NCBI GenBank assembly: GCA_028280285.1
Contig: JANQMA010000030.1
Span: 1 to 40,976 of the forward strand
DNA from: Candidatus Omnitrophota bacterium
GTDB lineage: Bacteria > Omnitrophota > Gorgyraeia > Zapsychrales > Zapsychraceae
Reading direction: 5' to 3'
Length of the DNA stretch: 40,976 bases
Shown here: positions 1 to 40,976 of the stretch, in pieces
Numbering within the stretch: the stretch's first letter is position 1
How the letters are laid out: the number at the start of each line of letters is the position of its first letter
Program-made: the position numbers and the translations under genes
Notes under the pieces: generated by a model
Seen by the model: the letters and a program-made list of their open reading frames with translations, nothing else
The model's database searches: none
What the model was told of the DNA's origin: nothing

Positions 1-3000
1 TGTTAATTGGGATAATATTGGTGAGTTAAGTACAGCCGGCGTGAATTGGTCAGACTTAACTGTTATGACAGAAGCCGGCATCAATTGGTCGGATATTACC
101 GTGATGAGTGAGGCGGGTGTTAATTGGGATAATATTAGCGAATTAAGTACAGTAGGAATTAATTGGAGTAATATTGGTGAGATGAGTACCTCAGGAATCA
201 ATTGGGATAATATTGGTGAGTTATCTGCGGCAGGAGTGAATTGGAATGATGTTCGTGTTATGACAGAAACAGGAATTAATTGGGATAATGTCGGCGAGAT
301 GTCTGCGGCTGGTATTAACTGGAGTGATATCGGAGAGATGAGTGCGGCAGGCATTAACTGGGATGATATTACCGTGATGAGTGAAGCGGGTGTGAATTGG
401 GATAATATTGGAGAGCTCTCTGCTTCAGGTATCAACTGGGCAGATATTAATGTGATGAGTGAGGCCGGTATTAACTGGTCGGATATTGGAGAATTAACGG
501 CCGCCGGAGTGAATTGGTCAGACTTAACTGTCATGACAGAAGCCGGTATTAACTGGTCGGATATTGGGGTAATGAGTGCGGCCGGTGTTAATTGGGATGA
601 CTTAACGGTCATGACAGAGGCTGGTGTTAATTGGGATAATATTGGGGAATTAAGTACATCAGCTATTAACTGGAGTGACATTGGTGTCATGAGTGCAGCG
701 GGCGTCAATTGGGATAATATCGGCGAGCTAAGTACATCCGGTGTGAATTGGGATAATATTGGTGAGATGTCGGCCTCAGGAATTAATTGGGATAATATCG
801 GCGAGTTGTCATCATCAGGTGTTAACTGGAATGATATTGCTGTCATGACAGCGGCGGGTGTTAACTGGGATAATATTGGTGAGTTAAGTGCAGCAGGCAT
901 TAATTGGTCAGATATTAATGTACTCAGTGAGGCCGGTATTAACTGGTCAGATATTGGGGTGATGAGTGCCGCAGGCGTTAACTGGGATGATATTGGTGAG
1001 CTAAGTACGGCGGGTGTGAATTGGTCAGACTTAACGGTGATGACAGAGGCCGGTATTAACTGGTCGGATATTGGAGTGATGAGTGCTGCAGGCGTTAACT
1101 GGGATGATATTGGTGAGCTAAGTACAGCGGGTGTGAATTGGTCAGACTTAACGGTGATGACAGAGGCCGGTATTAACTGGAGTGATCTAACGGTTATGTC
1201 AGAAGCAGGTGTCAACTGGGATGACTTCAGTTATATGACAACAGCTGGCGTCAACTGGGCTGATTTTGCTGTCATGACAACCGCGAGCGTGAATTGGAAT
1301 GATCTACAAGTGCTGACAGAGTCTGGTGTCAATTGGAGTAACTTTGGCGAAATGACAGCGTCGGGAGTAAATTGGTCAGACTTAACTGTTATGACAGAAG
1401 CTGGCATTAATTGGAGTGATTTAGGTGTTATGTCGGCAACAGGTGTTAATTGGGACGATATTCAAGTGATGACAGAAGCGGGTGTTAATTGGAGCAATTT
1501 TGCGGAATTGTCGACGGCGGGTGTCAATTGGGATGGTATTAATGATTTAACTTCGGCAAGTGTCAACTGGGATGATTTAAGTGAAATGACACAGGCTGGA
1601 ATAAATTGGTCTGATTTTGGTGTCTTATCAACATCAGGTATTAATTGGAGTGATTTACAGGTGATGACGGAGGCAGGGGTAAACTGGGATAATATTGGTG
1701 ACATGAGTACCGCCGGCGTCAACTGGTCAGATTTGACTGTTATGACAGAGGCTGGCATTAATTGGAGTGATTTAGGTGTTATGTCGGCAACAGGCATTAA
1801 TTGGAGTGATTTAACGGTCATGACAGAGGCGGGTGTTAATTGGGATAATTTTAGTGAATTGACCGCAGCCGGTGTTAACTGGTCGGATCTGACGGTCATG
1901 ACAGAAGCCGGTGTGAATTGGGATGATATCGGCTCGATGACAACCGCCGGTGTTAACTGGGATAGTATTGGTGATATGACAACCTCTGGTGTTAATTGGG
2001 ATGATTTGACGGTCATGACAGAAGCTGGTGTTAATTGGAGTAATTTTGGAGATATGACAACAGCAGGTGTTAATTGGGACAGTATTGGTGAGTTATCGAC
2101 TGCGGGGGTCAATTGGGATGGCTTTAATGAATTAACGACGGCAGGTGTCAATTGGGATGATTTTGGTGTTATGACAACAGCCGGTATTAATTGGGATAAT
2201 GTTGGCGATATGACAACCGCCGGTGTCAATTGGGATGAAATCACAGTAATGAGTGAGGCGGGGGTTAATTGGGCGAATTTTGGTGATTTATCGACGGCCG
2301 GCATTAATTGGAATGGTATTAGTGAACTAGCCGATGCGGGAGTTAATTGGTCAAACTTTGCACAGTTATCGACAGCGGGAGTGAATTGGGCTGGCATTAA
2401 TGAAATGACACAGGCGGGCATCAATTGGGATAATATGACTGATCTAAGTACAGCGGGCATCAATTGGGAAGGTTTTGGTGATTTATCGACGGCTGGTGTG
2501 AACTGGTCAGATCTACGTGTTATGAGCGAAGCGGGTGTGAACTGGTTGGATATGGGAAGTATGACAACAGCCGGTGTTAATTGGAGTGATCTAACAATTA
2601 TGTCAGAAGCCGGCGTGAATTGGGCCGGGTTTGAAGCATTATCAACAGGTGGTGTGAACTGGGATAATATTGGCGACTTAAGTACAGCGGGTGTGAACTG
2701 GTCGGATCTAAAGATTATGAGCGAGGCGGGTGTGAATTGGTCAGGTTTTGAAGCATTATCAACAGGTGGTGTGAATTGGGATAATATTGGTGAGCTAAGT
2801 ACAGCGGGTGTGAATTGGGCGGATCTAACGGTTATGAGTGAAGCCGGTGTCAATTGGGATGGTGTTGGGGCACTCGCAAGCTCTGGTGTTAATTGGGATA
2901 ATATTGGTGAAATGTCCGTCGCTGGTATTAACTGGAATGGTGTTGGGGCACTTGCTAGTGCTGGAGTCAATTGGGATGGTGTTGGAGCGCTCGCCAGTGC

Positions 3001-4230
3001 TGGTGTTAATTGGGATGATATTGCGAGTTTATCAGCCGCGGGTGTGAACTGGAATGATCTTACTGTCTTGAGTGAAGCCGGTGTCAACTGGTCGGATCTG
3101 ACAGTGATGAGCGAGGCTGGTGTTAATTGGAATGATATGACAATCATGACAGAAGCCGGTATTAATTGGAATGATCTACAAGTTATGTCGACGACCGGTG
3201 TCAATTGGGATGATCTTCAAAACTTTAGCACCATTGGTATTAACTGGTCAAATATCCAAGATCTATCAGCAGCCGGCGTTAATTGGGATGGTATTAATGA
3301 ATTAACAACATCAGGCATTAATTGGAGTGATATTAGTGTATTGAGTGAAGCCGGTATTAACTGGAGTAATATCGGAGACTTAAGTACCGCTGGTGTGAAT
3401 TGGTCGGATATCAATGTGATGACAGAGGCTGGTATTAATTGGGATGACATTACAAGTATGACGACAACAGGTATTAATTGGAATGATATCGGTGCGATGA
3501 CAACTGCTGGTGTTAATTGGGATAGTATTCAGTCTATGTCAACAGCGGGTGTGAACTGGTCGGATATTACAGTTATGACGGAATCAAATATCAACTGGGA
3601 TAGCGTCGGAAGTATGACCGTTTCTGGTATTAACTGGTCAAATATTGGTGACTTGAGTGCCGCTGGTGTCAATTGGAGTGATATTGGTGTGATGAGTGAG
3701 GCTGGTGTTAACTGGAGTGATATCGGGACAATGTCTTCGCAGGGTATTAATTGGGATGGTATCCAAGATTTATCTGTTGCCGGTGTGAACTGGAGTGGTA
3801 TTCAAGACTTGAGTCTATCGGGCGTTAATTGGGATGATATTGCCGAGTTAAGTCTGGCGGGAGTTGATTGGAGTAATATTGCTTCCATGGCTAATGCCGG
3901 AGTGAACTGGGATGGTATTGCCGATCTAGCGGCGGCAAGTGTGAATTGGAGTAATGTCGCCGATCTCGCCGCGGCGGGTGTGAATTGGACGAATATTTCC
4001 AATCTGGCCTCAGCCGGTGTCAATTGGGATGGTGTGGCTGAGATGACAAGCTCTGGCGTTAACTGGGATGATGTCGCCGAGATGAGTACTGCTGGTGTTA
4101 ATTGGGCGGACATAGCGTTTATGAGTGGTACAGGTATTAACTGGGAGGATATGAGTACATCAAGTACTGCCGGTATTAATTGGAGCGATCTTGCGGCAAT
4201 GAGTAATAATGGCATCAATTGGGATGGGGT
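1..4230 (+). repeat. Coding tandem repeat with a 39-nt period (about 108 units). It includes near-identical 117-nt blocks made of three units, e.g. around 1013-1180.
   Basis: Direct reading shows '...ggtgtgaattggtcagacttaacggtgatgacagaggccggtattaactgg...' recurring with codon-level variation. Antisense ORFs 1462-3204, 3217-3450 and 3802-4233 are mirror artefacts of this repeat. Confidence 0.9.
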
Positions 4231-5008
4231 CAATTACTTGGCCGATAATGCACAAACACTCGTCAGCAATGTTTCAAGTATTCTTACAGCAGTGACCACG
4301 ATTAGCTCCCTTGTTGGAACGGCGAGTGATACGTCATCAGCCAGCACGTTGTTTGGAAAGATTGCGGAAGTTAATGATACCGTTTCAGGACTAGATGTGT
4401 CAGATGTGGGAACACTTGTAACTAAAGTAACAGCTATTGAAACGCTTCTTGGTGGTACGGATGATACTGTTGATAGTTCGACGATATTTGGTGATCTGAA
4501 TCAAGTTGAGGCATTGCTTGGTCTGGCAGCTAATGCGACGACAGATGATACTGTATTCGGGCGATTAAATGATATTCAAGAAAATGCTTCAAGTGGAAAG
4601 TCCAGTGCGGATGCAGCGCTCGGTATTGTACAAAATATTAGAGCTGATCTTGGTGTCGACGGACAAACACCAGATTTATATGATAAAGTAACCTCGCTTG
4701 AATCAGCGTTGCAAAATTTAGATACGGTTGTTGCACAATTAGCGACTAATCAAGTCAGTGCGGATGTATTGGCGCGACAAATGCTTGATATCTTAACAGA
4801 GCTTCTTAATCAAAGTGCAGATTTAGCTGGTCTGGAAGAATTGGAAGTTGAAGAAACAGACGCTGAAATAGAAGGCGAGATGGATATGGAAGAAGTCAAT
4901 GACCGCTTGTCTGAGATCGAGGCTAAATTAGAAGCAATCGCTGAGATGCTTGATAAGGATGGTATAGGTGAGGTTGTAATCAAGACATACTTTGAAAGCG
5001 CGCAATAA
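2..5008 (+). CDS. Giant tandem-repeat protein, 5'-partial (frame open from nt 2; >1655 aa in window). About 108 copies of a 13-aa unit A-G-[VI]-N-W-[SDN]-[DN]-[IL]-[GT]-[EV]-[ML]-[ST]-[EA], then a ~250-aa Ser/Thr-rich, acidic coiled-coil C-terminal domain.
   Basis: The ORF track gives one 1655-aa ORF. Reading the same frame back to nt 2 continues the repeat ('VNWDNIGELSTAGVNWSDLTVMTEA'), so the gene begins upstream of the window. The 39-nt periodicity is visible in the DNA. The last ~250 aa are non-repetitive and end in an acidic 'EELEVEETDAEIEGEMDMEE...IEAKLEAIAEML' coiled-coil-like tail. The stop TAA at 5006-5008 overlaps the next ATG. Confidence 0.8.
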   Translation, partial: VNWDNIGELSTAGVNWSDLTVMTEAGINWSDITVMSEAGVNWDNISELSTVGINWSNIGEMSTSGINWDNIGELSAAGVNWNDVRVMTETGINWDNVGEMSAAGINWSDIGEMSAAGINWDDITVMSEAGVNWDNIGELSASGINWADINVMSEAGINWSDIGELTAAGVNWSDLTVMTEAGINWSDIGVMSAAGVNWDDLTVMTEAGVNWDNIGELSTSAINWSDIGVMSAAGVNWDNIGELSTSGVNWDNIGEMSASGINWDNIGELSSSGVNWNDIAVMTAAGVNWDNIGELSAAGINWSDINVLSEAGINWSDIGVMSAAGVNWDDIGELSTAGVNWSDLTVMTEAGINWSDIGVMSAAGVNWDDIGELSTAGVNWSDLTVMTEAGINWSDLTVMSEAGVNWDDFSYMTTAGVNWADFAVMTTASVNWNDLQVLTESGVNWSNFGEMTASGVNWSDLTVMTEAGINWSDLGVMSATGVNWDDIQVMTEAGVNWSNFAELSTAGVNWDGINDLTSASVNWDDLSEMTQAGINWSDFGVLSTSGINWSDLQVMTEAGVNWDNIGDMSTAGVNWSDLTVMTEAGINWSDLGVMSATGINWSDLTVMTEAGVNWDNFSELTAAGVNWSDLTVMTEAGVNWDDIGSMTTAGVNWDSIGDMTTSGVNWDDLTVMTEAGVNWSNFGDMTTAGVNWDSIGELSTAGVNWDGFNELTTAGVNWDDFGVMTTAGINWDNVGDMTTAGVNWDEITVMSEAGVNWANFGDLSTAGINWNGISELADAGVNWSNFAQLSTAGVNWAGINEMTQAGINWDNMTDLSTAGINWEGFGDLSTAGVNWSDLRVMSEAGVNWLDMGSMTTAGVNWSDLTIMSEAGVNWAGFEALSTGGVNWDNIGDLSTAGVNWSDLKIMSEAGVNWSGFEALSTGGVNWDNIGELSTAGVNWADLTVMSEAGVNWDGVGALASSGVNWDNIGEMSVAGINWNGVGALASAGVNWDGVGALASAGVNWDDIASLSAAGVNWNDLTVLSEAGVNWSDLTVMSEAGVNWNDMTIMTEAGINWNDLQVMSTTGVNWDDLQNFSTIGINWSNIQDLSAAGVNWDGINELTTSGINWSDISVLSEAGINWSNIGDLSTAGVNWSDINVMTEAGINWDDITSMTTTGINWNDIGAMTTAGVNWDSIQSMSTAGVNWSDITVMTESNINWDSVGSMTVSGINWSNIGDLSAAGVNWSDIGVMSEAGVNWSDIGTMSSQGINWDGIQDLSVAGVNWSGIQDLSLSGVNWDDIAELSLAGVDWSNIASMANAGVNWDGIADLAAASVNWSNVADLAAAGVNWTNISNLASAGVNWDGVAEMTSSGVNWDDVAEMSTAGVNWADIAFMSGTGINWEDMSTSSTAGINWSDLAAMSNNGINWDGVNYLADNAQTLVSNVSSILTAVTTISSLVGTASDTSSASTLFGKIAEVNDTVSGLDVSDVGTLVTKVTAIETLLGGTDDTVDSSTIFGDLNQVEALLGLAANATTDDTVFGRLNDIQENASSGKSSADAALGIVQNIRADLGVDGQTPDLYDKVTSLESALQNLDTVVAQLATNQVSADVLARQMLDILTELLNQSADLAGLEELEVEETDAEIEGEMDMEEVNDRLSEIEAKLEAIAEMLDKDGIGEVVIKTYFESAQ

Positions 5009-6342
5009 TGAAAGCATCGAATTATTATCGTCGGTTTAGATTTTTATTATTTATTGGTTTATTGTTCTTTTTCATAAGTGTTGCAAAAAATTCTTCAGCG
5101 GATCTTTATATCAATATTCTTGCTGTTAACGGAGCCGACGTAGCTCAGGATAAAGAGATCAATCATGTTCTTCCTAAAGAGCTCGCTAAAGAGGATGTGG
5201 TTGATACAGACGGACTTGAGTTGAAATATGATGTTGACGCCGGTGCTTATAGTGTTACTGGTGTTGTCAAACTGGGCGCTAAAGACACAAAGACCTATAA
5301 AGTCCGTGTCCGGGACGTCTGGAAAGTTGATGAAAATGAAATTGTACAGATTCAAGAAGAGATTGATAAAAATCTTGCCCGTATTAAGGATACGGAATTT
5401 TTCCCGACCGGTCAGATCAAAAGAGAAAGTCTTATTGAACGCTTGGATTTTATTGTTAAACAGCAGGAAAAGTTTGCGGATAATATTGAAAAGCGTATTG
5501 GCCGTTACCGTATTTATGAGAAAGAATTAAGCGAGATTCGCACCAATGCTCTTTCTGTTAAATATTGGAAGTCAAGGCCGCCGACACCGGATGAAGCCGA
5601 TATTTTTACCTATATCATTGAGCTGGAAAACCCCAATGATGAAGAAGAAGCAATATTATCCCCGAAGCATTATGTGCCAAAAGAAGTTAAACCTGAACAT
5701 TTTGTTGAGCTTCAAGGGTTTGAAGTCAAGTATGATGCTTTAAAGGGAAGATCCTATCTTCAAAAAGAAGATAAGCTGAAAGCACAGCAGAAAAAACGTT
5801 ATGAAATCGGCATTATTGATATTTGGAAAATCCGCGATTACGAAATTGAAGAATTGCGGGATCGTACGGCAAATGCGTTTGAGCTTTTAAGAGGATCAGA
5901 ATTTCTCGACAGTGCCGAGTATTTGGCCCAAGTCATTACCAAAAATCTTGATTATTTGGTTGAGTCGCAAAAAATCGACCGTTCGATTAATGATCATATT
6001 GCGGCTTACCGTAAAAATAAAATAATTTATGACAAAACTGTTGAAGATGTTGAAGCGCTCGAACGTTTATTAGAAGCATTACGCGAGGATCTGGAACGCA
6101 GTAAAGTTAAAAAAGTTCTTGAGAAAATTTCAGAACAGGCCAATCTGGCATCGATTGTTAAAACGATCTTTAAAAAGCCTGATATTAACACAGCATGGAA
6201 AATTATTCTGGGAGTTGTTATATTCGTTGGAATTTACACCTTGATTCACTTTACTATATGGGGCATACGTTCGAAAAACGCGAAGATCGAAGAGACACAG
6301 AAACCTGCCTCTTCGGATACGCCAGAAGAAGACAAGGAGTAA
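5008..6342 (+). CDS. Membrane-anchored coiled-coil protein. It has an N-terminal signal or anchor, two ~55-aa internally duplicated modules, a long charged coiled coil and a C-terminal transmembrane helix. Function unknown; translationally coupled to the repeat protein.
   Basis: The N-terminus 'MKASNYYRRFRFLLFIGLLFFFISVAKNSSA' is hydrophobic. The C-terminus has 'AWKIILGVVIFVGIYTLIHFTIWGI'. There is an internal duplication ('LKYDVDAGAYSV...YKVRVRDVWKVDENEIVQIQEEI' versus 'VKYDALKGRSYL...YEIGIIDIWKIRDYEIEELRDR'). A TAATG overlap links it to the upstream CDS. Confidence 0.6.
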   Translation: MKASNYYRRFRFLLFIGLLFFFISVAKNSSADLYINILAVNGADVAQDKEINHVLPKELAKEDVVDTDGLELKYDVDAGAYSVTGVVKLGAKDTKTYKVRVRDVWKVDENEIVQIQEEIDKNLARIKDTEFFPTGQIKRESLIERLDFIVKQQEKFADNIEKRIGRYRIYEKELSEIRTNALSVKYWKSRPPTPDEADIFTYIIELENPNDEEEAILSPKHYVPKEVKPEHFVELQGFEVKYDALKGRSYLQKEDKLKAQQKKRYEIGIIDIWKIRDYEIEELRDRTANAFELLRGSEFLDSAEYLAQVITKNLDYLVESQKIDRSINDHIAAYRKNKIIYDKTVEDVEALERLLEALREDLERSKVKKVLEKISEQANLASIVKTIFKKPDINTAWKIILGVVIFVGIYTLIHFTIWGIRSKNAKIEETQKPASSDTPEEDKE

Positions 6343-6346
6343 GTCA

Positions 6347-7912
6347 TTGACTGAATTAAGATACACAGAAGTCGGCAAGGTAAAAAGTATCCGGGGATGT
6401 ATTGTCTTTGTCATCGGACTTAATAACTGTATTAATGGTCAGTTAGTTGAGTTTGGTTTCGGGACATTCGGGACTATTCTTGGGTTTACGGAAAAGGATG
6501 CGCAGGTGCTTATCGTTAAAGAAAGCACGCCTATTAAAACGGGTGATGAGGTGCGTGCATCGCTGGAACCGTTTAATGTTCCTGTCGGTGAGAATTTTAT
6601 TGGACGGATTGTTAATCCGCTGTGCGATCCGTTTGACGGGCTTGGCCCGATAAAGCCTGATGAGCATTATCCTATTTTTCCTTTAGCGCCGGGTATCCTG
6701 GATAGAAAAGTTTTGCATAAGACGCTTGAAACAGGGACAAAAGTTGTTGATGCGATGATTCCGGTCGGCATGGGACAGCGTGAACTTGTTTTGGGTAATA
6801 AGATGACGGGCAAGACCACGCTTATTACAGATTGTGTTATTAATCAAAAAGGCAAAGATGTCATTTGTATTTATTGTGCGATTGGAAAGGCGCGCTCTCA
6901 GTTGGCGCGTGTTGTACAGCTCTTTCAGGATCATGATGCGTTTGACCATACGATTATTGTAGCCGCTCCGTCTTCATCACCGCCAGGCCAGCAGTATTTA
7001 GCACCGTATGTTGCCTGTTCAATCGGTGAGTATTTTATGCACCGGGGTAAGGACGTGTTTATCGGCTTTGATGATTTCACCAAACATGCCTGGTGTTATC
7101 GGGAAATATCGCTTTTACTTGGTCGTCCACCGGGGCGCGACTCTTATCCGGGGGATATTTTTTATCTGCATTCAAAGATGATTGAGCGGGCATGCCATTA
7201 TGATGATGCTCATGGCGGAGGATCAATGACGTTTTTACCGCTGGTTGAAATTCTTGAGGGCGACTTAACAGCATTCGTCCCGTCAAACCTGGTTTCGATG
7301 ACCGATGGTCAGATTCTTCTTGATGCGGCGATGTTTGGGCAGGGACAAAAGCCGGCGCTAGATCTTGGTCTTTCTGTTTCGCGTGTTGGAACCAAGGTGC
7401 AATGGCCGATTATCAAGGACTTGGCCGCCCCAATGCGTTTGGAATATTTGCAGATTCGCGAGCTGCAAAAATCATCTAAGTTGCGCTCAGGTCCACAGTC
7501 CGAAGAACTTATGGAACGTTTAAAGAGTGGGGAGGTTTTAACAGCCCTTATGTGCCAGGGGAAAAATAAACCGGTGCCGCTGGAAGCCTTGGCGCTTATG
7601 CTTTATGCCTTCCGGGAAAAATATATTATCGATTTAAAACCGCAACAGTTAGAAAAATTTCAAGATGAGATTTTTGATTATGCTAAAGAAAAGAACCCTG
7701 AATTTTTAACGAAATTAAGGGAAGAAAAAAAGCTCAGTGAGGAAATTGAAAAGGTCATGCAGGACATTTTACAAACCTATGTGCGTGAACGGTGTCCGGC
7801 AGGCGCAACGGGAACTGAGGAGGAAGAAGAAGGCGACGATATCGTATCAAACATTGGCCGTGATGTTCTCGACGAGGCAGCTTCCAAAGGCCTTGAAAAA
7901 AGCAAAAGTTAA
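6347..7912 (+). CDS. atpA: F-type ATPase alpha-subunit homologue (non-catalytic nucleotide-binding subunit). TTG start.
   Basis: It aligns along its length to F1 alpha: 'GQRELVLGNKMTGKTT' (P-loop), 'LLGRPPGRDSYPGDIFYLHSKMIERA' (cf. '[26 protein letters not shown]'), 'PALDLGLSVSRVG' (arginine-finger region) and 'AFVPSNLVSMTDGQI'. An RBS 'aaggag' sits 8 nt upstream of TTG 6347. Confidence 0.85.
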   Translation: MTELRYTEVGKVKSIRGCIVFVIGLNNCINGQLVEFGFGTFGTILGFTEKDAQVLIVKESTPIKTGDEVRASLEPFNVPVGENFIGRIVNPLCDPFDGLGPIKPDEHYPIFPLAPGILDRKVLHKTLETGTKVVDAMIPVGMGQRELVLGNKMTGKTTLITDCVINQKGKDVICIYCAIGKARSQLARVVQLFQDHDAFDHTIIVAAPSSSPPGQQYLAPYVACSIGEYFMHRGKDVFIGFDDFTKHAWCYREISLLLGRPPGRDSYPGDIFYLHSKMIERACHYDDAHGGGSMTFLPLVEILEGDLTAFVPSNLVSMTDGQILLDAAMFGQGQKPALDLGLSVSRVGTKVQWPIIKDLAAPMRLEYLQIRELQKSSKLRSGPQSEELMERLKSGEVLTALMCQGKNKPVPLEALALMLYAFREKYIIDLKPQQLEKFQDEIFDYAKEKNPEFLTKLREEKKLSEEIEKVMQDILQTYVRERCPAGATGTEEEEEGDDIVSNIGRDVLDEAASKGLEKSKS

Positions 7913-7918
7913 TAATCA

Positions 7919-8191
7919 ATGGGACGCATTATTAAATTTAAATGTATTATTTTAAGTCCCCATTCATTGATCTATGAAAATGAAGTTGAGAGCGTTTTTT
8001 TGACAGGTGATCAGGGAGAGTACGAGCTTCTTGCCTATCATTATCCATTGGTTGGCGTTTTAAGAAGAGGTGATGTGATTATTGATTGGAATCATAAGGT
8101 GTCAATCAACAGTGGGGTGGTTAAGTTTTTTGCCAATGAATGCTTGATTATGATTGAGGAAGACGTCAGGAAAAAAGTAAAAATTAAGTAA
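7919..8191 (+). CDS. atpC: F1 epsilon-subunit-like protein with the N-terminal beta-sandwich only (90 aa). It lacks the C-terminal inhibitory helical hairpin.
   Basis: 'LTGDQGEYELLAYHYPLVGVLRRGDVII' aligns with epsilon '[28 protein letters not shown]'. The protein ends about 45 aa earlier than canonical epsilon. Confidence 0.6.
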   Translation: MGRIIKFKCIILSPHSLIYENEVESVFLTGDQGEYELLAYHYPLVGVLRRGDVIIDWNHKVSINSGVVKFFANECLIMIEEDVRKKVKIK

Positions 8192-8200
8192 GGAATAAAC

Positions 8201-8422
8201 ATGGTACCAGAATATTTTTTAATAATTGGAATGATGCTCGTTGTTGTGGCAGGCCCGTCTATTGTGATCGGCATGTTAGGGCATGCGGTTATTAAAGCAC
8301 TTGCGCGTAATCCATCGGCGGCAAGTAAAATATTTTTAGGTATGATGGTGATGCTTGTTTTTGTTATTGCACTTTCACTGGTGGCTATGTTGATTATTTT
8401 CCAATTGTTTGGGACAAAATAG
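8201..8422 (+). CDS. Fo c-subunit-like two-helix hairpin protein (73 aa) that lacks the conserved ion-binding Asp/Glu in the second helix.
   Basis: It has two hydrophobic helices joined by an 'ALARNPSAAS' polar loop (cf. the c-subunit 'ARQP' loop). TM1 is Gly/Ala-rich ('VVAGPSIVIGMLG'). TM2, 'IFLGMMVMLVFVIALSLVAMLIIF', has no acidic residue. Confidence 0.5.
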   Translation: MVPEYFLIIGMMLVVVAGPSIVIGMLGHAVIKALARNPSAASKIFLGMMVMLVFVIALSLVAMLIIFQLFGTK

Positions 8423-8656
8423 ATGAGAGTATTTGATCAGTGGTTAGAAGCCTTTATTATAGTTTGTATTATGTCGGTTATTATTGCCATTCCATGTTTT
8501 TTGACTGTTTTGGTGGGGCGAAAAATGATCAACAGGATCGGGCAGTATCCGACACAAGCACCAACAATACAAATGAGTATTTGGCTTCAATTAGTAGCTA
8601 TTGAGGCTGTTGGGTTTTTGCTGTTAATTATGTTTTATAATTTTTTCTCTGATTAA
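8423..8656 (+). CDS. atpE: Fo c-subunit-like hairpin protein (77 aa) with a Glu in TM2. Probably the ion-binding c paralogue.
   Basis: The ATG immediately follows the previous TAG. It has two helices with an 'RIGQYPTQAP' loop. TM2, 'LQLVAIEAVGFLLLIMF', places Glu where c subunits carry the carboxylate (cf. 'GLVDAIPMIAVG'). Confidence 0.5.
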   Translation: MRVFDQWLEAFIIVCIMSVIIAIPCFLTVLVGRKMINRIGQYPTQAPTIQMSIWLQLVAIEAVGFLLLIMFYNFFSD

Positions 8657-8677
8657 TGAAAAAGGAGTAATTTAATT

Positions 8678-9424
8678 ATGGATGTGACATTAATCATTAG
8701 TTTTGTCATTTTTATGATAGTCTTTGTGGGGCTTGCCGGTTTTATCCTGCACAGAGTTTTTGTGGCCAATACCGACGGGGCGATCCAGCGTTTGGATAAT
8801 GAATACGCTGATGCGACAAAAAAGCAGGCCGAACTGAATAGAAAATTAAGGCAGTCTGATGAAGAGCTGGCCAAGCGCCGCGCAGAAGCCCGGGAGTTAA
8901 CGGAAAAGCTGCGTAGTGAAACCGAAGAAGAGACGAAGACTGAGCGGGATAATATTATTCAGAAAGCCCGTGCCGAAGGTGAAGAAATTATTGCCAAAGC
9001 GAAGGGGGCAACGGAAACTTTACGCAAAGAATTAGAAAAAGAAATGGATGCGAAGTTTATTCAATACAGCATGCGTATTTTAAATACCATTCTTGCTGAT
9101 CATGCGAAGGGGGCGTTTAATCAGGTTTTAGTTGATGAGTATCTGACCAAATTAAAAGATGCAGACCTTTCCAAAATTGGCCCTGATGTTAAAGATGTTG
9201 AGGTGACGGCAGCCGGGGAGATAGCTGATGATGTTAAGAGTAAAATAAGCGCAACATTAAAAGAGAAAGTTGGCCGTGATTTTAATGTAACCGTTAAACA
9301 AGATAAAGAACTTGGTGGCGGTATTGCGCTTAAATTCGGGAGTATGGCGCTTGATGGTAGTTTAAATGGTCTTATCCGCCAAGAAGGCCTTAAAATGCAG
9401 CAGGAAGTGGATGACCGAAACTAA
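8678..9424 (+). CDS. Fused b-delta peripheral-stalk subunit: N-terminal transmembrane helix, charged coiled coil, and a C-terminal OSCP/delta domain.
   Basis: The N-terminus has a TM helix 'LIISFVIFMIVFVGLAGFIL' followed by a Lys/Glu/Arg-rich helix. The C-terminus 'SKISATLKEKVGRDFNVTVKQDKELGGGIALKFGSMALDGSLNGLIRQ' matches the delta C-terminus '[49 protein letters not shown]'. An RBS 'aaaggag' lies upstream. Confidence 0.7.
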   Translation: MDVTLIISFVIFMIVFVGLAGFILHRVFVANTDGAIQRLDNEYADATKKQAELNRKLRQSDEELAKRRAEARELTEKLRSETEEETKTERDNIIQKARAEGEEIIAKAKGATETLRKELEKEMDAKFIQYSMRILNTILADHAKGAFNQVLVDEYLTKLKDADLSKIGPDVKDVEVTAAGEIADDVKSKISATLKEKVGRDFNVTVKQDKELGGGIALKFGSMALDGSLNGLIRQEGLKMQQEVDDRN

Positions 9425-9432
9425 GATTTTTT

Positions 9433-10284
9433 ATGGGAAAAGCAAACCGTAAAAAAATTGAATTGATTGAGACCGGTGAAATGGTGGGGCTTATTCAAAC
9501 CCTTAAGGATATTGCCGACAGTAAATATTATTCGATGCTCGGGGAAAAAGAGAAGTTAAGACGGTTTGGTGAGATGTTTGTTGAGTTTTTCCGTTTAATC
9601 AGTTTAACGGGATGCGAGCATCCGCTTATTAAAAATGACAATAAAAAGGTCGGGATTGTTGTTGCGACGGGAGAGGGAAGTTTTTTAGGAAAATTTAATG
9701 GCTCTATTTTAAGCCTTGCCGAGCGTCAACAGAAAGAATATGAAGAATATGAATACATTGCGGTCGGAGCGCGTGGCGCTGAACGTTTGGAACAATATAC
9801 GCCTGATTTAAAGGTTTTTTCCGGTTTTGAAGAAATCGGTATCTATGAGATGGCCATTCAGTTGAAAGATTATCTCATTGAAAAAATTATGGATGGTCAT
9901 TATGGCAAAATTATTGTTGTCTATTCCTGGCCGAAAACCCAGGACATTCAAAGACCACGGATTGTTAATTTATTGCCATGTATTGATTTGGCATCTAAGC
10001 AAGCGGAGTATGTCGAGGAGTTTGAAAAAGTCATTGAAGAGTCTGATTCGCGTGATACTGTCGGTATGTTGGCGCAGATTTGGGTTACATCCAGATTGTA
10101 TGAAATATTTTTAGATCTTCTTATTGCCGCGGCAGCGGCTCAGGCCTCATTTTTGGATGATAGTGTTGATAAGATGAAAAAGGAAGAAGTGAAAGCACGG
10201 TTTGCCTACCGTAAAGCCAAGAAGGGTGATATTGATAAAAGTTTGCGGGAAACATTTTCTGCACGATTGATTGCTAATGGATAA
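9433..10284 (+). CDS. atpG: F1 gamma-subunit-like protein (283 aa).
   Basis: Its length and its N- and C-terminal helices fit gamma. 'KKVGIVVATGEGSFLGKFNGSILS' aligns with gamma '[24 protein letters not shown]', and 'YIAVGARGAERL' with 'LAMIGSKGVSFF'. It is positioned between b-delta and beta. Confidence 0.6.
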   Translation: MGKANRKKIELIETGEMVGLIQTLKDIADSKYYSMLGEKEKLRRFGEMFVEFFRLISLTGCEHPLIKNDNKKVGIVVATGEGSFLGKFNGSILSLAERQQKEYEEYEYIAVGARGAERLEQYTPDLKVFSGFEEIGIYEMAIQLKDYLIEKIMDGHYGKIIVVYSWPKTQDIQRPRIVNLLPCIDLASKQAEYVEEFEKVIEESDSRDTVGMLAQIWVTSRLYEIFLDLLIAAAAAQASFLDDSVDKMKKEEVKARFAYRKAKKGDIDKSLRETFSARLIANG

Positions 10285-10291
10285 TTCTTAA

Positions 10292-11947
<1,656 letters not shown>

Positions 11948-11949
11948 AA

Positions 11950-14151
11950 ATGAAAAGTGCCGATAATAAAATAAAAAGTGCGCTCATCCGTTTTAATGTT
12001 CTAAGTGAAGAAGAATTAGCCCCCCATGTTTCAGCCGCCCAAGAGGCAGGCTTACCCCTTAAAAGTTATTTACTTCAAAACGAAATTGTCACGGAAAAAC
12101 AGATTCTCATAGCGGTCTCGCAGAGTGTCAATTTGCAGACAGTTGATTTAAATACAGCGGATATTGAACAAAGCCTTCTTGATAAAGTTCCTATCAAAAT
12201 TGCCTGGCATTATAAAGTCATCCCTTTAAAGATTGAGAGTGATATTTTATATGTGGTGGCATCCGAACCGCTTAATGTTAAAATCCTTGACGAGATCCGT
12301 ATGCATATTGGCCATGAGGTTGAGGTTATGCTAAGCACCCATACGCAGCTTATGGATGGGTTTAAGAAATATTATGGCTTTGCGTCTGATACCATTGATA
12401 AAATCATGACAAAGGAGCCGCAGCGGGCGAGTGTAAGCGCGGCCAATGCCGGCCAATGGGTTGAAGATATTGAAAAAGAAACGGATGACCCGACAGTTTC
12501 TAATCTGGTTAATCAGATTTTACTGGAAGCTTATAAAAAGCGCGCGACAGATATTCATATTGAACCGTACCGGGATAAGGTAAGATTCAGATACCGCATT
12601 GATGGTGTTTTGGTGGACGCGAATCTTCCTGAAAAAGTAAAACATTTTCTGCCTCCCATTCTTTCACGTATTAAAATCTTAGCGAACCTCAGCATTACGG
12701 AGAAAAGAGTGCCGCAGGACGGTAGTGCCGTTGTTAAAACAACCGAAGAGCAACTTGATTTGCGTGTTTCCACTGTGCCGACACCGCGTGGAGAAAGCAT
12801 GGTCATCCGCATTTTGCCGACGAAGGTAAGGCTGTTCAGTTTGGAAAAACTCGGGTTTGAAGATAAAGATGTGAAACATTTTAGAAACATGATTAAAAAA
12901 CCCCATGGTATTATTTTTATCACTGGGCCGACAGGAAGTGGAAAGACAACGACCCTTTATGCCTGTTTAAATGAAATTAACTCATCGGAAACAAAGATTA
13001 TTACCATTGAGGATCCGGTCGAGTATGAAATGGAAGGCATTACACAAGTTCAGGTTAATAACAAACTTAAATTTTCATTCTCAACCGGGTTGAGAAGTCT
13101 TTTGCGTCATGATCCGGATATTATTATGGTAGGTGAGGTGCGTGATTTAGAAACAGCGGAGATTTCTATCCGCACAGCCCTGACAGGCCATCTTGTGTTT
13201 TCAACATTGCATACCAATGATGCCCCAAGTGGTGTGACACGTTTAATCGATATGGGGATTGAACCTTATCTGGTGTCCTCAAGTGTCGAAGCCTTTGTGG
13301 CCCAGCGTTTGGTGCGTACGATTTGTCCTAAATGCAAAAAGGGAGTCGAAGATGTTTCCCCGGCTATTGTCGAGGAGATTGTGCAATCATTAAAAATCAA
13401 AGATCCATCGACGATGAAATTTTATGAAGGCGCCGGGTGTGATCATTGCAACCAGACAGGGTTTTTTGGAAGACAGGCTATTTATGAAATATTGAACATT
13501 AATGATACGTTGCGGGCGGCTATTATTGAAAAACCCCGTTCCGATTATATTAAAAGAATTGCCATTGGCGAAGGCATGAAAACATTGCGGCAAAATGGCT
13601 GGGAGGCTGTTTTAAAGGGGTTAACCACAGTCAACGAAGTCCTCAATGTTTCTGTGCGTGATAAGGTTTATCAAGGTGATGCCGTCGTTTCACCTGATTC
13701 TTCTCAAGTCACTGTGAATGAACAGAGATTGCCTAAACCGGCCCAAAATTTCGGTAAAAATAATCGCAGTTATCCGCGTATTGAAGATCCTGTCAAAATG
13801 CGCTACAGGCTCTTGCGGAAAGACCCCCAAGATCCGAGTTTTTTATTAACCGACGGTGTTGAACATCCAACTAAAACAATTGATATCAGCGCCGCAGGTT
13901 TAAGGTTTGTGTCTAATGCCTTGATTGAAATAGGGACTATCTTAGAAATCAAGATTCAATTTGGCGGAGACTTTCCAAGTATCGATTGTCTGGCAAAGGT
14001 CTGCCGCGTCGAAGATGAAGGGGAGAAAAATCTTTTTGGTATCGTTACGTATTATTTGGATATTTCAAGTGCCGATAAAGCCTTGATTAATAAATATGTC
14101 GAGGGAAAGCTAGCTGCATCTTCCGCCGAAGTTAAACATAAAACTTCTTAA
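11950..14151 (+). CDS. gspE: GspE/PilB-family secretion-pilus assembly ATPase (733 aa). It has an N-terminal GspE-N/MshEN-like domain, a Walker ATPase core with a tetracysteine motif, and a C-terminal PilZ-like domain.
   Basis: Walker A 'GPTGSGKTTTL'. 'IITIEDPVEYE' and 'MVGEVRDLETAE'. Cysteine cluster 'CPKC...CDHC'. The C-terminal ~110 aa contain 'RSYPR' and 'RYRLLRK', followed by 'IDISAAGLRF' (RxxxR ... DxSxxG, as in PilZ). It starts 2 nt after the atpD stop. Confidence 0.85.
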   Translation: MKSADNKIKSALIRFNVLSEEELAPHVSAAQEAGLPLKSYLLQNEIVTEKQILIAVSQSVNLQTVDLNTADIEQSLLDKVPIKIAWHYKVIPLKIESDILYVVASEPLNVKILDEIRMHIGHEVEVMLSTHTQLMDGFKKYYGFASDTIDKIMTKEPQRASVSAANAGQWVEDIEKETDDPTVSNLVNQILLEAYKKRATDIHIEPYRDKVRFRYRIDGVLVDANLPEKVKHFLPPILSRIKILANLSITEKRVPQDGSAVVKTTEEQLDLRVSTVPTPRGESMVIRILPTKVRLFSLEKLGFEDKDVKHFRNMIKKPHGIIFITGPTGSGKTTTLYACLNEINSSETKIITIEDPVEYEMEGITQVQVNNKLKFSFSTGLRSLLRHDPDIIMVGEVRDLETAEISIRTALTGHLVFSTLHTNDAPSGVTRLIDMGIEPYLVSSSVEAFVAQRLVRTICPKCKKGVEDVSPAIVEEIVQSLKIKDPSTMKFYEGAGCDHCNQTGFFGRQAIYEILNINDTLRAAIIEKPRSDYIKRIAIGEGMKTLRQNGWEAVLKGLTTVNEVLNVSVRDKVYQGDAVVSPDSSQVTVNEQRLPKPAQNFGKNNRSYPRIEDPVKMRYRLLRKDPQDPSFLLTDGVEHPTKTIDISAAGLRFVSNALIEIGTILEIKIQFGGDFPSIDCLAKVCRVEDEGEKNLFGIVTYYLDISSADKALINKYVEGKLAASSAEVKHKTS

Positions 14152-14169
14152 ATCCTTTCGTAATTCATT

Positions 14170-15378
14170 ATGATGACGACATATGTTTATACCGCAAAAA
14201 AAAGTAATGCCGAGACGGTCGAAGGACGTATTAACGCTTCTTCCGAAGAAGAGGCCATTGATTTAATCAATCAGCTTGGGCTTCTGCCTGTTTCGGTCGA
14301 TGTTGCCGATAAAGAAGAACACGCGCCGGTCAAGGTGAGGGGGACGATCAAATCAAAGGACCGGCTGCTTTTTTCCCGCCAACTGGCCAATCTTCTTAAA
14401 TCCGGACTGCCGCTTTTAAAAGCACTTAAAATTTTAGAAGAACAAACACATAACCGTTATTTTCGAAGAGTGATCCGTCAAATCGCCGATGGGGTTCAAA
14501 ATGGACGTTCTTTTTCAGAATGCCTGGAGGATTATCCACAGATATTCTCCAATCTTTTTGTCACAATGGTACGGGCCGGGGAGGAAAGTAGTAATTTAGA
14601 AGAAATGCTTGTGCATGTCTCTGCGTATCAAAAGCGACAGGAAGATATTAAATCAAAGGTTAAAACGGCGATGACATATCCGGCCCTAATGGCTTTCGTG
14701 GGGGTGCTTGCTGTTTATTTTATTTTAACATTTGTGCTTCCTAAAATGGCAGGGCTTTTTGACAGTATAGGTGAGGCACTGCCTTTGCCCACAGTCATTT
14801 TATTTGCGTTGAGTGATATTTTAACAACTAATGGCTGGTCGATTTTAATCGGATTTACAGTCTTGGTTATGATGATACGCGCTGTCGGATACTTAGAATT
14901 TGGGAAAATATTCACAGGCAGTTTTGTATTAAAGATACCTCTTTTTGGGGACATTATCCATAAGAGCGAGCTTTCACGTTTTGCGCAGGCACTTGTACTG
15001 CTTCTTAAAAATGGTGTGGCTATTCTCCGTGCTCTTGATGTGGCCGTACCTATCATAAGTAACCGTGTTTTGCAGGCAGATTTTGCCGCGTGTAAAGAGG
15101 CGCTCAGCAAAGGTGACTCATTCGGGGAAACGCTCAAAGGGTCGAAGCATGTTCCTTCTATCATGGCCCATACCATAGCGGTGGGGGAGGAGTCCGGGCA
15201 TTTGAATGAAGTGTTGACGGAAATTGCAGACAGTTATGAAGAAGAAACGAATGAGGCAATTAAGGTGGCCACGACACTGATTGAGCCGCTGATGATTATG
15301 ACAATCGGTCTTGTCATTGGTTTTATAATTTTTGCCATGCTCCTGCCTATTTTTCAAATCGATATGCTGGCGGCATAA
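14170..15378 (+). CDS. gspF: GspF/PilC-family inner-membrane platform protein.
   Basis: 402 aa. It has two repeated cytoplasmic domains ('LANLLKSGLPLLKALKIL', 'AQALVLLLKNGVAILRAL') and three TM segments, and sits in the canonical position after the ATPase. Confidence 0.8.
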   Translation: MMTTYVYTAKKSNAETVEGRINASSEEEAIDLINQLGLLPVSVDVADKEEHAPVKVRGTIKSKDRLLFSRQLANLLKSGLPLLKALKILEEQTHNRYFRRVIRQIADGVQNGRSFSECLEDYPQIFSNLFVTMVRAGEESSNLEEMLVHVSAYQKRQEDIKSKVKTAMTYPALMAFVGVLAVYFILTFVLPKMAGLFDSIGEALPLPTVILFALSDILTTNGWSILIGFTVLVMMIRAVGYLEFGKIFTGSFVLKIPLFGDIIHKSELSRFAQALVLLLKNGVAILRALDVAVPIISNRVLQADFAACKEALSKGDSFGETLKGSKHVPSIMAHTIAVGEESGHLNEVLTEIADSYEEETNEAIKVATTLIEPLMIMTIGLVIGFIIFAMLLPIFQIDMLAA

Positions 15379-15379
15379 G

Positions 15380-16174
15380 ATGAATTTAGCTAAAGTTGTT
15401 TTCTTTCTTTTATTTCTTATCTTCGGTTCTTCGTATGTTTACGGCGAAACTTTTAAGAGCGAACATTTTACAATTACGGCCTCCCCGACGATCAGTGCTT
15501 CGTGGAATAAATCTGTTTTACGCAAAGCGGAGTATCACTATGATCGCATATCCAGGCGGCTTGGATTTAGCAAATACTCCAATTATTGGACATGGGAAGA
15601 CCGTGTGAATATCAAACTCTATGCTGATCAAAAAGAATTTATGGCGAAAACCAATCAGCCGGCCTGGGCGATAGGGGGTGCTCAATACGGGCATCGTTTT
15701 TCCCAGGGGCGTTCGATTATCAGTTTCAAACAAGAGCAGGGTTTTCTTAACGGCATCTTACCGCATGAAATTAGCCATTTAATTCTGCGTGATTTTATTG
15801 GGTATGATAAGACCATTCCACTTTGGTTTGATGAAGGGGTGGCGCAGCTGTTTGAAGAAGGTAAGCCACAAAAGGCCCACAAGGCTATGAAAGACTGGGT
15901 GAGGGTCAATAAACCGATCCCCTTTAATCAATTATTTAAATATGATGTGCGTTATGAAACAAATCCTTTAAGGGTGAGTATTTATTATGCCCAGTGCTTA
16001 ACCATTGTGGATTATATGATTAAGATTCACGGGAGCAATAAATTTGCCAAACTATGCCGGGCGATGAAGGATGGCAAGCCATTTGATCAAGCGCTCCTGA
16101 GCACCTACAAACTGGTATTTAATTCTGTAGAAGATTTTGAAAAAAAATGGTTAAGTTATATGAAAACGTATTAA
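15380..16174 (+). CDS. Secreted HExxH zinc metallopeptidase-like protein (~264 aa) with a signal peptide.
   Basis: The start was moved to ATG 15380, 1 nt after the gspF stop; the track ORF 15332 overlaps gspF. The N-terminus 'MNLAKVVFFLLFLIFGSSYVYGET' looks like a signal peptide. An 'ILPHEISHLI' HExxH motif is present, with a downstream 'FDEGVAQL' possibly supplying the third ligand. Confidence 0.5.
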   Translation: MNLAKVVFFLLFLIFGSSYVYGETFKSEHFTITASPTISASWNKSVLRKAEYHYDRISRRLGFSKYSNYWTWEDRVNIKLYADQKEFMAKTNQPAWAIGGAQYGHRFSQGRSIISFKQEQGFLNGILPHEISHLILRDFIGYDKTIPLWFDEGVAQLFEEGKPQKAHKAMKDWVRVNKPIPFNQLFKYDVRYETNPLRVSIYYAQCLTIVDYMIKIHGSNKFAKLCRAMKDGKPFDQALLSTYKLVFNSVEDFEKKWLSYMKTY

Positions 16175-16226
16175 AGTGTAGTATATTGGATTATAGTATG
16201 AGTAAGGAAAAATTGGAGGAAGACAT

Positions 16227-16655
16227 ATGAAATTGATCCAGAAATTGCGTGCTAAAAGAGCCTTTACACTGGTTGAAATTTTACTGGTGGTTATCATAAT
16301 CGTAGCCTTATCTTCGATGGTCGTGCCACGCTTGGTCGGACGAGGTGAGCAGGCCAAGGTCTCGGTGGCTAAGTCGGATATCGATGCTAATTTGGCAACA
16401 GCGCTAAAATTATATGAGCTTGATAACGGCAATTTCCCTACAACCAATCAAGGTCTTAAGGCCCTGCGCGTTAAACCTACCGTAAGTCCTGTTCCAAACA
16501 ACTGGAATGGCCCTTATGTGGAAAAAGATTTGGTTGATCCGTGGGGTAATCCTTATGTCTACACTTCTCCTGGCAGCAATAATCCTGATTACGACTTGCA
16601 TTCCGAAGGGGCCGACCCGGATTCAGACGAAGATGATGTTAAAAATTGGGATTAA
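16227..16655 (+). CDS. gspG: Major pseudopilin GspG (type II secretion / type IV pilin-like).
   Basis: Prepilin leader and N-methylation region 'KRAFTLVEILLVVIIIVAL' with Glu at +5. The GspG core 'AKSDIDANLATALKLYELDNGNFPTTNQGLKAL' and 'NNWNGPYVEKDLVDPWGNPYVY' are present. Confidence 0.85.
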   Translation: MKLIQKLRAKRAFTLVEILLVVIIIVALSSMVVPRLVGRGEQAKVSVAKSDIDANLATALKLYELDNGNFPTTNQGLKALRVKPTVSPVPNNWNGPYVEKDLVDPWGNPYVYTSPGSNNPDYDLHSEGADPDSDEDDVKNWD

Positions 16656-16710
16656 CCCAAGACACCTAATTCATATCATTACTGTCGATTTAACTATGAG
16701 TTAAATCAGA

Positions 16711-17130
16711 ATGTCTAAAAAAAATTCCAAACACAATTCATCGGGCTTTACCCTCATTGAACTTCTTTTAACCATTTCCATCGTCTCGGTTAGTATTGTC
16801 GCGATCTTTCAGTCGCTGCTTATCTCTCTTGACCGCATACGTTATTTAACGCACCGCATGCATGCCACCACAATATTGGATAACCGGTTGACGGAAATTG
16901 AAAACACATTACGTGTTTATAAATCGCTTCCTTTTGAATTAAATCATACAGAAACGGCTGATGTTGGCGGACAAATTGTTCAATTCAAACAGTCGATGAA
17001 TCTGAGGGCCTTAGAGGAATATGTGGATATTTTTCAACTTGATTTAACATTAACGTGGGAACAAAATGACCAGACAAAGTCATTATCCCGCTCAACCTAT
17101 ATTTCCGATTTTGATTATTATCATCAATAA
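16711..17130 (+). CDS. Minor pseudopilin of GspI/H size (139 aa).
   Basis: Prepilin N-terminus 'SSGFTLIELLLTISIVSVSIVAIF' with G-1, F+1 and E+5. Small periplasmic domain. Confidence 0.6.
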   Translation: MSKKNSKHNSSGFTLIELLLTISIVSVSIVAIFQSLLISLDRIRYLTHRMHATTILDNRLTEIENTLRVYKSLPFELNHTETADVGGQIVQFKQSMNLRALEEYVDIFQLDLTLTWEQNDQTKSLSRSTYISDFDYYHQ

Positions 17131-17349
17131 TAATTAAAAAATGAGAAGTAAAAATTAAAAAAGAAAATTGAGAATTGAAAAAAAATAAGAATGAAAAAGG
17201 TATTTAGTAATTGGTAATTAGTAGTTAGCGGCTTGGGAAATCAATTACAAATTACTAACTACCAAATACCATTTGTAATTTTACCTTTTTAATTTGTTTT
17301 ATTTTTTCATTTTCTTTTTTATTTTTGCTTTTTTAATTTTCAATTAATT
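17131..17349. repeat. 219-bp extremely AT-rich imperfect inverted repeat filling the gap between two minor pseudopilin genes. Arms are ~95 nt (purine-rich left, pyrimidine-rich right), with a 22-nt spacer and terminal 'taattaa'/'ttaatta'. MITE-like element or long intercistronic RNA hairpin.
   Basis: The left arm 'aaaattaaaaaagaaaattgagaattgaaaaaaaataagaatgaaaaaggtatttagtaattggtaattagtagttag' is ~70% complementary to the right arm 'ctaactaccaaataccatttgtaattttacctttttaatttgttttattttttcattttcttttttatttttgcttttttaatttt'. Confidence 0.55.
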
Positions 17350-17952
17350 ATGTTTTCACGTATTCACAATAAATATGCTATGACCTTCATTGAGGTTCTT
17401 ATTGTCACAGCGCTTGTATCTGTTGTGAGCCTTGCCTTGTATCATGGTTTTTCTAACGGGCTTAAGGTATGGAAACGCAGTCAACAGGTTGTGGTAGAAG
17501 AGAACATCATTATTTTCTTTGAAAAGATAACCAAAGATCTTCAAAATGCATATAAATTTTCGACGATTACATTTCAAGGGAATAGAAGTAAATTTTCTTT
17601 TCCTGTTATTTTACCAGTTAAAATAAGCAGCACTTTAAGTAACAAAGAATCGGTTTATGCACAGCAATTGGCACGGGTGGAGTATTATTATGACTATAAT
17701 AAAGAAACTATTTTCCGCCGGGAAGGTAATTATGGACAGGCATTGAAGGATCAATACTTTGAGCCCCGCAAAGTGGTTGAAGGTGTCGACGGGCTCATGT
17801 TTAAATATTATTATATGACGGATAATGATGAAATCTATAGCGAAGATATATTAGAAACAATTCCTTCGAAAATTGCGGTGACAATTGAATTCATTGATAA
17901 CGGCTACCGCCGGGCCATGACGAAATATATTCCGGTTCCTATTGGGAGTTAG
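17350..17952 (+). CDS. Minor pseudopilin of GspJ size (200 aa).
   Basis: Prepilin-like N-terminus 'KYAMTFIEVLIVTALVSVVSLALY' with A-1, M+1 and E+5. Its length matches GspJ. Confidence 0.5.
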   Translation: MFSRIHNKYAMTFIEVLIVTALVSVVSLALYHGFSNGLKVWKRSQQVVVEENIIIFFEKITKDLQNAYKFSTITFQGNRSKFSFPVILPVKISSTLSNKESVYAQQLARVEYYYDYNKETIFRREGNYGQALKDQYFEPRKVVEGVDGLMFKYYYMTDNDEIYSEDILETIPSKIAVTIEFIDNGYRRAMTKYIPVPIGS

Positions 17953-17973
17953 TATTTAGGGAATAAGGGTCAT

Positions 17974-19008
17974 ATGCTAAGGATAATGAATAAGTACAAT
18001 CAAAAAGGATCAATACTGATTTTTTCTTTATGGATTGTTGCGCTGTTAACCGTATTTGTCGTTCAGATCGGCATGCGTATCCGTCAACGTGTAACGGTAT
18101 TATCCCGCATAGAAACAACAGCGAGTTTAAGGCATGTGGCGGCATCCGGCGTTAAAAAGGCCTTATCCACGCTCAAACTAGATTTTGAAAAAAATAATCA
18201 AGTTTATACAGCGTATGGAAAACATTTCCGGCATAATAATGACAGTAAATTTTCAAACATTGTATTACCGACAGGTACGGCGCGTGTTTTTTACAAGTCA
18301 TCTGAAGGGCTTTCCGGAGGGTCTGCTATGCGATTTGGATTTGTGGATGAAGAACGTAAGCTCAATATCAATACCGCCGAGCATAGTGAAATTCAAAGGT
18401 TGATCGAAAGTGTGACGGAGGCGGATGTTGATAAGGCGACAGATATTGCTAATGCCATTGTTAGTTGGCGTGAAATTGGGGATGTGGAATTAATCGGTTT
18501 TTATAGCGATGACTATTATGCTCAGCTTCCCTACCCGTATGAACCACGCAAGATACCTTTTGAGCTGATTGATGAACTCAGACTTTTAAGAGGGGTTACA
18601 GAGGACATTTTTCAGGCATTGTTTCCTTATGTAACGGTTTATGGAAACGGCAAGGTCAATATCAACACCGTTTCTGTGCCAGTCCTCAGGGCGCTGGGAT
18701 TGGACGATGCTGTGATCGATAAATTAGTTGCGGTCCGGCAGGGCCCGGATGGTATGGAAAGTACCGTGGATGACTATATCTTTCATAAAACTTTTGATGT
18801 GGCCAGCGAGGTTGCTGCGTTTATTGATCTCGATGAATCAGAAATCACGCAAATCGACTCTTTGAATAGATCTCAAAAAATTGGAACCAATTCATTTTTT
18901 TACACCATTGAGAGTCATGCCACAATACCGAACCAAAACGACACTTTAAGCGCTATTTGTACGTATAATTTGAGGGAAAACCGCATTGAATATTGGCGTG
19001 AAAAATAA
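17974..19008 (+). CDS. gspK: GspK-like large minor pseudopilin (344 aa).
   Basis: N-terminus 'QKGSILIFSLWIVALLTVFVVQIG'. Two helix-hairpin-helix-like segments ('KLNINTAEHSEIQRLIESV' and 'KVNINTVSVPVLRALGLDDAVIDKLVAVR') as in GspK. Size and position after the minor pseudopilins fit. Confidence 0.55.
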   Translation: MLRIMNKYNQKGSILIFSLWIVALLTVFVVQIGMRIRQRVTVLSRIETTASLRHVAASGVKKALSTLKLDFEKNNQVYTAYGKHFRHNNDSKFSNIVLPTGTARVFYKSSEGLSGGSAMRFGFVDEERKLNINTAEHSEIQRLIESVTEADVDKATDIANAIVSWREIGDVELIGFYSDDYYAQLPYPYEPRKIPFELIDELRLLRGVTEDIFQALFPYVTVYGNGKVNINTVSVPVLRALGLDDAVIDKLVAVRQGPDGMESTVDDYIFHKTFDVASEVAAFIDLDESEITQIDSLNRSQKIGTNSFFYTIESHATIPNQNDTLSAICTYNLRENRIEYWREK

Positions 19009-19085
19009 TGATTTTATGTTGATTGGTTTTTATTATTTAATATATAATAACTATCAATATAAAGAGTTTAGAAAAGGAATCTGTA

Positions 19086-20540
19086 ATGCTTAAAAAGAGC
19101 AAGGATTTTGTCGGGCTTACTTTAACTGATGATTATCTCAAAGTGGCCCATATTAAGGGTACAAAAAGTGTTCCTAAAGTTGCTAATATCGGCCTTCATG
19201 ATATAAAAGGCTTACCTCAACAAGGCTTGATTAGCGCGGTTAAAAAAGCCCTTAAAGGGGTTAATGTCAAGAAAGCCAATCTTTTATTAGTGGTTCCACC
19301 AAGTGGTGTCTCCACTAAGAATATTGAAATCCCATCCACTAATTCTGAAGAAATCCGTTCGATTGTGAATTTGCAAGCCGGGCGCCACACACCTTTTTCA
19401 AGAGAAGAGATCCAGGTTGGATACGTCAACATGGGTGTTTCTCAGGGTAATTTCACAAAAGTGTTGCTCGTGATTGCGGATAAGAAAGTCGTTAAGGAAA
19501 AATTGGCGATTTTTGAAAAAGCGGGTGTGAAAATTACAGATGTGTGTTTTGCCTCAGAAGGTGTGGCCAAGCTTTATGGGGGGGATGCAGGTGTTTCTGG
19601 CGTGATCGATATTGATGCCTCGTCCACAGAATTTGTGATCGTTAAAAATGGCATAACGATCTCCAGCCGTAATATCCCAATTGGCCGGAGTCAGCTCGAA
19701 AGCGAAGGGGCCTCAGCCCAGGAAAAACTGGTGGCTGAATTAACCAAGACCATTGAGTCTTATCAGAGTGAAGATATTGATGCCGCCCCACAGGCTTATT
19801 ATATTGCTGGTGATGATCAGCAAGCGCAGGCCTTACAACAAGCCCTTTCCCAAGCGGCTGGTTGGACGGTGAATGTTTCCTCTTATGCCGATCGGGTTAA
19901 ATTGTCTGGCGGTAACCTTAAAAAAATTGCCACGACTTATGCGGCGGCATCCTTTTTAGATGTTATAGCGACGGCGTCTAATGCCTCTTTTAATGAGGTC
20001 AGCTTAATGCCGGAAGAGGTGATTTATCAAGCGAGCATGGCTAATCAAGGACGGGAAGTGTTGAAGGCAGCTATGCTGAGTTTTATATTGCTTGTGCTTA
20101 TCGCAGGGACCTATGGGGCTAAGATTTATTTTAAGGGTTCTTTCTTAAGCCAGATCAAAAAAGATTATAGTGAAAGCAAAGCAGAAGTGATGATGCTCGA
20201 AGAAAAATCAGCACGGACGCGTATATTGCGTGATTTTTTTGAAACACGTATGGCTACACTTGATACGCTGAGTGAATTATACGACAGTATTCCCGAGGAA
20301 GTCTATTTAACAAATATTAAACTGGAAGAAACCGGTGATGTCAGTATTCAGGGAATTTCCGATGTTGCTTCCATTGTATTTAATTTGGGGACATCCTTGA
20401 AAGAATCTGATTTATTCAAAAATGTTGAAATTAAATCAACATCGGCACGCAAGGACCGAGGCAAAGATGTATCTGCGTTTGAGATTACTCTTAAGCTCAA
20501 ATCGGCATTAACCGCCTCAGCCCAGGACGAGGAGGAATAG
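19086..20540 (+). CDS. GspL-like or fused PilM-PilN-like assembly protein: cytoplasmic actin-like domain, a single TM, and a periplasmic domain.
   Basis: 484 aa. The N-terminal ~320 aa are soluble, followed by a TM 'AMLSFILLVLIAGTYGAKIYF' and a periplasmic C-terminus. It occupies the canonical L position. Confidence 0.5.
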   Translation: MLKKSKDFVGLTLTDDYLKVAHIKGTKSVPKVANIGLHDIKGLPQQGLISAVKKALKGVNVKKANLLLVVPPSGVSTKNIEIPSTNSEEIRSIVNLQAGRHTPFSREEIQVGYVNMGVSQGNFTKVLLVIADKKVVKEKLAIFEKAGVKITDVCFASEGVAKLYGGDAGVSGVIDIDASSTEFVIVKNGITISSRNIPIGRSQLESEGASAQEKLVAELTKTIESYQSEDIDAAPQAYYIAGDDQQAQALQQALSQAAGWTVNVSSYADRVKLSGGNLKKIATTYAAASFLDVIATASNASFNEVSLMPEEVIYQASMANQGREVLKAAMLSFILLVLIAGTYGAKIYFKGSFLSQIKKDYSESKAEVMMLEEKSARTRILRDFFETRMATLDTLSELYDSIPEEVYLTNIKLEETGDVSIQGISDVASIVFNLGTSLKESDLFKNVEIKSTSARKDRGKDVSAFEITLKLKSALTASAQDEEE

Positions 20541-20542
20541 AG

Positions 20543-21097
20543 TTGGCACTTAAATTTTTAGAAAAATTTTCTGATAAAGAAAGAAAGATATTTTATATTA
20601 CCTTAGCCTTTGTCCTGCTGGCCATGTTTGACCGGTTGGTTTTGGGCCCCTTTAGTGCCAAAACCGCTGAGCTGGACGGCCAAATTGAAGAGCAGAAAAT
20701 AAGCGTTATGCAAGATATGCAGGTATTAGCGTACAAAGGTAAAATTAATGCGGAAAGCGCGCAATTTGATGATTATCTTAGTGATGAGGTTCAAGATGAT
20801 AATATCGTTAACGCTGATTTTTTGAGTATGATTGAGCGTATTGCCGATTATTCGGAAGTCACTTTAATCAAAAGTAATCCCACCAAAACAAATAAGACAG
20901 ACCGTTTTACTGAATATTACGCCAGTGTTGATTGCAGTGGTTCATTTGAAAAGGTTGTTACCTTTATGCATAATATCAATTCAGCGGATGAACTGCTTAA
21001 GATCGTACAGTTTAATATAGTGCCCAAGCGTGGCACGTCCGATAATGTGAATATCTCTTTGACAGTCGTCAAATTGCTGATGACGCCCAACGCTTAA
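20543..21097 (+). CDS. GspM/PilO-like bitopic protein. TTG start.
   Basis: 184 aa. N-terminal TM 'IFYITLAFVLLAMF', then a coiled coil and a periplasmic domain. RBS 'ggaggaa' upstream. Follows the L-like gene at a 2-nt gap. Confidence 0.4.
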   Translation: MALKFLEKFSDKERKIFYITLAFVLLAMFDRLVLGPFSAKTAELDGQIEEQKISVMQDMQVLAYKGKINAESAQFDDYLSDEVQDDNIVNADFLSMIERIADYSEVTLIKSNPTKTNKTDRFTEYYASVDCSGSFEKVVTFMHNINSADELLKIVQFNIVPKRGTSDNVNISLTVVKLLMTPNA

Positions 21098-21106
21098 AAC
21101 TTTCTG

Positions 21107-22018
21107 TTGCATTCTTCAAGCCTCATGAAAATACGGTTAACCCTCATTATTTCTTTTTTTTTCCTCATTGGTGTTGTATTTCCTGAAGCCGTATCGGCTA
21201 ATCCTGTTAAAAAACTTTTTGAAGAGGGTATGGCCTATTATGCCCAGGAGAAATACGATGCTTCTATCAAAAAGTTTGAAAAGCTACTTGAGATATATCC
21301 TGAATTTGCTCCGGCCTATCATTATTTAGGCCTTGCCCATAAAAATAAAGGCACGGTGGAAGATGAGGTGCTTTATCTGTTTAATATGGCGATTAAAATC
21401 GACCCTAACTACGCGGAGTCACATGAACAGTTAAGTAAGGCTTATTATGAGCTGGCGGAATTTGACAAGGCGATAGAACACGGCGAGAAAGCTGTTAAAC
21501 TGAAACCGGATTTTTTAACAGCCCGCCTGGCGCTTGCCTGGATATATCTTTTAGGGAAGCAAGAGCAGGATCCGGCGATCACACATTTCAGCTATGTCGT
21601 TAAGCGTTATGATATTCCTTATGCCGTTTTTGGCCTTGGATTGGCGTACTTTATGAATGATGAGCGGGCGCAGGTGATGGACATTATTACGCAACTTAAA
21701 GGTAAGTCAGAAGATAAGCTTGCCGCCAATCTTGAAAATATGCTGCGGCAGGGTTATTTTGATCCTGATAATAATAATTTCATCACGCCGCTTGTTGCCC
21801 CGAAAAAGAGAGATCCAAGTGTCTCTGTTAAGGACATTCAAAACATGTCAGGTGCTGAGTTGCGTGTCCGTTTAAGAGGAACCCCCCAGGAAGAGGCCCC
21901 GCGGCGCAGAAGTTCGGATACCGCCCAAAACCAGTTTAATCCTCCCCAACAACAGCCGTTAACAGGCGAACAGCGTTTAAGGCAATTGCAAAATAATAGC
22001 TCTAACTATCCTTACTGA
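21107..22018 (+). CDS. Secreted tetratricopeptide-repeat (TPR) protein with a Gln/Pro/Arg-rich C-terminal tail.
   Basis: Signal peptide 'MKIRLTLIISFFFLIGVVFPEAVSA'. TPR-like helices ('AYYAQEKYDASIKKFEKLLEIYPEFAPAYHYLGLAH', 'AIKIDPNYAESHEQLSKAYYELAEFDKAIEHGEKAVKLKPDF'). Last gene of the co-oriented block. Confidence 0.6.
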   Translation: MHSSSLMKIRLTLIISFFFLIGVVFPEAVSANPVKKLFEEGMAYYAQEKYDASIKKFEKLLEIYPEFAPAYHYLGLAHKNKGTVEDEVLYLFNMAIKIDPNYAESHEQLSKAYYELAEFDKAIEHGEKAVKLKPDFLTARLALAWIYLLGKQEQDPAITHFSYVVKRYDIPYAVFGLGLAYFMNDERAQVMDIITQLKGKSEDKLAANLENMLRQGYFDPDNNNFITPLVAPKKRDPSVSVKDIQNMSGAELRVRLRGTPQEEAPRRRSSDTAQNQFNPPQQQPLTGEQRLRQLQNNSSNYPY

Positions 22019-24587
22019 TGGCTTTTAGGCGTTTAAGAAAATCAGTGTAATACTGATCCCAATCGACTTTAAAAATCATTATTTCAGTCCGTTTTGTCAG
22101 ATCTGATTTTGCATAAACAGGTTTGATATAGTTGAGCCCTTCTGCATTGAAAAAGTAAAGTTTTATAAGAAGGGAGTTGGCAAGGCTGCGGTCCATGAGG
22201 ACGACAGACGGTTGCTGTGAGGTTTGATTGAGGACAATAGAATAAGAAAGATTGGCCCCGACGAGCTTCTTCTCGATCACCTTTCCCTTTTTTGAATAAA
22301 ATATGCTTTGCGGTATGCCCTTGCCATACTTGTCTGATGAAATCAGACAGGACATCGTCTCGGTATTGATAACGATATTTTCCTGAAAAATGAGTTTATC
22401 CTTGTCTTTGTGCATTAAGGCCAAAGTCCCGCTGTATTTTGTTTGCCCACCGGATAATTCCCAAAGAAAATCAATATACTCAGGAGAATTACGATCAGGA
22501 ACTTTTTTGATCAACTCAGGATTGGCATTAATTTCTTCTATGCGTTTGAAATTCCAACGTCCGACAAATCCCAGTTGAAGATTGTTATCGACGAATTCTT
22601 TATATAACAGCAAATAGCTTGGCGGGGGGCGTTTATGGGTGAGGGTGATAATATTATTAATATGTTTTTTATCTTTAAGAACATTGCCGAGTAAAAAACG
22701 CGCCTTTAGTTCATCGACACTTATTATTTGTTTGATGACCATAACCGCTGTTGATAGCGGCACATCCAAATCATTTTGAAGATACTCAATCGCTTTATTG
22801 CCGCTATTGTTAAGCATGCGTATATAGCCGAGAGCTTCATCTTCGGTTTGGCTTAAAAACATATTAGAAATCCAATAGGCTTGTGGGTAGTTGATGGACG
22901 CTCCGTCGAAGGTAACGCGTCTTTGAGCGATCGCCTTGATGAAGTGCCCCGGGGGCCACCAGGTATTGATAATACTATTTTCGGGCGTATTGTCGCGCAG
23001 ATAGATGAGGGCTTCTTCCCAGGTTTTGTTAAAAATCGGGTTGAGGTAGGTGGCAATGTTCTTATTGATATGATAAGTAGGGACAAAAGTTAAAGAGAGT
23101 ATGGCGATTAAAATAAAAGCCTTAAGTGTTTTTTGAAAGGATTGATTTGCATGTTGTCTATTTATTATTGTTGTGTAAATAGTGTTTAACCCGATCATAA
23201 AAAATATGGCGATGGGCGCAAGCATTAACAAAGCAAAACGTTGGGCCCCAAGCGTGATTAAAACAGAGGCGGCAAGCCCGGTAGTGATGACAATCATTTT
23301 ATGGGCATGACTGTTGTCTTTGGTGTGGTTGCCTGAAAATACCGTTTGATACAAGCCTGCGGCAACCCCCAAGGCTGCTATAGTAGAGAATAGAGTCCCT
23401 CCGGTTAATTTAATCATTTCACTCACTGTTGAACGGCTTAACTCCCCGACGCTGATATAAAGATCCGGCCAATTGCTGAGTTGAGGGGTGAGAAAGTTTT
23501 GAAGGGCAATCCAGCCTTCTTTAAAAAGAATAAAGAACTGGCCAAAGCCGAAAATAATCCCAATAGAAAGAAAGGCGCCGGTGGTAAATACGATAAGCCC
23601 CAATGCAAACATCTTGCCTGCCGCAGTATTTTTTAAGATAAAGAAATTGTAAAGGGTGGTAAGAATTAAAGAGGTAAAAACAATAATAAAAAAGAGCATC
23701 CACCCGTGCCAAAATAAACTATAGATAAAAACACTTAAAAATAAAGCACAGGTAAAGCCGATAAGTTTGCGATAATTATTCTTTTTATCAGCCGCATGTT
23801 TGATGATGAGGTCGATCAAACAAAATAACAGCCAGAAAATAAGCAGAGGAAATAATGTATTATAAGGGTCATTGTCATACCACCCGAAGGTGCTGCGCCT
23901 AATAAACACAGGAGCCAGGCTAAAAAATATAGCGCCGGTTAGAGCAATAAGAGGATGGAAGTTTAGATTACGGCAAATCGCTATAAAAATGAGCAAGGCC
24001 AGACATGTGATAACAATGGGGGTAAAACTAACGGCATACATTAAAGCGATATCTTTATCAAAAAGTTGAGCCAATTTGTAAATAAAGACACCGATAAAGG
24101 GGTGGAAATTGAGTGGCTCCCAATGCCCCTCAGGAGCGAGCATAAATTCATTAAGGTATTTGCTCCCCTTTATTTTTGGGCTGATTTTGCCGGTTTCAAG
24201 TATATTTTCTGTCAAATGAAAGTAGTAGAACGAATCAGAGGCCAGAAGATACGGTGTTTTTTGTTGAGGGGGAGAGCTTTGGCTCAGTGATTCAGAAATA
24301 TTATCGATTTTCTGACGGACATTATCCCGGTCTGTGCGCAGAAGTTTATCGAAGTAAACCTTAGCCAGCTTGGCTTTTTTTTCCGTGTTGGCGTTCGGAT
24401 GACTTTTTTCTATCTGTTGGGCAGCTACTATCTTTAATTGAGAAAGGACATAGACTGTTGCTTTTTCCCGGGCATCATCTGTCCTGAATTCCCGTAAAGG
24501 ATATAGACGAAAATAACAGGCTACAATACAAACAAGTATCCATGCGAGGGTGTATGTACTCCAATGATATTGCTTCTTTGATAACAT
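22002..24587 (-). CDS. Large polytopic GT-C-fold glycosyltransferase, oligosaccharyltransferase STT3/AglB/PglB-like (861 aa).
   Basis: One N-terminal TM and an external loop with 'FRTDDARE'. Then ~12 further TM helices across ~aa 170-520, followed by 'INTWWPPGHF' (cf. the WWDYG motif of STT3/AglB) and a ~300-aa soluble C-terminal domain. Confidence 0.4.
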   Translation of the reverse strand: MLSKKQYHWSTYTLAWILVCIVACYFRLYPLREFRTDDAREKATVYVLSQLKIVAAQQIEKSHPNANTEKKAKLAKVYFDKLLRTDRDNVRQKIDNISESLSQSSPPQQKTPYLLASDSFYYFHLTENILETGKISPKIKGSKYLNEFMLAPEGHWEPLNFHPFIGVFIYKLAQLFDKDIALMYAVSFTPIVITCLALLIFIAICRNLNFHPLIALTGAIFFSLAPVFIRRSTFGWYDNDPYNTLFPLLIFWLLFCLIDLIIKHAADKKNNYRKLIGFTCALFLSVFIYSLFWHGWMLFFIIVFTSLILTTLYNFFILKNTAAGKMFALGLIVFTTGAFLSIGIIFGFGQFFILFKEGWIALQNFLTPQLSNWPDLYISVGELSRSTVSEMIKLTGGTLFSTIAALGVAAGLYQTVFSGNHTKDNSHAHKMIVITTGLAASVLITLGAQRFALLMLAPIAIFFMIGLNTIYTTIINRQHANQSFQKTLKAFILIAILSLTFVPTYHINKNIATYLNPIFNKTWEEALIYLRDNTPENSIINTWWPPGHFIKAIAQRRVTFDGASINYPQAYWISNMFLSQTEDEALGYIRMLNNSGNKAIEYLQNDLDVPLSTAVMVIKQIISVDELKARFLLGNVLKDKKHINNIITLTHKRPPPSYLLLYKEFVDNNLQLGFVGRWNFKRIEEINANPELIKKVPDRNSPEYIDFLWELSGGQTKYSGTLALMHKDKDKLIFQENIVINTETMSCLISSDKYGKGIPQSIFYSKKGKVIEKKLVGANLSYSIVLNQTSQQPSVVLMDRSLANSLLIKLYFFNAEGLNYIKPVYAKSDLTKRTEIMIFKVDWDQYYTDFLKRLKAISKDS

Positions 24588-24606
24588 GTATTAGTGCGAA
24601 TTGGTT

Positions 24607-25305
24607 TTACCGATTATACAACTCATTTTCATATTTGCGGTAAATATTTCTAATTTTGTTTGAGGGAATGGCAAATACGCTTTTATGTTTGTTTTTAAGT
24701 TGGGCATTAATAAGCCCGATCAATTCCCCGTTTTCATTAATGAGAGGACCACCGCTATCACCTTCATAAAGGCTGAGATTGGTTTGTAGGATTTCAATAT
24801 CTTGTGCCCCCTTGTGGGTACGGCCTATGCCGGTTATTTTTCCCTCGGAGATTGTGTTTTTAATAAAATGAGAATTACCTATGTGAACGATACGGTCATT
24901 GAGCCGGACTTTATTGGAGTCGGCCATGGTTATTGTTTCAAGTGGTTCGTTGCTATCGATCTGAATTAAAGCAAGATCGGCACCGGGTAAAATGGTGATT
25001 AACTTGGCGTTATGCTTGCTGCCGTTGGATAATGTGACTCTGATATAAGTTTTGTATTGAAGGACATGAAGATTGGTTATGATCAGCCCGTTTCCATTCA
25101 AGATGGCCCCAGCTCCGTTTTGATGGGTCCTTCTTATTTGGTTGCCTATGATTTCTTGATCAAATGCTGTGACTTGGACAATGGCCTTTTTTTTATGCAA
25201 AATTGTTTCAATAAAGGATGATTGGGCCTGTGAAATACGGCAAGGAAGGGTCAATACACAAGCTCCTAATAGTAAAATAAATATAAAACGGATATCTCTG
25301 GGCAT
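24607..25305 (-). CDS. Secreted trypsin-like (S1/HtrA-type, no PDZ domain) serine protease.
   Basis: 'GDSGGPLINENGELIGL' serine motif, 'ITNLHVL' His region, and 'GADLALI'. The start was chosen at internal Met 'MPRDIRFIFILLLGACVLTLPCRISQAQS' (signal peptide) rather than the longer track ORF. Confidence 0.7.
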   Translation of the reverse strand: MPRDIRFIFILLLGACVLTLPCRISQAQSSFIETILHKKKAIVQVTAFDQEIIGNQIRRTHQNGAGAILNGNGLIITNLHVLQYKTYIRVTLSNGSKHNAKLITILPGADLALIQIDSNEPLETITMADSNKVRLNDRIVHIGNSHFIKNTISEGKITGIGRTHKGAQDIEILQTNLSLYEGDSGGPLINENGELIGLINAQLKNKHKSVFAIPSNKIRNIYRKYENELYNR

Positions 25306-25443
25306 GGCCCCTATTTTATCACAATAATAACCCATTGATAGAGAGAATGTTACAATTTGAATGCTAAAATGACCAAAAATCAGCCCAATCGGGAGGTGGA
25401 GAAAGGTCATTGCGCTGTTTTGTGGCCGTTGTATAATAAAACT

Positions 25444-25857
25444 ATGAATTTCTATAACAGAATTCATTCCAAATGGCGCTGGAGTCATTTTCTCAATAAG
25501 ATTCTTATTGTTGATGCTAATGAATTTGACTGTGTAGAGATGTCATGTGTGCTAAACCAAAACGGCTACACCCACATTTCAGTTGCAACTAATCCCAAAG
25601 AAGCATTATCCATAGCGAAAGAACAAAATCCAGATTTGATTTTGATCAATGTTGATCTTGAAGCTATTGATGGTTTTGAACTGACCAAACAGATCCTTTC
25701 TCTTGAAAACAATCATTCTAAAGTCGTTCATATTGCCAATGATGTCCGCCACATTAATTTAGCGAAATCTAAGTCTTCTGGAGCGATTGATCTTCTTGTC
25801 AAAACCAGAAATTTTGACTATCTTTCGCGCACCGTTCACGATCTCATCGAAAGCTAA
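25444..25857 (+). CDS. Stand-alone CheY-like receiver (REC) domain with Asn at the phospho-acceptor position (pseudo-receiver). Start uncertain; the track ORF starts at 25357.
   Basis: 'KILIVDANEFD' (beta1 acidic pocket). 'DLILINVDLEAIDGFEL', where canonical 'DLILLD' has Asp. 'GAIDLLVKT' (conserved Lys). Confidence 0.5.
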   Translation: MNFYNRIHSKWRWSHFLNKILIVDANEFDCVEMSCVLNQNGYTHISVATNPKEALSIAKEQNPDLILINVDLEAIDGFELTKQILSLENNHSKVVHIANDVRHINLAKSKSSGAIDLLVKTRNFDYLSRTVHDLIES

Positions 25858-25924
25858 GCTTATTTATACTTGTCTAAAAGACTCTTTAGGGGTAGAATGT
25901 TGTCCTTGTAGCCAAGGATAATTT

Positions 25925-28633
25925 ATGTCTAAAGAGTCTCAATTTTATCATTATTTAGAAGACGGTGTGTCTTTTGTATCAAAGCAGGCTTCCTCTTATC
26001 GTAGGGTTTATATGCCTTTGTGCGGTTCGGATGCCACCTCGCTTAAATCATCGATTACGCCGTTTCTTTCCGGTGACAGCAAGATCGATAAGTTTTCTTA
26101 CCTGACCAAACCGATGTCAACTGAGGATTTACGTTCTAACTGCCGCGATTTTTTTGTTCAGATCAATGGTAAGACGATTGTTTCTGCGGCCCAACAGACT
26201 CAAGATAGCACAGTCACAGCCGGACAATTGTGGCATAAAGTTACTAAAAATTTTCCTGATGCCGGTTTAGAGCTGCAAACACTTAATTTTATTCCTATTC
26301 AAGCGGCGAATATGGAATTAATGAAGGTAACACTGCACAATACATCTGATCAGGAAATTGCTTTAACGCCGACAAGTAGCATCCCACTTTTCGCGCGTTC
26401 GCTGGCCAATAAACATGATCATGAGCATGTGACATCCCTTTTGCATCGCACGCAACAATTGGACTGTGGCATTATTGTGCATCCGCCCATGGCCTTTAAT
26501 GAAGAAGGACACACGACCAATGAGCGGCGCTATTTTGTCTTTGGAGTGGACGACTCTGGCAATAACCCAACGGGAAGCTTTCCCACCTTTGATAGTTTCT
26601 TTGGTGAAGGAGGCACGATTGAACGGCCGCAGGCTATCTATGCGCAGCATAGCCCACAAATATTAGATGATAAACAACTTCAAGGGAAAGAAACGGTAGG
26701 GGCATTGCGTTTTGATGATGTCACGCTCAAGGCAGGTGAGGAAACATCATTTATCATGGCGATGGGTATTTCATCCAGTGAAGATGAAGCGCACAAGGTG
26801 TTTGATCAGTTTAAATCGGTTGAGCATTTTGATGCGGCCCTTGAGGAGACAAAATTATTCTGGAAGGATAAAATTTCATCTATTACCCTTGAATCCGGCG
26901 ATCAGGATTTTAATGCGTGGATGAAATGGGTTACGCTGCAACCTGTGTTGCGGCGCATCTTTGGTTGTTCCTTTTTACCTGATCATGATTACGGTAAGGG
27001 CGGTAAAGGCTGGCGTGACATTTGGCAGGATTTGCTTGCCTTGATCCTTATCGAGCCGAAAGAGGTACGAGATACACTGATTAATAATTATGCCGGTGTA
27101 CGTATTGATGGATCAAATGCAACAATTATTGGGGCTCAACCAGGAGAATTTATTGCCGATCGTAATGCTATTACGCGCGTGTGGATGGATCACGGGGCCT
27201 GGCCATATCTGACCACATTGCTTTACATTAATCAAACCGGTGATTTTGATATTCTCTTTGAGAACAATACATATTTTCGGGATGCGCAAATTTTTCGTTC
27301 GTTTAAACGTGATGAAGGTTGGAGCTCCGATGACAGGCAACAGTTAAAAGATAAAGATGGAAATGTCTATCATGGAACAGTCATTGAACATATTTTACTT
27401 CAAAACCTGGTGCAGTTTTTCAATGTGGGTGAACATAATATTATCCGTCTGGAAAGTGCAGACTGGAATGACGGGCTTGATATGGCTTTTGATCGGGGTG
27501 AAAGCGTTGCTTTTGCCTCTTTTTATGCAGGTAATCTTATTTCACTCGCTGAGCTTCTTGAAGCCGTACAAAAAGTAAAAGGTGTTCAACACATCACGGT
27601 TTTAAAAGAAATGCTGATTCTTTTAAATACTATTTCCGGGGCAGAAATAGACTTTAACGATTGGCAGGCTAAAAAGAACATTTTGTTTGATAAGTATTTT
27701 CCGGCTGTTGCAGCGGAAATTTGTGGCGAAACAGTTGAAGTTTCGATCGAGGCTTTATCTAAAGATTTACGACAAAAGGGGCAGTGGTTATTTGATCATA
27801 TCAGACAACAGGAAAAAATCGAAGTCGATGGGAATATTTGGTTTAACGGGTATTATGATAACAAGGGAGAAAGGGTTGAGGGGTTAAAGGGTCAGAGGGT
27901 ATGGATGACTCTCACCGGCCAGGTGTTTGCGATTATGAGTGGGCTGGCGACCGATGATGAGATTAAACAGGTTGTCAAAAGTGTTAATACTTACTTAAAA
28001 GATCCGGTTCTGCGCGGCTATCGTCTGAATTCTGATTTCGGATTGGACCATTACCTGGATTTGGGGCGCGCATTTGGTTTTGCGTTTGGCACAAAAGAAA
28101 ACGGGGCCTTTTTCAGTCACATGATTGTTATGTATGCCTATGCTCTTTACGCACGGGGGTTTGTGAGAGAAGGGTATGAGGTGCTTGATTCGATTTATAC
28201 GATGAGTACTGACGGGGCAAAGGCACAAATTTATCCTGGTGTCCCTGAATATTTTGATGCGAGTGGACGGGGGATGTATCACTATTTAACGGGTTCAGCC
28301 AGTTGGTTTGTGTTAACCGAACTTGTTCAGGTATTTGGTATTAAAGGCATCAATGGTAATTTGGTGATTGAACCTAAATTGGTTAAGGAGCAGTTTTCAC
28401 CCGATGGTGATGCACGTGTTTCCTGTCAGTTTGCTTCGCAAAGTATCATTGTGCGTTTTCAAAATTCACAATTATGTGATTATGGTCAATACTGTATTGA
28501 TTCGATTACATGTAACGGTGCGGCAGTAGAGTATACGGTATCTGACGACAGGAAATCAGCTTGCATTGCGCGTGACTATGTGGCCGGGTTATCTACTCCA
28601 GTTGAGTTTATTGTTAATTTGTCCGCACATTAG
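25925..28633 (+). CDS. GH94-like (alpha/alpha)6-barrel glycoside phosphorylase/hydrolase (902 aa).
   Basis: Its size matches cellobiose/chitobiose phosphorylase-type enzymes. 'ESADWNDGLDMAF' is reminiscent of the GH94 catalytic DWND region. 'GTKENGAFFSHM' and 'GGKGWRDIWQD' fit my recollection of that clan. Assignment from memory only. Confidence 0.4.
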   Translation: MSKESQFYHYLEDGVSFVSKQASSYRRVYMPLCGSDATSLKSSITPFLSGDSKIDKFSYLTKPMSTEDLRSNCRDFFVQINGKTIVSAAQQTQDSTVTAGQLWHKVTKNFPDAGLELQTLNFIPIQAANMELMKVTLHNTSDQEIALTPTSSIPLFARSLANKHDHEHVTSLLHRTQQLDCGIIVHPPMAFNEEGHTTNERRYFVFGVDDSGNNPTGSFPTFDSFFGEGGTIERPQAIYAQHSPQILDDKQLQGKETVGALRFDDVTLKAGEETSFIMAMGISSSEDEAHKVFDQFKSVEHFDAALEETKLFWKDKISSITLESGDQDFNAWMKWVTLQPVLRRIFGCSFLPDHDYGKGGKGWRDIWQDLLALILIEPKEVRDTLINNYAGVRIDGSNATIIGAQPGEFIADRNAITRVWMDHGAWPYLTTLLYINQTGDFDILFENNTYFRDAQIFRSFKRDEGWSSDDRQQLKDKDGNVYHGTVIEHILLQNLVQFFNVGEHNIIRLESADWNDGLDMAFDRGESVAFASFYAGNLISLAELLEAVQKVKGVQHITVLKEMLILLNTISGAEIDFNDWQAKKNILFDKYFPAVAAEICGETVEVSIEALSKDLRQKGQWLFDHIRQQEKIEVDGNIWFNGYYDNKGERVEGLKGQRVWMTLTGQVFAIMSGLATDDEIKQVVKSVNTYLKDPVLRGYRLNSDFGLDHYLDLGRAFGFAFGTKENGAFFSHMIVMYAYALYARGFVREGYEVLDSIYTMSTDGAKAQIYPGVPEYFDASGRGMYHYLTGSASWFVLTELVQVFGIKGINGNLVIEPKLVKEQFSPDGDARVSCQFASQSIIVRFQNSQLCDYGQYCIDSITCNGAAVEYTVSDDRKSACIARDYVAGLSTPVEFIVNLSAH

Positions 28634-28638
28634 GGGAA

Positions 28639-29043
28639 ATGTCCATGTCATATTCAGAAAATAAAAAAGGATTTTCGCTAATTGAAATTATTGTTGTTTT
28701 GATTATAGTCGGTCTTTTAGCCGGTTTGATTTATCCGAAATATACGATCACCATTGAACGAACCCGTTTTGGTGAGGGAGTAGAACTGTTAAGTGCTTTA
28801 CGCAGAGCACAAGAGGCGCACTCTCTTGAAAACGGGACATACACCACAACAATGGCCGACCTTGATATTGAAATCACCAATGCTTCTTACTTCAATGACC
28901 CGACTTTGGCCGGCACCGCGGCCGCGCCCACCATGCATATTCAACGCAGCACAGGGGCCTACACTATCAACATGTCTATTGCCGGTGTGATTACATGCAC
29001 TAACGCAGCAACGCCGCCTTCTTGTGCTAATTTAGGGTATTAA
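28639..29043 (+). CDS. Type IV pilin-like protein with a prepilin leader and a C-terminal disulfide loop.
   Basis: 'MSMSYSENKKGFSLIEIIVVLIIVGLLAGLI' has a canonical G/F cleavage site, E+5 and a hydrophobic alpha1 helix. The C-terminal 'CTNAATPPSC' Cys pair is typical of the pilin D-region. Confidence 0.7.
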   Translation: MSMSYSENKKGFSLIEIIVVLIIVGLLAGLIYPKYTITIERTRFGEGVELLSALRRAQEAHSLENGTYTTTMADLDIEITNASYFNDPTLAGTAAAPTMHIQRSTGAYTINMSIAGVITCTNAATPPSCANLGY

Positions 29044-29138
29044 ATTCTTAAAATTCCCTAAATTGCTTGTTTCCTTATGGTTTCTAATATAGGATACTAT
29101 AATATTAATATATAATAACTCTATTAAAGTTATTTTTT

Positions 29139-31106
29139 ATGGAAATCGGCTTTCTCCTTAAAATTTCTATTTTTCTTCAAGTATTTGCTGCTGGCGTCTT
29201 TTTCTATTTAATTTCTGTGACTAATCATTATCGGGCAGCACTGGCACTGGCTTTCGGCGTTGCGCTTCATTTGAGTTATGATTTATTGGTTTTATCAGGA
29301 AACTTAAACGGCATGTCCCTGCTTGAGCTTGAGATATTGAATCTCATTGCGACATTTCTGATTTTTATCGGAGCTATATGGCTTGTGCCGATGTTTAATA
29401 ATGGCAAACCGCTTTTTGAAAAGCTTGCGTCTAATGAAGGCAACCATCAACGCCTGACAAAGGCGGTTGAAAATGCACCGTATTCGGTGATGTTTTTGGA
29501 TGTGGAAGGGAATATTGAATATGTTAATGAGAAATTTTCGGATTCATCTGGATATCCTTTCAAAGAGGTTGTTGGTAAACCCTCACGTGAATTTATTTTT
29601 GGCAATATTGATGACGAGGTCTATGAAGAGTTCTGGAATAGTGTGATTAATGAAAAAGATTGGAAAGGCGAGGTCGAAAAGGTGCGCAAAGATGGCGAGC
29701 TATATTGGGAAAAGGCGAGTATTTCGGCGCTAACCTCCAATAGGCATAGTGTGACCGGTTTTCTGGTTATCCAGGAAGATTTAACGCTGCAGAAAGAATA
29801 TGAAAACCGTATTGCCCGGCAATCAAACTATGACGAGTTAACCAGTTTACCCAATCGTTTTCTTGCCTTTGACCGTCTGCAGCAAGCGATTAACCGTGCA
29901 GCCCGCTTGGGGCGTAAGGTCGCGGTAATGTTTGTCGACTTAGATCAATTCAAGTATGTCAATGATACGCTCGGACACGCGGCAGGAGATCAACTTTTGA
30001 TTGAGGCAACACAACGGCTGCGCGCGTGTTTAAGAGAGAGCGATACAGCCGCCCGCCTCGGAGGCGATGAATTTGCGCTTATTTTACCTGATTTACAGGA
30101 AGACACGCATTCGGAAATTGTGGCGCAGAAGGTTATTGATCAATTTTCTGAATCATTTAAATTAAAAGACAATGAAGTCTTTGTTACGGCAAGTATTGGG
30201 ATTACCATGTTTCCATCCGATGGGGCCGATCCGCATGAACTTCTACGCAATGCCGATGCCGCGCTTTATCAAGCTAAGGAAGATAGCCGTAATACTTTTA
30301 GATTTTTCAAAAAAGAAATGAATGATGTGGCGGTCAGACGTCTGACTATTGAATCACATCTGCGTAATGCGCTAAGCAAGCATGAGTTTTTTCGCGTTTA
30401 TCAGCCGATTATTGAACTTCATTCAGGGATATTGTATGGCGTTGAGGTTTTACTTAGATGGGAAAATCCTGAGCTTGGGGATGTGTCACCGGATACTTTT
30501 ATTCCTTTGGCTGAAGAAACAGGATTAATTGTGCCGATTGGTGAGTGGATTCTCCACGAGTCCTGTAAGGAAGTCAAAGCGTTGCATGATAAGTTTGATA
30601 TTCCGTTTCTGCTTTCGGTTAATGTCTCTTCCCGTCAGATTATGCAGTCTGATTTTGTCCAAACGATTAAAAGGGTTATAACCAGCGTCGATATAAATCC
30701 ACGTTATCTGCAACTTGAAATAACGGAAAGACTTTTGATGGAAGATACACCGAAGACATTGGCTATTTTAAAAGATCTTCAGGATTTAAATGTACGTATT
30801 GCACTTGATGATTTCGGAACAGGTTATTCCTCACTCGGTTATCTTAAGAAATTTTCTTTCAATGTTCTTAAGCTTGATCGCACATTTATCCGGGGTGTAA
30901 CGACCCGTACAACGGATGCGGCCCTTGCCGAAGCTATTATTACTATGGCGCAGACATTGGATTTAGATGTTGTCGCTGAAGGAGTCGAGACCAAAAAGCA
31001 GTATGATTTTTTAAAGAAGGAAAAATGTAATCTTGCACAAGGGTATTATATCAGCAAACCGCTTAAAGCCGACGCATTGATCAATTATATCAGAGAGCAG
31101 TTTTGA
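29139..31106 (+). CDS. Membrane-anchored PAS-GGDEF-EAL protein (cyclic-di-GMP synthesis/hydrolysis).
   Basis: N-terminal ~90 aa with 3-4 TM helices. A PAS-like region ('VENAPYSVMFLDVEGNIEYVN'). GGDEF 'RLGGDEFALIL'. EAL domain with 'YQPIIELHSG', 'EVLLRW', 'DDFGTGYSSL', 'KLDRTFI' and 'EGVET'. Confidence 0.85.
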   Translation: MEIGFLLKISIFLQVFAAGVFFYLISVTNHYRAALALAFGVALHLSYDLLVLSGNLNGMSLLELEILNLIATFLIFIGAIWLVPMFNNGKPLFEKLASNEGNHQRLTKAVENAPYSVMFLDVEGNIEYVNEKFSDSSGYPFKEVVGKPSREFIFGNIDDEVYEEFWNSVINEKDWKGEVEKVRKDGELYWEKASISALTSNRHSVTGFLVIQEDLTLQKEYENRIARQSNYDELTSLPNRFLAFDRLQQAINRAARLGRKVAVMFVDLDQFKYVNDTLGHAAGDQLLIEATQRLRACLRESDTAARLGGDEFALILPDLQEDTHSEIVAQKVIDQFSESFKLKDNEVFVTASIGITMFPSDGADPHELLRNADAALYQAKEDSRNTFRFFKKEMNDVAVRRLTIESHLRNALSKHEFFRVYQPIIELHSGILYGVEVLLRWENPELGDVSPDTFIPLAEETGLIVPIGEWILHESCKEVKALHDKFDIPFLLSVNVSSRQIMQSDFVQTIKRVITSVDINPRYLQLEITERLLMEDTPKTLAILKDLQDLNVRIALDDFGTGYSSLGYLKKFSFNVLKLDRTFIRGVTTRTTDAALAEAIITMAQTLDLDVVAEGVETKKQYDFLKKEKCNLAQGYYISKPLKADALINYIREQF

Positions 31107-31125
31107 TCCTACTTTAATTTCCGCT

Positions 31126-31836
31126 ATGCTATCTCAACTCTACAAGGGATTTGTTATTGACGAGGCTCTCGGTAATAATGCTTTTTCATTTAATCAGCGT
31201 CAGAATAAGTCGATTTATGTGCCTGCACTACTGCAGGCCGGGCTTGATCATCTTAAGGCCGGATCAAGGATTTGTTTTTCTGAAGTATGCGAGGGAATTG
31301 AAAAAAATGTCATTGGTTTGGATTGTTTTTTACAATGGAAGTATGCTGATAAACCCGTTTTTATTTTTGATAATCATAATCATGCCTTTTGCTTTTGGGT
31401 TTGGGCTTATCAGAATGGCCACATTGATATGCAGGCTAGTCTTGTGCATGTCGATCAACACAAAGATATGCGCGAACCGGAATTTTATTTAGAAACACAA
31501 GATTTGAATAATTTAGAGAAAGTTTTTTGGTATACGAATGAAGTACTTAATGTGGGTAATTTCATTCAGCCGGTACTGAGTGTTGGTTTGATCGATGATA
31601 TTTATATGATTGATCATCGGGCGGCCTTTGAAGCCACCATGCCAGAGCAGTATATTCTTGATATCGATATGGATATTTTTTCAGATGATATGAGCTACAT
31701 TAATGATAGCTATAAGCTTGAGATGATACGTACGTTTATTGAGAGGGCATCAATCATTACGGTTGCAACAAGCCCTTATTTTATTGAACAGGAAAAGGCC
31801 ATACATTTTGTCAGAAAACTGTTTGAGGGAAGATGA
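31126..31836 (+). CDS. Hypothetical soluble protein (236 aa), possibly of the UPF0489 type. TGA stop.
   Basis: A clean ORF with conserved-looking His/Asp clusters ('FDNHNHAFCFWVWAY', 'LVHVDQHKDM'). No family is confidently recognised. Confidence 0.4.
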   Translation: MLSQLYKGFVIDEALGNNAFSFNQRQNKSIYVPALLQAGLDHLKAGSRICFSEVCEGIEKNVIGLDCFLQWKYADKPVFIFDNHNHAFCFWVWAYQNGHIDMQASLVHVDQHKDMREPEFYLETQDLNNLEKVFWYTNEVLNVGNFIQPVLSVGLIDDIYMIDHRAAFEATMPEQYILDIDMDIFSDDMSYINDSYKLEMIRTFIERASIITVATSPYFIEQEKAIHFVRKLFEGR

Positions 31837-31850
31837 TTTGGCCTATAATA

Positions 31851-31907
31851 GGTTAAAGGTTGGGGGTTAAAGGTTAAGTTTTAAACCTTCAACCTCTAAC
31901 CTTTCAT
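31851..31907 (+). terminator. Palindromic repeat / candidate intrinsic terminator downstream of 31126-31836: two direct 'ggttaaaggtt' copies followed by inverted 'aaccttcaacc' and 'aacctttcatc'.
   Basis: Read directly: 'ggttaaaggttgggggttaaaggttaagttttaaaccttcaacctctaacctttcatctt'. An 11-bp stem with one mismatch and an 8-nt loop, followed by a pyrimidine-rich tail. Confidence 0.3.
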
Positions 31908-31937
31908 CTTAAACCCTTAATTTATTGCTTATCCATT

Positions 31938-32687
31938 ATGAGTTTAGTTTCTATTGTTATCCCGGCACGCAATGAAGAAAAAAATATTACCTATACTGCG
32001 GAGAATATTTTGCGTGTTTTTGATGAAGAGGGTATTGATATCGAGGTTCTTGTTATCGATGATGGCAGTAGCGATCAAACAGCCGCTGTTGTTAAAGCGC
32101 TTAGCGCTAAAGACAGGCGTGTTCGGCTTGTCACCAATTCTGCCCCGCATGGGATCGGTAATGCCATCCGTCGTGGGCTTAAGGTCTTTCGGGGGGATAT
32201 GGTGATCATTGCCATGGCGGATAGTTCTGATTCTCCTGATGATATGATCCGTTATGTGCGTAAAATGGAAGAAGGGCATGACTGTTGCTTTGGCACACGT
32301 TGGGTCAAGGATGCAACGGTTAAAGGCTACCCCCTTCACAAATTATTTTTAAATCGAGTGGTTAACTTTTGGATTAGTTTGATGTTTGGGATTTCTTATA
32401 ATGACACAACCAATGCGTTTAAGTGTTACTCACGTGAAGTGATTCAGGGGATAAAGCCTATTTTATCGCACCATTTTAATATTACAGTAGAGCTTCCTTT
32501 AAAGGCGATTGTACGGGGGTATAAGTATGCGGTTATCCCGACGGATTGGCGTCAAAGGAAATTTGGTCGAACGTCACTTCATATTAAAGAAATGGGTAGC
32601 CGATATCTTTTTATTATTCTGTATGTTTTTTTTGAAAGGTTATTGTGTAAGGAAGATTATCAAAAACGAATGAAGGATGAGGAATAA
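31938..32687 (+). CDS. GT2-family glycosyltransferase, polyprenol-phosphate sugar transferase (DPM1/GtrB-like).
   Basis: 'IVIPARNEEKNI', 'VLVIDDGSSDQT' and 'MADSSDSPDD' (DxD-type). Size ~250 aa. Confidence 0.75.
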   Translation: MSLVSIVIPARNEEKNITYTAENILRVFDEEGIDIEVLVIDDGSSDQTAAVVKALSAKDRRVRLVTNSAPHGIGNAIRRGLKVFRGDMVIIAMADSSDSPDDMIRYVRKMEEGHDCCFGTRWVKDATVKGYPLHKLFLNRVVNFWISLMFGISYNDTTNAFKCYSREVIQGIKPILSHHFNITVELPLKAIVRGYKYAVIPTDWRQRKFGRTSLHIKEMGSRYLFIILYVFFERLLCKEDYQKRMKDEE

Positions 32688-32700
32688 ATAGTGTCTGGCA

Positions 32701-33378
32701 CTATTTATTCAAATCTTTAATTAACTCAATACATTTTTTTTGCGCTTCGGATATGTGGCAGTAATCCTCGGCGCTTTTTTTATCAAACACATCAGATTTT
32801 TCAATGTGATCGGTAACGTATAAAATAGCCAGGCCATGGAGAAAGCTTTTTTGACATGCCGCATAAAGTGAACAGGTTTCCATATCGATTACACCGATGT
32901 CATTTTGTTTAAGGCGTAGAATATAATCCTTTTCGAGATTAACTGATCCAAGGCTTGCACAGGAAGCATGTTCACCATAACATTGCGACAACAGTCCACT
33001 GTCTGCTTCGTAATAGTCGGGGGTGATATATTCATCATTAATTAAGGATGAGAAGCTTTCGTAATTATAGGCCTTTTTGGGGGTGACAATGGTTCCGACT
33101 TTATAGTGATTGTTCACGGCACCGCAGGCGCCGAATAAAATAACATTTTTACAATTTGTCTCTTTAAGATGAAGAACGCAATCACCAACTTGCAGAGCTC
33201 CGATTTGTGTGTGGATCAAGGTTAGATCATCTGTGCTCGCCGCGGCATATCTAGCGCCTTTGGAAAGATTATTTAAACCGAAGTCGTGCGTAAGGCCCTT
33301 ATAAAGAAAAGGTGAGAGCACGCACGTTTCTTTTACTTCACTTGAATCAATTCCGAATAAGTCGATAAAATTGGCCAT
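32701..33378 (-). CDS. PNP/UDP-1 family nucleosidase (MTA/SAH nucleosidase or futalosine hydrolase-like).
   Basis: 'ILFGACGAVNNHYKVGTIVTP' (cf. 'INTGSAGGL...VGDIVV') and 'GVIDMETCSLYAAC' (cf. 'AVEMEATAIAHVC') of MtnN-type enzymes. Confidence 0.6.
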   Translation of the reverse strand: MANFIDLFGIDSSEVKETCVLSPFLYKGLTHDFGLNNLSKGARYAAASTDDLTLIHTQIGALQVGDCVLHLKETNCKNVILFGACGAVNNHYKVGTIVTPKKAYNYESFSSLINDEYITPDYYEADSGLLSQCYGEHASCASLGSVNLEKDYILRLKQNDIGVIDMETCSLYAACQKSFLHGLAILYVTDHIEKSDVFDKKSAEDYCHISEAQKKCIELIKDLNK

Positions 33379-33448
33379 AGTTGTTTGTTTCCAAATAAAA
33401 AAATTATGGTAGGATTATAGCATTATATTGGAGCAGGTAAAGAGTATC

Positions 33449-33517
33449 TCGTACTTAGTACTTCGACCTTCGTACTTCGTGGATCACGATGTCCTAAGTA
33501 CGATGTACGAAGTACGA
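33449..33517. promoter_or_regulatory. Cluster of six GTAC-containing 8-mers (GTACTTAG / GTACTTCG and their complements) in the divergent promoter region between the nucleosidase and aldo-keto reductase genes. Candidate operator.
   Basis: 'tcGTACttaGTACttcgaccttcGTACttcgtggatcacgatgtcctaaGTACgatGTACgaaGTACga'. Forward copies sit on the left and reverse-complement copies on the right of a central 'tggatcacgatg'. Confidence 0.3.
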
Positions 33518-33519
33518 TT

Positions 33520-34449
33520 TTGAGTTTTTCTATGAGTTTATCTATTTCCGATCTAAATTTCTCATCGATTACTCTAGGAACATGGGTGTTTGGCGGCACT
33601 TCCTGGGGAGGGGCCGATGATACCGAATGTGTGCGTGTGATACACGCGGCCATTGATCAAGGTGTAAGTTGTATTGATACAGCGCCGATTTATAGCCACG
33701 GAGAAAGTGAGCGTATTATCGGTAAGGCTTTGGCAGGCAAGCGTGATAAAATTGTGTTGGCGACCAAATGCGGACTTATCCGTAATCCTGACGGGCCAGG
33801 CGTTGTGCACAATCTCAATCGTTCAGAAATTCTTAACCAAGTCGAGGGAAGTCTACGCCGGCTTAAAACAGATTATATCGATCTTTATCAATGTCATGCG
33901 CCTGATCCGGATATGAATAGTGAAGAGGTCATGCAGACACTTAATCAATTAAAGGATGAAGGCAAAATTCGTGCTATCGGTGTATCTAACTTTTCACCTA
34001 AGCAGGTCGAAGAATGTCTGCGCTACGCGGATGTGATCACATGCCAAGATCAATATTCGCTTTTGGATCGACGGGTGGAAGAAGGAATCACGGATTTGGT
34101 TAGGCAAAAAAATATGGGCATACTCGCGTATGGTCCACTTGCCGGGGGCGTGCTGACAGGTAAATACAAGGACGAACCGGATTTTGGCGGGGCCGATTGC
34201 CGGACATTTTTTTATCAGTATTATAAGGGTGATGCTTTTCAAAAAGTTCGTCAGATTTTAGATGAGTTAGAAGGTTTAGGCCACCCTTTATGTGAGCTTG
34301 CAATCAATTGGGTGCGTCAGCAAAAAGGTGTGGCGAGTGTTATCGTCGGCTGCCGGACGGTTGAGCAACTGGAGAAAAACCTTGTGGCATTAAGATGGGA
34401 GCTCTCCACGCAGGAGCTAGAAAAGATTGACGAAATAATTAATAAATAG
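33520..34449 (+). CDS. Aldo/keto reductase family oxidoreductase. TTG start; alternative ATG at 33532.
   Basis: 'ITLGTWVFGG', 'IDTAPIYSHGESERIIGKAL', 'LATKCG', 'IDLYQCHAPD' and 'IGVSNFS' are classic AKR signatures. Confidence 0.8.
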   Translation: MSFSMSLSISDLNFSSITLGTWVFGGTSWGGADDTECVRVIHAAIDQGVSCIDTAPIYSHGESERIIGKALAGKRDKIVLATKCGLIRNPDGPGVVHNLNRSEILNQVEGSLRRLKTDYIDLYQCHAPDPDMNSEEVMQTLNQLKDEGKIRAIGVSNFSPKQVEECLRYADVITCQDQYSLLDRRVEEGITDLVRQKNMGILAYGPLAGGVLTGKYKDEPDFGGADCRTFFYQYYKGDAFQKVRQILDELEGLGHPLCELAINWVRQQKGVASVIVGCRTVEQLEKNLVALRWELSTQELEKIDEIINK

Positions 34450-34451
34450 TG

Positions 34452-34506
34452 GTCCGTGTTCTGTGGTCTGTGATCGGACCACTGACCACAGATCACAGAT
34501 CACAAG
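34452..34506. repeat. Imperfect 55-nt palindrome built from GTGGTC/GTGATC 7-mers and their complements. A diverged, opposite-orientation copy lies at 40838-40910 and shares exact 17-nt and 14-nt blocks. Likely a terminator or REP/MITE-like element.
   Basis: 'gtggtccgtgttctgtggtctgtgatcggaccactgaccacagatcacagatcac' followed by 'aagtttt'. The reverse complement of 40841-40910 contains 'gtgttctgtggtctgtg' and 'ggaccactgaccac' exactly. Confidence 0.6.
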
Positions 34507-34510
34507 TTTT

Positions 34511-35371
34511 ATGTGGATTTTATTTGGAATACTAACCGCTCTCGGTACATCCGTTCAAGATATCTTAACACGCAAGGCATCAGAGACGATCAATCGCTAT
34601 GTTGTCATTTGGGCATGGTGGATTTTTGCCTTGCCGCTTCTTTTTATTTTTTCCCTTACACAAAAGCCTGTCGCTATTGAAGACGGATTTTATCCGGTTG
34701 TCGTCGTAACAGCCATATGTTTAACCGTCTCTGTGATCCATTATGTCAAAGCGGTTGAATCAGGGGATCTTTCTCTTTCTATTCCTATCCTTAGTTTCAC
34801 GCCAGTACTTTTGCTGATAACAGCACCTATCATCACAGGAGAAATACCGAGTCTTGACGGCGCTTTAGGCATTTTTGTTATTATCGTAGGGGCTTATTGT
34901 TTATTTTTACATCAGGAGCATACCCATTGGACGGCCCCGTTTAAACGTATTTTTAAAAATAAAGGATCGCGGTATATGTGTGTAGTGGTCCTTATGTTTA
35001 GCATCGCCGGGAGTTTTGATAAAGTAGGGACGCTTAAAGCATCAGGGGTTGTGTATTTACTTCATTTGATTAGTGCGTTGTCTATTTTATTGACCATCAT
35101 TATGTTTTTTAAATGTAAAAATATTTGCGAAGAATTTCGTAAAAATCCAAGGCTTTTGATTTTAATTGGCTGTATTAATGCCGTAACCTATACCACACAA
35201 CTTCTCGGTATTGTATTAACACAGGTGCCTTATTTGATTGCTGTTAAGAGGCTGAGCGTTCTTTTCTCAACGCTGTATGGTGTTTATATTTTAAAGGAAG
35301 GGAATTTTAAAGAGAGGCTGATCGGTGTTTTGCTCATGCTTATTGGTGTTTTTATCGTGTCTTTAGCTTAG
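34511..35371 (+). CDS. Polytopic membrane protein, probably a ~10-TM EamA/DMT-type transporter. Start moved to Met-17 of the track ORF to clear the upstream palindrome.
   Basis: ~10 hydrophobic helices in two halves ('WILFGILTALGTS...', 'VVVLMFSIAGSFDKVG...'). The C-terminal 'LLMLIGVFIVSLA' is typical of DMT proteins. Confidence 0.4.
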   Translation: MWILFGILTALGTSVQDILTRKASETINRYVVIWAWWIFALPLLFIFSLTQKPVAIEDGFYPVVVVTAICLTVSVIHYVKAVESGDLSLSIPILSFTPVLLLITAPIITGEIPSLDGALGIFVIIVGAYCLFLHQEHTHWTAPFKRIFKNKGSRYMCVVVLMFSIAGSFDKVGTLKASGVVYLLHLISALSILLTIIMFFKCKNICEEFRKNPRLLILIGCINAVTYTTQLLGIVLTQVPYLIAVKRLSVLFSTLYGVYILKEGNFKERLIGVLLMLIGVFIVSLA

Positions 35372-35890
35372 TGGCCACGCATCAATGATTTGCCATGCAT
35401 TTACGTCTTTATTGCCTTTAACAAGTTGCAGCTTTGTAAAGGTCATTTCTTCTTTCGAAAAATCAAGATGATTGATAATTGTCTGTTTTTCTTCTTCTGT
35501 AATATCCCCATACAGCAGACTTAAATGCGGTATATATTCTTTTTGCCCAAAGGGATTAAGGAGAAGACGGGCATCCTGGTTCATTTGATTAATGGCATCG
35601 GTACAAATGGCTTTTAGATAAAGGGCTGTAAAAAAACCGTGTGTGTACTCGATTGTGGTGAATGTGAGTGTTTGTGCAATGGCGTCTTTGGCAAGCAAGG
35701 CAATTTTTTCTTTCAATTTGTCAACCGGGGCGCTTAGACCACTTACTAAGGTCACATGCGGCTCAAAACAAGGTGTTGTGTAAGTCTTACTTAAATTGTG
35801 AATAATAGCCTGATATTTGGTGAAATTTGCCTCATCCGGCATAAGCCACAGGTAGTAGGAATGAGCTAAATCCATGGCGTTATTATACAT
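35363..35890 (-). CDS. 2H phosphoesterase superfamily protein (LigT/ThpR/CPDase-like; two HxT/S motifs).
   Basis: 'FEPHVTLVSGL' and 'YIPHLSLLYGD' form two H-x-[TS]-x motifs about 90 aa apart in a ~175-aa protein. Confidence 0.6.
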   Translation of the reverse strand: MYNNAMDLAHSYYLWLMPDEANFTKYQAIIHNLSKTYTTPCFEPHVTLVSGLSAPVDKLKEKIALLAKDAIAQTLTFTTIEYTHGFFTALYLKAICTDAINQMNQDARLLLNPFGQKEYIPHLSLLYGDITEEEKQTIINHLDFSKEEMTFTKLQLVKGNKDVNAWQIIDAWPLS

Positions 35891-35956
35891 GAATTACGTG
35901 CAAATTGTTTGATTTTTCCTTAACATCATCAATTATCCTGGCATAATATTCTTAAT

Positions 35957-36952
35957 ATGAATATTAAAAAAACATTGATATTAACAGCCGCACAAGTTAA
36001 AAGATTGTGCCATATCAAAGGTATAATCGGCGCCGTGGAAAGTTCATTTGCTGATTATGCCAAGGGGCAGGCCCAGATGCCTCCTAAGGTTTATCTGGAT
36101 TTAAAAAAATATAATGGCGATTTTCGGGCCATGCCCGCTTATCTGGCCGGTCAAAAGGCCTCTTCGCTTAAATGGGTTAATGTTCATCCTGATAATGTGA
36201 AAAAGAAAATCCCGACCGTGATGGCGGTCATTATCTTAAGCGATCCGGCGACCGGTTTTCCCTTAAGTATTATGGATGGCACACTGATTACAAAATGGCG
36301 TACGGCCGCTTCCAGTGCCATTGCAACAAAATATTTGGCCCGTAAAGAGGCAAGCTTATTAAGTGTCTTAGGATGTGGAGCACAATCCTTGACACAAATT
36401 GAGTTTATCTTACAGGTCTGTAAATTTAAAGAAGTGCATTTGTGGGATATCAATAGATCGGCGGCAGAGAAACTTAAAAAGGCGCTTTTAAAAAAGAAGA
36501 TTGTTGTTAAAGTATGTGCTACGGTTAAAGCGTGTGTGGCCCAAGCTGATGTTGTTACAACCATTACACCGTCGAGAAAACCTATTCTTAAAGAGAGATG
36601 GCTTAAGAAAGGCGTGCATATCAATGCCATTGGGGCTGATGCCAAGGGTAAAAGAGAGCTCGATGATGATATTATACGTTCAGGACGTGTTATTATTGAT
36701 GATTGGATGCAAGCCGCACACAGTGGTGAAATCAATGTTCCTCTGCGAAAGAAAGTTATCACGCAAAAAAATATTTCCGCCAGCTTAGGAGACGTTATCC
36801 TAAGAAAAAGCAAAGGCCGGAGTAATCAAAAACAAACTACTGTTTTTGACTCAACCGGCCTTGCCGTTCAGGATACAGCTGTGGCACAGTTGGTATACAA
36901 GGCAGCTGTAAGAAACAAAATCGGAAAACATATTCAATTGATTGGGGAGTAA
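35957..36952 (+). CDS. Ornithine cyclodeaminase / mu-crystallin family NAD(P)-dependent enzyme.
   Basis: 'DFRAMPAYL', the Rossmann motif 'VLGCGAQSLTQIEF', and an overall length of ~330 aa fit the OCD/mu-crystallin fold. Confidence 0.65.
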   Translation: MNIKKTLILTAAQVKRLCHIKGIIGAVESSFADYAKGQAQMPPKVYLDLKKYNGDFRAMPAYLAGQKASSLKWVNVHPDNVKKKIPTVMAVIILSDPATGFPLSIMDGTLITKWRTAASSAIATKYLARKEASLLSVLGCGAQSLTQIEFILQVCKFKEVHLWDINRSAAEKLKKALLKKKIVVKVCATVKACVAQADVVTTITPSRKPILKERWLKKGVHINAIGADAKGKRELDDDIIRSGRVIIDDWMQAAHSGEINVPLRKKVITQKNISASLGDVILRKSKGRSNQKQTTVFDSTGLAVQDTAVAQLVYKAAVRNKIGKHIQLIGE

Positions 36953-36954
36953 TT

Positions 36955-37452
36955 ATGGACAACTTGGTGTACTTTGCGCATGGCAAAGAGTCGGGCCCGC
37001 AGGGGACAAAAATTCAGCATTTATCAAAAGTGGCTAAAAATATGGGGTTTGAATTCGAAAGCCCTGATTATTCCTTTACACAGGATGAACAGGAGCGCAT
37101 CGACATGCTCTTGGCTTTAGCCCCTCAGGCTGATAATTTAGTTTTAGTAGGTTCAAGCATGGGGGCGTATGTTTCAACTGTTGCTTCAGAAGTCCTTAAG
37201 CCTAAGGGGTTGTTCTTAATGGCGCCGGCCTTTTTTGTGCCAGAGTATGCCAAGCAAAGTCCAAAACCTCATGCTGTCTCGACAATGATCGTTCACGGCC
37301 GTGATGATACTATTGTTCCCATGAGCCATTCTCAGAAGTATGCCGAAGAGCATAATGTTGAGTTGCGTATTTTTGACAGCGATCATCGTCTGACAAGTGT
37401 GTTGACCGATATTGAAGAGTTGTTTCAAGGATTTTTGAGACAGTTCGTCTAG
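36955..37452 (+). CDS. Small alpha/beta-hydrolase-fold esterase (YqiA/UPF0227-like).
   Basis: Nucleophile elbow 'LVGSSMGAY', acid 'VHGRDDTIVP' and His 'FDSDHRL' form the triad. 165 aa. Confidence 0.5.
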   Translation: MDNLVYFAHGKESGPQGTKIQHLSKVAKNMGFEFESPDYSFTQDEQERIDMLLALAPQADNLVLVGSSMGAYVSTVASEVLKPKGLFLMAPAFFVPEYAKQSPKPHAVSTMIVHGRDDTIVPMSHSQKYAEEHNVELRIFDSDHRLTSVLTDIEELFQGFLRQFV

Positions 37453-37454
37453 GA

Positions 37455-38936
37455 GTGTTTATGCGCACTATTATAGGCCTAGTATTATCCATTATGTTTT
37501 TTGCTAGCGGGTGTGCCGGCACAAAGCAAAAGGGTGAGACGGTTACCAAAAACTGGCTTAAAGCATACAACGCAGTCTATAAAAATGGGGCTGTTCAAAA
37601 GACAATCAAATCGACAGATTCTTTGATTATTGATAGCCATGTGGTCGGTATGGCGAAACGCCCTGTTTCGTCAACCTACCGGCTGTTTGCCTGGACAAAG
37701 GGAACCACTTTTGACATTGTCGATCCAAGAGGCAAAATCCCCACGTTTCTTATTAACAAAGACATTCCGCCTTTATATGAAGGCGCGCCAATGGACCTTG
37801 CGGCCTTTGAGGCGCATCTTGATAATAAAGTTAAGGAACCTTTATCCAACGGGTCGATGCAATTTCTCATTGGGGGCGAGGAGTTTTTTGAGCGTTTTGA
37901 AAAGGCCTTGCGCAAAGCCGAGCGTTCCATTCATCTGCGTATTTTTATTTTTGATAATGATGATTATGCTGTTAAGGTGGCCGATATCTTAAAGAAAAAG
38001 GCCGCCGAAGGGGTGAAGGTGCAGGTATTGCTCGATGGCATCGGTCAGGTTATGGGTGAGGGTAAAACGGCCGAGACATTACCTGAGGATTTTGATTCCC
38101 CAGGCTCCATGGTGGCCTATCTTAAGAAAGATTCCGATATTGAAGTGAGAAAAAGGCCAAACACCTGGTTTAAAGCAGATCATACAAAGACGATTATTAT
38201 TGATGAGGATATTCTCTTTACCGGCGGGATGAATATCGGGAGGGAGTACCGCTACGATTGGCATGATTTGATGATTGAGATTGAAGGGCCTATCGTCGGT
38301 GCCATGCTTAATGAATTTAATATGGCCTGGGAACATTCTGGTGCGCTAGGTGATTTGGCTTATGCCAAAAGTCTTTTTACAAAAGACAAAAAAGAGCCAA
38401 TGGATGAGACAAGTGATTTACCGGTTATCCGTCCGCTTTATACGCGGGCTAATGATTTTCAAATTTTTAAAGCCCAAGTTGAGGCGATTAAGTGGGCGAA
38501 AAAATACATCTATATCAGCAATGCCTATTTCTCCGATGAGACGATTATTAATGAACTCATCCGTGCCCGGCAGAGGGGCGTGGATGTGCGGGTTATTATG
38601 CCGGCCAAGGGTAATCACGCCATCATGAATAAGAACAATTTGGTGGCTGCCAACAAGTTGTTTGATCGCGGTATCCAGGTCTATTTTTATCCCGGGATGT
38701 CGCATATCAAGGCGGCCGTTTATGACGGATGGATGACGACCGGTTCAGCAAACTTTGACAAATTGTCTTTTCGTGATAATTTAGAGTTTAACATTGCAAC
38801 GTCTGACAAAGAGACAGTTGACCGTTTTATTAAAAGGCTGTTTGAGCCGGATTTTGAAAAGTCCTTTCTTATGGAAGAAAAGTTTCAAACAAGTATCAAG
38901 GAACACCTTGCCGAATTTTTAGCCGAACAGTTGTAG
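37455..38936 (+). CDS. Phospholipase D-family lipoprotein (cardiolipin synthase / PLD-like) with two HKD motifs.
   Basis: Lipobox 'FFASGCAG'. HKD-1 'ADHTKTIIIDEDILFTGGMNIG'. HKD-2 'SHIKAAVYDGWMTTGSANFD'. Confidence 0.7.
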   Translation: MFMRTIIGLVLSIMFFASGCAGTKQKGETVTKNWLKAYNAVYKNGAVQKTIKSTDSLIIDSHVVGMAKRPVSSTYRLFAWTKGTTFDIVDPRGKIPTFLINKDIPPLYEGAPMDLAAFEAHLDNKVKEPLSNGSMQFLIGGEEFFERFEKALRKAERSIHLRIFIFDNDDYAVKVADILKKKAAEGVKVQVLLDGIGQVMGEGKTAETLPEDFDSPGSMVAYLKKDSDIEVRKRPNTWFKADHTKTIIIDEDILFTGGMNIGREYRYDWHDLMIEIEGPIVGAMLNEFNMAWEHSGALGDLAYAKSLFTKDKKEPMDETSDLPVIRPLYTRANDFQIFKAQVEAIKWAKKYIYISNAYFSDETIINELIRARQRGVDVRVIMPAKGNHAIMNKNNLVAANKLFDRGIQVYFYPGMSHIKAAVYDGWMTTGSANFDKLSFRDNLEFNIATSDKETVDRFIKRLFEPDFEKSFLMEEKFQTSIKEHLAEFLAEQL

Positions 38937-39077
38937 TGAAAGGCAAAATTTTTTAAACAATAAACTTTAAACATTAAACAACTTGCTCAACAATTACCAA
39001 ACAGTTTAATGTTTATTGTTTACTATTTAATGATGTTTTCGGAGTAACTTTTATCACCTTAACAAAGGAGAGCCATC

Positions 39078-39941
39078 ATGGGCGTATTATCATCCATTCT
39101 TTTTGGGATACTGATGATTTTTATTTTCGGTATCCGTATTGTCCGTCCGACACACCGCGGGCTTGTCGAGCGTTTTGGAAAGTATCATCATTATGCCACA
39201 CCTGGGTTTAATTGGATCATTCCGATTATCGATGTGATGTATAAGGTTAATATTACCGAAACCATGGTTGACGCCGAACCGCAGGAGATCATCACCGATG
39301 ATAATCTAAACGCGCGCGTTGATGCGCAGGTTTACTTTAAAGTGAAAGACACTGAGGTTGATGTCAAAGCCTCAATGTATAATGTCAACAGTTACCGGTA
39401 TCAGATTGTTAACCTTGCGCGGACCACACTGCGTAACATTATCGGGACATTAACGCTTAAAGAAGCAAATGGCGAGCGCGGCAAAATCAATGCTGAGCTG
39501 CATGAGACGCTTTCCAAAGAGACAGCGGCCTGGGGCCTTGAGATTGTCCGTACTGAACTTAAGGAAATCGATCCGCCGCCGGATGTTCAGGAAACCATGA
39601 ATAAGGTCGTTAAGGCCGAAAACGAAAAGATTGCCGCCGTTGATTATGCGACGGCCGCCGAAACGCAAGCTGATGGAGAGAAGCGCTCTGAGATCAAGCG
39701 GGCCGAAGGGGTCAAGCAGGCCAATATTTTGGAGGCTGAAGGCCAGGCCGAGGCCATCCGTTTGGTTAATGAGGCAGCCGATAAGTATTTTATCGGCAAT
39801 GCCCAACAGCTGAAGAAGCTTGAGACGGTCGAAAAATCCCTGGCGCGCAATGCCAAGGTTGTTCTTCCAAATGATACGGAATTGGTCAATATCATTGGCG
39901 AAATGGCGGGTGTTGTGCCGCTTAGGAAGAAATCAGAATAG
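39078..39941 (+). CDS. SPFH/band-7 (stomatin/prohibitin-like) membrane protein.
   Basis: N-terminal TM 'ILFGILMIFIFGIRIV'. 'VRPTHRGLVERFGKYHHYATPGFNWIIPIID' is the classic stomatin start. C-terminal coiled coil 'EGQAEAIRLVNEA'. Confidence 0.75.
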   Translation: MGVLSSILFGILMIFIFGIRIVRPTHRGLVERFGKYHHYATPGFNWIIPIIDVMYKVNITETMVDAEPQEIITDDNLNARVDAQVYFKVKDTEVDVKASMYNVNSYRYQIVNLARTTLRNIIGTLTLKEANGERGKINAELHETLSKETAAWGLEIVRTELKEIDPPPDVQETMNKVVKAENEKIAAVDYATAAETQADGEKRSEIKRAEGVKQANILEAEGQAEAIRLVNEAADKYFIGNAQQLKKLETVEKSLARNAKVVLPNDTELVNIIGEMAGVVPLRKKSE

Positions 39942-39947
39942 CCTGTT

Positions 39948-39995
39948 GAACCTCGTAGGTTTGATGAGAAAATTGCTTATCGAACCTGCGAGGTT
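39948..39995. promoter_or_regulatory. Two direct copies of a self-complementary 14-mer, GAACCT-N3-AGGTT (39948-39961 and 39982-39995), downstream of the SPFH gene and upstream of the last CDS. Candidate dimeric-regulator sites or paired small hairpins.
   Basis: 'gaacctcgtaggtt' ... 20 nt ... 'gaacctgcgaggtt'. Each half-site pair is a perfect dyad (AACCT/AGGTT). Confidence 0.3.
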
Positions 39996-40097
39996 GTGAC
40001 GGCAATATCCGCCCCCAAGAAAGCGCTTTCCCCCAAATAACCCCATCCCCTTACATACTTATATATATGTATTATACTTATTTCGGTTGGTTCAATG

Positions 40098-40135
40098 CCC
40101 CTGCAGCTTCGCTTTGCGAAGCAAAGCGGCAGGGG
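40098..40135 (+). other. GC-rich nested stem-loop in the 5' leader of the last gene. A 7-bp outer stem (cccctgc/gcagggg) encloses two mutually exclusive inner hairpins (gcttcgc/gcgaagc and gctttgc/gcaaagc).
   Basis: 'cccctgcagcttcgctttgcgaagcaaagcggcagggg', 20 nt upstream of ATG 40156. There is no downstream U-tract, so it is not a typical intrinsic terminator. Confidence 0.4.
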
Positions 40136-40155
40136 TTAAGTATCTTGGTGAGGTA

Positions 40156-40976
40156 AATGCACAGAAAAACTTTTCCATTTCGACTACTCTGTCTAAAAAT
40201 AGTATTTATATTTCTATTTAGTACTATACAGCCGCAGGCCTATGCCCAGGCTCAGGTCAATATACTTCCCCCTGTAGGGACCATGCTGAATATCACGCCA
40301 GGTTATGCCCCTGTTGTGGTCAAGGGGCTTAGAGTCGACCCGACCAATCCTTTTCAGTTTGATTTCCTGGTTGATCCAGGAGACAGCAATATGGTGGGCG
40401 AGGAGTTAAAGGATGAATCAACCAAACTCATCAAGTACTTCCTAGCCTCGCTCACCGTTCCGGAAGCTGATATGTGGGTGAACTTATCTCCCTATGAAGA
40501 GGATCGTATCATTTCCGATCAATTCGGCATGACCGAGATGGGCCGGGAGCTTCTGGCCCAGGATTATCTTTTAAAACAGTTGACTGCCTCACTCATGTAT
40601 CCTGAGGGAGAATTAGGCCAGGAATTTTGGGCAAAAATAAAGACACAAACAGACGCTCGTCGCTCGTCGCTCGATGCTCGCGATGGAGATCGAGCATCTA
40701 GCATCGAGCATCTAGCATCGATGTTTAATAAGGTCTGGATTGTGCCCGAAGAAGCGACTGTCTTTGAGGGTGACGGGACCGCGTTTGTGGTGGAATCGCG
40801 CTTGCGGGTGATGCTAGAGAGTGACTACTTGGCAATGCAAAAGGGTGGTCCGTGGTCAGTGGTCCGTGATCTGTCCCAAAATACGACCACAGAGCACAGA
40901 CCACAGAACACAGATGTCATCAAGGAAATCATCCTCCCGGTGCTTGAAGAAGAGGTCAACAGCGGCACCCACTTCG
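40156..40976 (+). CDS. Secreted protein, 3'-partial (the ORF runs off the window end). Contains in-frame GC-rich palindromic repeat segments.
   Basis: Manual translation gives 'MHRKTFPFRLLCLKIVFIFLFSTIQPQAYAQAQVNILPP...' (signal peptide), continuing without a stop to 40976. RBS 'ggtgagg' upstream. This ORF is not in the supplied track because no stop lies within the window. Confidence 0.45.

What the first reader, a model, noticed from the sequence alone, without database searches (positions are those of the whole stretch)
1..5008. Giant protein built from more than 100 copies of a 13-residue 'GxNW' repeat, not assignable to any repeat family I recognise
More than 4.2 kb of the window (and an unknown amount upstream) encodes a strict 13-aa periodicity with an invariant Gly-x-Asn-Trp and alternating hydrophobic positions. 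I recognise no repeat family (pentapeptide, RTX, LRR, hexapeptide, and so on) with this period and motif. Units alternate between 'IGELS' and 'LTVMTE' flavours, giving 26- and 39-aa super-repeats, which suggests a regular solenoid or fibre. The C-terminus switches to a Ser/Thr-rich segment and an acidic coiled coil. The gene is translationally coupled to a membrane coiled-coil protein and sits at the head of the ATPase/pseudopilus block. It may therefore be a structural or extruded component of that machine: a fibre, sheath or adhesin.
Basis: seen in the sequence. Interest (0 to 1): 0.8.

Follow-up and report, generated by a model that had tools for sequence, protein, structure and literature searches.

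The report
13-residue-repeat fibre of Omnitrophota ATPase–secretion machine

Summary
Window 2-4249 encodes 109 tryptophans spaced exactly 13 residues apart. Consensus: G-[VI]-N-W-x-[DNS]-[ILV]-x-x-[ML]-[ST]-x-A. A 252-residue helical C-terminal domain follows.

The gene is cut by the contig end. The units differ mostly at synonymous sites, so the array is old and under selection.

The only database match, Pfam Lysostaphin_N, behaves as a periodicity artefact. No PDB chain resembles the repeat by sequence.

Orthologues are rare and come from Omnitrophota or unnamed metagenomes. One locus holds at least 256 units. All 15 loci with readable downstream sequence share this order: giant, 444-aa membrane protein, F-type ATPase genes without an a subunit, GspE, GspF. 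Upstream lie a secretin and a GspC-like gene. At the far end sits an STT3-like/trypsin-like pair. Full-length relatives have signal peptides and variable Ig-like or lectin-like heads.

Best reading: a head-stalk-anchor surface fibre of the published Omnitrophota 'symbiotic' F-ATPase/pilus locus.

The fold is unsettled. One AlphaFold2 run gave a beta-solenoid, a known bias for repeats. A second run gave short low-confidence helices.

The super-repeats are only local. This is a new variant of a known kind.

The parts
2..4249 (+). Array of 13-residue G-[VI]-N-W units: one partial unit at the contig edge plus 108 complete units (first complete unit at base 38, last at 4211-4249). This is the 5'-truncated body of the giant gene.
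   Evidence: 109 Trp all exactly 13 residues apart, with column conservation. 39-nt period by Tandem Repeats Finder. Third codon positions diverged, 45% against 67%. Same consensus in more than 1000 units of orthologues.
4250..5008 (+). C-terminal non-repeat domain (252 aa) plus the stop codon. It holds three 'G-x-x-x-D-T-x-x-x-T-[LIV]-F-G' segments, long helices, an acidic stretch, and the conserved end VV-x-K-T-[YW]-F-E.
   Evidence: 38-42% identity to P0001 and P0003, with 66 invariant columns. AlphaFold2 with a 7-sequence alignment gives long helices at pLDDT 60-80. No Pfam or PDB match. Weak phage 'minor head protein' similarity.
5008..6342 (+). p444: a 444-aa protein with a predicted signal peptide, two tandem periplasmic modules, one C-terminal transmembrane helix and a short cytoplasmic tail. 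Its ATG overlaps the giant's stop (TAATG).
   Evidence: Overlap read directly. Internal duplication at E 2e-11. 83 homologues of about 430-450 aa; the sources that name an organism say Omnitrophota/Omnitrophica. Always the gene after the giant.
6347..11947 (+). F-type ATPase-like gene set with no a subunit: alpha 6347-7912, epsilon 7919-8191, c 8201-8422, second 2-TM hairpin 8423-8656, b/delta fusion 8678-9424, gamma 9433-10284, beta 10310-11947.
   Evidence: Pfam and NCBIfam hits. Same order in 12 or more loci. Beta has Walker A and DELSPED. The c subunit's carboxylate is Ile here.
11950..22018 (+). Type II secretion / type IV pilus-like platform. GspE with MshEN and PilZ domains 11950-14151; GspF 14170-15378; peptidase MA 15332-16174; GspG-like pseudopilin 16227-16655; minor pseudopilins 16711-17130, 17350-17952 and 17974-19008 (the last is GspK-like); PilM-PilN fusion 19086-20540; PilO/GspM-like 20543-21097; TPR protein 21107-22018.
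   Evidence: Pfam and NCBIfam hits. Same order in metagenome loci.
22002..25488 (-). Convergent pair at the end of the locus: STT3-like GT-C glycosyltransferase 22002-24587 (WWPPGH in place of WWDYG) and trypsin-like serine protease 24607-25488.
   Evidence: Pfam STT3 1.9e-19 and Trypsin_2 4.6e-25. Motif read. About 20 of 41 metagenome loci show TPR-PilO-PilMN running into STT3 followed by the trypsin-like gene. The pair also lies next to a GLUG/GxNW protein cluster.

Best explanation
The gene encodes the stalk and anchor of a very long exported fibre protein that belongs to the Omnitrophota F1-like-ATPase / type II secretion-like machine. Shown here: the protein family has an N-terminal signal peptide, a variable head (Ig-like, LamG, Kre9-like domains), a stalk of about 5 to more than 256 copies of the 13-residue G-[VI]-N-W unit, and a conserved helical C-terminal domain of about 250-270 residues. 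Also shown: it is always followed by the translationally coupled single-pass membrane protein p444, then by alpha-epsilon-c-c'-b/delta-gamma-beta, GspE and GspF. It is preceded by an ExeA-like ATPase, a GspC-like protein, a secretin and a TPR protein. Inferred: the protein is exported by Sec. Its conserved C-terminal domain docks on the periplasmic part of p444 or on the pseudopilus platform. The pseudopilus system passes the head and stalk through the secretin. The result is a rigid, highly regular, acidic stalk of tens of nanometres that holds a carbohydrate- or cell-binding head away from the tiny cell, for attachment to a host or prey. The stalk would be at least 26 nm here if two units make one 4.8 A beta-solenoid coil. 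The 13-mer works as a length-adjustable spacer. Unit number changes by unequal recombination, while each unit is kept by purifying selection. Whether the F1-like motor acts on the fibre is not known.
Against: There is no experimental localisation. No canonical anchor is present (no LPxTG, no T1SS signal, no outer-membrane barrel). Docking to p444 is inferred only from adjacency and coupling. The fold is unsettled. The five models of the first AlphaFold2 run range from pLDDT 48 to 86. The second run, with an alignment, gives short helices at pLDDT 37-57 for the last six units. AlphaFold2 is known to invent confident beta-solenoids for repeats (PMC11795689). A rigid rod longer than the periplasm is an unusual T2SS cargo. 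Acidity is not universal, since the repeats of P0094 are rich in Lys and Arg.
Confidence: 0.5

Rival explanations
1. The fibre is a homotrimer whose 13-residue units form an alpha/beta coiled coil or another trimeric phage-fibre-like structure, not a single-chain beta-solenoid. Each unit would be a two-turn helix (W4 to M10) plus a G-[VI]-N beta-layer or turn. It would still be the machine's surface fibre, but several times longer per residue.
For: 13 = 7 + 6, the heptad-plus-hexad spacing that produces beta-layers in trimeric coiled coils (PMC4786415). Relatives with the same C-terminal domain and p444 carry heptad-like 'KVDTVGN' repeats (L063) or 15-residue 'IKxKTDTIxWxDI' units (L015, L016) where the 13-mers would be. 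The second AlphaFold2 run places short helices at W4-M10. The C-terminal domain is helical and weakly resembles phage minor head and fibritin families. Conserved positions 4, 7, 10 and 13 are spaced by 3, not by 2. There is no Pro in more than 10,000 repeat residues.
Against: The published beta-layer consensus, [aliphatic]-A-T-K-[polar]-[DE], is not present. The helical prediction has low confidence. No multimer prediction could be run. The phage similarities are weak and lie in low-complexity sequence.
Confidence: 0.25
2. The protein is a released cargo of the secretion system, for example a matrix, coat or S-layer-like component or a secreted binding protein. It would not stay attached to p444 or the machine, and p444 would be a dedicated periplasmic chaperone or targeting factor.
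For: The locus has the T2SS hallmarks GspC-like, secretin, GspG, GspK-like and ExeA-like, and no PilT was seen in the window. The protein has a signal peptide but no membrane anchor of its own.
Against: The strictly conserved C-terminal domain with translational coupling to a membrane protein fits a stoichiometric complex better than a chaperone. The head-stalk layout with a variable stalk length is typical of tethered adhesins.
Confidence: 0.15
3. The array is a flexible spacer modified by the co-located STT3-like enzyme. That enzyme would glycosylate the invariant Asn of G-x-N-W (often N-W-S/T), giving a mucin-like glycoprotein stalk.
For: An STT3-like GT-C plus a trypsin-like protease are conserved at the end of the locus. 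They also sit next to a separate cluster that encodes a GLUG-head protein with GxNW units. GT2-DUF2304-methyltransferase-GT2 genes lie upstream in L001-L003. N-W-[ST] occurs in 44 of 108 units here and 46 of 78 in P0001.
Against: The +2 position is not conserved: Ser or Thr in only 16-18% of units in L009, L014 and P0002. Yet Asn stays at or near 100% across loci, so a sequon cannot explain its invariance. The enzyme has WWPPGH or WWAPGH instead of WWDYG, so it lacks the Asp that (from my own knowledge of PglB/STT3) contacts the sequon's +2 Ser/Thr. Of 41 STT3-like loci, only the seed locus has a strict GxNW array within 10 kb. That flank is too short to reach the giant in the window-type arrangement. 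Pilins are an equally likely substrate.
Confidence: 0.08
4. The repeat count or the repeat itself is an assembly or annotation artefact.
For: Nearly every contig that carries the family ends inside the array, including this one.
Against: Independent assemblies from many samples show the same unit. One locus, from a record titled as a complete chromosome (OY759724.1), has at least 256 units in frame. Units differ at synonymous sites and the frame never breaks.
Confidence: 0.02

Closest known systems
Omnitrophota 'symbiotic' F-type ATPase / type-4a pilus loci (Seymour et al. 2023, PMC10066038)
   Same: Same phylum and same locus type: non-respiratory F-type ATPase genes directly beside GspE/GspF/pilin-like genes.
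   Different: In the text passages retrieved, the paper does not describe the 13-residue-repeat protein, p444, the missing a subunit or the STT3-like/protease pair. The pilus genes here look more like T2SS (GspG, GspK-like, GspC-like, ExeA-like) than T4aP.
Mycoplasma mobile gliding machinery (F1-like ATPase plus giant surface proteins Gli349, Gli521, Gli123)
   Same: An F1-like alpha/beta motor genetically tied to very large surface proteins. Seymour et al. place the Omnitrophota alpha subunit with the Mycoplasma type 2/3 ATPases.
   Different: The NCBIfam gliding models are not met (alpha 371 bits against a 600 cut-off; beta 411 against 850). Instead alpha and beta pass the ordinary atpA and atpD cut-offs. 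Here c, b/delta and epsilon subunits and a secretin system are present. No match to a gliding-protein family was returned for the giant.
Fibrillar adhesins with repeat stalks, and RTX-type beta-roll repeats (GGxGxDxUx)
   Same: Signal peptide, binding head, long stalk of tandem repeats whose number varies. The unit is short, acidic and rich in Gly, Asn and Asp, and may pack two units per coil as in a beta-roll (inference).
   Different: The unit is 13 residues with invariant Asn-Trp, not an Ig-like domain or a nonapeptide. There is no HemolysinCabind hit and no T1SS signal. Export would be by a T2SS-like system.
Right-handed parallel beta-helix (pectin-lyase-like) fold
   Different: Sequence identity is 5-12%. 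Foldseek TM-scores are only 0.2-0.3. No Pfam beta-helix repeat family matched. The model itself is unreliable.
Lysostaphin N-terminal 13-residue repeats (Pfam PF25533)
   Same: Same period of 13, and a nominal E-value of 6e-57 on the whole protein.
   Different: A 312-aa piece scores 51 bits, below the 60-bit cut-off. The reversed sequence also hits. Column-permuted controls hit unrelated families at 1e-5 to 1e-11. Orthologues score only 27-32 bits. This is not homology.
Omnitrophota giant proteins ('Archaeovorins' and dockerin-type; West-Roberts et al. 2023 preprint; 2026 complete-genome preprint)
   Same: Very long, repeat-rich, assembly-breaking exported proteins next to T2SS-like loci in the same phylum, proposed to act in prey adhesion.
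   Different: Those proteins are 20,000-147,000 aa with HEAT, TSP3, dockerin or enzyme domains and Tad/rcpC-type neighbours. Neither text mentions a 13-residue Asn-Trp repeat or F-type ATPase neighbours in the passages retrieved.

Membership tests
Pfam PF25533 Lysostaphin_N | Score above the gathering cut-off (60 bits) that reflects sequence order rather than periodicity | tested here: not met
   Whole protein 190 bits. A 312-aa fragment scores 51 bits, the reversed sequence 25 bits, and column-permuted controls give equally 'significant' hits to unrelated families. Orthologues score 27-32 bits.
RTX / HemolysinCabind beta-roll | Nonapeptide GGxGxDxUx repeats and a Pfam or NCBIfam match | tested here: not met
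   The period is strictly 13 and no such family appears among the hits.
Leucine-rich repeat | LxxLxLxxN core in units of 20-30 residues, and a Pfam LRR score above the cut-off | tested here: not met
   LRR_10 scores 29.1 bits against a 30-bit cut-off on a fragment only. The motif does not fit the consensus. The 26-aa BspA-like LRR protein P0110 matches at 20% identity through periodicity.
Pentapeptide / hexapeptide repeat proteins | Period of 5 or 6 with a family match | tested here: not met
   The period is 13. There are no Pfam hits, and Foldseek gives only weak generic similarity.
Omnitrophota 'symbiotic' F-ATPase/T4aP locus (PMC10066038) | F-type ATPase genes within 10 kb of type-4 pilus-like genes in an Omnitrophota genome | tested here: met
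   Beta ends at 11947 and GspE starts at 11950. The closest relatives are Omnitrophota MAGs.
Omnitrophota 'symbiotic' F-ATPase/T4aP locus (PMC10066038) | Alpha subunit in the non-respiratory clade with the Mycoplasma type 2/3 ATPases | not tested
   No phylogeny was made. NCBIfam scores the alpha just above the ordinary atpA cut-off (498 against 484) and below the gliding model (371 against 600). Absence of an a subunit in all loci supports a non-respiratory role.
Type II secretion system | GspC, D, E, F, G, minor pseudopilins including GspK, and an L/M-like platform | tested here: met
   E, F, G, J-like, K-like, PilMN and PilO/GspM-like are in the window. The secretin and T2SSC-like genes are seen only in orthologous loci L001-L003, because the contig ends here.
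Mycoplasma mobile-type gliding machinery | Gli349/Gli521/Gli123 homologues and MMOB1660/1670-family ATPase subunits | tested here: not met
   NCBIfam glide models score below their cut-offs. The giant and p444 match no gliding-protein family.
Alpha/beta coiled coil (Hartmann et al. 2016) | Trimeric coiled coil with hexad or nonad insertions carrying the beta-layer motif [aliphatic]-A-T-K-[polar]-[DE] | tested here: inconclusive
   The period 13 = 7+6 fits, and relatives carry heptad and 15-residue stalk repeats. The motif is absent, and oligomeric state could not be predicted with these tools.
N-glycoprotein substrate of an STT3/PglB-type oligosaccharyltransferase | Conserved N-x-S/T sequon and an enzyme with the WWDYG motif | tested here: not met
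   Ser or Thr at +2 occurs in only 16-59% of units depending on the locus. The enzyme has WWPPGH or WWAPGH.

The most novel reading that the evidence does not exclude
The 13-residue-repeat fibre is the force-transmitting extracellular part (a 'leg', tether or drill) of a hybrid machine. In that machine an F-type rotary ATPase has lost its proton channel: no a subunit in any locus, and the c-ring carboxylate lost in this lineage. Through p444 it would be mechanically coupled to a fibre threaded through a secretin. ATP-driven rotation or pulling, not pilus retraction, would then move or reel the nanobacterium on its host. That would be a new kind of bacterial surface motor.
Probability: 0.12. 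Interest if true: 0.9.

Novelty: new variant of a known kind. Interest (0 to 1): 0.6.

Why it matters
Omnitrophota are uncultured nanobacteria thought to live on other cells. Their odd F-type ATPase/pilus locus has been proposed as an attachment or motility device, but without a known working part outside the cell. This analysis identifies a conserved candidate: a head-stalk-anchor protein with a new 13-residue repeat, together with its membrane partner p444. It also shows that the locus extends from glycosyltransferases and a secretin to an STT3-like enzyme. That turns a vague 'symbiosis locus' into a testable parts list. There are two practical points. The array breaks short-read assemblies, so the gene is systematically truncated in MAGs. 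In this and most of the orthologues examined it has almost no Lys or Arg, so standard tryptic proteomics would miss it there. The repeat is also a clean case for testing structure predictors, because two AlphaFold2 runs give opposite secondary structures.

Tried and rejected
1. Lysostaphin_N homology is rejected. Column-permuted, reversed and shuffled controls show that periodic sequences collect inflated E-values.
2. LRR/BspA/DUF285 kinship is rejected. The 20%-identity hits to 26-aa LRR proteins are periodic coincidence, and the LRR core motif does not fit.
3. Regular 26/39-aa super-repeats as a structural rule are rejected. Flavour order is irregular and lag autocorrelation is nearly flat.
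4. A canonical N-glycosylation sequon as the reason for the invariant Asn is rejected.
5. A general adjacency of STT3-like genes to GxNW arrays within 10 kb was not found. The STT3-like/trypsin-like pair did prove to be a conserved end of the secretion locus.
6. Searches of PDB sequences with the repeat and with the C-terminal profile found nothing significant.
7. Foldseek against PDB gave only generic solenoids at TM 0.2-0.3. The AFDB library was unavailable.
8. The source contig was looked up to recover the missing 5' end, but only a shorter Logan contig exists.
9. The second structure model (pLDDT 57) was too poor for a fold search.
10. Literature searches for an earlier description of the repeat found none.
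11. The reverse-strand ORFs 1462-3204 and 3802-4233 lie wholly inside the array on the opposite strand. They were judged to be shadow ORFs of the repeats and were not tested further.

Full report
**The observation**

Frame 2 of the + strand is open from base 2 to a TAA stop at 5006-5008. It contains 109 tryptophans, and every one of the 108 intervals between them is exactly 13 residues. From base 38 to 4249 there are 108 complete units. Their consensus is G(103/108)-[VI](108)-N(107)-W(108)-x-[DNGS]-[ILFVM]-x-x-[ML](106)-[ST](99)-x-A(79). Tandem Repeats Finder reports the 39-nt period and local 78-, 117- and 156-nt periods.

The units are not recent copies. Pairwise identity is 67% at codon positions 1+2 and only 45% at position 3. 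The conserved Gly uses four codons and the Ala four. The frame is never broken. The 1417-residue repeat region has no Cys, no Pro, 3 Lys+Arg, 189 Asp+Glu and a pI of 4.05.

The flavours 'IGELS' and 'LTVMTE' exist, but their order is irregular. Unit identity at lags 2 and 3 (0.556, 0.565) is barely above lag 1 (0.529). The 26/39-residue super-repeats are therefore local duplications, for example 818-1224 at 83-86% matches. The window is a whole 40,976-bp contig, so the gene's 5' end is lost at the contig edge.

**Is it a known repeat?**

Pfam reports Lysostaphin_N (PF25533) at 6e-57. From my own knowledge, that family models the 13-residue propeptide repeats of lysostaphin. I tested the hit with controls:
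- A 312-residue piece of the real sequence scores 51 bits, below the 60-bit cut-off.
- The reversed sequence still hits the family.
- Five versions with the 13 columns permuted hit unrelated families at 1e-5 to 1e-11.
- A full shuffle hits nothing.
- A synthetic lysostaphin repeat scores 92 bits over 104 residues.

Orthologues score only 27-32 bits. The match is a periodicity artefact.

NCBIfam, PHROGs and PDB sequence searches give nothing meaningful for the repeat. Hits at about 20% identity to 26-residue LRR proteins are also periodic coincidences.

**Relatives**

Among 5.8 billion protein clusters only six match, and three are true orthologues. P0001 (2809 aa) shows the full plan:
- a signal peptide;
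- a large N-terminal region with Ig_Rha78A_N domains;
- a short coiled-coil-like lead-in ('IKAKTDTINW');
- 78 units;
- the same C-terminal domain.

P0003, from a Candidatus Omnitrophota MAG, has a LamG head and 42 units. An exhaustive HMMER search of 1.84 billion representatives finds 668 hits, 38 of them below 1e-30. Most are fragments of the same family. One is a complete small member, P0098 (900 aa), with an N-terminal hydrophobic segment, a short coiled-coil-like segment, about 30 units and the C-terminal domain.

A scan of one genome per species with the C-terminal profile finds 14 loci in Omnitrophota MAGs. Some of these are filed under 'uncultured Planctomycetales'. Almost all are cut by a contig end inside the array. 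In-frame unit counts are at least 133, at least 164, at least 245, and at least 256. The last comes from a record titled as a complete chromosome, OY759724.1, and that array is still open upstream.

Across more than 1000 units in the loci with long arrays, Asn3 is 98-100% and Trp4 is 100% conserved. Cys is absent and Pro nearly absent. In every orthologue whose array end is visible, the array ends with the same capping units ('[FY]MSG.G.NW...YLADNA'). The six orthologues that show the early part of the array (P0001-P0003, P0094, P0095, P0098) also share a conserved break ('NW-DET-INWDNLAELTTA'). Acidity is not universal, since the units of P0094 are rich in Lys and Arg.

A second, unrelated family has GLUG/Peptidase_M26_N heads and carries 7-12 of the same units (P0004, P0118, P0122, P0125, P0141). 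The 13-mer is therefore a reusable extracellular module.

**Context**

The stop of the giant overlaps the start of a 444-residue protein as TAATG. By eye, p444 has a signal peptide. It has two tandem periplasmic modules (internal duplication, E 2e-11), one C-terminal transmembrane helix and a short cytoplasmic tail.

The genes that follow are:
- F-type alpha, epsilon, c, a second two-helix hairpin, a b/delta fusion, gamma and beta;
- GspE with MshEN and PilZ domains, then GspF;
- an HExxH peptidase;
- a GspG-like pseudopilin and three minor pseudopilins (one GspK-like);
- a PilM-PilN fusion, a PilO/GspM-like protein and a TPR protein;
- on the other strand, an STT3-like glycosyltransferase and a trypsin-like protease.

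tblastn of these proteins against the related loci shows the same order in 15 loci with downstream sequence: 13 distinct loci, plus L064 and L019, which is the window's own sequence in another assembly. That order is giant, p444, alpha, epsilon, c, c', b/delta, gamma, beta, GspE, GspF, as far as each contig reaches.

The most divergent p444 relative (24% identity) is likewise followed by F-type genes, in a different order, and then by GspE, GspF and GspG. No locus has an a subunit. Upstream in L001-L003 lie GT2, DUF2304, methyltransferase, GT2, an ExeA-like AAA protein, a T2SSC-like protein, a secretin and a TPR protein.

A metagenome scan with the STT3-like protein returned 41 loci. About 20 of them show TPR-PilO-PilMN and further pseudopilus genes running into the STT3-like gene, with the trypsin-like gene on its other side.

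The whole region is therefore one conserved locus. It corresponds to the 'symbiotic' F-type ATPase/type-4a pilus locus of Seymour et al. 2023 (PMC10066038). In the passages retrieved, that paper does not describe the repeat protein, p444 or the enzyme pair. Two preprints on Omnitrophota giant proteins do not mention this repeat in the passages retrieved either.

**Structure**

AlphaFold2 was run on 27 units without an alignment. The best model has pLDDT 86.5 and pTM 0.78. It is all-beta, with one five-residue strand (positions 9-13) and one three-residue strand (positions 3-5) per unit. The other four models score 73 to 48.

A second run covered the last six units plus the C-terminal domain, with a seven-sequence alignment. 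It gives short helices (W4 to M10) for the units at pLDDT 37-57, and long helices at pLDDT 60-80 for the C-terminal domain.

AlphaFold2 is documented to produce confident but unrealistic beta-solenoids for repeat sequences (PMC11795689). I therefore treat the fold as unsettled.

A trimeric alternative deserves weight, for these reasons:
- 13 = 7 + 6 is the spacing that creates beta-layers in trimeric coiled coils (PMC4786415).
- Relatives with the same C-terminal domain and the same neighbour carry 15-residue or heptad-like stalk repeats instead.
- The C-terminal domain weakly resembles phage head and fibritin proteins.

Against it, the published beta-layer motif is absent, and no multimer prediction was possible.

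**Mechanism**

What is shown:
- It is an exported protein family.
- The head is variable and the number of 13-mers is highly variable.
- The C-terminal domain is conserved.
- It is coupled without exception to p444 and to an a-less F-type ATPase plus a T2SS-like system.

What is inferred: Sec export, docking of the C-terminal domain on p444 or on the platform, passage of head and stalk through the secretin, and use as a spacer that presents a binding head to a host or prey cell.

Rivals are a trimeric version of the same fibre, a released cargo, and a glycosylated flexible spacer. The last is weakened because Ser/Thr at +2 is not conserved, and because the STT3-like enzyme has WWPPGH instead of WWDYG.

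**Verdict**

The repeat is a new family within a known kind of protein (repeat-stalk surface fibres) and within a published locus type. It is a new variant of a known kind, of moderate to high interest.

Noticed in passing
window 6347-11947; loci L001-L017, L063, L064: The F-type ATPase gene set (alpha, epsilon, c, c', b/delta, gamma, beta) has no a subunit in any locus examined. In this window the c subunit's ion-binding carboxylate is Ile, and in L004 it is Val. The other 13 loci aligned keep Glu. The second hairpin (8423-8656) has no Pfam hit but carries a Glu in its second helix.
   Followed up: partly
window 22002-25488 (- strand); L022-L062: An STT3-like GT-C enzyme with WWPPGH (WWAPGH in L020) instead of WWDYG, followed by a trypsin-like protease. 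The pair forms a conserved convergent end of the secretion locus in about 20 of 41 metagenome loci. It also sits next to a cluster encoding a GLUG-head protein with GxNW units (L020/L058). Its substrate is unknown.
   Followed up: partly
proteins P0004, P0118, P0122, P0125, P0141; locus L020 10001-12844: A second protein family with GLUG/Peptidase_M26_N heads and Ig-like tails carries 7-12 copies of the same 13-residue GxNW unit, away from any ATPase. The unit is therefore a portable extracellular module.
   Followed up: partly
window 11950-14151 and 29139-31106: GspE carries both an N-terminal MshEN domain and a C-terminal PilZ domain. From my own knowledge, both are c-di-GMP-binding domain families. 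A PAS-GGDEF-EAL protein lies 15 kb downstream. In L001 the PilZ domain is a separate gene.
   Followed up: no
window 15332-16174: A Peptidase_MA_2 (HExxH) gene, weakly like flagellinolysin, overlaps the end of GspF and precedes the major pseudopilin. It is present in many but not all related loci (absent in L017, L023 and L044).
   Followed up: partly
window 10310-10570: The beta subunit has an 86-residue N-terminal extension rich in Glu, Gln and Pro before the beta-barrel domain. The beta of L001 (465 aa) lacks it.
   Followed up: no
window 1; L004-L017, L019, L063, L064: Almost every contig carrying this gene family ends inside the repeat array, including this one and a Logan assembly of the same sequence. 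The gene is therefore systematically truncated in MAGs, and its true length is unknown in most genomes.
   Followed up: yes
L015 2-4909, L016, L063 1-1101: Relatives with the same C-terminal domain and p444 neighbour replace most of the 13-mers. L015 and L016 have about four 15-residue 'IKxKTDTIxWxDI' units. L063 has heptad-like 'KVDTVGN' repeats plus an Ig-like domain. This hints that the 13-mer evolved from a coiled-coil-like stalk.
   Followed up: partly
window 2-4249: The 1417-residue repeat region has only 3 Lys+Arg. It would yield almost no tryptic peptides, and it would resist a trypsin-specificity protease such as the one the locus might encode. P0094 is an exception, with Lys/Arg-rich units.
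   Followed up: partly
window 1462-3204 and 3802-4233 (- strand): Long reverse-strand ORFs (580 and 143 aa) lie wholly inside the array. I judged them to be shadow ORFs of the repeats, not genes. They were not tested further.
   Followed up: no
window 25925-29043: A GH94-family phosphorylase-like gene (902 aa) is followed directly by another type IV pilin-like gene (134 aa), just beyond the STT3-like/protease pair.
   Followed up: no

Follow-up and report, generated by a model that had tools for sequence, protein, structure and literature searches.

Non-respiratory, 'symbiotic' F-type ATPase clusters that lie beside type-4a-pilus clusters have been reported from all Omnitrophota classes; the two clusters are at most 10 kb apart in 57 of 66 contigs, and the alpha subunit falls outside the 'respiratory' clade (Seymour et al. 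2023, Nat Microbiol, PMC10066038). The same study reported RcpA secretins in Omnitrophota, and both RcpA and GspD secretins are encoded in the phylum. According to a 2026 preprint, alpha and beta subunits occur in 125 of 176 complete Omnitrophota genomes and gamma, under a strict threshold, in only 30. The locus analyzed here, a window of 40,976 nt that is a whole contig, carries one copy of this phylum-wide gene cluster, a combination that a sequence-only reading of the window had held to be undescribed but that was already reported in 2023 as ATPase/type-4a-pilus loci. In the literature searched there is no mention of the absence of an a-subunit, of invariant catalytic residues, of a c-ring carboxylate retained in each locus, of an epsilon subunit without its inhibitory domain, or of the p444/giant-protein fusion described below. 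We propose, with moderate confidence and as an inferred mechanism, that the cluster encodes an ATP-driven motor built into an envelope adhesion or secretion machine.

In the ORF list of the window, every ORF between 41 and 22018 lies on the + strand, and 5008-22018 forms one tight co-directional cluster that opens with p444, continues with an F-type ATPase module and GspE onward, and ends with a TPR protein. The following assignments are based on Pfam and NCBIfam profile matches of the window ORFs.

1-5008, + strand: giant repeat-protein gene, 3' part, with its 5' end off the contig start
5008-6342, + strand: p444, bitopic 444-aa membrane protein of no known family
6347-7912, + strand: alpha-like subunit (ATP-synt_ab 228 bits; TIGR00962 atpA 498 bits, cut-off 484)
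7919-8191, + strand: epsilon subunit, 90 aa (Pfam ATP-synt_DE_N over residues 7-80)
8201-8422, + strand: c1, c-subunit paralogue, 73-aa hairpin (Pfam ATP-synt_C 24.8 bits)
8423-8656, + strand: c2, c-subunit paralogue, 77-aa hairpin (hhalign 98.5% against c1, 87% against canonical c; no Pfam match)
8678-9424, + strand: b-delta fusion, peripheral stalk (Pfam OSCP 39.8 bits; ATP-synt_B weak)
9433-10284, + strand: gamma, central shaft, divergent (Pfam ATP-synt 78.7 bits, cut-off 39.9)
10310-11947, + strand: beta, catalytic (TIGR01039 atpD 530 bits, cut-off 463)
11950-14151, + strand: GspE/PilB-type assembly ATPase (Pfam T2SSE 428, MshEN 54.6, PilZ 45 bits)
14170-15378, + strand: GspF/PilC platform protein (Pfam T2SSF 208 bits)
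~15380-16174, + strand: MA-clan zinc metallopeptidase, exported, accessory (Pfam Peptidase_MA_2 46 bits; HEISH motif)
16227-16655, + strand: GspG, major pseudopilin (TIGR01710 136.8 bits, equivalog cut-off 88.85; leader KRA-FTLVE)
16711-17130, + strand: GspI-like minor pseudopilin (N_methyl 29 bits; TIGR01707 gspI 39.6 bits, cut-off 44.35; leader SSG-FTLIE)
17131-17349, no strand: AT-rich spacer of 219 nt, one long hairpin, between the GspI-like and GspJ-like genes
17350-17952, + strand: GspJ-like minor pseudopilin (N_methyl 20.5, T2SSJ 17.5 bits, each under its Pfam cut-off; no NCBIfam match; leader KYA-MTFIE)
17974-19008, + strand: GspK-like minor pseudopilin (Pfam T2SSK_1st 47 bits; NF037980 GspK 82.7 bits, cut-off 130)
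19086-20540, + strand: PilM-PilN fusion (Pfam PilM_2 54, PilN 50.5 bits; TM 325-343)
20543-21097, + strand: PilO/GspM-like bitopic protein (Pfam PilO 23 bits; NF040576 GspM 32 bits, cut-off 60)
21107-22018, + strand: exported TPR protein, closing the operon (Pfam TPR families; signal/TM 11-29)
22002-24587, - strand: STT3-like oligosaccharyltransferase, convergent with the cluster (Pfam STT3 70.9 bits)
24607-25488, - strand: trypsin-like protease (Pfam Trypsin_2 89.5 bits)

From the giant gene onward the intergenic gaps are -1, 4, 6, 9, 0, 21, 8, 25, 2 and 18 nt, and after gspF ~1, 52, 55, 219, 21, 77, 2 and 9 nt. This bears out the claim of a tight single-strand run, in which most gaps are 0-25 nt and the larger ones 52, 55, 77 and 219 nt. 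The beta stop lies 2 nt before the gspE start, as had been stated, and a search of that junction for a terminator-like site found none; a strong terminator there, with transcript data, was among the results that the sequence-only reading had named as telling against it. Within the 3' half, for which a canonical type II order had been claimed, the metallopeptidase gene intervenes between gspF and gspG, and the spacer separates two pseudopilin genes. This spacer folds with a minimum free energy of -51.6 kcal/mol (shuffles -30.6 +/- 3.6, z = -5.84), and its core occurs once in the window. At this junction a gap exceeding 300 nt occurs in only one of the 63 genome-scan loci (L042), and the hairpin spacer is specific to this genome.

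The linkage of the ATPase to the T2SS-like genes is near-invariable in more than 100 loci. The b/delta gene served as seed for a set of 63 Omnitrophota loci, all of which have the order giant-p444-alpha-eps-c1-c2-b/delta-gamma-beta-GspE-GspF-(peptidase)-GspG-...-PilMN, a gene being inserted within the cluster only in L032. A metagenome set of 80 loci was seeded independently on PilMN; 27 of these reach upstream, and beta directly precedes gspE (within 400 nt) in 24 of them. The remaining three have one extra ORF before gspE, beyond which beta is found in two, the third locus being cut inside the ORF. In L079, from a more distant lineage, the order of the ATPase genes differs and the linkage is the same. 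This supports the reading of both modules as one unit that stays linked in relatives.

The module had been described as F1-like. The identification as an ATPase stands, but F1 alone does not, since two small c-like genes had been missed (c1 and c2); the module is therefore F1 plus a partial Fo. In beta, 57 homologues show no change in a stretch of 19 residues, in the Walker A motif, the catalytic Glu and the Walker B Asp, or in the conserved positions of DDxTDPA; its acidic, low-complexity N-terminal extension is about 85 aa here and 16-87 aa across the family. In alpha, all 51 homologues share the conserved Walker A residues and the Arg of the Arg finger (in LSVSRVG); against the MMOB1660 model alpha scores only 371 bits, under the cut-off of 600. 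The c1 hairpin aligns with canonical c at an hhalign probability of 96%; it has Ile56 at the position of the canonical carboxylate, where 59 of 63 homologues have Glu, the window being among the four exceptions. In c2, Glu61 aligns with the canonical carboxylate Glu by hhalign, and this Glu is kept in 50 of 59 homologues. At least one paralogue keeps the carboxylate in every locus, and it is never lost from c1 and c2 together. The ATPase active site and the c-ring carboxylate are under purifying selection. A conserved c-ring carboxylate is expected of an ion-coupled ring and counts against a motor, as do the scores of alpha and beta above the NCBI cut-offs for genuine atpA and atpD.

In the b-delta fusion, an N-terminal TM helix (5-23) is followed by a long, charged helix and a C-terminal domain resembling OSCP; among NCBIfam models, TIGR03321 (N-ATPase b subunit) scores highest, at 59 bits (cut-off 225). 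Gamma reaches 53.6 bits against TIGR01146, far under the cut-off of 194. In canonical enzymes the N-domain of epsilon is the ring-binding part; here epsilon is this beta-sandwich domain alone, without the C-terminal helical inhibitory domain, and its family members are 82-113 aa long. An a-subunit HMM built from five verified a-subunits recovered four held-out controls at 104-350 bits; against the window and ~150 related loci, which total 2.06 Mb and cover ~20 kb of each genome, it gave no E-value better than 0.8. Outside these stretches, an a-subunit or an unrecognized stator may be encoded.

These features bear on a rival reading that we consider unlikely, in which the module truly translocates ions as an F-type ATPase or ATP synthase, with an a-subunit that is encoded elsewhere or replaced by an unrecognized membrane protein, and in which its adjacency to the secretion genes reflects only co-regulation or local energy supply. 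Such an enzyme would account for the carboxylate at its canonical position and for alpha and beta exceeding their equivalog cut-offs, and the preprint counts given above suggest that the cluster ATPase may be the sole F-type enzyme in many complete Omnitrophota genomes. However, no a-subunit was found in the window or the ~150 related loci by an HMM that does recover its controls, and a and c genes are neighbors in canonical operons (L069-L078). Furthermore, a near-invariable gene order at 33-50% identity exceeds what co-regulation needs, the regulatory domain of epsilon is missing, and gamma scores far under its family cut-off. The alpha subunit of this clade was split from the 'respiratory' one, and in the accessible part of the accompanying KO table one incomplete genome (221) has K02111 and K02112 without K02108 (Seymour et al. 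2023, PMC10066038).

We give still less credence to a cytoplasmic F1-like complex that, in the manner of FliI-FliH-FliJ in type III secretion, would activate an export gate or load it, with the giant protein or T2SS substrates as cargo, and would not act as a rotary motor in the membrane. F1-like ATPases that serve secretion systems are an established precedent, the genes of the ATPase and of secretion are tightly linked, and alpha and beta also match FliI/SctN models at 160-190 bits. Here, however, the complex is a heterohexamer with gamma filling its center, and the membrane c-ring, the epsilon N-domain and the membrane-anchored b-delta stalk are all kept, which points to a membrane-embedded rotor rather than a soluble gate activator.

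The 3' half is reasonably labeled T2SS-like, as had been claimed: GspG scores above the equivalog threshold, and for four other proteins the top match is a Gsp model (GspF, I, K and M; GspF at 344 bits, under its cut-off of 424). GspE carries an N-terminal MshEN and a C-terminal PilZ domain, both c-di-GMP-binding folds, the PilZ fusion being present in 42 of 83 family members, and it matches PilB (571 bits) and GspE (564 bits), each under its cut-off. The engine is probably controlled by c-di-GMP. Leaders in the GspG family read G-FTL(V/I/T)E in 71 members and A-FTL(V/I)E in 17, and that of the GspK-like protein, QKG-SILIF, is without Glu5. The PilM-PilN fusion resembles GspL in overall layout: a TM helix joins an actin-like domain in the cytoplasm to a domain in the periplasm. 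The signal/TM segment of the metallopeptidase (residues 19-37 when the ORF is read from 15332) is near the mature ORF start, and its gene was not detected in ~10 related loci. The TPR gene follows PilO in ~50 metagenome loci, and PDB sequence matches of its product are generic TPR proteins only. Beyond it, the STT3 gene converges on the cluster in 37 PilMN-seeded metagenome loci, with the trypsin-like gene next in 26 of these 37, and L080 and L081 share this arrangement; the two conserved neighbors possibly modify or process cluster products.

Secretin and Peptidase_A24 (prepilin peptidase) profiles matched no ORF across the 41 kb window, as the sequence-only reading had observed, and GspC was likewise not found there; the engine needs a prepilin peptidase encoded elsewhere. 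From this the earlier proposal derived a secretin-less, T2SS-like piston in which an F1-like ATPase replaces GspC/GspD, perhaps in an envelope without an outer-membrane conduit. In every related locus, too, the stretch from p444 to the convergent STT3 gene contains none of these genes, yet we find the proposal very improbable. The region 5' of the giant gene is invisible here because the contig is cut inside that gene. Two sister loci, L164 and L163 (beta 55% and GspE 46% identical to the window's), carry their own secretin module within the cluster, which argues against the ATPase occupying the gspC/gspD position: a GspD/PilQ-type secretin (GspD 264 and 228 bits, PilQ 255 and 250 bits, respectively), a GspA/ExeA-like AAA+ ATPase and a TPR protein. 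In L164 the secretin gene precedes the giant gene; in L163 it is flanked by two alpha-like genes. A TPR-FGE-FGE block that follows the L164 secretin recurs in L060, whose gene order is that of the window, immediately before the homologue of the giant gene, the secretin itself being seen in the L164 and L163 lineages only. Together with the RcpA and GspD secretins of the phylum and the ordinary class III leaders of the pseudopilins, this speaks against an envelope without a conduit. Of the gspC-gspD pair upstream of the repeat gene that had been named as telling against the piston, L164 has the secretin, and no gspC was found; the secretin of this genome is probably upstream of its giant gene, beyond the contig end. 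That the two modules adjoin by mere accident and are functionally unrelated has practically no chance of being correct and is refuted by conserved synteny in more than 100 loci, which were seeded from either end in lineages 33-55% identical and include variants with shuffled yet still linked ATPase genes.

The giant gene has no stop codon before position 41 and contains ~100 copies of a 39-nt (13-aa) unit, GVNWxDIGxMTxA, with tandem periods of 39, 78 and 117, followed by a Ser/Thr-rich and coiled-coil tail. Its product matches only a repeat family in Pfam, no TM segment is predicted in its visible part, and a homologue in one relative has 5610 aa. The stop TAA overlaps the ATG of p444, and all related loci that extend far enough have a giant-gene homologue ahead of p444. 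The p444 protein comprises an N-terminal signal/anchor helix, two copies of a beta-sandwich plus three-helix bundle, a long helix, and a C-terminal TM helix with a short tail; a search for structural neighbors gave none that were informative. In some lineages p444 is fused to the giant protein as its C-terminal end. Thus, p444 most likely tethers the giant protein to the inner membrane, in which it probably serves as the anchor.

We return to the ATP-driven motor, in which the cluster would form one envelope machine. The giant repeat protein would be exported by Sec and tethered by p444, a putative two-module protein of the periplasm that is anchored in the membrane at its C-terminus. The ATPase would comprise alpha3beta3 with intact catalytic residues, gamma, an epsilon that lacks the inhibitory domain, a ring built from the two c paralogues and the b-delta stalk, and so be complete save for the a-subunit; with no ion channel, neither ATP synthesis nor ion pumping could proceed in the usual way, and an ATP-hydrolyzing motor is most likely. 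GspE, F, G, I, J and K with PilM-PilN and PilO would form a T2SS-like type IV filament engine. Coupling of the ATPase to the filament or the adhesin is inferred from synteny, the recipient of its work being either the giant protein with p444 or the filament platform. Torque or conformational work passed to this envelope complex may serve attachment, surface movement or secretion on host cells.

All open reading frames (ORFs) between positions 41 and 22018 of the window lie on the forward strand, and the genes from 5008 onward are separated by gaps mostly of -1 to 25 nt, with only 2 nt between the beta stop codon and gspE and no terminator-like site at that junction. An initial sequence-only reading had described one tight same-strand cluster of ATPase and type II secretion-like genes, and ORF strands, gaps, and Pfam and NCBIfam assignments bear this out; it also holds that neither a secretin nor a prepilin peptidase is encoded within the 41 kb, as no ORF matches Secretin or Peptidase_A24. 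That reading overlooked two c-like genes, a peptidase gene between gspF and gspG, and, between two pseudopilin genes, a 219-nt spacer that forms a hairpin. The genes of the cluster are as follows.

Genes of the cluster (coordinates, strand, product)
5008-6342, forward: p444, a bitopic protein of 444 aa with no family
6347-7912, forward: F-type alpha subunit (Pfam/NCBIfam)
7919-8191, forward: epsilon, 90 aa, N-terminal beta-sandwich only
8201-8422, forward: c1, c-subunit-like hairpin of 73 aa
8423-8656, forward: c2, hairpin of 77 aa
8678-9424, forward: b-delta fusion, the peripheral stalk protein (Pfam/NCBIfam)
9433-10284, forward: gamma (Pfam/NCBIfam)
10310-11947, forward: beta (Pfam/NCBIfam)
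11950-14151, forward: GspE/PilB-type ATPase with MshEN and PilZ domains (T2SSE, 428 bits)
14170-15378, forward: GspF (T2SSF, 208 bits)
about 15380-16174, forward: exported MA-clan metallopeptidase (Pfam)
16227-16655, forward: GspG (TIGR01710, 136.8 bits; equivalog cut-off 88.85)
16711-17130, forward: GspI-like pseudopilin (gspI model, 39.6 bits, below 44.35)
17350-17952, forward: GspJ-like pseudopilin (Pfam match of 17.5 bits only)
17974-19008, forward: GspK-like pseudopilin (GspK model, 82.7 bits, below 130)
19086-20540, forward: PilM-PilN fusion, in the place of GspL
20543-21097, forward: PilO/GspM-like protein (GspM model, 32.4 bits, below 60)
21107-22018, forward: exported tetratricopeptide repeat (TPR) protein (Pfam)

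The AT-rich spacer at 17131-17349 folds as one long hairpin, its A-rich arm pairing with a U-rich arm and its core containing GC (minimum free energy -51.6 kcal/mol, z = -5.84). The core occurs once in the window. Of 63 related loci from a genome scan, L042 is the only one in which the flanking pseudopilin genes are more than 300 nt apart. A palindromic insertion is one possible origin of the spacer; alternatively, it could serve as an attenuator or terminator within the cluster. The window gave no match in Rfam or tRNA scans. Downstream of the cluster, the region 25925-31106 encodes a GH94-like glycoside phosphorylase, a second GspG-like prepilin (28639-29043), and a PAS-GGDEF-EAL protein, and a close relative (L081) repeats the order of response regulator, GH94, and small pilin-sized ORF. 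A signal-peptide ORF without a Pfam match (40157-40975) is cut by the window end.

On balance, we favor the hypothesis that these genes encode a single envelope machine and that its F-type ATPase, devoid of an a-subunit, serves as an ATP-driven motor for a secretin-linked filament and adhesin system. As in F1Fo enzymes, there is an alpha3beta3 head with P-loops, catalytic Glu, and Arg finger, together with a gamma shaft. The Walker A motif (GGAGCGKT), catalytic Glu motif, Walker B Asp, and conserved DDxTDPA residues of beta are invariant across 57 sequences, the P-loop core and Arg finger of alpha are invariant across 51, and both subunits pass the NCBIfam cut-offs for genuine atpA and atpD. 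The beta N-terminus (10310-10560) bears an acidic low-complexity extension, 16-87 aa long across the family, and the C-terminal tail of alpha (7790-7912) is acidic. As an alternative to an N-terminal extension, the true start of beta could be an internal ATG near codon 75; the exact beta protein has no database record, the gene probably having been called with a different start. In sister lineages there are two alpha paralogues with a mutual identity of 50-60% (L164, 15707-18635; L163, 5312-6739 and 12141-13457), which hints that their ATPase head is made of alpha1, alpha2, and beta.

The membrane ring is also recognizable. In hhalign comparisons, c1 and c2 match the canonical c-subunit with 96% and 87% probability, respectively, and each other with 98.5%. 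The F1Fo feature of a c-ring with a membrane carboxylate is present: the ring Glu is found in 59 of 63 c1 and 50 of 59 c2 sequences, and at least one paralogue keeps a carboxylate in every locus. The c1 of the window has Ile56 and is one of the four c1 losses; Glu61 of its c2 aligns with the canonical Glu. Loss of the c1 carboxylate is seen in the window and its close relatives L004, L015, and L021, where I, V, or S replaces E; L004 and L021 have a third c-paralogue with Glu, and the window and L015 depend on c2 alone.

F1Fo synthases and N-ATPases likewise have alpha, beta, gamma, epsilon, c, and b/delta, whose homologs in the cluster keep the catalytic and ring-carboxylate residues intact; the two c-paralogues, an epsilon reduced to its N-domain, and the absence of an a-subunit set the cluster apart. 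Neither a full-length epsilon nor b and delta as separate subunits are found. The b-delta fusion is closest to the N-ATPase b subunit (TIGR03321). Membership in the N-ATPases is nevertheless rejected, with alpha at 466 bits (below 750.5), beta at 452 (below 752), and b at 59 (below 225) against the 'exception' cut-offs. N-ATPase operons have the order atpDCQRBEFAG, a-subunit included, and the order in the window, alpha-epsilon-c1-c2-b/delta-gamma-beta with no a-subunit, is neither this nor the canonical one. The a-subunit was sought with a hidden Markov model built from five Pfam-verified canonical a-subunits, which recovered four held-out controls at 104-350 bits; the best hit in the window and about 150 related loci (2.06 Mb) had an E value of 0.8.

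The cluster therefore encodes a catalytic head, a full rotor composed of gamma, the epsilon N-domain, and the c-ring, and a stalk anchored in the membrane, but no ion channel. By the mechanism of F-type enzymes, a complex that lacks an ion channel cannot couple rotation to ion flow. The simplest reading of this a-subunit-less complex is a motor driven by ATP hydrolysis. The conserved carboxylate speaks for continued contact of the ring with a charged partner or an ion, and this leaves room for a rival explanation, a truly ion-coupled ATPase with its stator gene elsewhere, which we regard as unlikely. It is more doubtful still that the ATPase acts as a FliI-like gate activator. Both the FliI-FliH-FliJ complex of flagella and type III secretion and the gliding motor GldLM of type IX secretion, with its giant adhesin SprB, are cases of an F1-like or rotary engine that serves a secretion or adhesin machine, but the resemblance is a functional analogy without sequence membership: FliI is a homohexamer with no membrane ring, and GldLM is powered by the proton-motive force.

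Turning to the filament engine that the proposed ATP-driven motor would serve, the GspE, GspF, and GspG core of type II secretion systems is present (T2SSE, T2SSF, and TIGR01710). Likeness to type II secretion and the MSHA pilus extends to the MshE-type N-domain of GspE, the class III leaders of GspG and the GspI/J/K-like proteins, and the GspL/GspM-like proteins; no GspH is found among the minor pseudopilins of the window. The features of a type IVa pilus (a PilA-type major pilin, the PilT retraction ATPase, and PilP/PilQ) are lacking in the window, as the major subunit is of GspG type, there is a single T2SSE-family ATPase, and PilP and PilQ are absent. The pseudopilin leaders are ordinary, with GspK lacking Glu5 as usual, and they therefore imply a prepilin peptidase encoded elsewhere; Peptidase_A24 is also absent from the annotated contexts of relatives. 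We rejected the MA-clan peptidase as a substitute, since its signal peptide places its action outside the cytoplasm and prepilin leaders are cleaved at the cytoplasmic face. In about 10 related loci this peptidase was undetected, and it has no PDB relative. The MshEN domain of GspE is joined in 42 of 83 family members, that of the window included, by a C-terminal PilZ domain. Together with the PAS-GGDEF-EAL protein (29139-31106), these domains make it likely, as judged from sequence, that the cluster is under c-di-GMP control.

Immediately 5' of p444 is a gene for a giant repeat protein, which is free of stop codons upstream to position 41, the contig, exactly 40976 bases in length, starting inside it. 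In its stretch at 1-4200, a 39-nt unit that encodes the 13-aa repeat GVNWxDIGxMTxA recurs about 100 times, and the repeat tract coincides with an extreme GC skew (0.4) over the first 4 kb. A profile search of 1.84 billion representatives yielded a p444 family of 962 members, several of which sit at the C-terminal end of large proteins (1167-3365 aa) that begin with a signal peptide. The fusion in sister locus L164 is colinear with the pair in the window: giant residues 1397-1653 correspond to fusion residues 1158-1396, and p444 residues 55-432 to 1422-1850. Given these natural fusions, and the overlap of the giant stop codon with the p444 start in the window (TAATG), p444 most likely anchors the giant protein at its membrane-proximal end. 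Wherever the region is visible, one or two FGE-sulfatase-domain proteins are encoded directly upstream of the giant gene (L060, 521-3716; L164, 5554-8583; L167, 253-1755). They were considered as ring proteins resembling GldJ, GldK, or PorK and rejected, as NCBIfam gave no support (scores below the GldJ/GldK/PorK and EgtB cut-offs).

The sequence-only reading had placed the ATPase in the position of gspC and gspD and offered two alternatives, a secretin encoded elsewhere or an envelope without an outer-membrane conduit. Two sister loci that carry p444 fusion proteins, L163 and L164, speak against a replacement of GspC/D and against a missing conduit. The cluster of L164 begins with PilZ, MerR, an AAA_22 ATPase, a 234-aa protein, a secretin, a TPR protein, two FGE-sulfatase-domain proteins, and the giant-p444 fusion, and continues with epsilon, c, b-delta, the two alpha paralogues, gamma, beta, GspE, GspF, and GspG; in L163 an AAA_22 protein, a 241-aa protein, and a secretin are placed between two alpha-like genes. 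The L164 and L163 secretins score 264 and 228 bits with the GspD model and 255 and 250 bits with the PilQ model, respectively. L164 represents a close sister system, sharing 55% identity with the window in beta and 46% in both GspE and alpha. Its AAA+ protein scores 166 bits with TIGR03015, the model for the XrtA/PEP-CTERM system-associated ATPase, a family that we take to be related to GspA/ExeA. The sister loci add to the likeness to type II secretion and MSHA, as their secretin is accompanied by a TPR protein and a GspA/ExeA/MshM-like AAA+ ATPase. Unlike in type II secretion systems, the F-type ATPase, giant protein, and p444 sit between the secretin block and gspE.

L060 has the gene order of the window and an unusually short giant homolog (868 aa). 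Directly upstream of its giant gene is a TPR-FGE-FGE block orthologous to that of L164 (39% identity for the TPR protein, E = 3e-20; 34-36% for the FGE proteins). In the other loci with this order, the giant ORF occupies the whole 10-kb upstream flank or the contig ends. We infer that the secretin module also lies upstream of the giant gene in window-like loci. Secretins of RcpA and GspD type are, moreover, on record for Omnitrophota, and the earlier proposal of a secretin-less piston now appears very improbable. GspC was recognized in no examined locus, and relatives have no secretin 3' of the operon. The terminal TPR protein was rejected as a secretin pilotin, its matches being generic TPR ones only; the TPR protein next to the L164 secretin reaches 36 bits for Tgl and 28 for PilW, far under the cut-offs.

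Chance adjacency of ATPase and gsp genes is scarcely credible in view of two scans. The first, seeded on a b-delta alignment, recovered the 63 Omnitrophota loci, whose order was read by BLAST of the window proteins against their ORFs. Although their b-delta proteins are only 33-51% identical to that of the window, all 63, each as far as it reaches, share the order giant, p444, alpha, epsilon, c1, c2, b-delta, gamma, beta, GspE, GspF, (peptidase), GspG, two pseudopilins, GspK, and PilM-PilN. The cluster is interrupted just once, in L032, where an ORF of 1149 aa separates beta from gspE. The second was an independent metagenome scan seeded on PilM-PilN. In 27 of its loci the sequence extends 1.5 kb or more beyond the 5' end of gspE, and in 24 of these beta is the gene directly upstream. 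L133 has a 200-aa TPR ORF between beta and gspE. In L141 and L142 an ORF of about 1150 aa precedes gspE; L141 is on the contig of L032, where beta precedes the ORF, and L142 is cut inside it. This ORF, without a Pfam match, belongs to one lineage (L032, 4984-8433; L141; L142). Even in the more distant L079, where the ATPase order is epsilon, b-delta, c, alpha, gamma, beta, the module is still flanked by a p444 homolog and by GspE, F, G, and K.

At the 3' end, the cluster in the PilM-PilN scan always finishes with PilO and a TPR protein; a convergent STT3-like gene comes next in 37 loci, with a trypsin-like gene in 26 of the 37. In the window, the reverse strand at 22002-25488 encodes an STT3-like oligosaccharyltransferase and a trypsin-like protease, both running toward the cluster, which suggests that they glycosylate or process the pseudopilins or the giant protein. 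Homologs of b-delta and p444 are metagenomic and, where the source is named, come from Candidatus Omnitrophota/Omnitrophica; a PilO search found 8 close relatives only. The closest named relatives, proteins P0003 and P0149 (GCA_047638895.1), were deposited as 'Lysobacterales bacterium', a taxonomy that is probably wrong because the same 90% cluster has members labelled Candidatus Omnitrophota.

Contrary to the sequence-only reading, the combination has been described. Seymour et al. (2023, Nat Microbiol; PMC10066038) report 'symbiotic' (sF-ATP) F-type ATPase/type-4a-pilus loci in Omnitrophota, with ATPase and pilus genes within 10 kb on 57 of 66 contigs. The window is such a locus: it comes from an Omnitrophota genome, and its non-respiratory alpha and beta genes are no more than 10 kb from the type IV filament genes. 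The occurrence of giant ORFs in these genomes is a further common feature. The window is a further case of a published, mechanistically unexplored system, and we found no later paper that carries it further. That study (PMC10066038) gives 10-kb co-location and alpha/beta phylogenies and names the filament system T4aP, whereas the best matches in the window are to GspG, I, K, and M; its searchable text and supplements contain no mention of a-subunit loss, the two c-paralogues, the b-delta fusion, p444, the fixed position of the giant gene, the STT3/trypsin neighbors, or the secretin module.

The same paper proposes an analogy to the gliding motor of Mycoplasma mobile, with its Type 2 F1-like MMOB1660/1670 and giant Gli349 and Gli521 (PMC10066038). 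Common to both are F-type alpha/beta paralogues in a role other than ATP synthesis, accompanied by very large surface proteins. Membership in mycoplasma Types 2/3 is rejected by the NCBIfam cut-offs (MMOB1660, 371 bits, below 600; MMOB1670, 411, below 850; MSC_0619, 283, below 520; MSC_0618, 395, below 570), and the window subunits score higher on the genuine atpA/atpD models. Furthermore, only alpha and beta are recognizable by sequence in M. mobile, whereas the Omnitrophota cluster also has gamma, epsilon, c, and b/delta, as well as a secretin-type filament system. To our knowledge, mycoplasmas have no outer membrane.

A more specific form of the one-machine hypothesis, which we advance tentatively, is a true ATP-driven rotary motor whose c1/c2 ring and b-delta stalk are wired into a secretin-containing filament machine that moves the giant adhesin. 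The ring or stalk might be connected through p444, the PilM-PilN/PilO platform, or GspF, and the motor would then move, extrude, or tension an adhesin tethered to the inner membrane. If true, this would represent an as yet uncharacterized class of hybrid nanomachine and a further use of the F-type rotor beyond ATP synthesis, ion pumping, and mycoplasma gliding. What is unusual is a catalytically intact rotor without an ion channel that is always found with a type II secretion-like engine and a giant surface protein, and with a secretin in sister loci. Genes of this kind named 'F0F1 ATP synthase' may wrongly be counted as bioenergetic capacity. The Omnitrophota are ultra-small, host-dependent bacteria, and the details added here (no a-subunit in about 2 Mb, complementary carboxylate retention, the p444-giant fusion, the secretin position, and the STT3/trypsin neighbors) turn a co-location statistic into testable hypotheses, in which rotary ATP hydrolysis would drive envelope mechanics in attachment or predation.

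What the first reader, a model, noticed from the sequence alone, without database searches (positions are those of the whole stretch)
8201..8656. Tandem c-subunit-like hairpins, the first without an ion-binding carboxylate
Two adjacent 73- and 77-aa two-helix proteins both resemble Fo c. Only the second has a Glu at the position of the proton/Na+-binding residue. The first has Leu/Val there and keeps the polar loop 'ARNPSAAS' and a Gly/Ala-rich TM1. A mixed ring with non-conducting protomers, or a purely structural membrane anchor, would fit an ATPase that hydrolyses ATP but does not translocate ions.
Basis: seen in the sequence. Interest (0 to 1): 0.6.

Follow-up and report, generated by a model that had tools for sequence, protein, structure and literature searches.

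The report
Two c-subunit paralogues, a-less F-ATPase
Two small membrane hairpin genes are diverged copies of the ATP-synthase rotor subunit c, sitting in an Omnitrophota F-type ATPase operon that has no ion-channel subunit a and is wired to a pilus/secretion system, so the enzyme probably burns ATP to turn or anchor a machine, not to make ATP.

Summary
Window 8201-8422 (c1, 73 aa) is a true Fo c-subunit homologue. Window 8423-8656 (c2, 77 aa) is a fast-evolving paralogue of c1 (hhalign 98%, E 1.5e-13). c1 has Ile56 (ATT) where c subunits carry the ion-binding carboxylate; c2 has Glu61 in the same column.

The missing carboxylate is not a design feature of the family. 118 of 120 c1 homologues keep Glu, as do almost all of 80 species-level loci. 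Only the window (Ile), its nearest relative (Val) and one unrelated locus (Val) lost it. c1 remains under strong purifying selection (dN/dS about 0.08). c2 lost its acid in about 10 of 70 loci, and one clade has no c2.

The genes lie in a strictly conserved Omnitrophota operon: giant repeat protein, 444-aa anchored protein, alpha, epsilon, c1, c2, b-delta fusion, gamma, beta, PilB-PilZ, PilC, pseudopilins. No subunit a was found in the window or within ±10 kb in 87 loci.

This is the "symbiotic" non-respiratory F-type ATPase noted by Seymour et al. 2023. Its membrane sector is not discussed in the papers I could search.

Best reading: an ATP-hydrolysing F-type motor with a c1/c2 ring and no canonical ion path. 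This is inferred, not shown.

The parts
8201..8422 (+). c1: Fo c-subunit homologue, 73 aa. RNPSAAS loop (R36-N37-P38). Ile56 (ATT, 8366-8368) replaces the family's conserved Glu.
   Evidence: PF00137 24.8 bits. PDB c-subunit hits. AF2 hairpin, pLDDT 90.8. Foldseek top 50 all c subunits. 118/120 homologues have Glu. dN/dS 0.08 against the nearest relative.
8423..8656 (+). c2: divergent c-subunit paralogue, 77 aa. Invariant Pro24-Cys25 in TM1, G-x-Y-P-T loop, Glu61 (GAG, 8603-8605) in the carboxylate column.
   Evidence: hhalign against the c1 family: 98%, E 1.5e-13. c2 HMM hits all c1. Present right after c1 in about 79 of 87 loci. AF2 hairpin. Small family, 54 representatives among 1.84e9 proteins.
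6347..7912 (+). F1 alpha subunit (non-catalytic). It lacks the first ~20 residues of canonical alpha.
   Evidence: TIGR00962 atpA 498 bits (cut-off 484). PDB alignment starts at residue 22-30 of canonical alpha; the SVSRVG Arg finger is present.
7919..8191 (+). Epsilon subunit, beta-sandwich domain only (90 aa); no C-terminal helical domain.
   Evidence: PF02823 E 2.2e-10, covering residues 7-80.
8678..9424 (+). b-delta fusion: N-terminal TM helix, coiled coil, then an OSCP/delta-like C-terminal domain.
   Evidence: PF00213 OSCP E 6.4e-10 (residues 102-233) and PF00430. The best NCBIfam model is the N-ATPase long b, TIGR03321, at 59 bits, below its cut-off.
9433..10284 (+). Gamma subunit (divergent).
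   Evidence: PF00231 E 8.1e-22. TIGR01146 at 53.6 bits, below its cut-off of 194.
10310..11947 (+). F1 beta subunit (catalytic) with an ~85-aa acidic N-terminal extension.
   Evidence: TIGR01039 atpD 530 bits (cut-off 463). [26 protein letters not shown] and DELSPED are all present in the alignment to PDB F1 beta.
5008..6342 (+). p444: signal peptide, two internal repeats, coiled coil and a single C-terminal TM helix. It lies directly upstream of alpha wherever that position is covered.
   Evidence: No significant Pfam hit. Conserved position in the loci. Conservation map.
41..5008 (+). Repeat-rich surface protein made of ~13-residue 'INW' repeats. It corresponds to the C-terminal part of the giant ORF found in relatives.
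   Evidence: ORF. PF25533 188 bits. The homologous gene is 10,444 aa in L002. Synteny.
11950..15378 (+). PilB/GspE ATPase with MshEN and PilZ domains (11950-14151), and the PilC/GspF platform protein (14170-15378). PilB starts 3 nt after the beta stop codon.
   Evidence: PF00437 E 3.9e-128, PF05157, PF07238, PF00482. Conserved synteny.
15332..22018 (+). Remainder of the pilus/T2SS-like module: MA peptidase, GspG-like pseudopilin, two N-methyl pilins, GspK, PilM-PilN fusion, PilO, TPR protein.
   Evidence: Pfam hits. Synteny.

Best explanation
c1 and c2 are two paralogous Fo c-type hairpins of the Omnitrophota 'symbiotic' F-type ATPase.

Proposed mechanism:
- An alpha3-beta3 head with intact catalytic residues hydrolyses ATP.
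- It turns a gamma / short-epsilon stalk that docks on a membrane ring built mainly of c1. c1 is highly conserved and keeps the R-N-P loop that contacts gamma/epsilon in known enzymes.
- c2 is inserted in the ring as a second, faster-evolving protomer.
- A b-delta fusion forms the peripheral stalk.
- No subunit a is encoded, so there is no canonical two-half-channel ion path. The ring acts as a rotor or bearing, not as an ion turbine.
- This would explain why the TM2 carboxylate can be lost from c1 (this window: Glu to Ile) or from c2 without the genes decaying.
- The work output probably goes to the co-transcribed envelope machinery: the p444 anchored protein, the giant surface protein, and the PilB/PilC/pseudopilin module.

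Shown here (computationally): the homologies, the residue states, the gene content, the synteny and the purifying selection.

Inferred: hetero-oligomeric ring assembly, rotation, absence of ion transport, and the mechanical partner.
For: - c1 is a c subunit.
- c2 is a c1 paralogue in register, with the Glu columns coinciding.
- c1 and c2 are adjacent. The gap is 0 nt in the window and a median of about 8 nt across loci.
- The order alpha-eps-c1-c2-b/delta-gamma-beta is conserved in essentially all 80 species-level loci, and 163 species genomes carry a c1 relative.
- No PF00119/subunit-a hit in any window ORF scanned, and no room between the ATPase genes. The only polytopic + strand protein within ±10 kb in 87 loci is PilC.
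- Catalytic motifs in beta and the alpha Arg finger are intact. Epsilon lacks the C-terminal helical (inhibitory, by textbook knowledge) domain.
- The carboxylate was lost independently: in c1 in the window/L005 clade and in L048, and in c2 in about 10 loci (M, G, Q, F).
- c1 dN/dS is 0.08 and c2 0.19 in the carboxylate-less c1 lineage.
- c1 is as conserved as beta (median 67% vs 70% identity to the window), while c2 is at 39%.
- Seymour et al. 2023 (PMC10066038) independently classed the alpha of this cluster as non-respiratory and co-located with type-4 pilus genes.
Against: - The TM2 Glu is conserved in about 97% of c1 and about 85% of c2 sequences. No locus lacks it in all hairpins. That is what one expects if ion binding still matters.
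- A subunit a or a functional analogue encoded elsewhere in the genome could not be excluded. Only ±10 kb per genome was available.
- No direct evidence for ring formation, stoichiometry, rotation or a mechanical partner.
- With 3 c1 losses and 10 c2 losses, the absence of double losses is not statistically informative (about 0.4 expected).
Confidence: 0.5

Rival explanations
1. It is a genuine ion-translocating F-type pump or synthase. Its stator channel (subunit a or an unrecognised analogue) is encoded elsewhere. In the window lineage the c1 Glu-to-Ile change merely lowers the number of ion sites per turn, a V-type-like gearing as in the Acetobacterium woodii hybrid ring. That would favour pumping.
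For: - Strong conservation of the Glu in both hairpins, and at least one carboxylate-bearing hairpin in every locus.
- alpha and beta pass the NCBIfam atpA/atpD equivalog cut-offs.
- Some Omnitrophota orders also encode a respiratory F-type enzyme, so an a subunit exists in those genomes.
- From my own knowledge, rings with carboxylate-less hairpins still work in A. woodii and in V/A-type enzymes. PMC9171764 demonstrates ATP synthesis with a V-type c subunit.
Against: - No a gene in the operon in any of 87 loci, although every other subunit is present and tightly packed.
- The cluster is welded to pilus/secretion and giant-protein genes, not to energy-metabolism genes.
- Most complete Omnitrophota genomes with alpha/beta lack a canonical gamma, which suggests there is no second F-type operon to borrow from.
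- Replacing the carboxylate of the main c subunit with a hydrophobic residue abolishes function in canonical enzymes (textbook knowledge). Here the gene stays under purifying selection.
Confidence: 0.25
2. c1 and c2 form a static membrane anchor or dock, not a rotor. The F1-like head works like the flagellar/T3SS FliI-FliH-FliJ ATPase, energising export or unfolding of the giant protein or pseudopilins at the membrane.
For: - Operon linkage to a giant secreted or anchored protein and a T2SS-like module.
- No a subunit, so no torque-generating stator in the membrane.
- The alpha N-terminus, which binds delta in canonical enzymes, is missing, and beta carries a novel N-terminal extension. This suggests altered stator contacts.
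Against: - A full rotary set is retained, with an intact DELSEED-like loop: gamma, epsilon beta-sandwich, b-delta peripheral stalk, and c with its R-N-P loop.
- A peripheral stalk is only needed to resist torque (inference).
- c1 is as conserved as the catalytic beta subunit, which is more than an anchor would need.
Confidence: 0.15
3. The window's c1 is a decaying gene or carries a sequencing/assembly error at the carboxylate codon.
For: The window c1 and its nearest relative are the only 2 of the 120 listed homologues lacking Glu.
Against: - Full-length ORF collinear with its homologues.
- ATT differs from GAA at three bases.
- The closest relative has GTG (Val) in two independent assemblies, a plausible E-to-V-to-I path.
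- dN/dS is 0.08 with saturated dS.
- An unrelated locus, L048, also has Val.
Confidence: 0.02

Closest known systems
Omnitrophota 'symbiotic' (sF-ATP) non-respiratory F-type ATPase next to type-4 pilus clusters (Seymour et al. 2023, PMC10066038)
   Same: Same gene cluster and phylum. The paper reports co-location with pilus genes in 57 of 66 contigs, and an alpha subunit outside the respiratory clade. My 80 loci show the same synteny.
   Different: - The paper analysed alpha/beta phylogeny and co-location only. Its text and the supplements held do not mention the c or a subunits.
- The two c paralogues, the b-delta fusion, the missing subunit a and the sporadic carboxylate loss are described here.
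- By NCBIfam scores, alpha and beta are closer to canonical atpA/atpD than to the Mycoplasma type 2/3 models.
Hetero-oligomeric c rings with carboxylate-less hairpins: Acetobacterium woodii F/V-hybrid ring (PDB 4BEM) and V/A-type c, c', c'' proteolipids
   Same: Paralogous c hairpins in one operon, some lacking the ion-binding carboxylate. 4BEM appears among the Foldseek matches of c1. The principle is discussed in PMC9171764.
   Different: Those enzymes have a subunit a (or its V/A-type counterpart) and translocate ions. Their carboxylate-less hairpin is fused to a carboxylate-bearing one. Here the hairpins are separate genes, either one can lose the acid, and no a subunit is encoded.
Mycoplasma Type 2 (G1, gliding) and Type 3 (F1-like X0, MIB-MIP) ATPases (PMC3369863, PMC11864180, PMC12994834)
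   Same: - F1-type alpha/beta/gamma/epsilon used for a non-chemiosmotic surface function.
- No subunit a.
- A secreted protein with C-terminal TM helices is encoded just upstream of alpha. p444 occupies that position here.
- beta carries an N-terminal extension.
   Different: The Mycoplasma clusters have no c, b or delta homologues and instead carry a 12-TM protein. The Omnitrophota cluster keeps c (twice), b and delta. NCBIfam scores fall below the type 2/3 cut-offs (371 vs 600; 411 vs 850; 283 vs 520; 395 vs 570).
N-ATPase (atpDCQRBEFAG) with AtpQ/AtpR
   Same: A second, divergent F-type operon. It has a long b subunit of ~246 aa without a separate delta; TIGR03321 is the best NCBIfam hit for the b-delta protein. 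It also has small extra membrane proteins.
   Different: N-ATPases have subunit a and a different gene order. All alt_F1F0 models score far below their cut-offs. c2 is a c paralogue, not AtpQ/AtpR.
Flagellar/T3SS ATPase complex FliI-FliH-FliJ
   Same: An F1-related ATPase with b/delta-like and gamma-like partners, serving an envelope export machine.
   Different: That complex is a homohexamer with no c ring. Here alpha and beta score 160-190 bits against FliI/SctN models, versus about 500 against atpA/atpD.

Membership tests
Fo subunit c (PF00137 ATP-synt_C), tested for c1 | Sequence match to the family model at or above the curated cut-off | tested here: met
   24.8 bits against a cut-off of 24 (marginal) for the window copy. 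Nearly all the homologues listed carry a precomputed PF00137 hit. The family profile hits PDB c subunits at E 1.2e-4.
Fo subunit c (PF00137 ATP-synt_C), tested for c1 | Two-helix hairpin with a polar R-(N/Q)-P loop | tested here: met
   AF2 gives H2-36 / H38-70, pLDDT 90.8. R36-N37-P38 are invariant in the family. Foldseek top 50 are all c subunits.
Fo subunit c (PF00137 ATP-synt_C), tested for c1 | Carboxylate (Asp/Glu) in the middle of TM2 | tested here: not met
   The window has Ile56 (alignment). The feature is met in 118 of 120 homologues and in almost all loci.
Fo subunit c (PF00137 ATP-synt_C), tested for c1 | Gly-rich GxGxGxG packing motif in TM1 | tested here: not met
   GPSIVIG, against GPGVGIG in the aligned Chloroflexus c subunit.
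Fo subunit c, tested for c2 | Detectable homology to c subunits | tested here: met
   Homology is indirect only. hhalign against the c1 family gives 98%, E 1.5e-13, and the c2 HMM hits c1 at E 1e-7 to 1e-13. Direct Pfam and PDB searches fail; PF00137 is hit by 3 of 67 members at E >= 0.005.
Fo subunit c, tested for c2 | TM2 carboxylate | tested here: met
   Glu61 is in the same column as the c1 family Glu. Acidic in about 66 of 78 scorable c2 sequences.
AtpQ / AtpR / AtpI accessory proteins | Match to the corresponding Pfam/NCBIfam models | tested here: not met
   No such hit for c1 or c2 at E <= 1. None among the 25 families listed for the 67 c2 sequences.
Canonical F1Fo ATP synthase | Complete subunit set including subunit a (PF00119) | tested here: not met
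   alpha and beta pass the atpA/atpD cut-offs. gamma, epsilon, b, delta and c fall below the equivalog cut-offs. No a gene in the window or in ±10 kb of 87 loci. The rest of the genomes was not searchable.
N-ATPase | alt_F1F0 alpha/beta/b models, AtpQ and AtpR, order atpDCQRBEFAG | tested here: not met
   TIGR03324 465.7 vs 750.5; TIGR03305 451.6 vs 752; TIGR03321 59.2 vs 224.7. The gene order differs.
Mycoplasma Type 2/3 F1-like ATPases | NCBIfam MMOB1660/1670 or MSC_0619/0618 models; X0 partners (a 12-TM protein and a small cytoplasmic protein) | tested here: not met
   371 vs 600, 411 vs 850, 283 vs 520, 395 vs 570. No 12-TM protein in the cluster. Architecture as described in PMC12994834.
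Omnitrophota 'symbiotic' F-type ATPase / T4aP locus (Seymour 2023) | Divergent F-type alpha/beta within 10 kb of type-4 pilus genes in an Omnitrophota genome | tested here: met
   beta stops 3 nt before PilB. Relatives are named Omnitrophota/Omnitrophica. L003 is GCA_001804475.1, Zapsychrus unditaenarius, in that paper's genome table. Placement of the alpha in that paper's tree was not recomputed.
Hetero-oligomeric c ring | Physical co-assembly of c1 and c2 in one ring | not testable with these tools
   Only monomer prediction was available. The evidence is indirect: paralogy, adjacency and co-conservation.

The most novel reading that the evidence does not exclude
An F-type ATPase that keeps a c ring, central stalk and peripheral stalk but has dispensed with subunit a. 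On this reading the ring is an ATP-driven mechanical rotor with no ion turbine. It transmits torque to a T2SS/type-4-pilus-like machine, or to the p444/giant surface protein, in predatory or epibiotic Omnitrophota. It would be an evolutionary intermediate between F1Fo and the Mycoplasma F1-like motors.
Probability: 0.3. Interest if true: 0.9.

Novelty: new variant of a known kind. Interest (0 to 1): 0.62.

Why it matters
Rotary ATPases are defined by coupling a c ring to an ion path through subunit a. Here an F-type operon is conserved in at least 163 species-level genomes. It keeps the ring (as two paralogues), both stalks and a catalytically intact head, but encodes no subunit a. It is co-transcribed with a pilus/secretion module and a giant surface protein.

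The ring carboxylate can be lost from either paralogue while the gene stays under purifying selection. That is a natural experiment suggesting the ring has a function apart from ion transport.

If confirmed, this would be a bacterial F-type motor doing mechanical or secretory work. It would bridge canonical F1Fo and the Mycoplasma F1-like motors. It would also give a handle on how ultra-small Omnitrophota attach to or attack hosts.

For annotation: c2 is an unrecognised c-subunit family, and the "incomplete F1Fo" calls in Omnitrophota genomes most likely reflect this divergent complex rather than gene loss.

Tried and rejected
- The word-index homology search with c2 found only the query itself. 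c2 homologues had to be taken from DNA next to c1 homologues.
- The c2 profile against PDB sequences gave only chance hits to cyclotides.
- Pfam on eight extra polytopic ORFs from the loci gave nothing. All are minus-strand ORFs, and at least some overlap the giant gene.
- A search for a conserved intramembrane Arg that could replace subunit a in p444 or in the b-delta TM helix found none. There are only boundary basic residues.
- Four multi-stretch hits in the 1.84-billion-protein search (P0167, P0169, P0170, P0174) are repeat translations, not multi-hairpin c proteins.
- Two papers' texts and supplements were searched for per-genome atpB (K02108) data. The stored tables were cut or silent, so presence of subunit a elsewhere in the genomes could not be settled.
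- A sequencing error or pseudogene explanation for Ile56 was rejected.
- AtpQ/AtpR/AtpI identity was rejected.
- No expression data for the cluster were found in a Velamenicoccus-containing enrichment paper.
Full report
**1. What is at 8201-8656**

Two + strand ORFs fill the interval.
- c1 is 8201-8422 (73 aa).
- c2 is 8423-8656 (77 aa).
- The c1 stop TAG is immediately followed by the c2 ATG.

They are the third and fourth genes of a tightly packed + strand block:

| Gene | Coordinates |
|---|---|
| alpha | 6347-7912 |
| epsilon | 7919-8191 |
| c1 | 8201-8422 |
| c2 | 8423-8656 |
| b-delta fusion | 8678-9424 |
| gamma | 9433-10284 |
| beta | 10310-11947 |

Upstream lie a 1655-aa repeat protein (41-5008) and a 444-aa protein (5008-6342). 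Downstream, 3 nt after the beta stop, comes a PilB/GspE ATPase with MshEN and PilZ domains. It is followed by PilC/GspF, an MA peptidase, GspG-like and other pseudopilins, GspK, PilM-N, PilO and a TPR protein.

**2. c1 is a c subunit**

- The window copy reaches the Pfam gathering score of PF00137 (24.8 vs 24 bits).
- Its only NCBIfam matches of note are F0F1 subunit C models, all far below their equivalog cut-offs.
- A profile of 24 family members hits only F- and V-type c subunits in the PDB. The best is Chloroflexus aurantiacus c, 9itj_H, at E 1.2e-4. The family's Glu aligns with the ion-binding Glu.
- AlphaFold2 predicts a helical hairpin (H2-36, H38-70, mean pLDDT 90.8).
- All 50 best Foldseek matches in the PDB are F-type c subunits. 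The E values are weak (0.17-1.2), as expected for a 73-residue hairpin.
- The R36-N37-P38 loop is invariant in the family.
- The GxGxGxG motif of TM1 is not present: GPSIVIG against GPGVGIG.

**3. c2 is a diverged paralogue of c1**

- c2 alone has no Pfam or NCBIfam hit.
- The word-indexed protein search found only the query itself.
- A 71-81-aa gene nevertheless follows c1 in almost every related locus.
- An HMM built from five of these sequences hits every c1 at E 1e-7 to 1e-13, in a database of 6582 ORFs.
- hhalign of 67 c2 sequences against the c1 family gives 98% probability, E 1.5e-13, over 75 columns. The Pro of TM1, the loop Pro and the TM2 Glu are in register.
- A single-sequence AF2 model is a hairpin (H2-41, H48-76, pLDDT 82).
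- Pfam scans of all 67 members give PF00137 as the most frequent family (3 members). No AtpR/AtpI-type family appears among the 25 listed.
- phmmer against 1.84 billion representatives finds only 54 hits, four of them spurious repeats. This is a small, unannotated family.
- c2 evolves much faster than c1: mean column identity is 45% against 78%.
- Pro24-Cys25, Gly32 and Pro43 are (near-)invariant.

**4. The carboxylate**

In the window, c1 has Ile56 (ATT, 8366-8368) at the carboxylate position, and TM2 contains no other acidic residue. c2 has Glu61 (GAG, 8603-8605).

This is not the rule for the family.
- 118 of the 120 best c1 homologues have Glu. The exceptions are the window itself (Ile) and its closest relative P0002 (Val).

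Residue states across 87 loci (80 species-level genomes, six metagenome or genome places, and the window):

| State | Loci |
|---|---|
| c1 Glu, c2 Glu/Asp | 63 |
| c1 Glu, c2 non-acidic (Met, Gly, Gln, Phe) | 10 |
| c1 Glu, no scorable c2 (one clade plus a truncated contig and a frameshifted copy) | about 9 |
| c1 non-acidic, c2 Glu (window; L005/L006; L048) | 4 loci, 3 distinct sequences |

- L048 is unrelated to the window clade. It also carries a third hairpin gene, a c1-like copy without an acid.
- The codons read GAA (L001), GTG (L005) and ATT (window), a plausible Glu-to-Val-to-Ile path.
- L005 and L006 are independent assemblies with the same Val.
- c1 dN/dS between the window and L005 is 0.08, with dS about 1.3. 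c2 is 0.19.
- The Ile is therefore real, and the carboxylate-less c1 is a functional gene.
- No locus lacks the acid in all hairpins. With so few losses, only about 0.4 double losses would be expected by chance, so this says little.

**5. The enzyme around it**

- beta has [26 protein letters not shown] and DELSPED.
- beta scores about 450 bits against canonical F1 beta chains, and 334 against the Mycoplasma mobile G1 beta.
- beta carries an ~85-residue acidic N-terminal extension.
- alpha has the SVSRVG Arg finger. It begins at the equivalent of residue 22-30 of canonical alpha. By textbook knowledge, this means it lacks the segment that binds delta.
- alpha and beta pass the NCBIfam atpA/atpD cut-offs. 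They fail the N-ATPase and the Mycoplasma type 2/3 models. gamma, epsilon, b and delta are recognisable only below the cut-offs.
- epsilon is the beta-sandwich domain only.
- The peripheral stalk is a single b-delta fusion.

**6. No subunit a**

- None of the window ORFs scanned matches PF00119.
- The ATPase genes leave no room for another gene.
- The order giant protein, p444, alpha, eps, c1, c2, b/delta, gamma, beta, PilB, PilC, peptidase, pseudopilins is kept in essentially all loci.
- Within ±10 kb of c1 in 87 loci, the only polytopic + strand protein is PilC. The other candidates are minus-strand ORFs without Pfam hits.
- No conserved intramembrane Arg was found in p444 or in the b-delta TM helix.
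- I could not search the rest of these genomes.

**7. What is already known**

- The relatives are Omnitrophota.
- L003 is Zapsychrus unditaenarius in Seymour et al. 2023.
[quoted passage not shown] It proposes a role in attachment or motility on host cells.
- Its text and the supplements held do not mention the c or a subunits.
- West-Roberts et al. 2023 describe T2SS-like loci next to the giant genes but no ATPase of this kind.
- A 2026 preprint reports alpha/beta in 125/176 complete genomes but gamma in only 30. It reads this as an incomplete F1Fo. The divergent gamma seen here explains that pattern (inference).
- Mycoplasma type 2/3 "F1-like X0" ATPases serve gliding and the MIB-MIP antibody-cleavage system. 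They have no c, a, b or delta. They do have a secreted protein with C-terminal TM helices encoded just upstream of alpha (PMC12994834), which is the position p444 occupies here.

**8. Interpretation**

The most economical reading has the following parts.
- It is an ATP-hydrolysing rotary F-type motor.
- Its ring is made of c1, with c2 as a second protomer. c1 is as conserved as beta and keeps the R-N-P loop. c2 is dispensable in one clade, has a longer loop and evolves fast.
- Without subunit a there is no canonical ion path. The TM2 carboxylate would then be a retained but non-essential feature, which fits its repeated loss under continued purifying selection.
- The output of the motor is unknown. 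The operon structure points to p444, the giant protein and the T2SS/T4P-like module.

The main rival is an ion-coupled enzyme whose stator is encoded elsewhere. The strong conservation of the Glu supports it, and I give it about 0.25. A static-anchor, T3SS-ATPase-like role gets about 0.15. A sequencing or pseudogene artefact gets about 0.02.

**9. Verdict**

Both genes are c homologues, and a non-chemiosmotic role is plausible.
- The carboxylate-less c1 is a rare lineage-specific variant of a family that normally keeps the Glu.
- The broader and more interesting point is a phylum-wide, a-less F-type ATPase with two c paralogues. This is a new variant of a known kind.

Noticed in passing
window 41-5008 (+): A 1655-aa protein built almost entirely of ~13-residue 'G(I/V)NW(S/D)D(I/L)xVM(S/T)EA' tandem repeats, with a coiled-coil C-terminus. 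It hits PF25533 Lysostaphin_N at 188 bits. The gene at the same position in relatives is a giant ORF (10,444 aa in L002). The window ORF starts at base 41, so it is probably truncated by the contig end.
   Followed up: partly
window 5008-6342 (+): p444 has a signal peptide, two internal repeats (LP.E...G.E..YD..G.Y...TY.V...D.W), a coiled coil and one C-terminal TM helix. It has no Pfam family. It lies directly upstream of alpha wherever that position is covered. It is a positional analogue of the secreted, C-terminally anchored protein upstream of alpha in Mycoplasma type 2/3 ATPase clusters.
   Followed up: partly
L048:7140-7836 (+): Three consecutive hairpin genes: c1 with Val at the carboxylate site, a second c1-like copy with no acid, then c2 with Glu. 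This is an independent loss of the c1 carboxylate, accompanied by a duplication.
   Followed up: partly
L076:5156-5595 (+); L071, L073, L075, L078, L082, L085: One clade has no c2; c1 is followed directly by b-delta. Its relative L076 has an extra c-like gene upstream of c1 that mixes c1 motifs (GPS) with c2 motifs (GRYPSSAS) and carries a Glu. This suggests recurrent duplication of c in this system.
   Followed up: no
window 10310-10570 (+): beta carries an ~85-residue acidic, low-complexity N-terminal extension rich in E, Q and P. alpha (6347-) lacks the ~20 N-terminal residues that bind delta in canonical enzymes. The b-delta fusion covers only positions 40-165 of the OSCP model.
   Followed up: partly
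window 11950-14151 (+) and 29139-31106 (+): The PilB/GspE ATPase has an MshEN domain and a C-terminal PilZ domain. A PAS-GGDEF-EAL protein lies 15 kb downstream. This suggests c-di-GMP control of the apparatus.
   Followed up: no
window 8423-8656 and alignment A2: c2 has an invariant Cys25 preceded by a near-invariant Pro24 in TM1, and a near-invariant Gln50 at the start of TM2. c1 has an invariant F67-Q68-x-F70 motif at the periplasmic end of TM2. Canonical c subunits aligned do not show these motifs. They may mark contacts with a partner.
   Followed up: no
window 22002-28633: An STT3-like oligosaccharyltransferase (861 aa, minus strand), a trypsin-like protease, a response regulator and a GH94-like glycoside phosphorylase follow the pilus module.
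   Followed up: no
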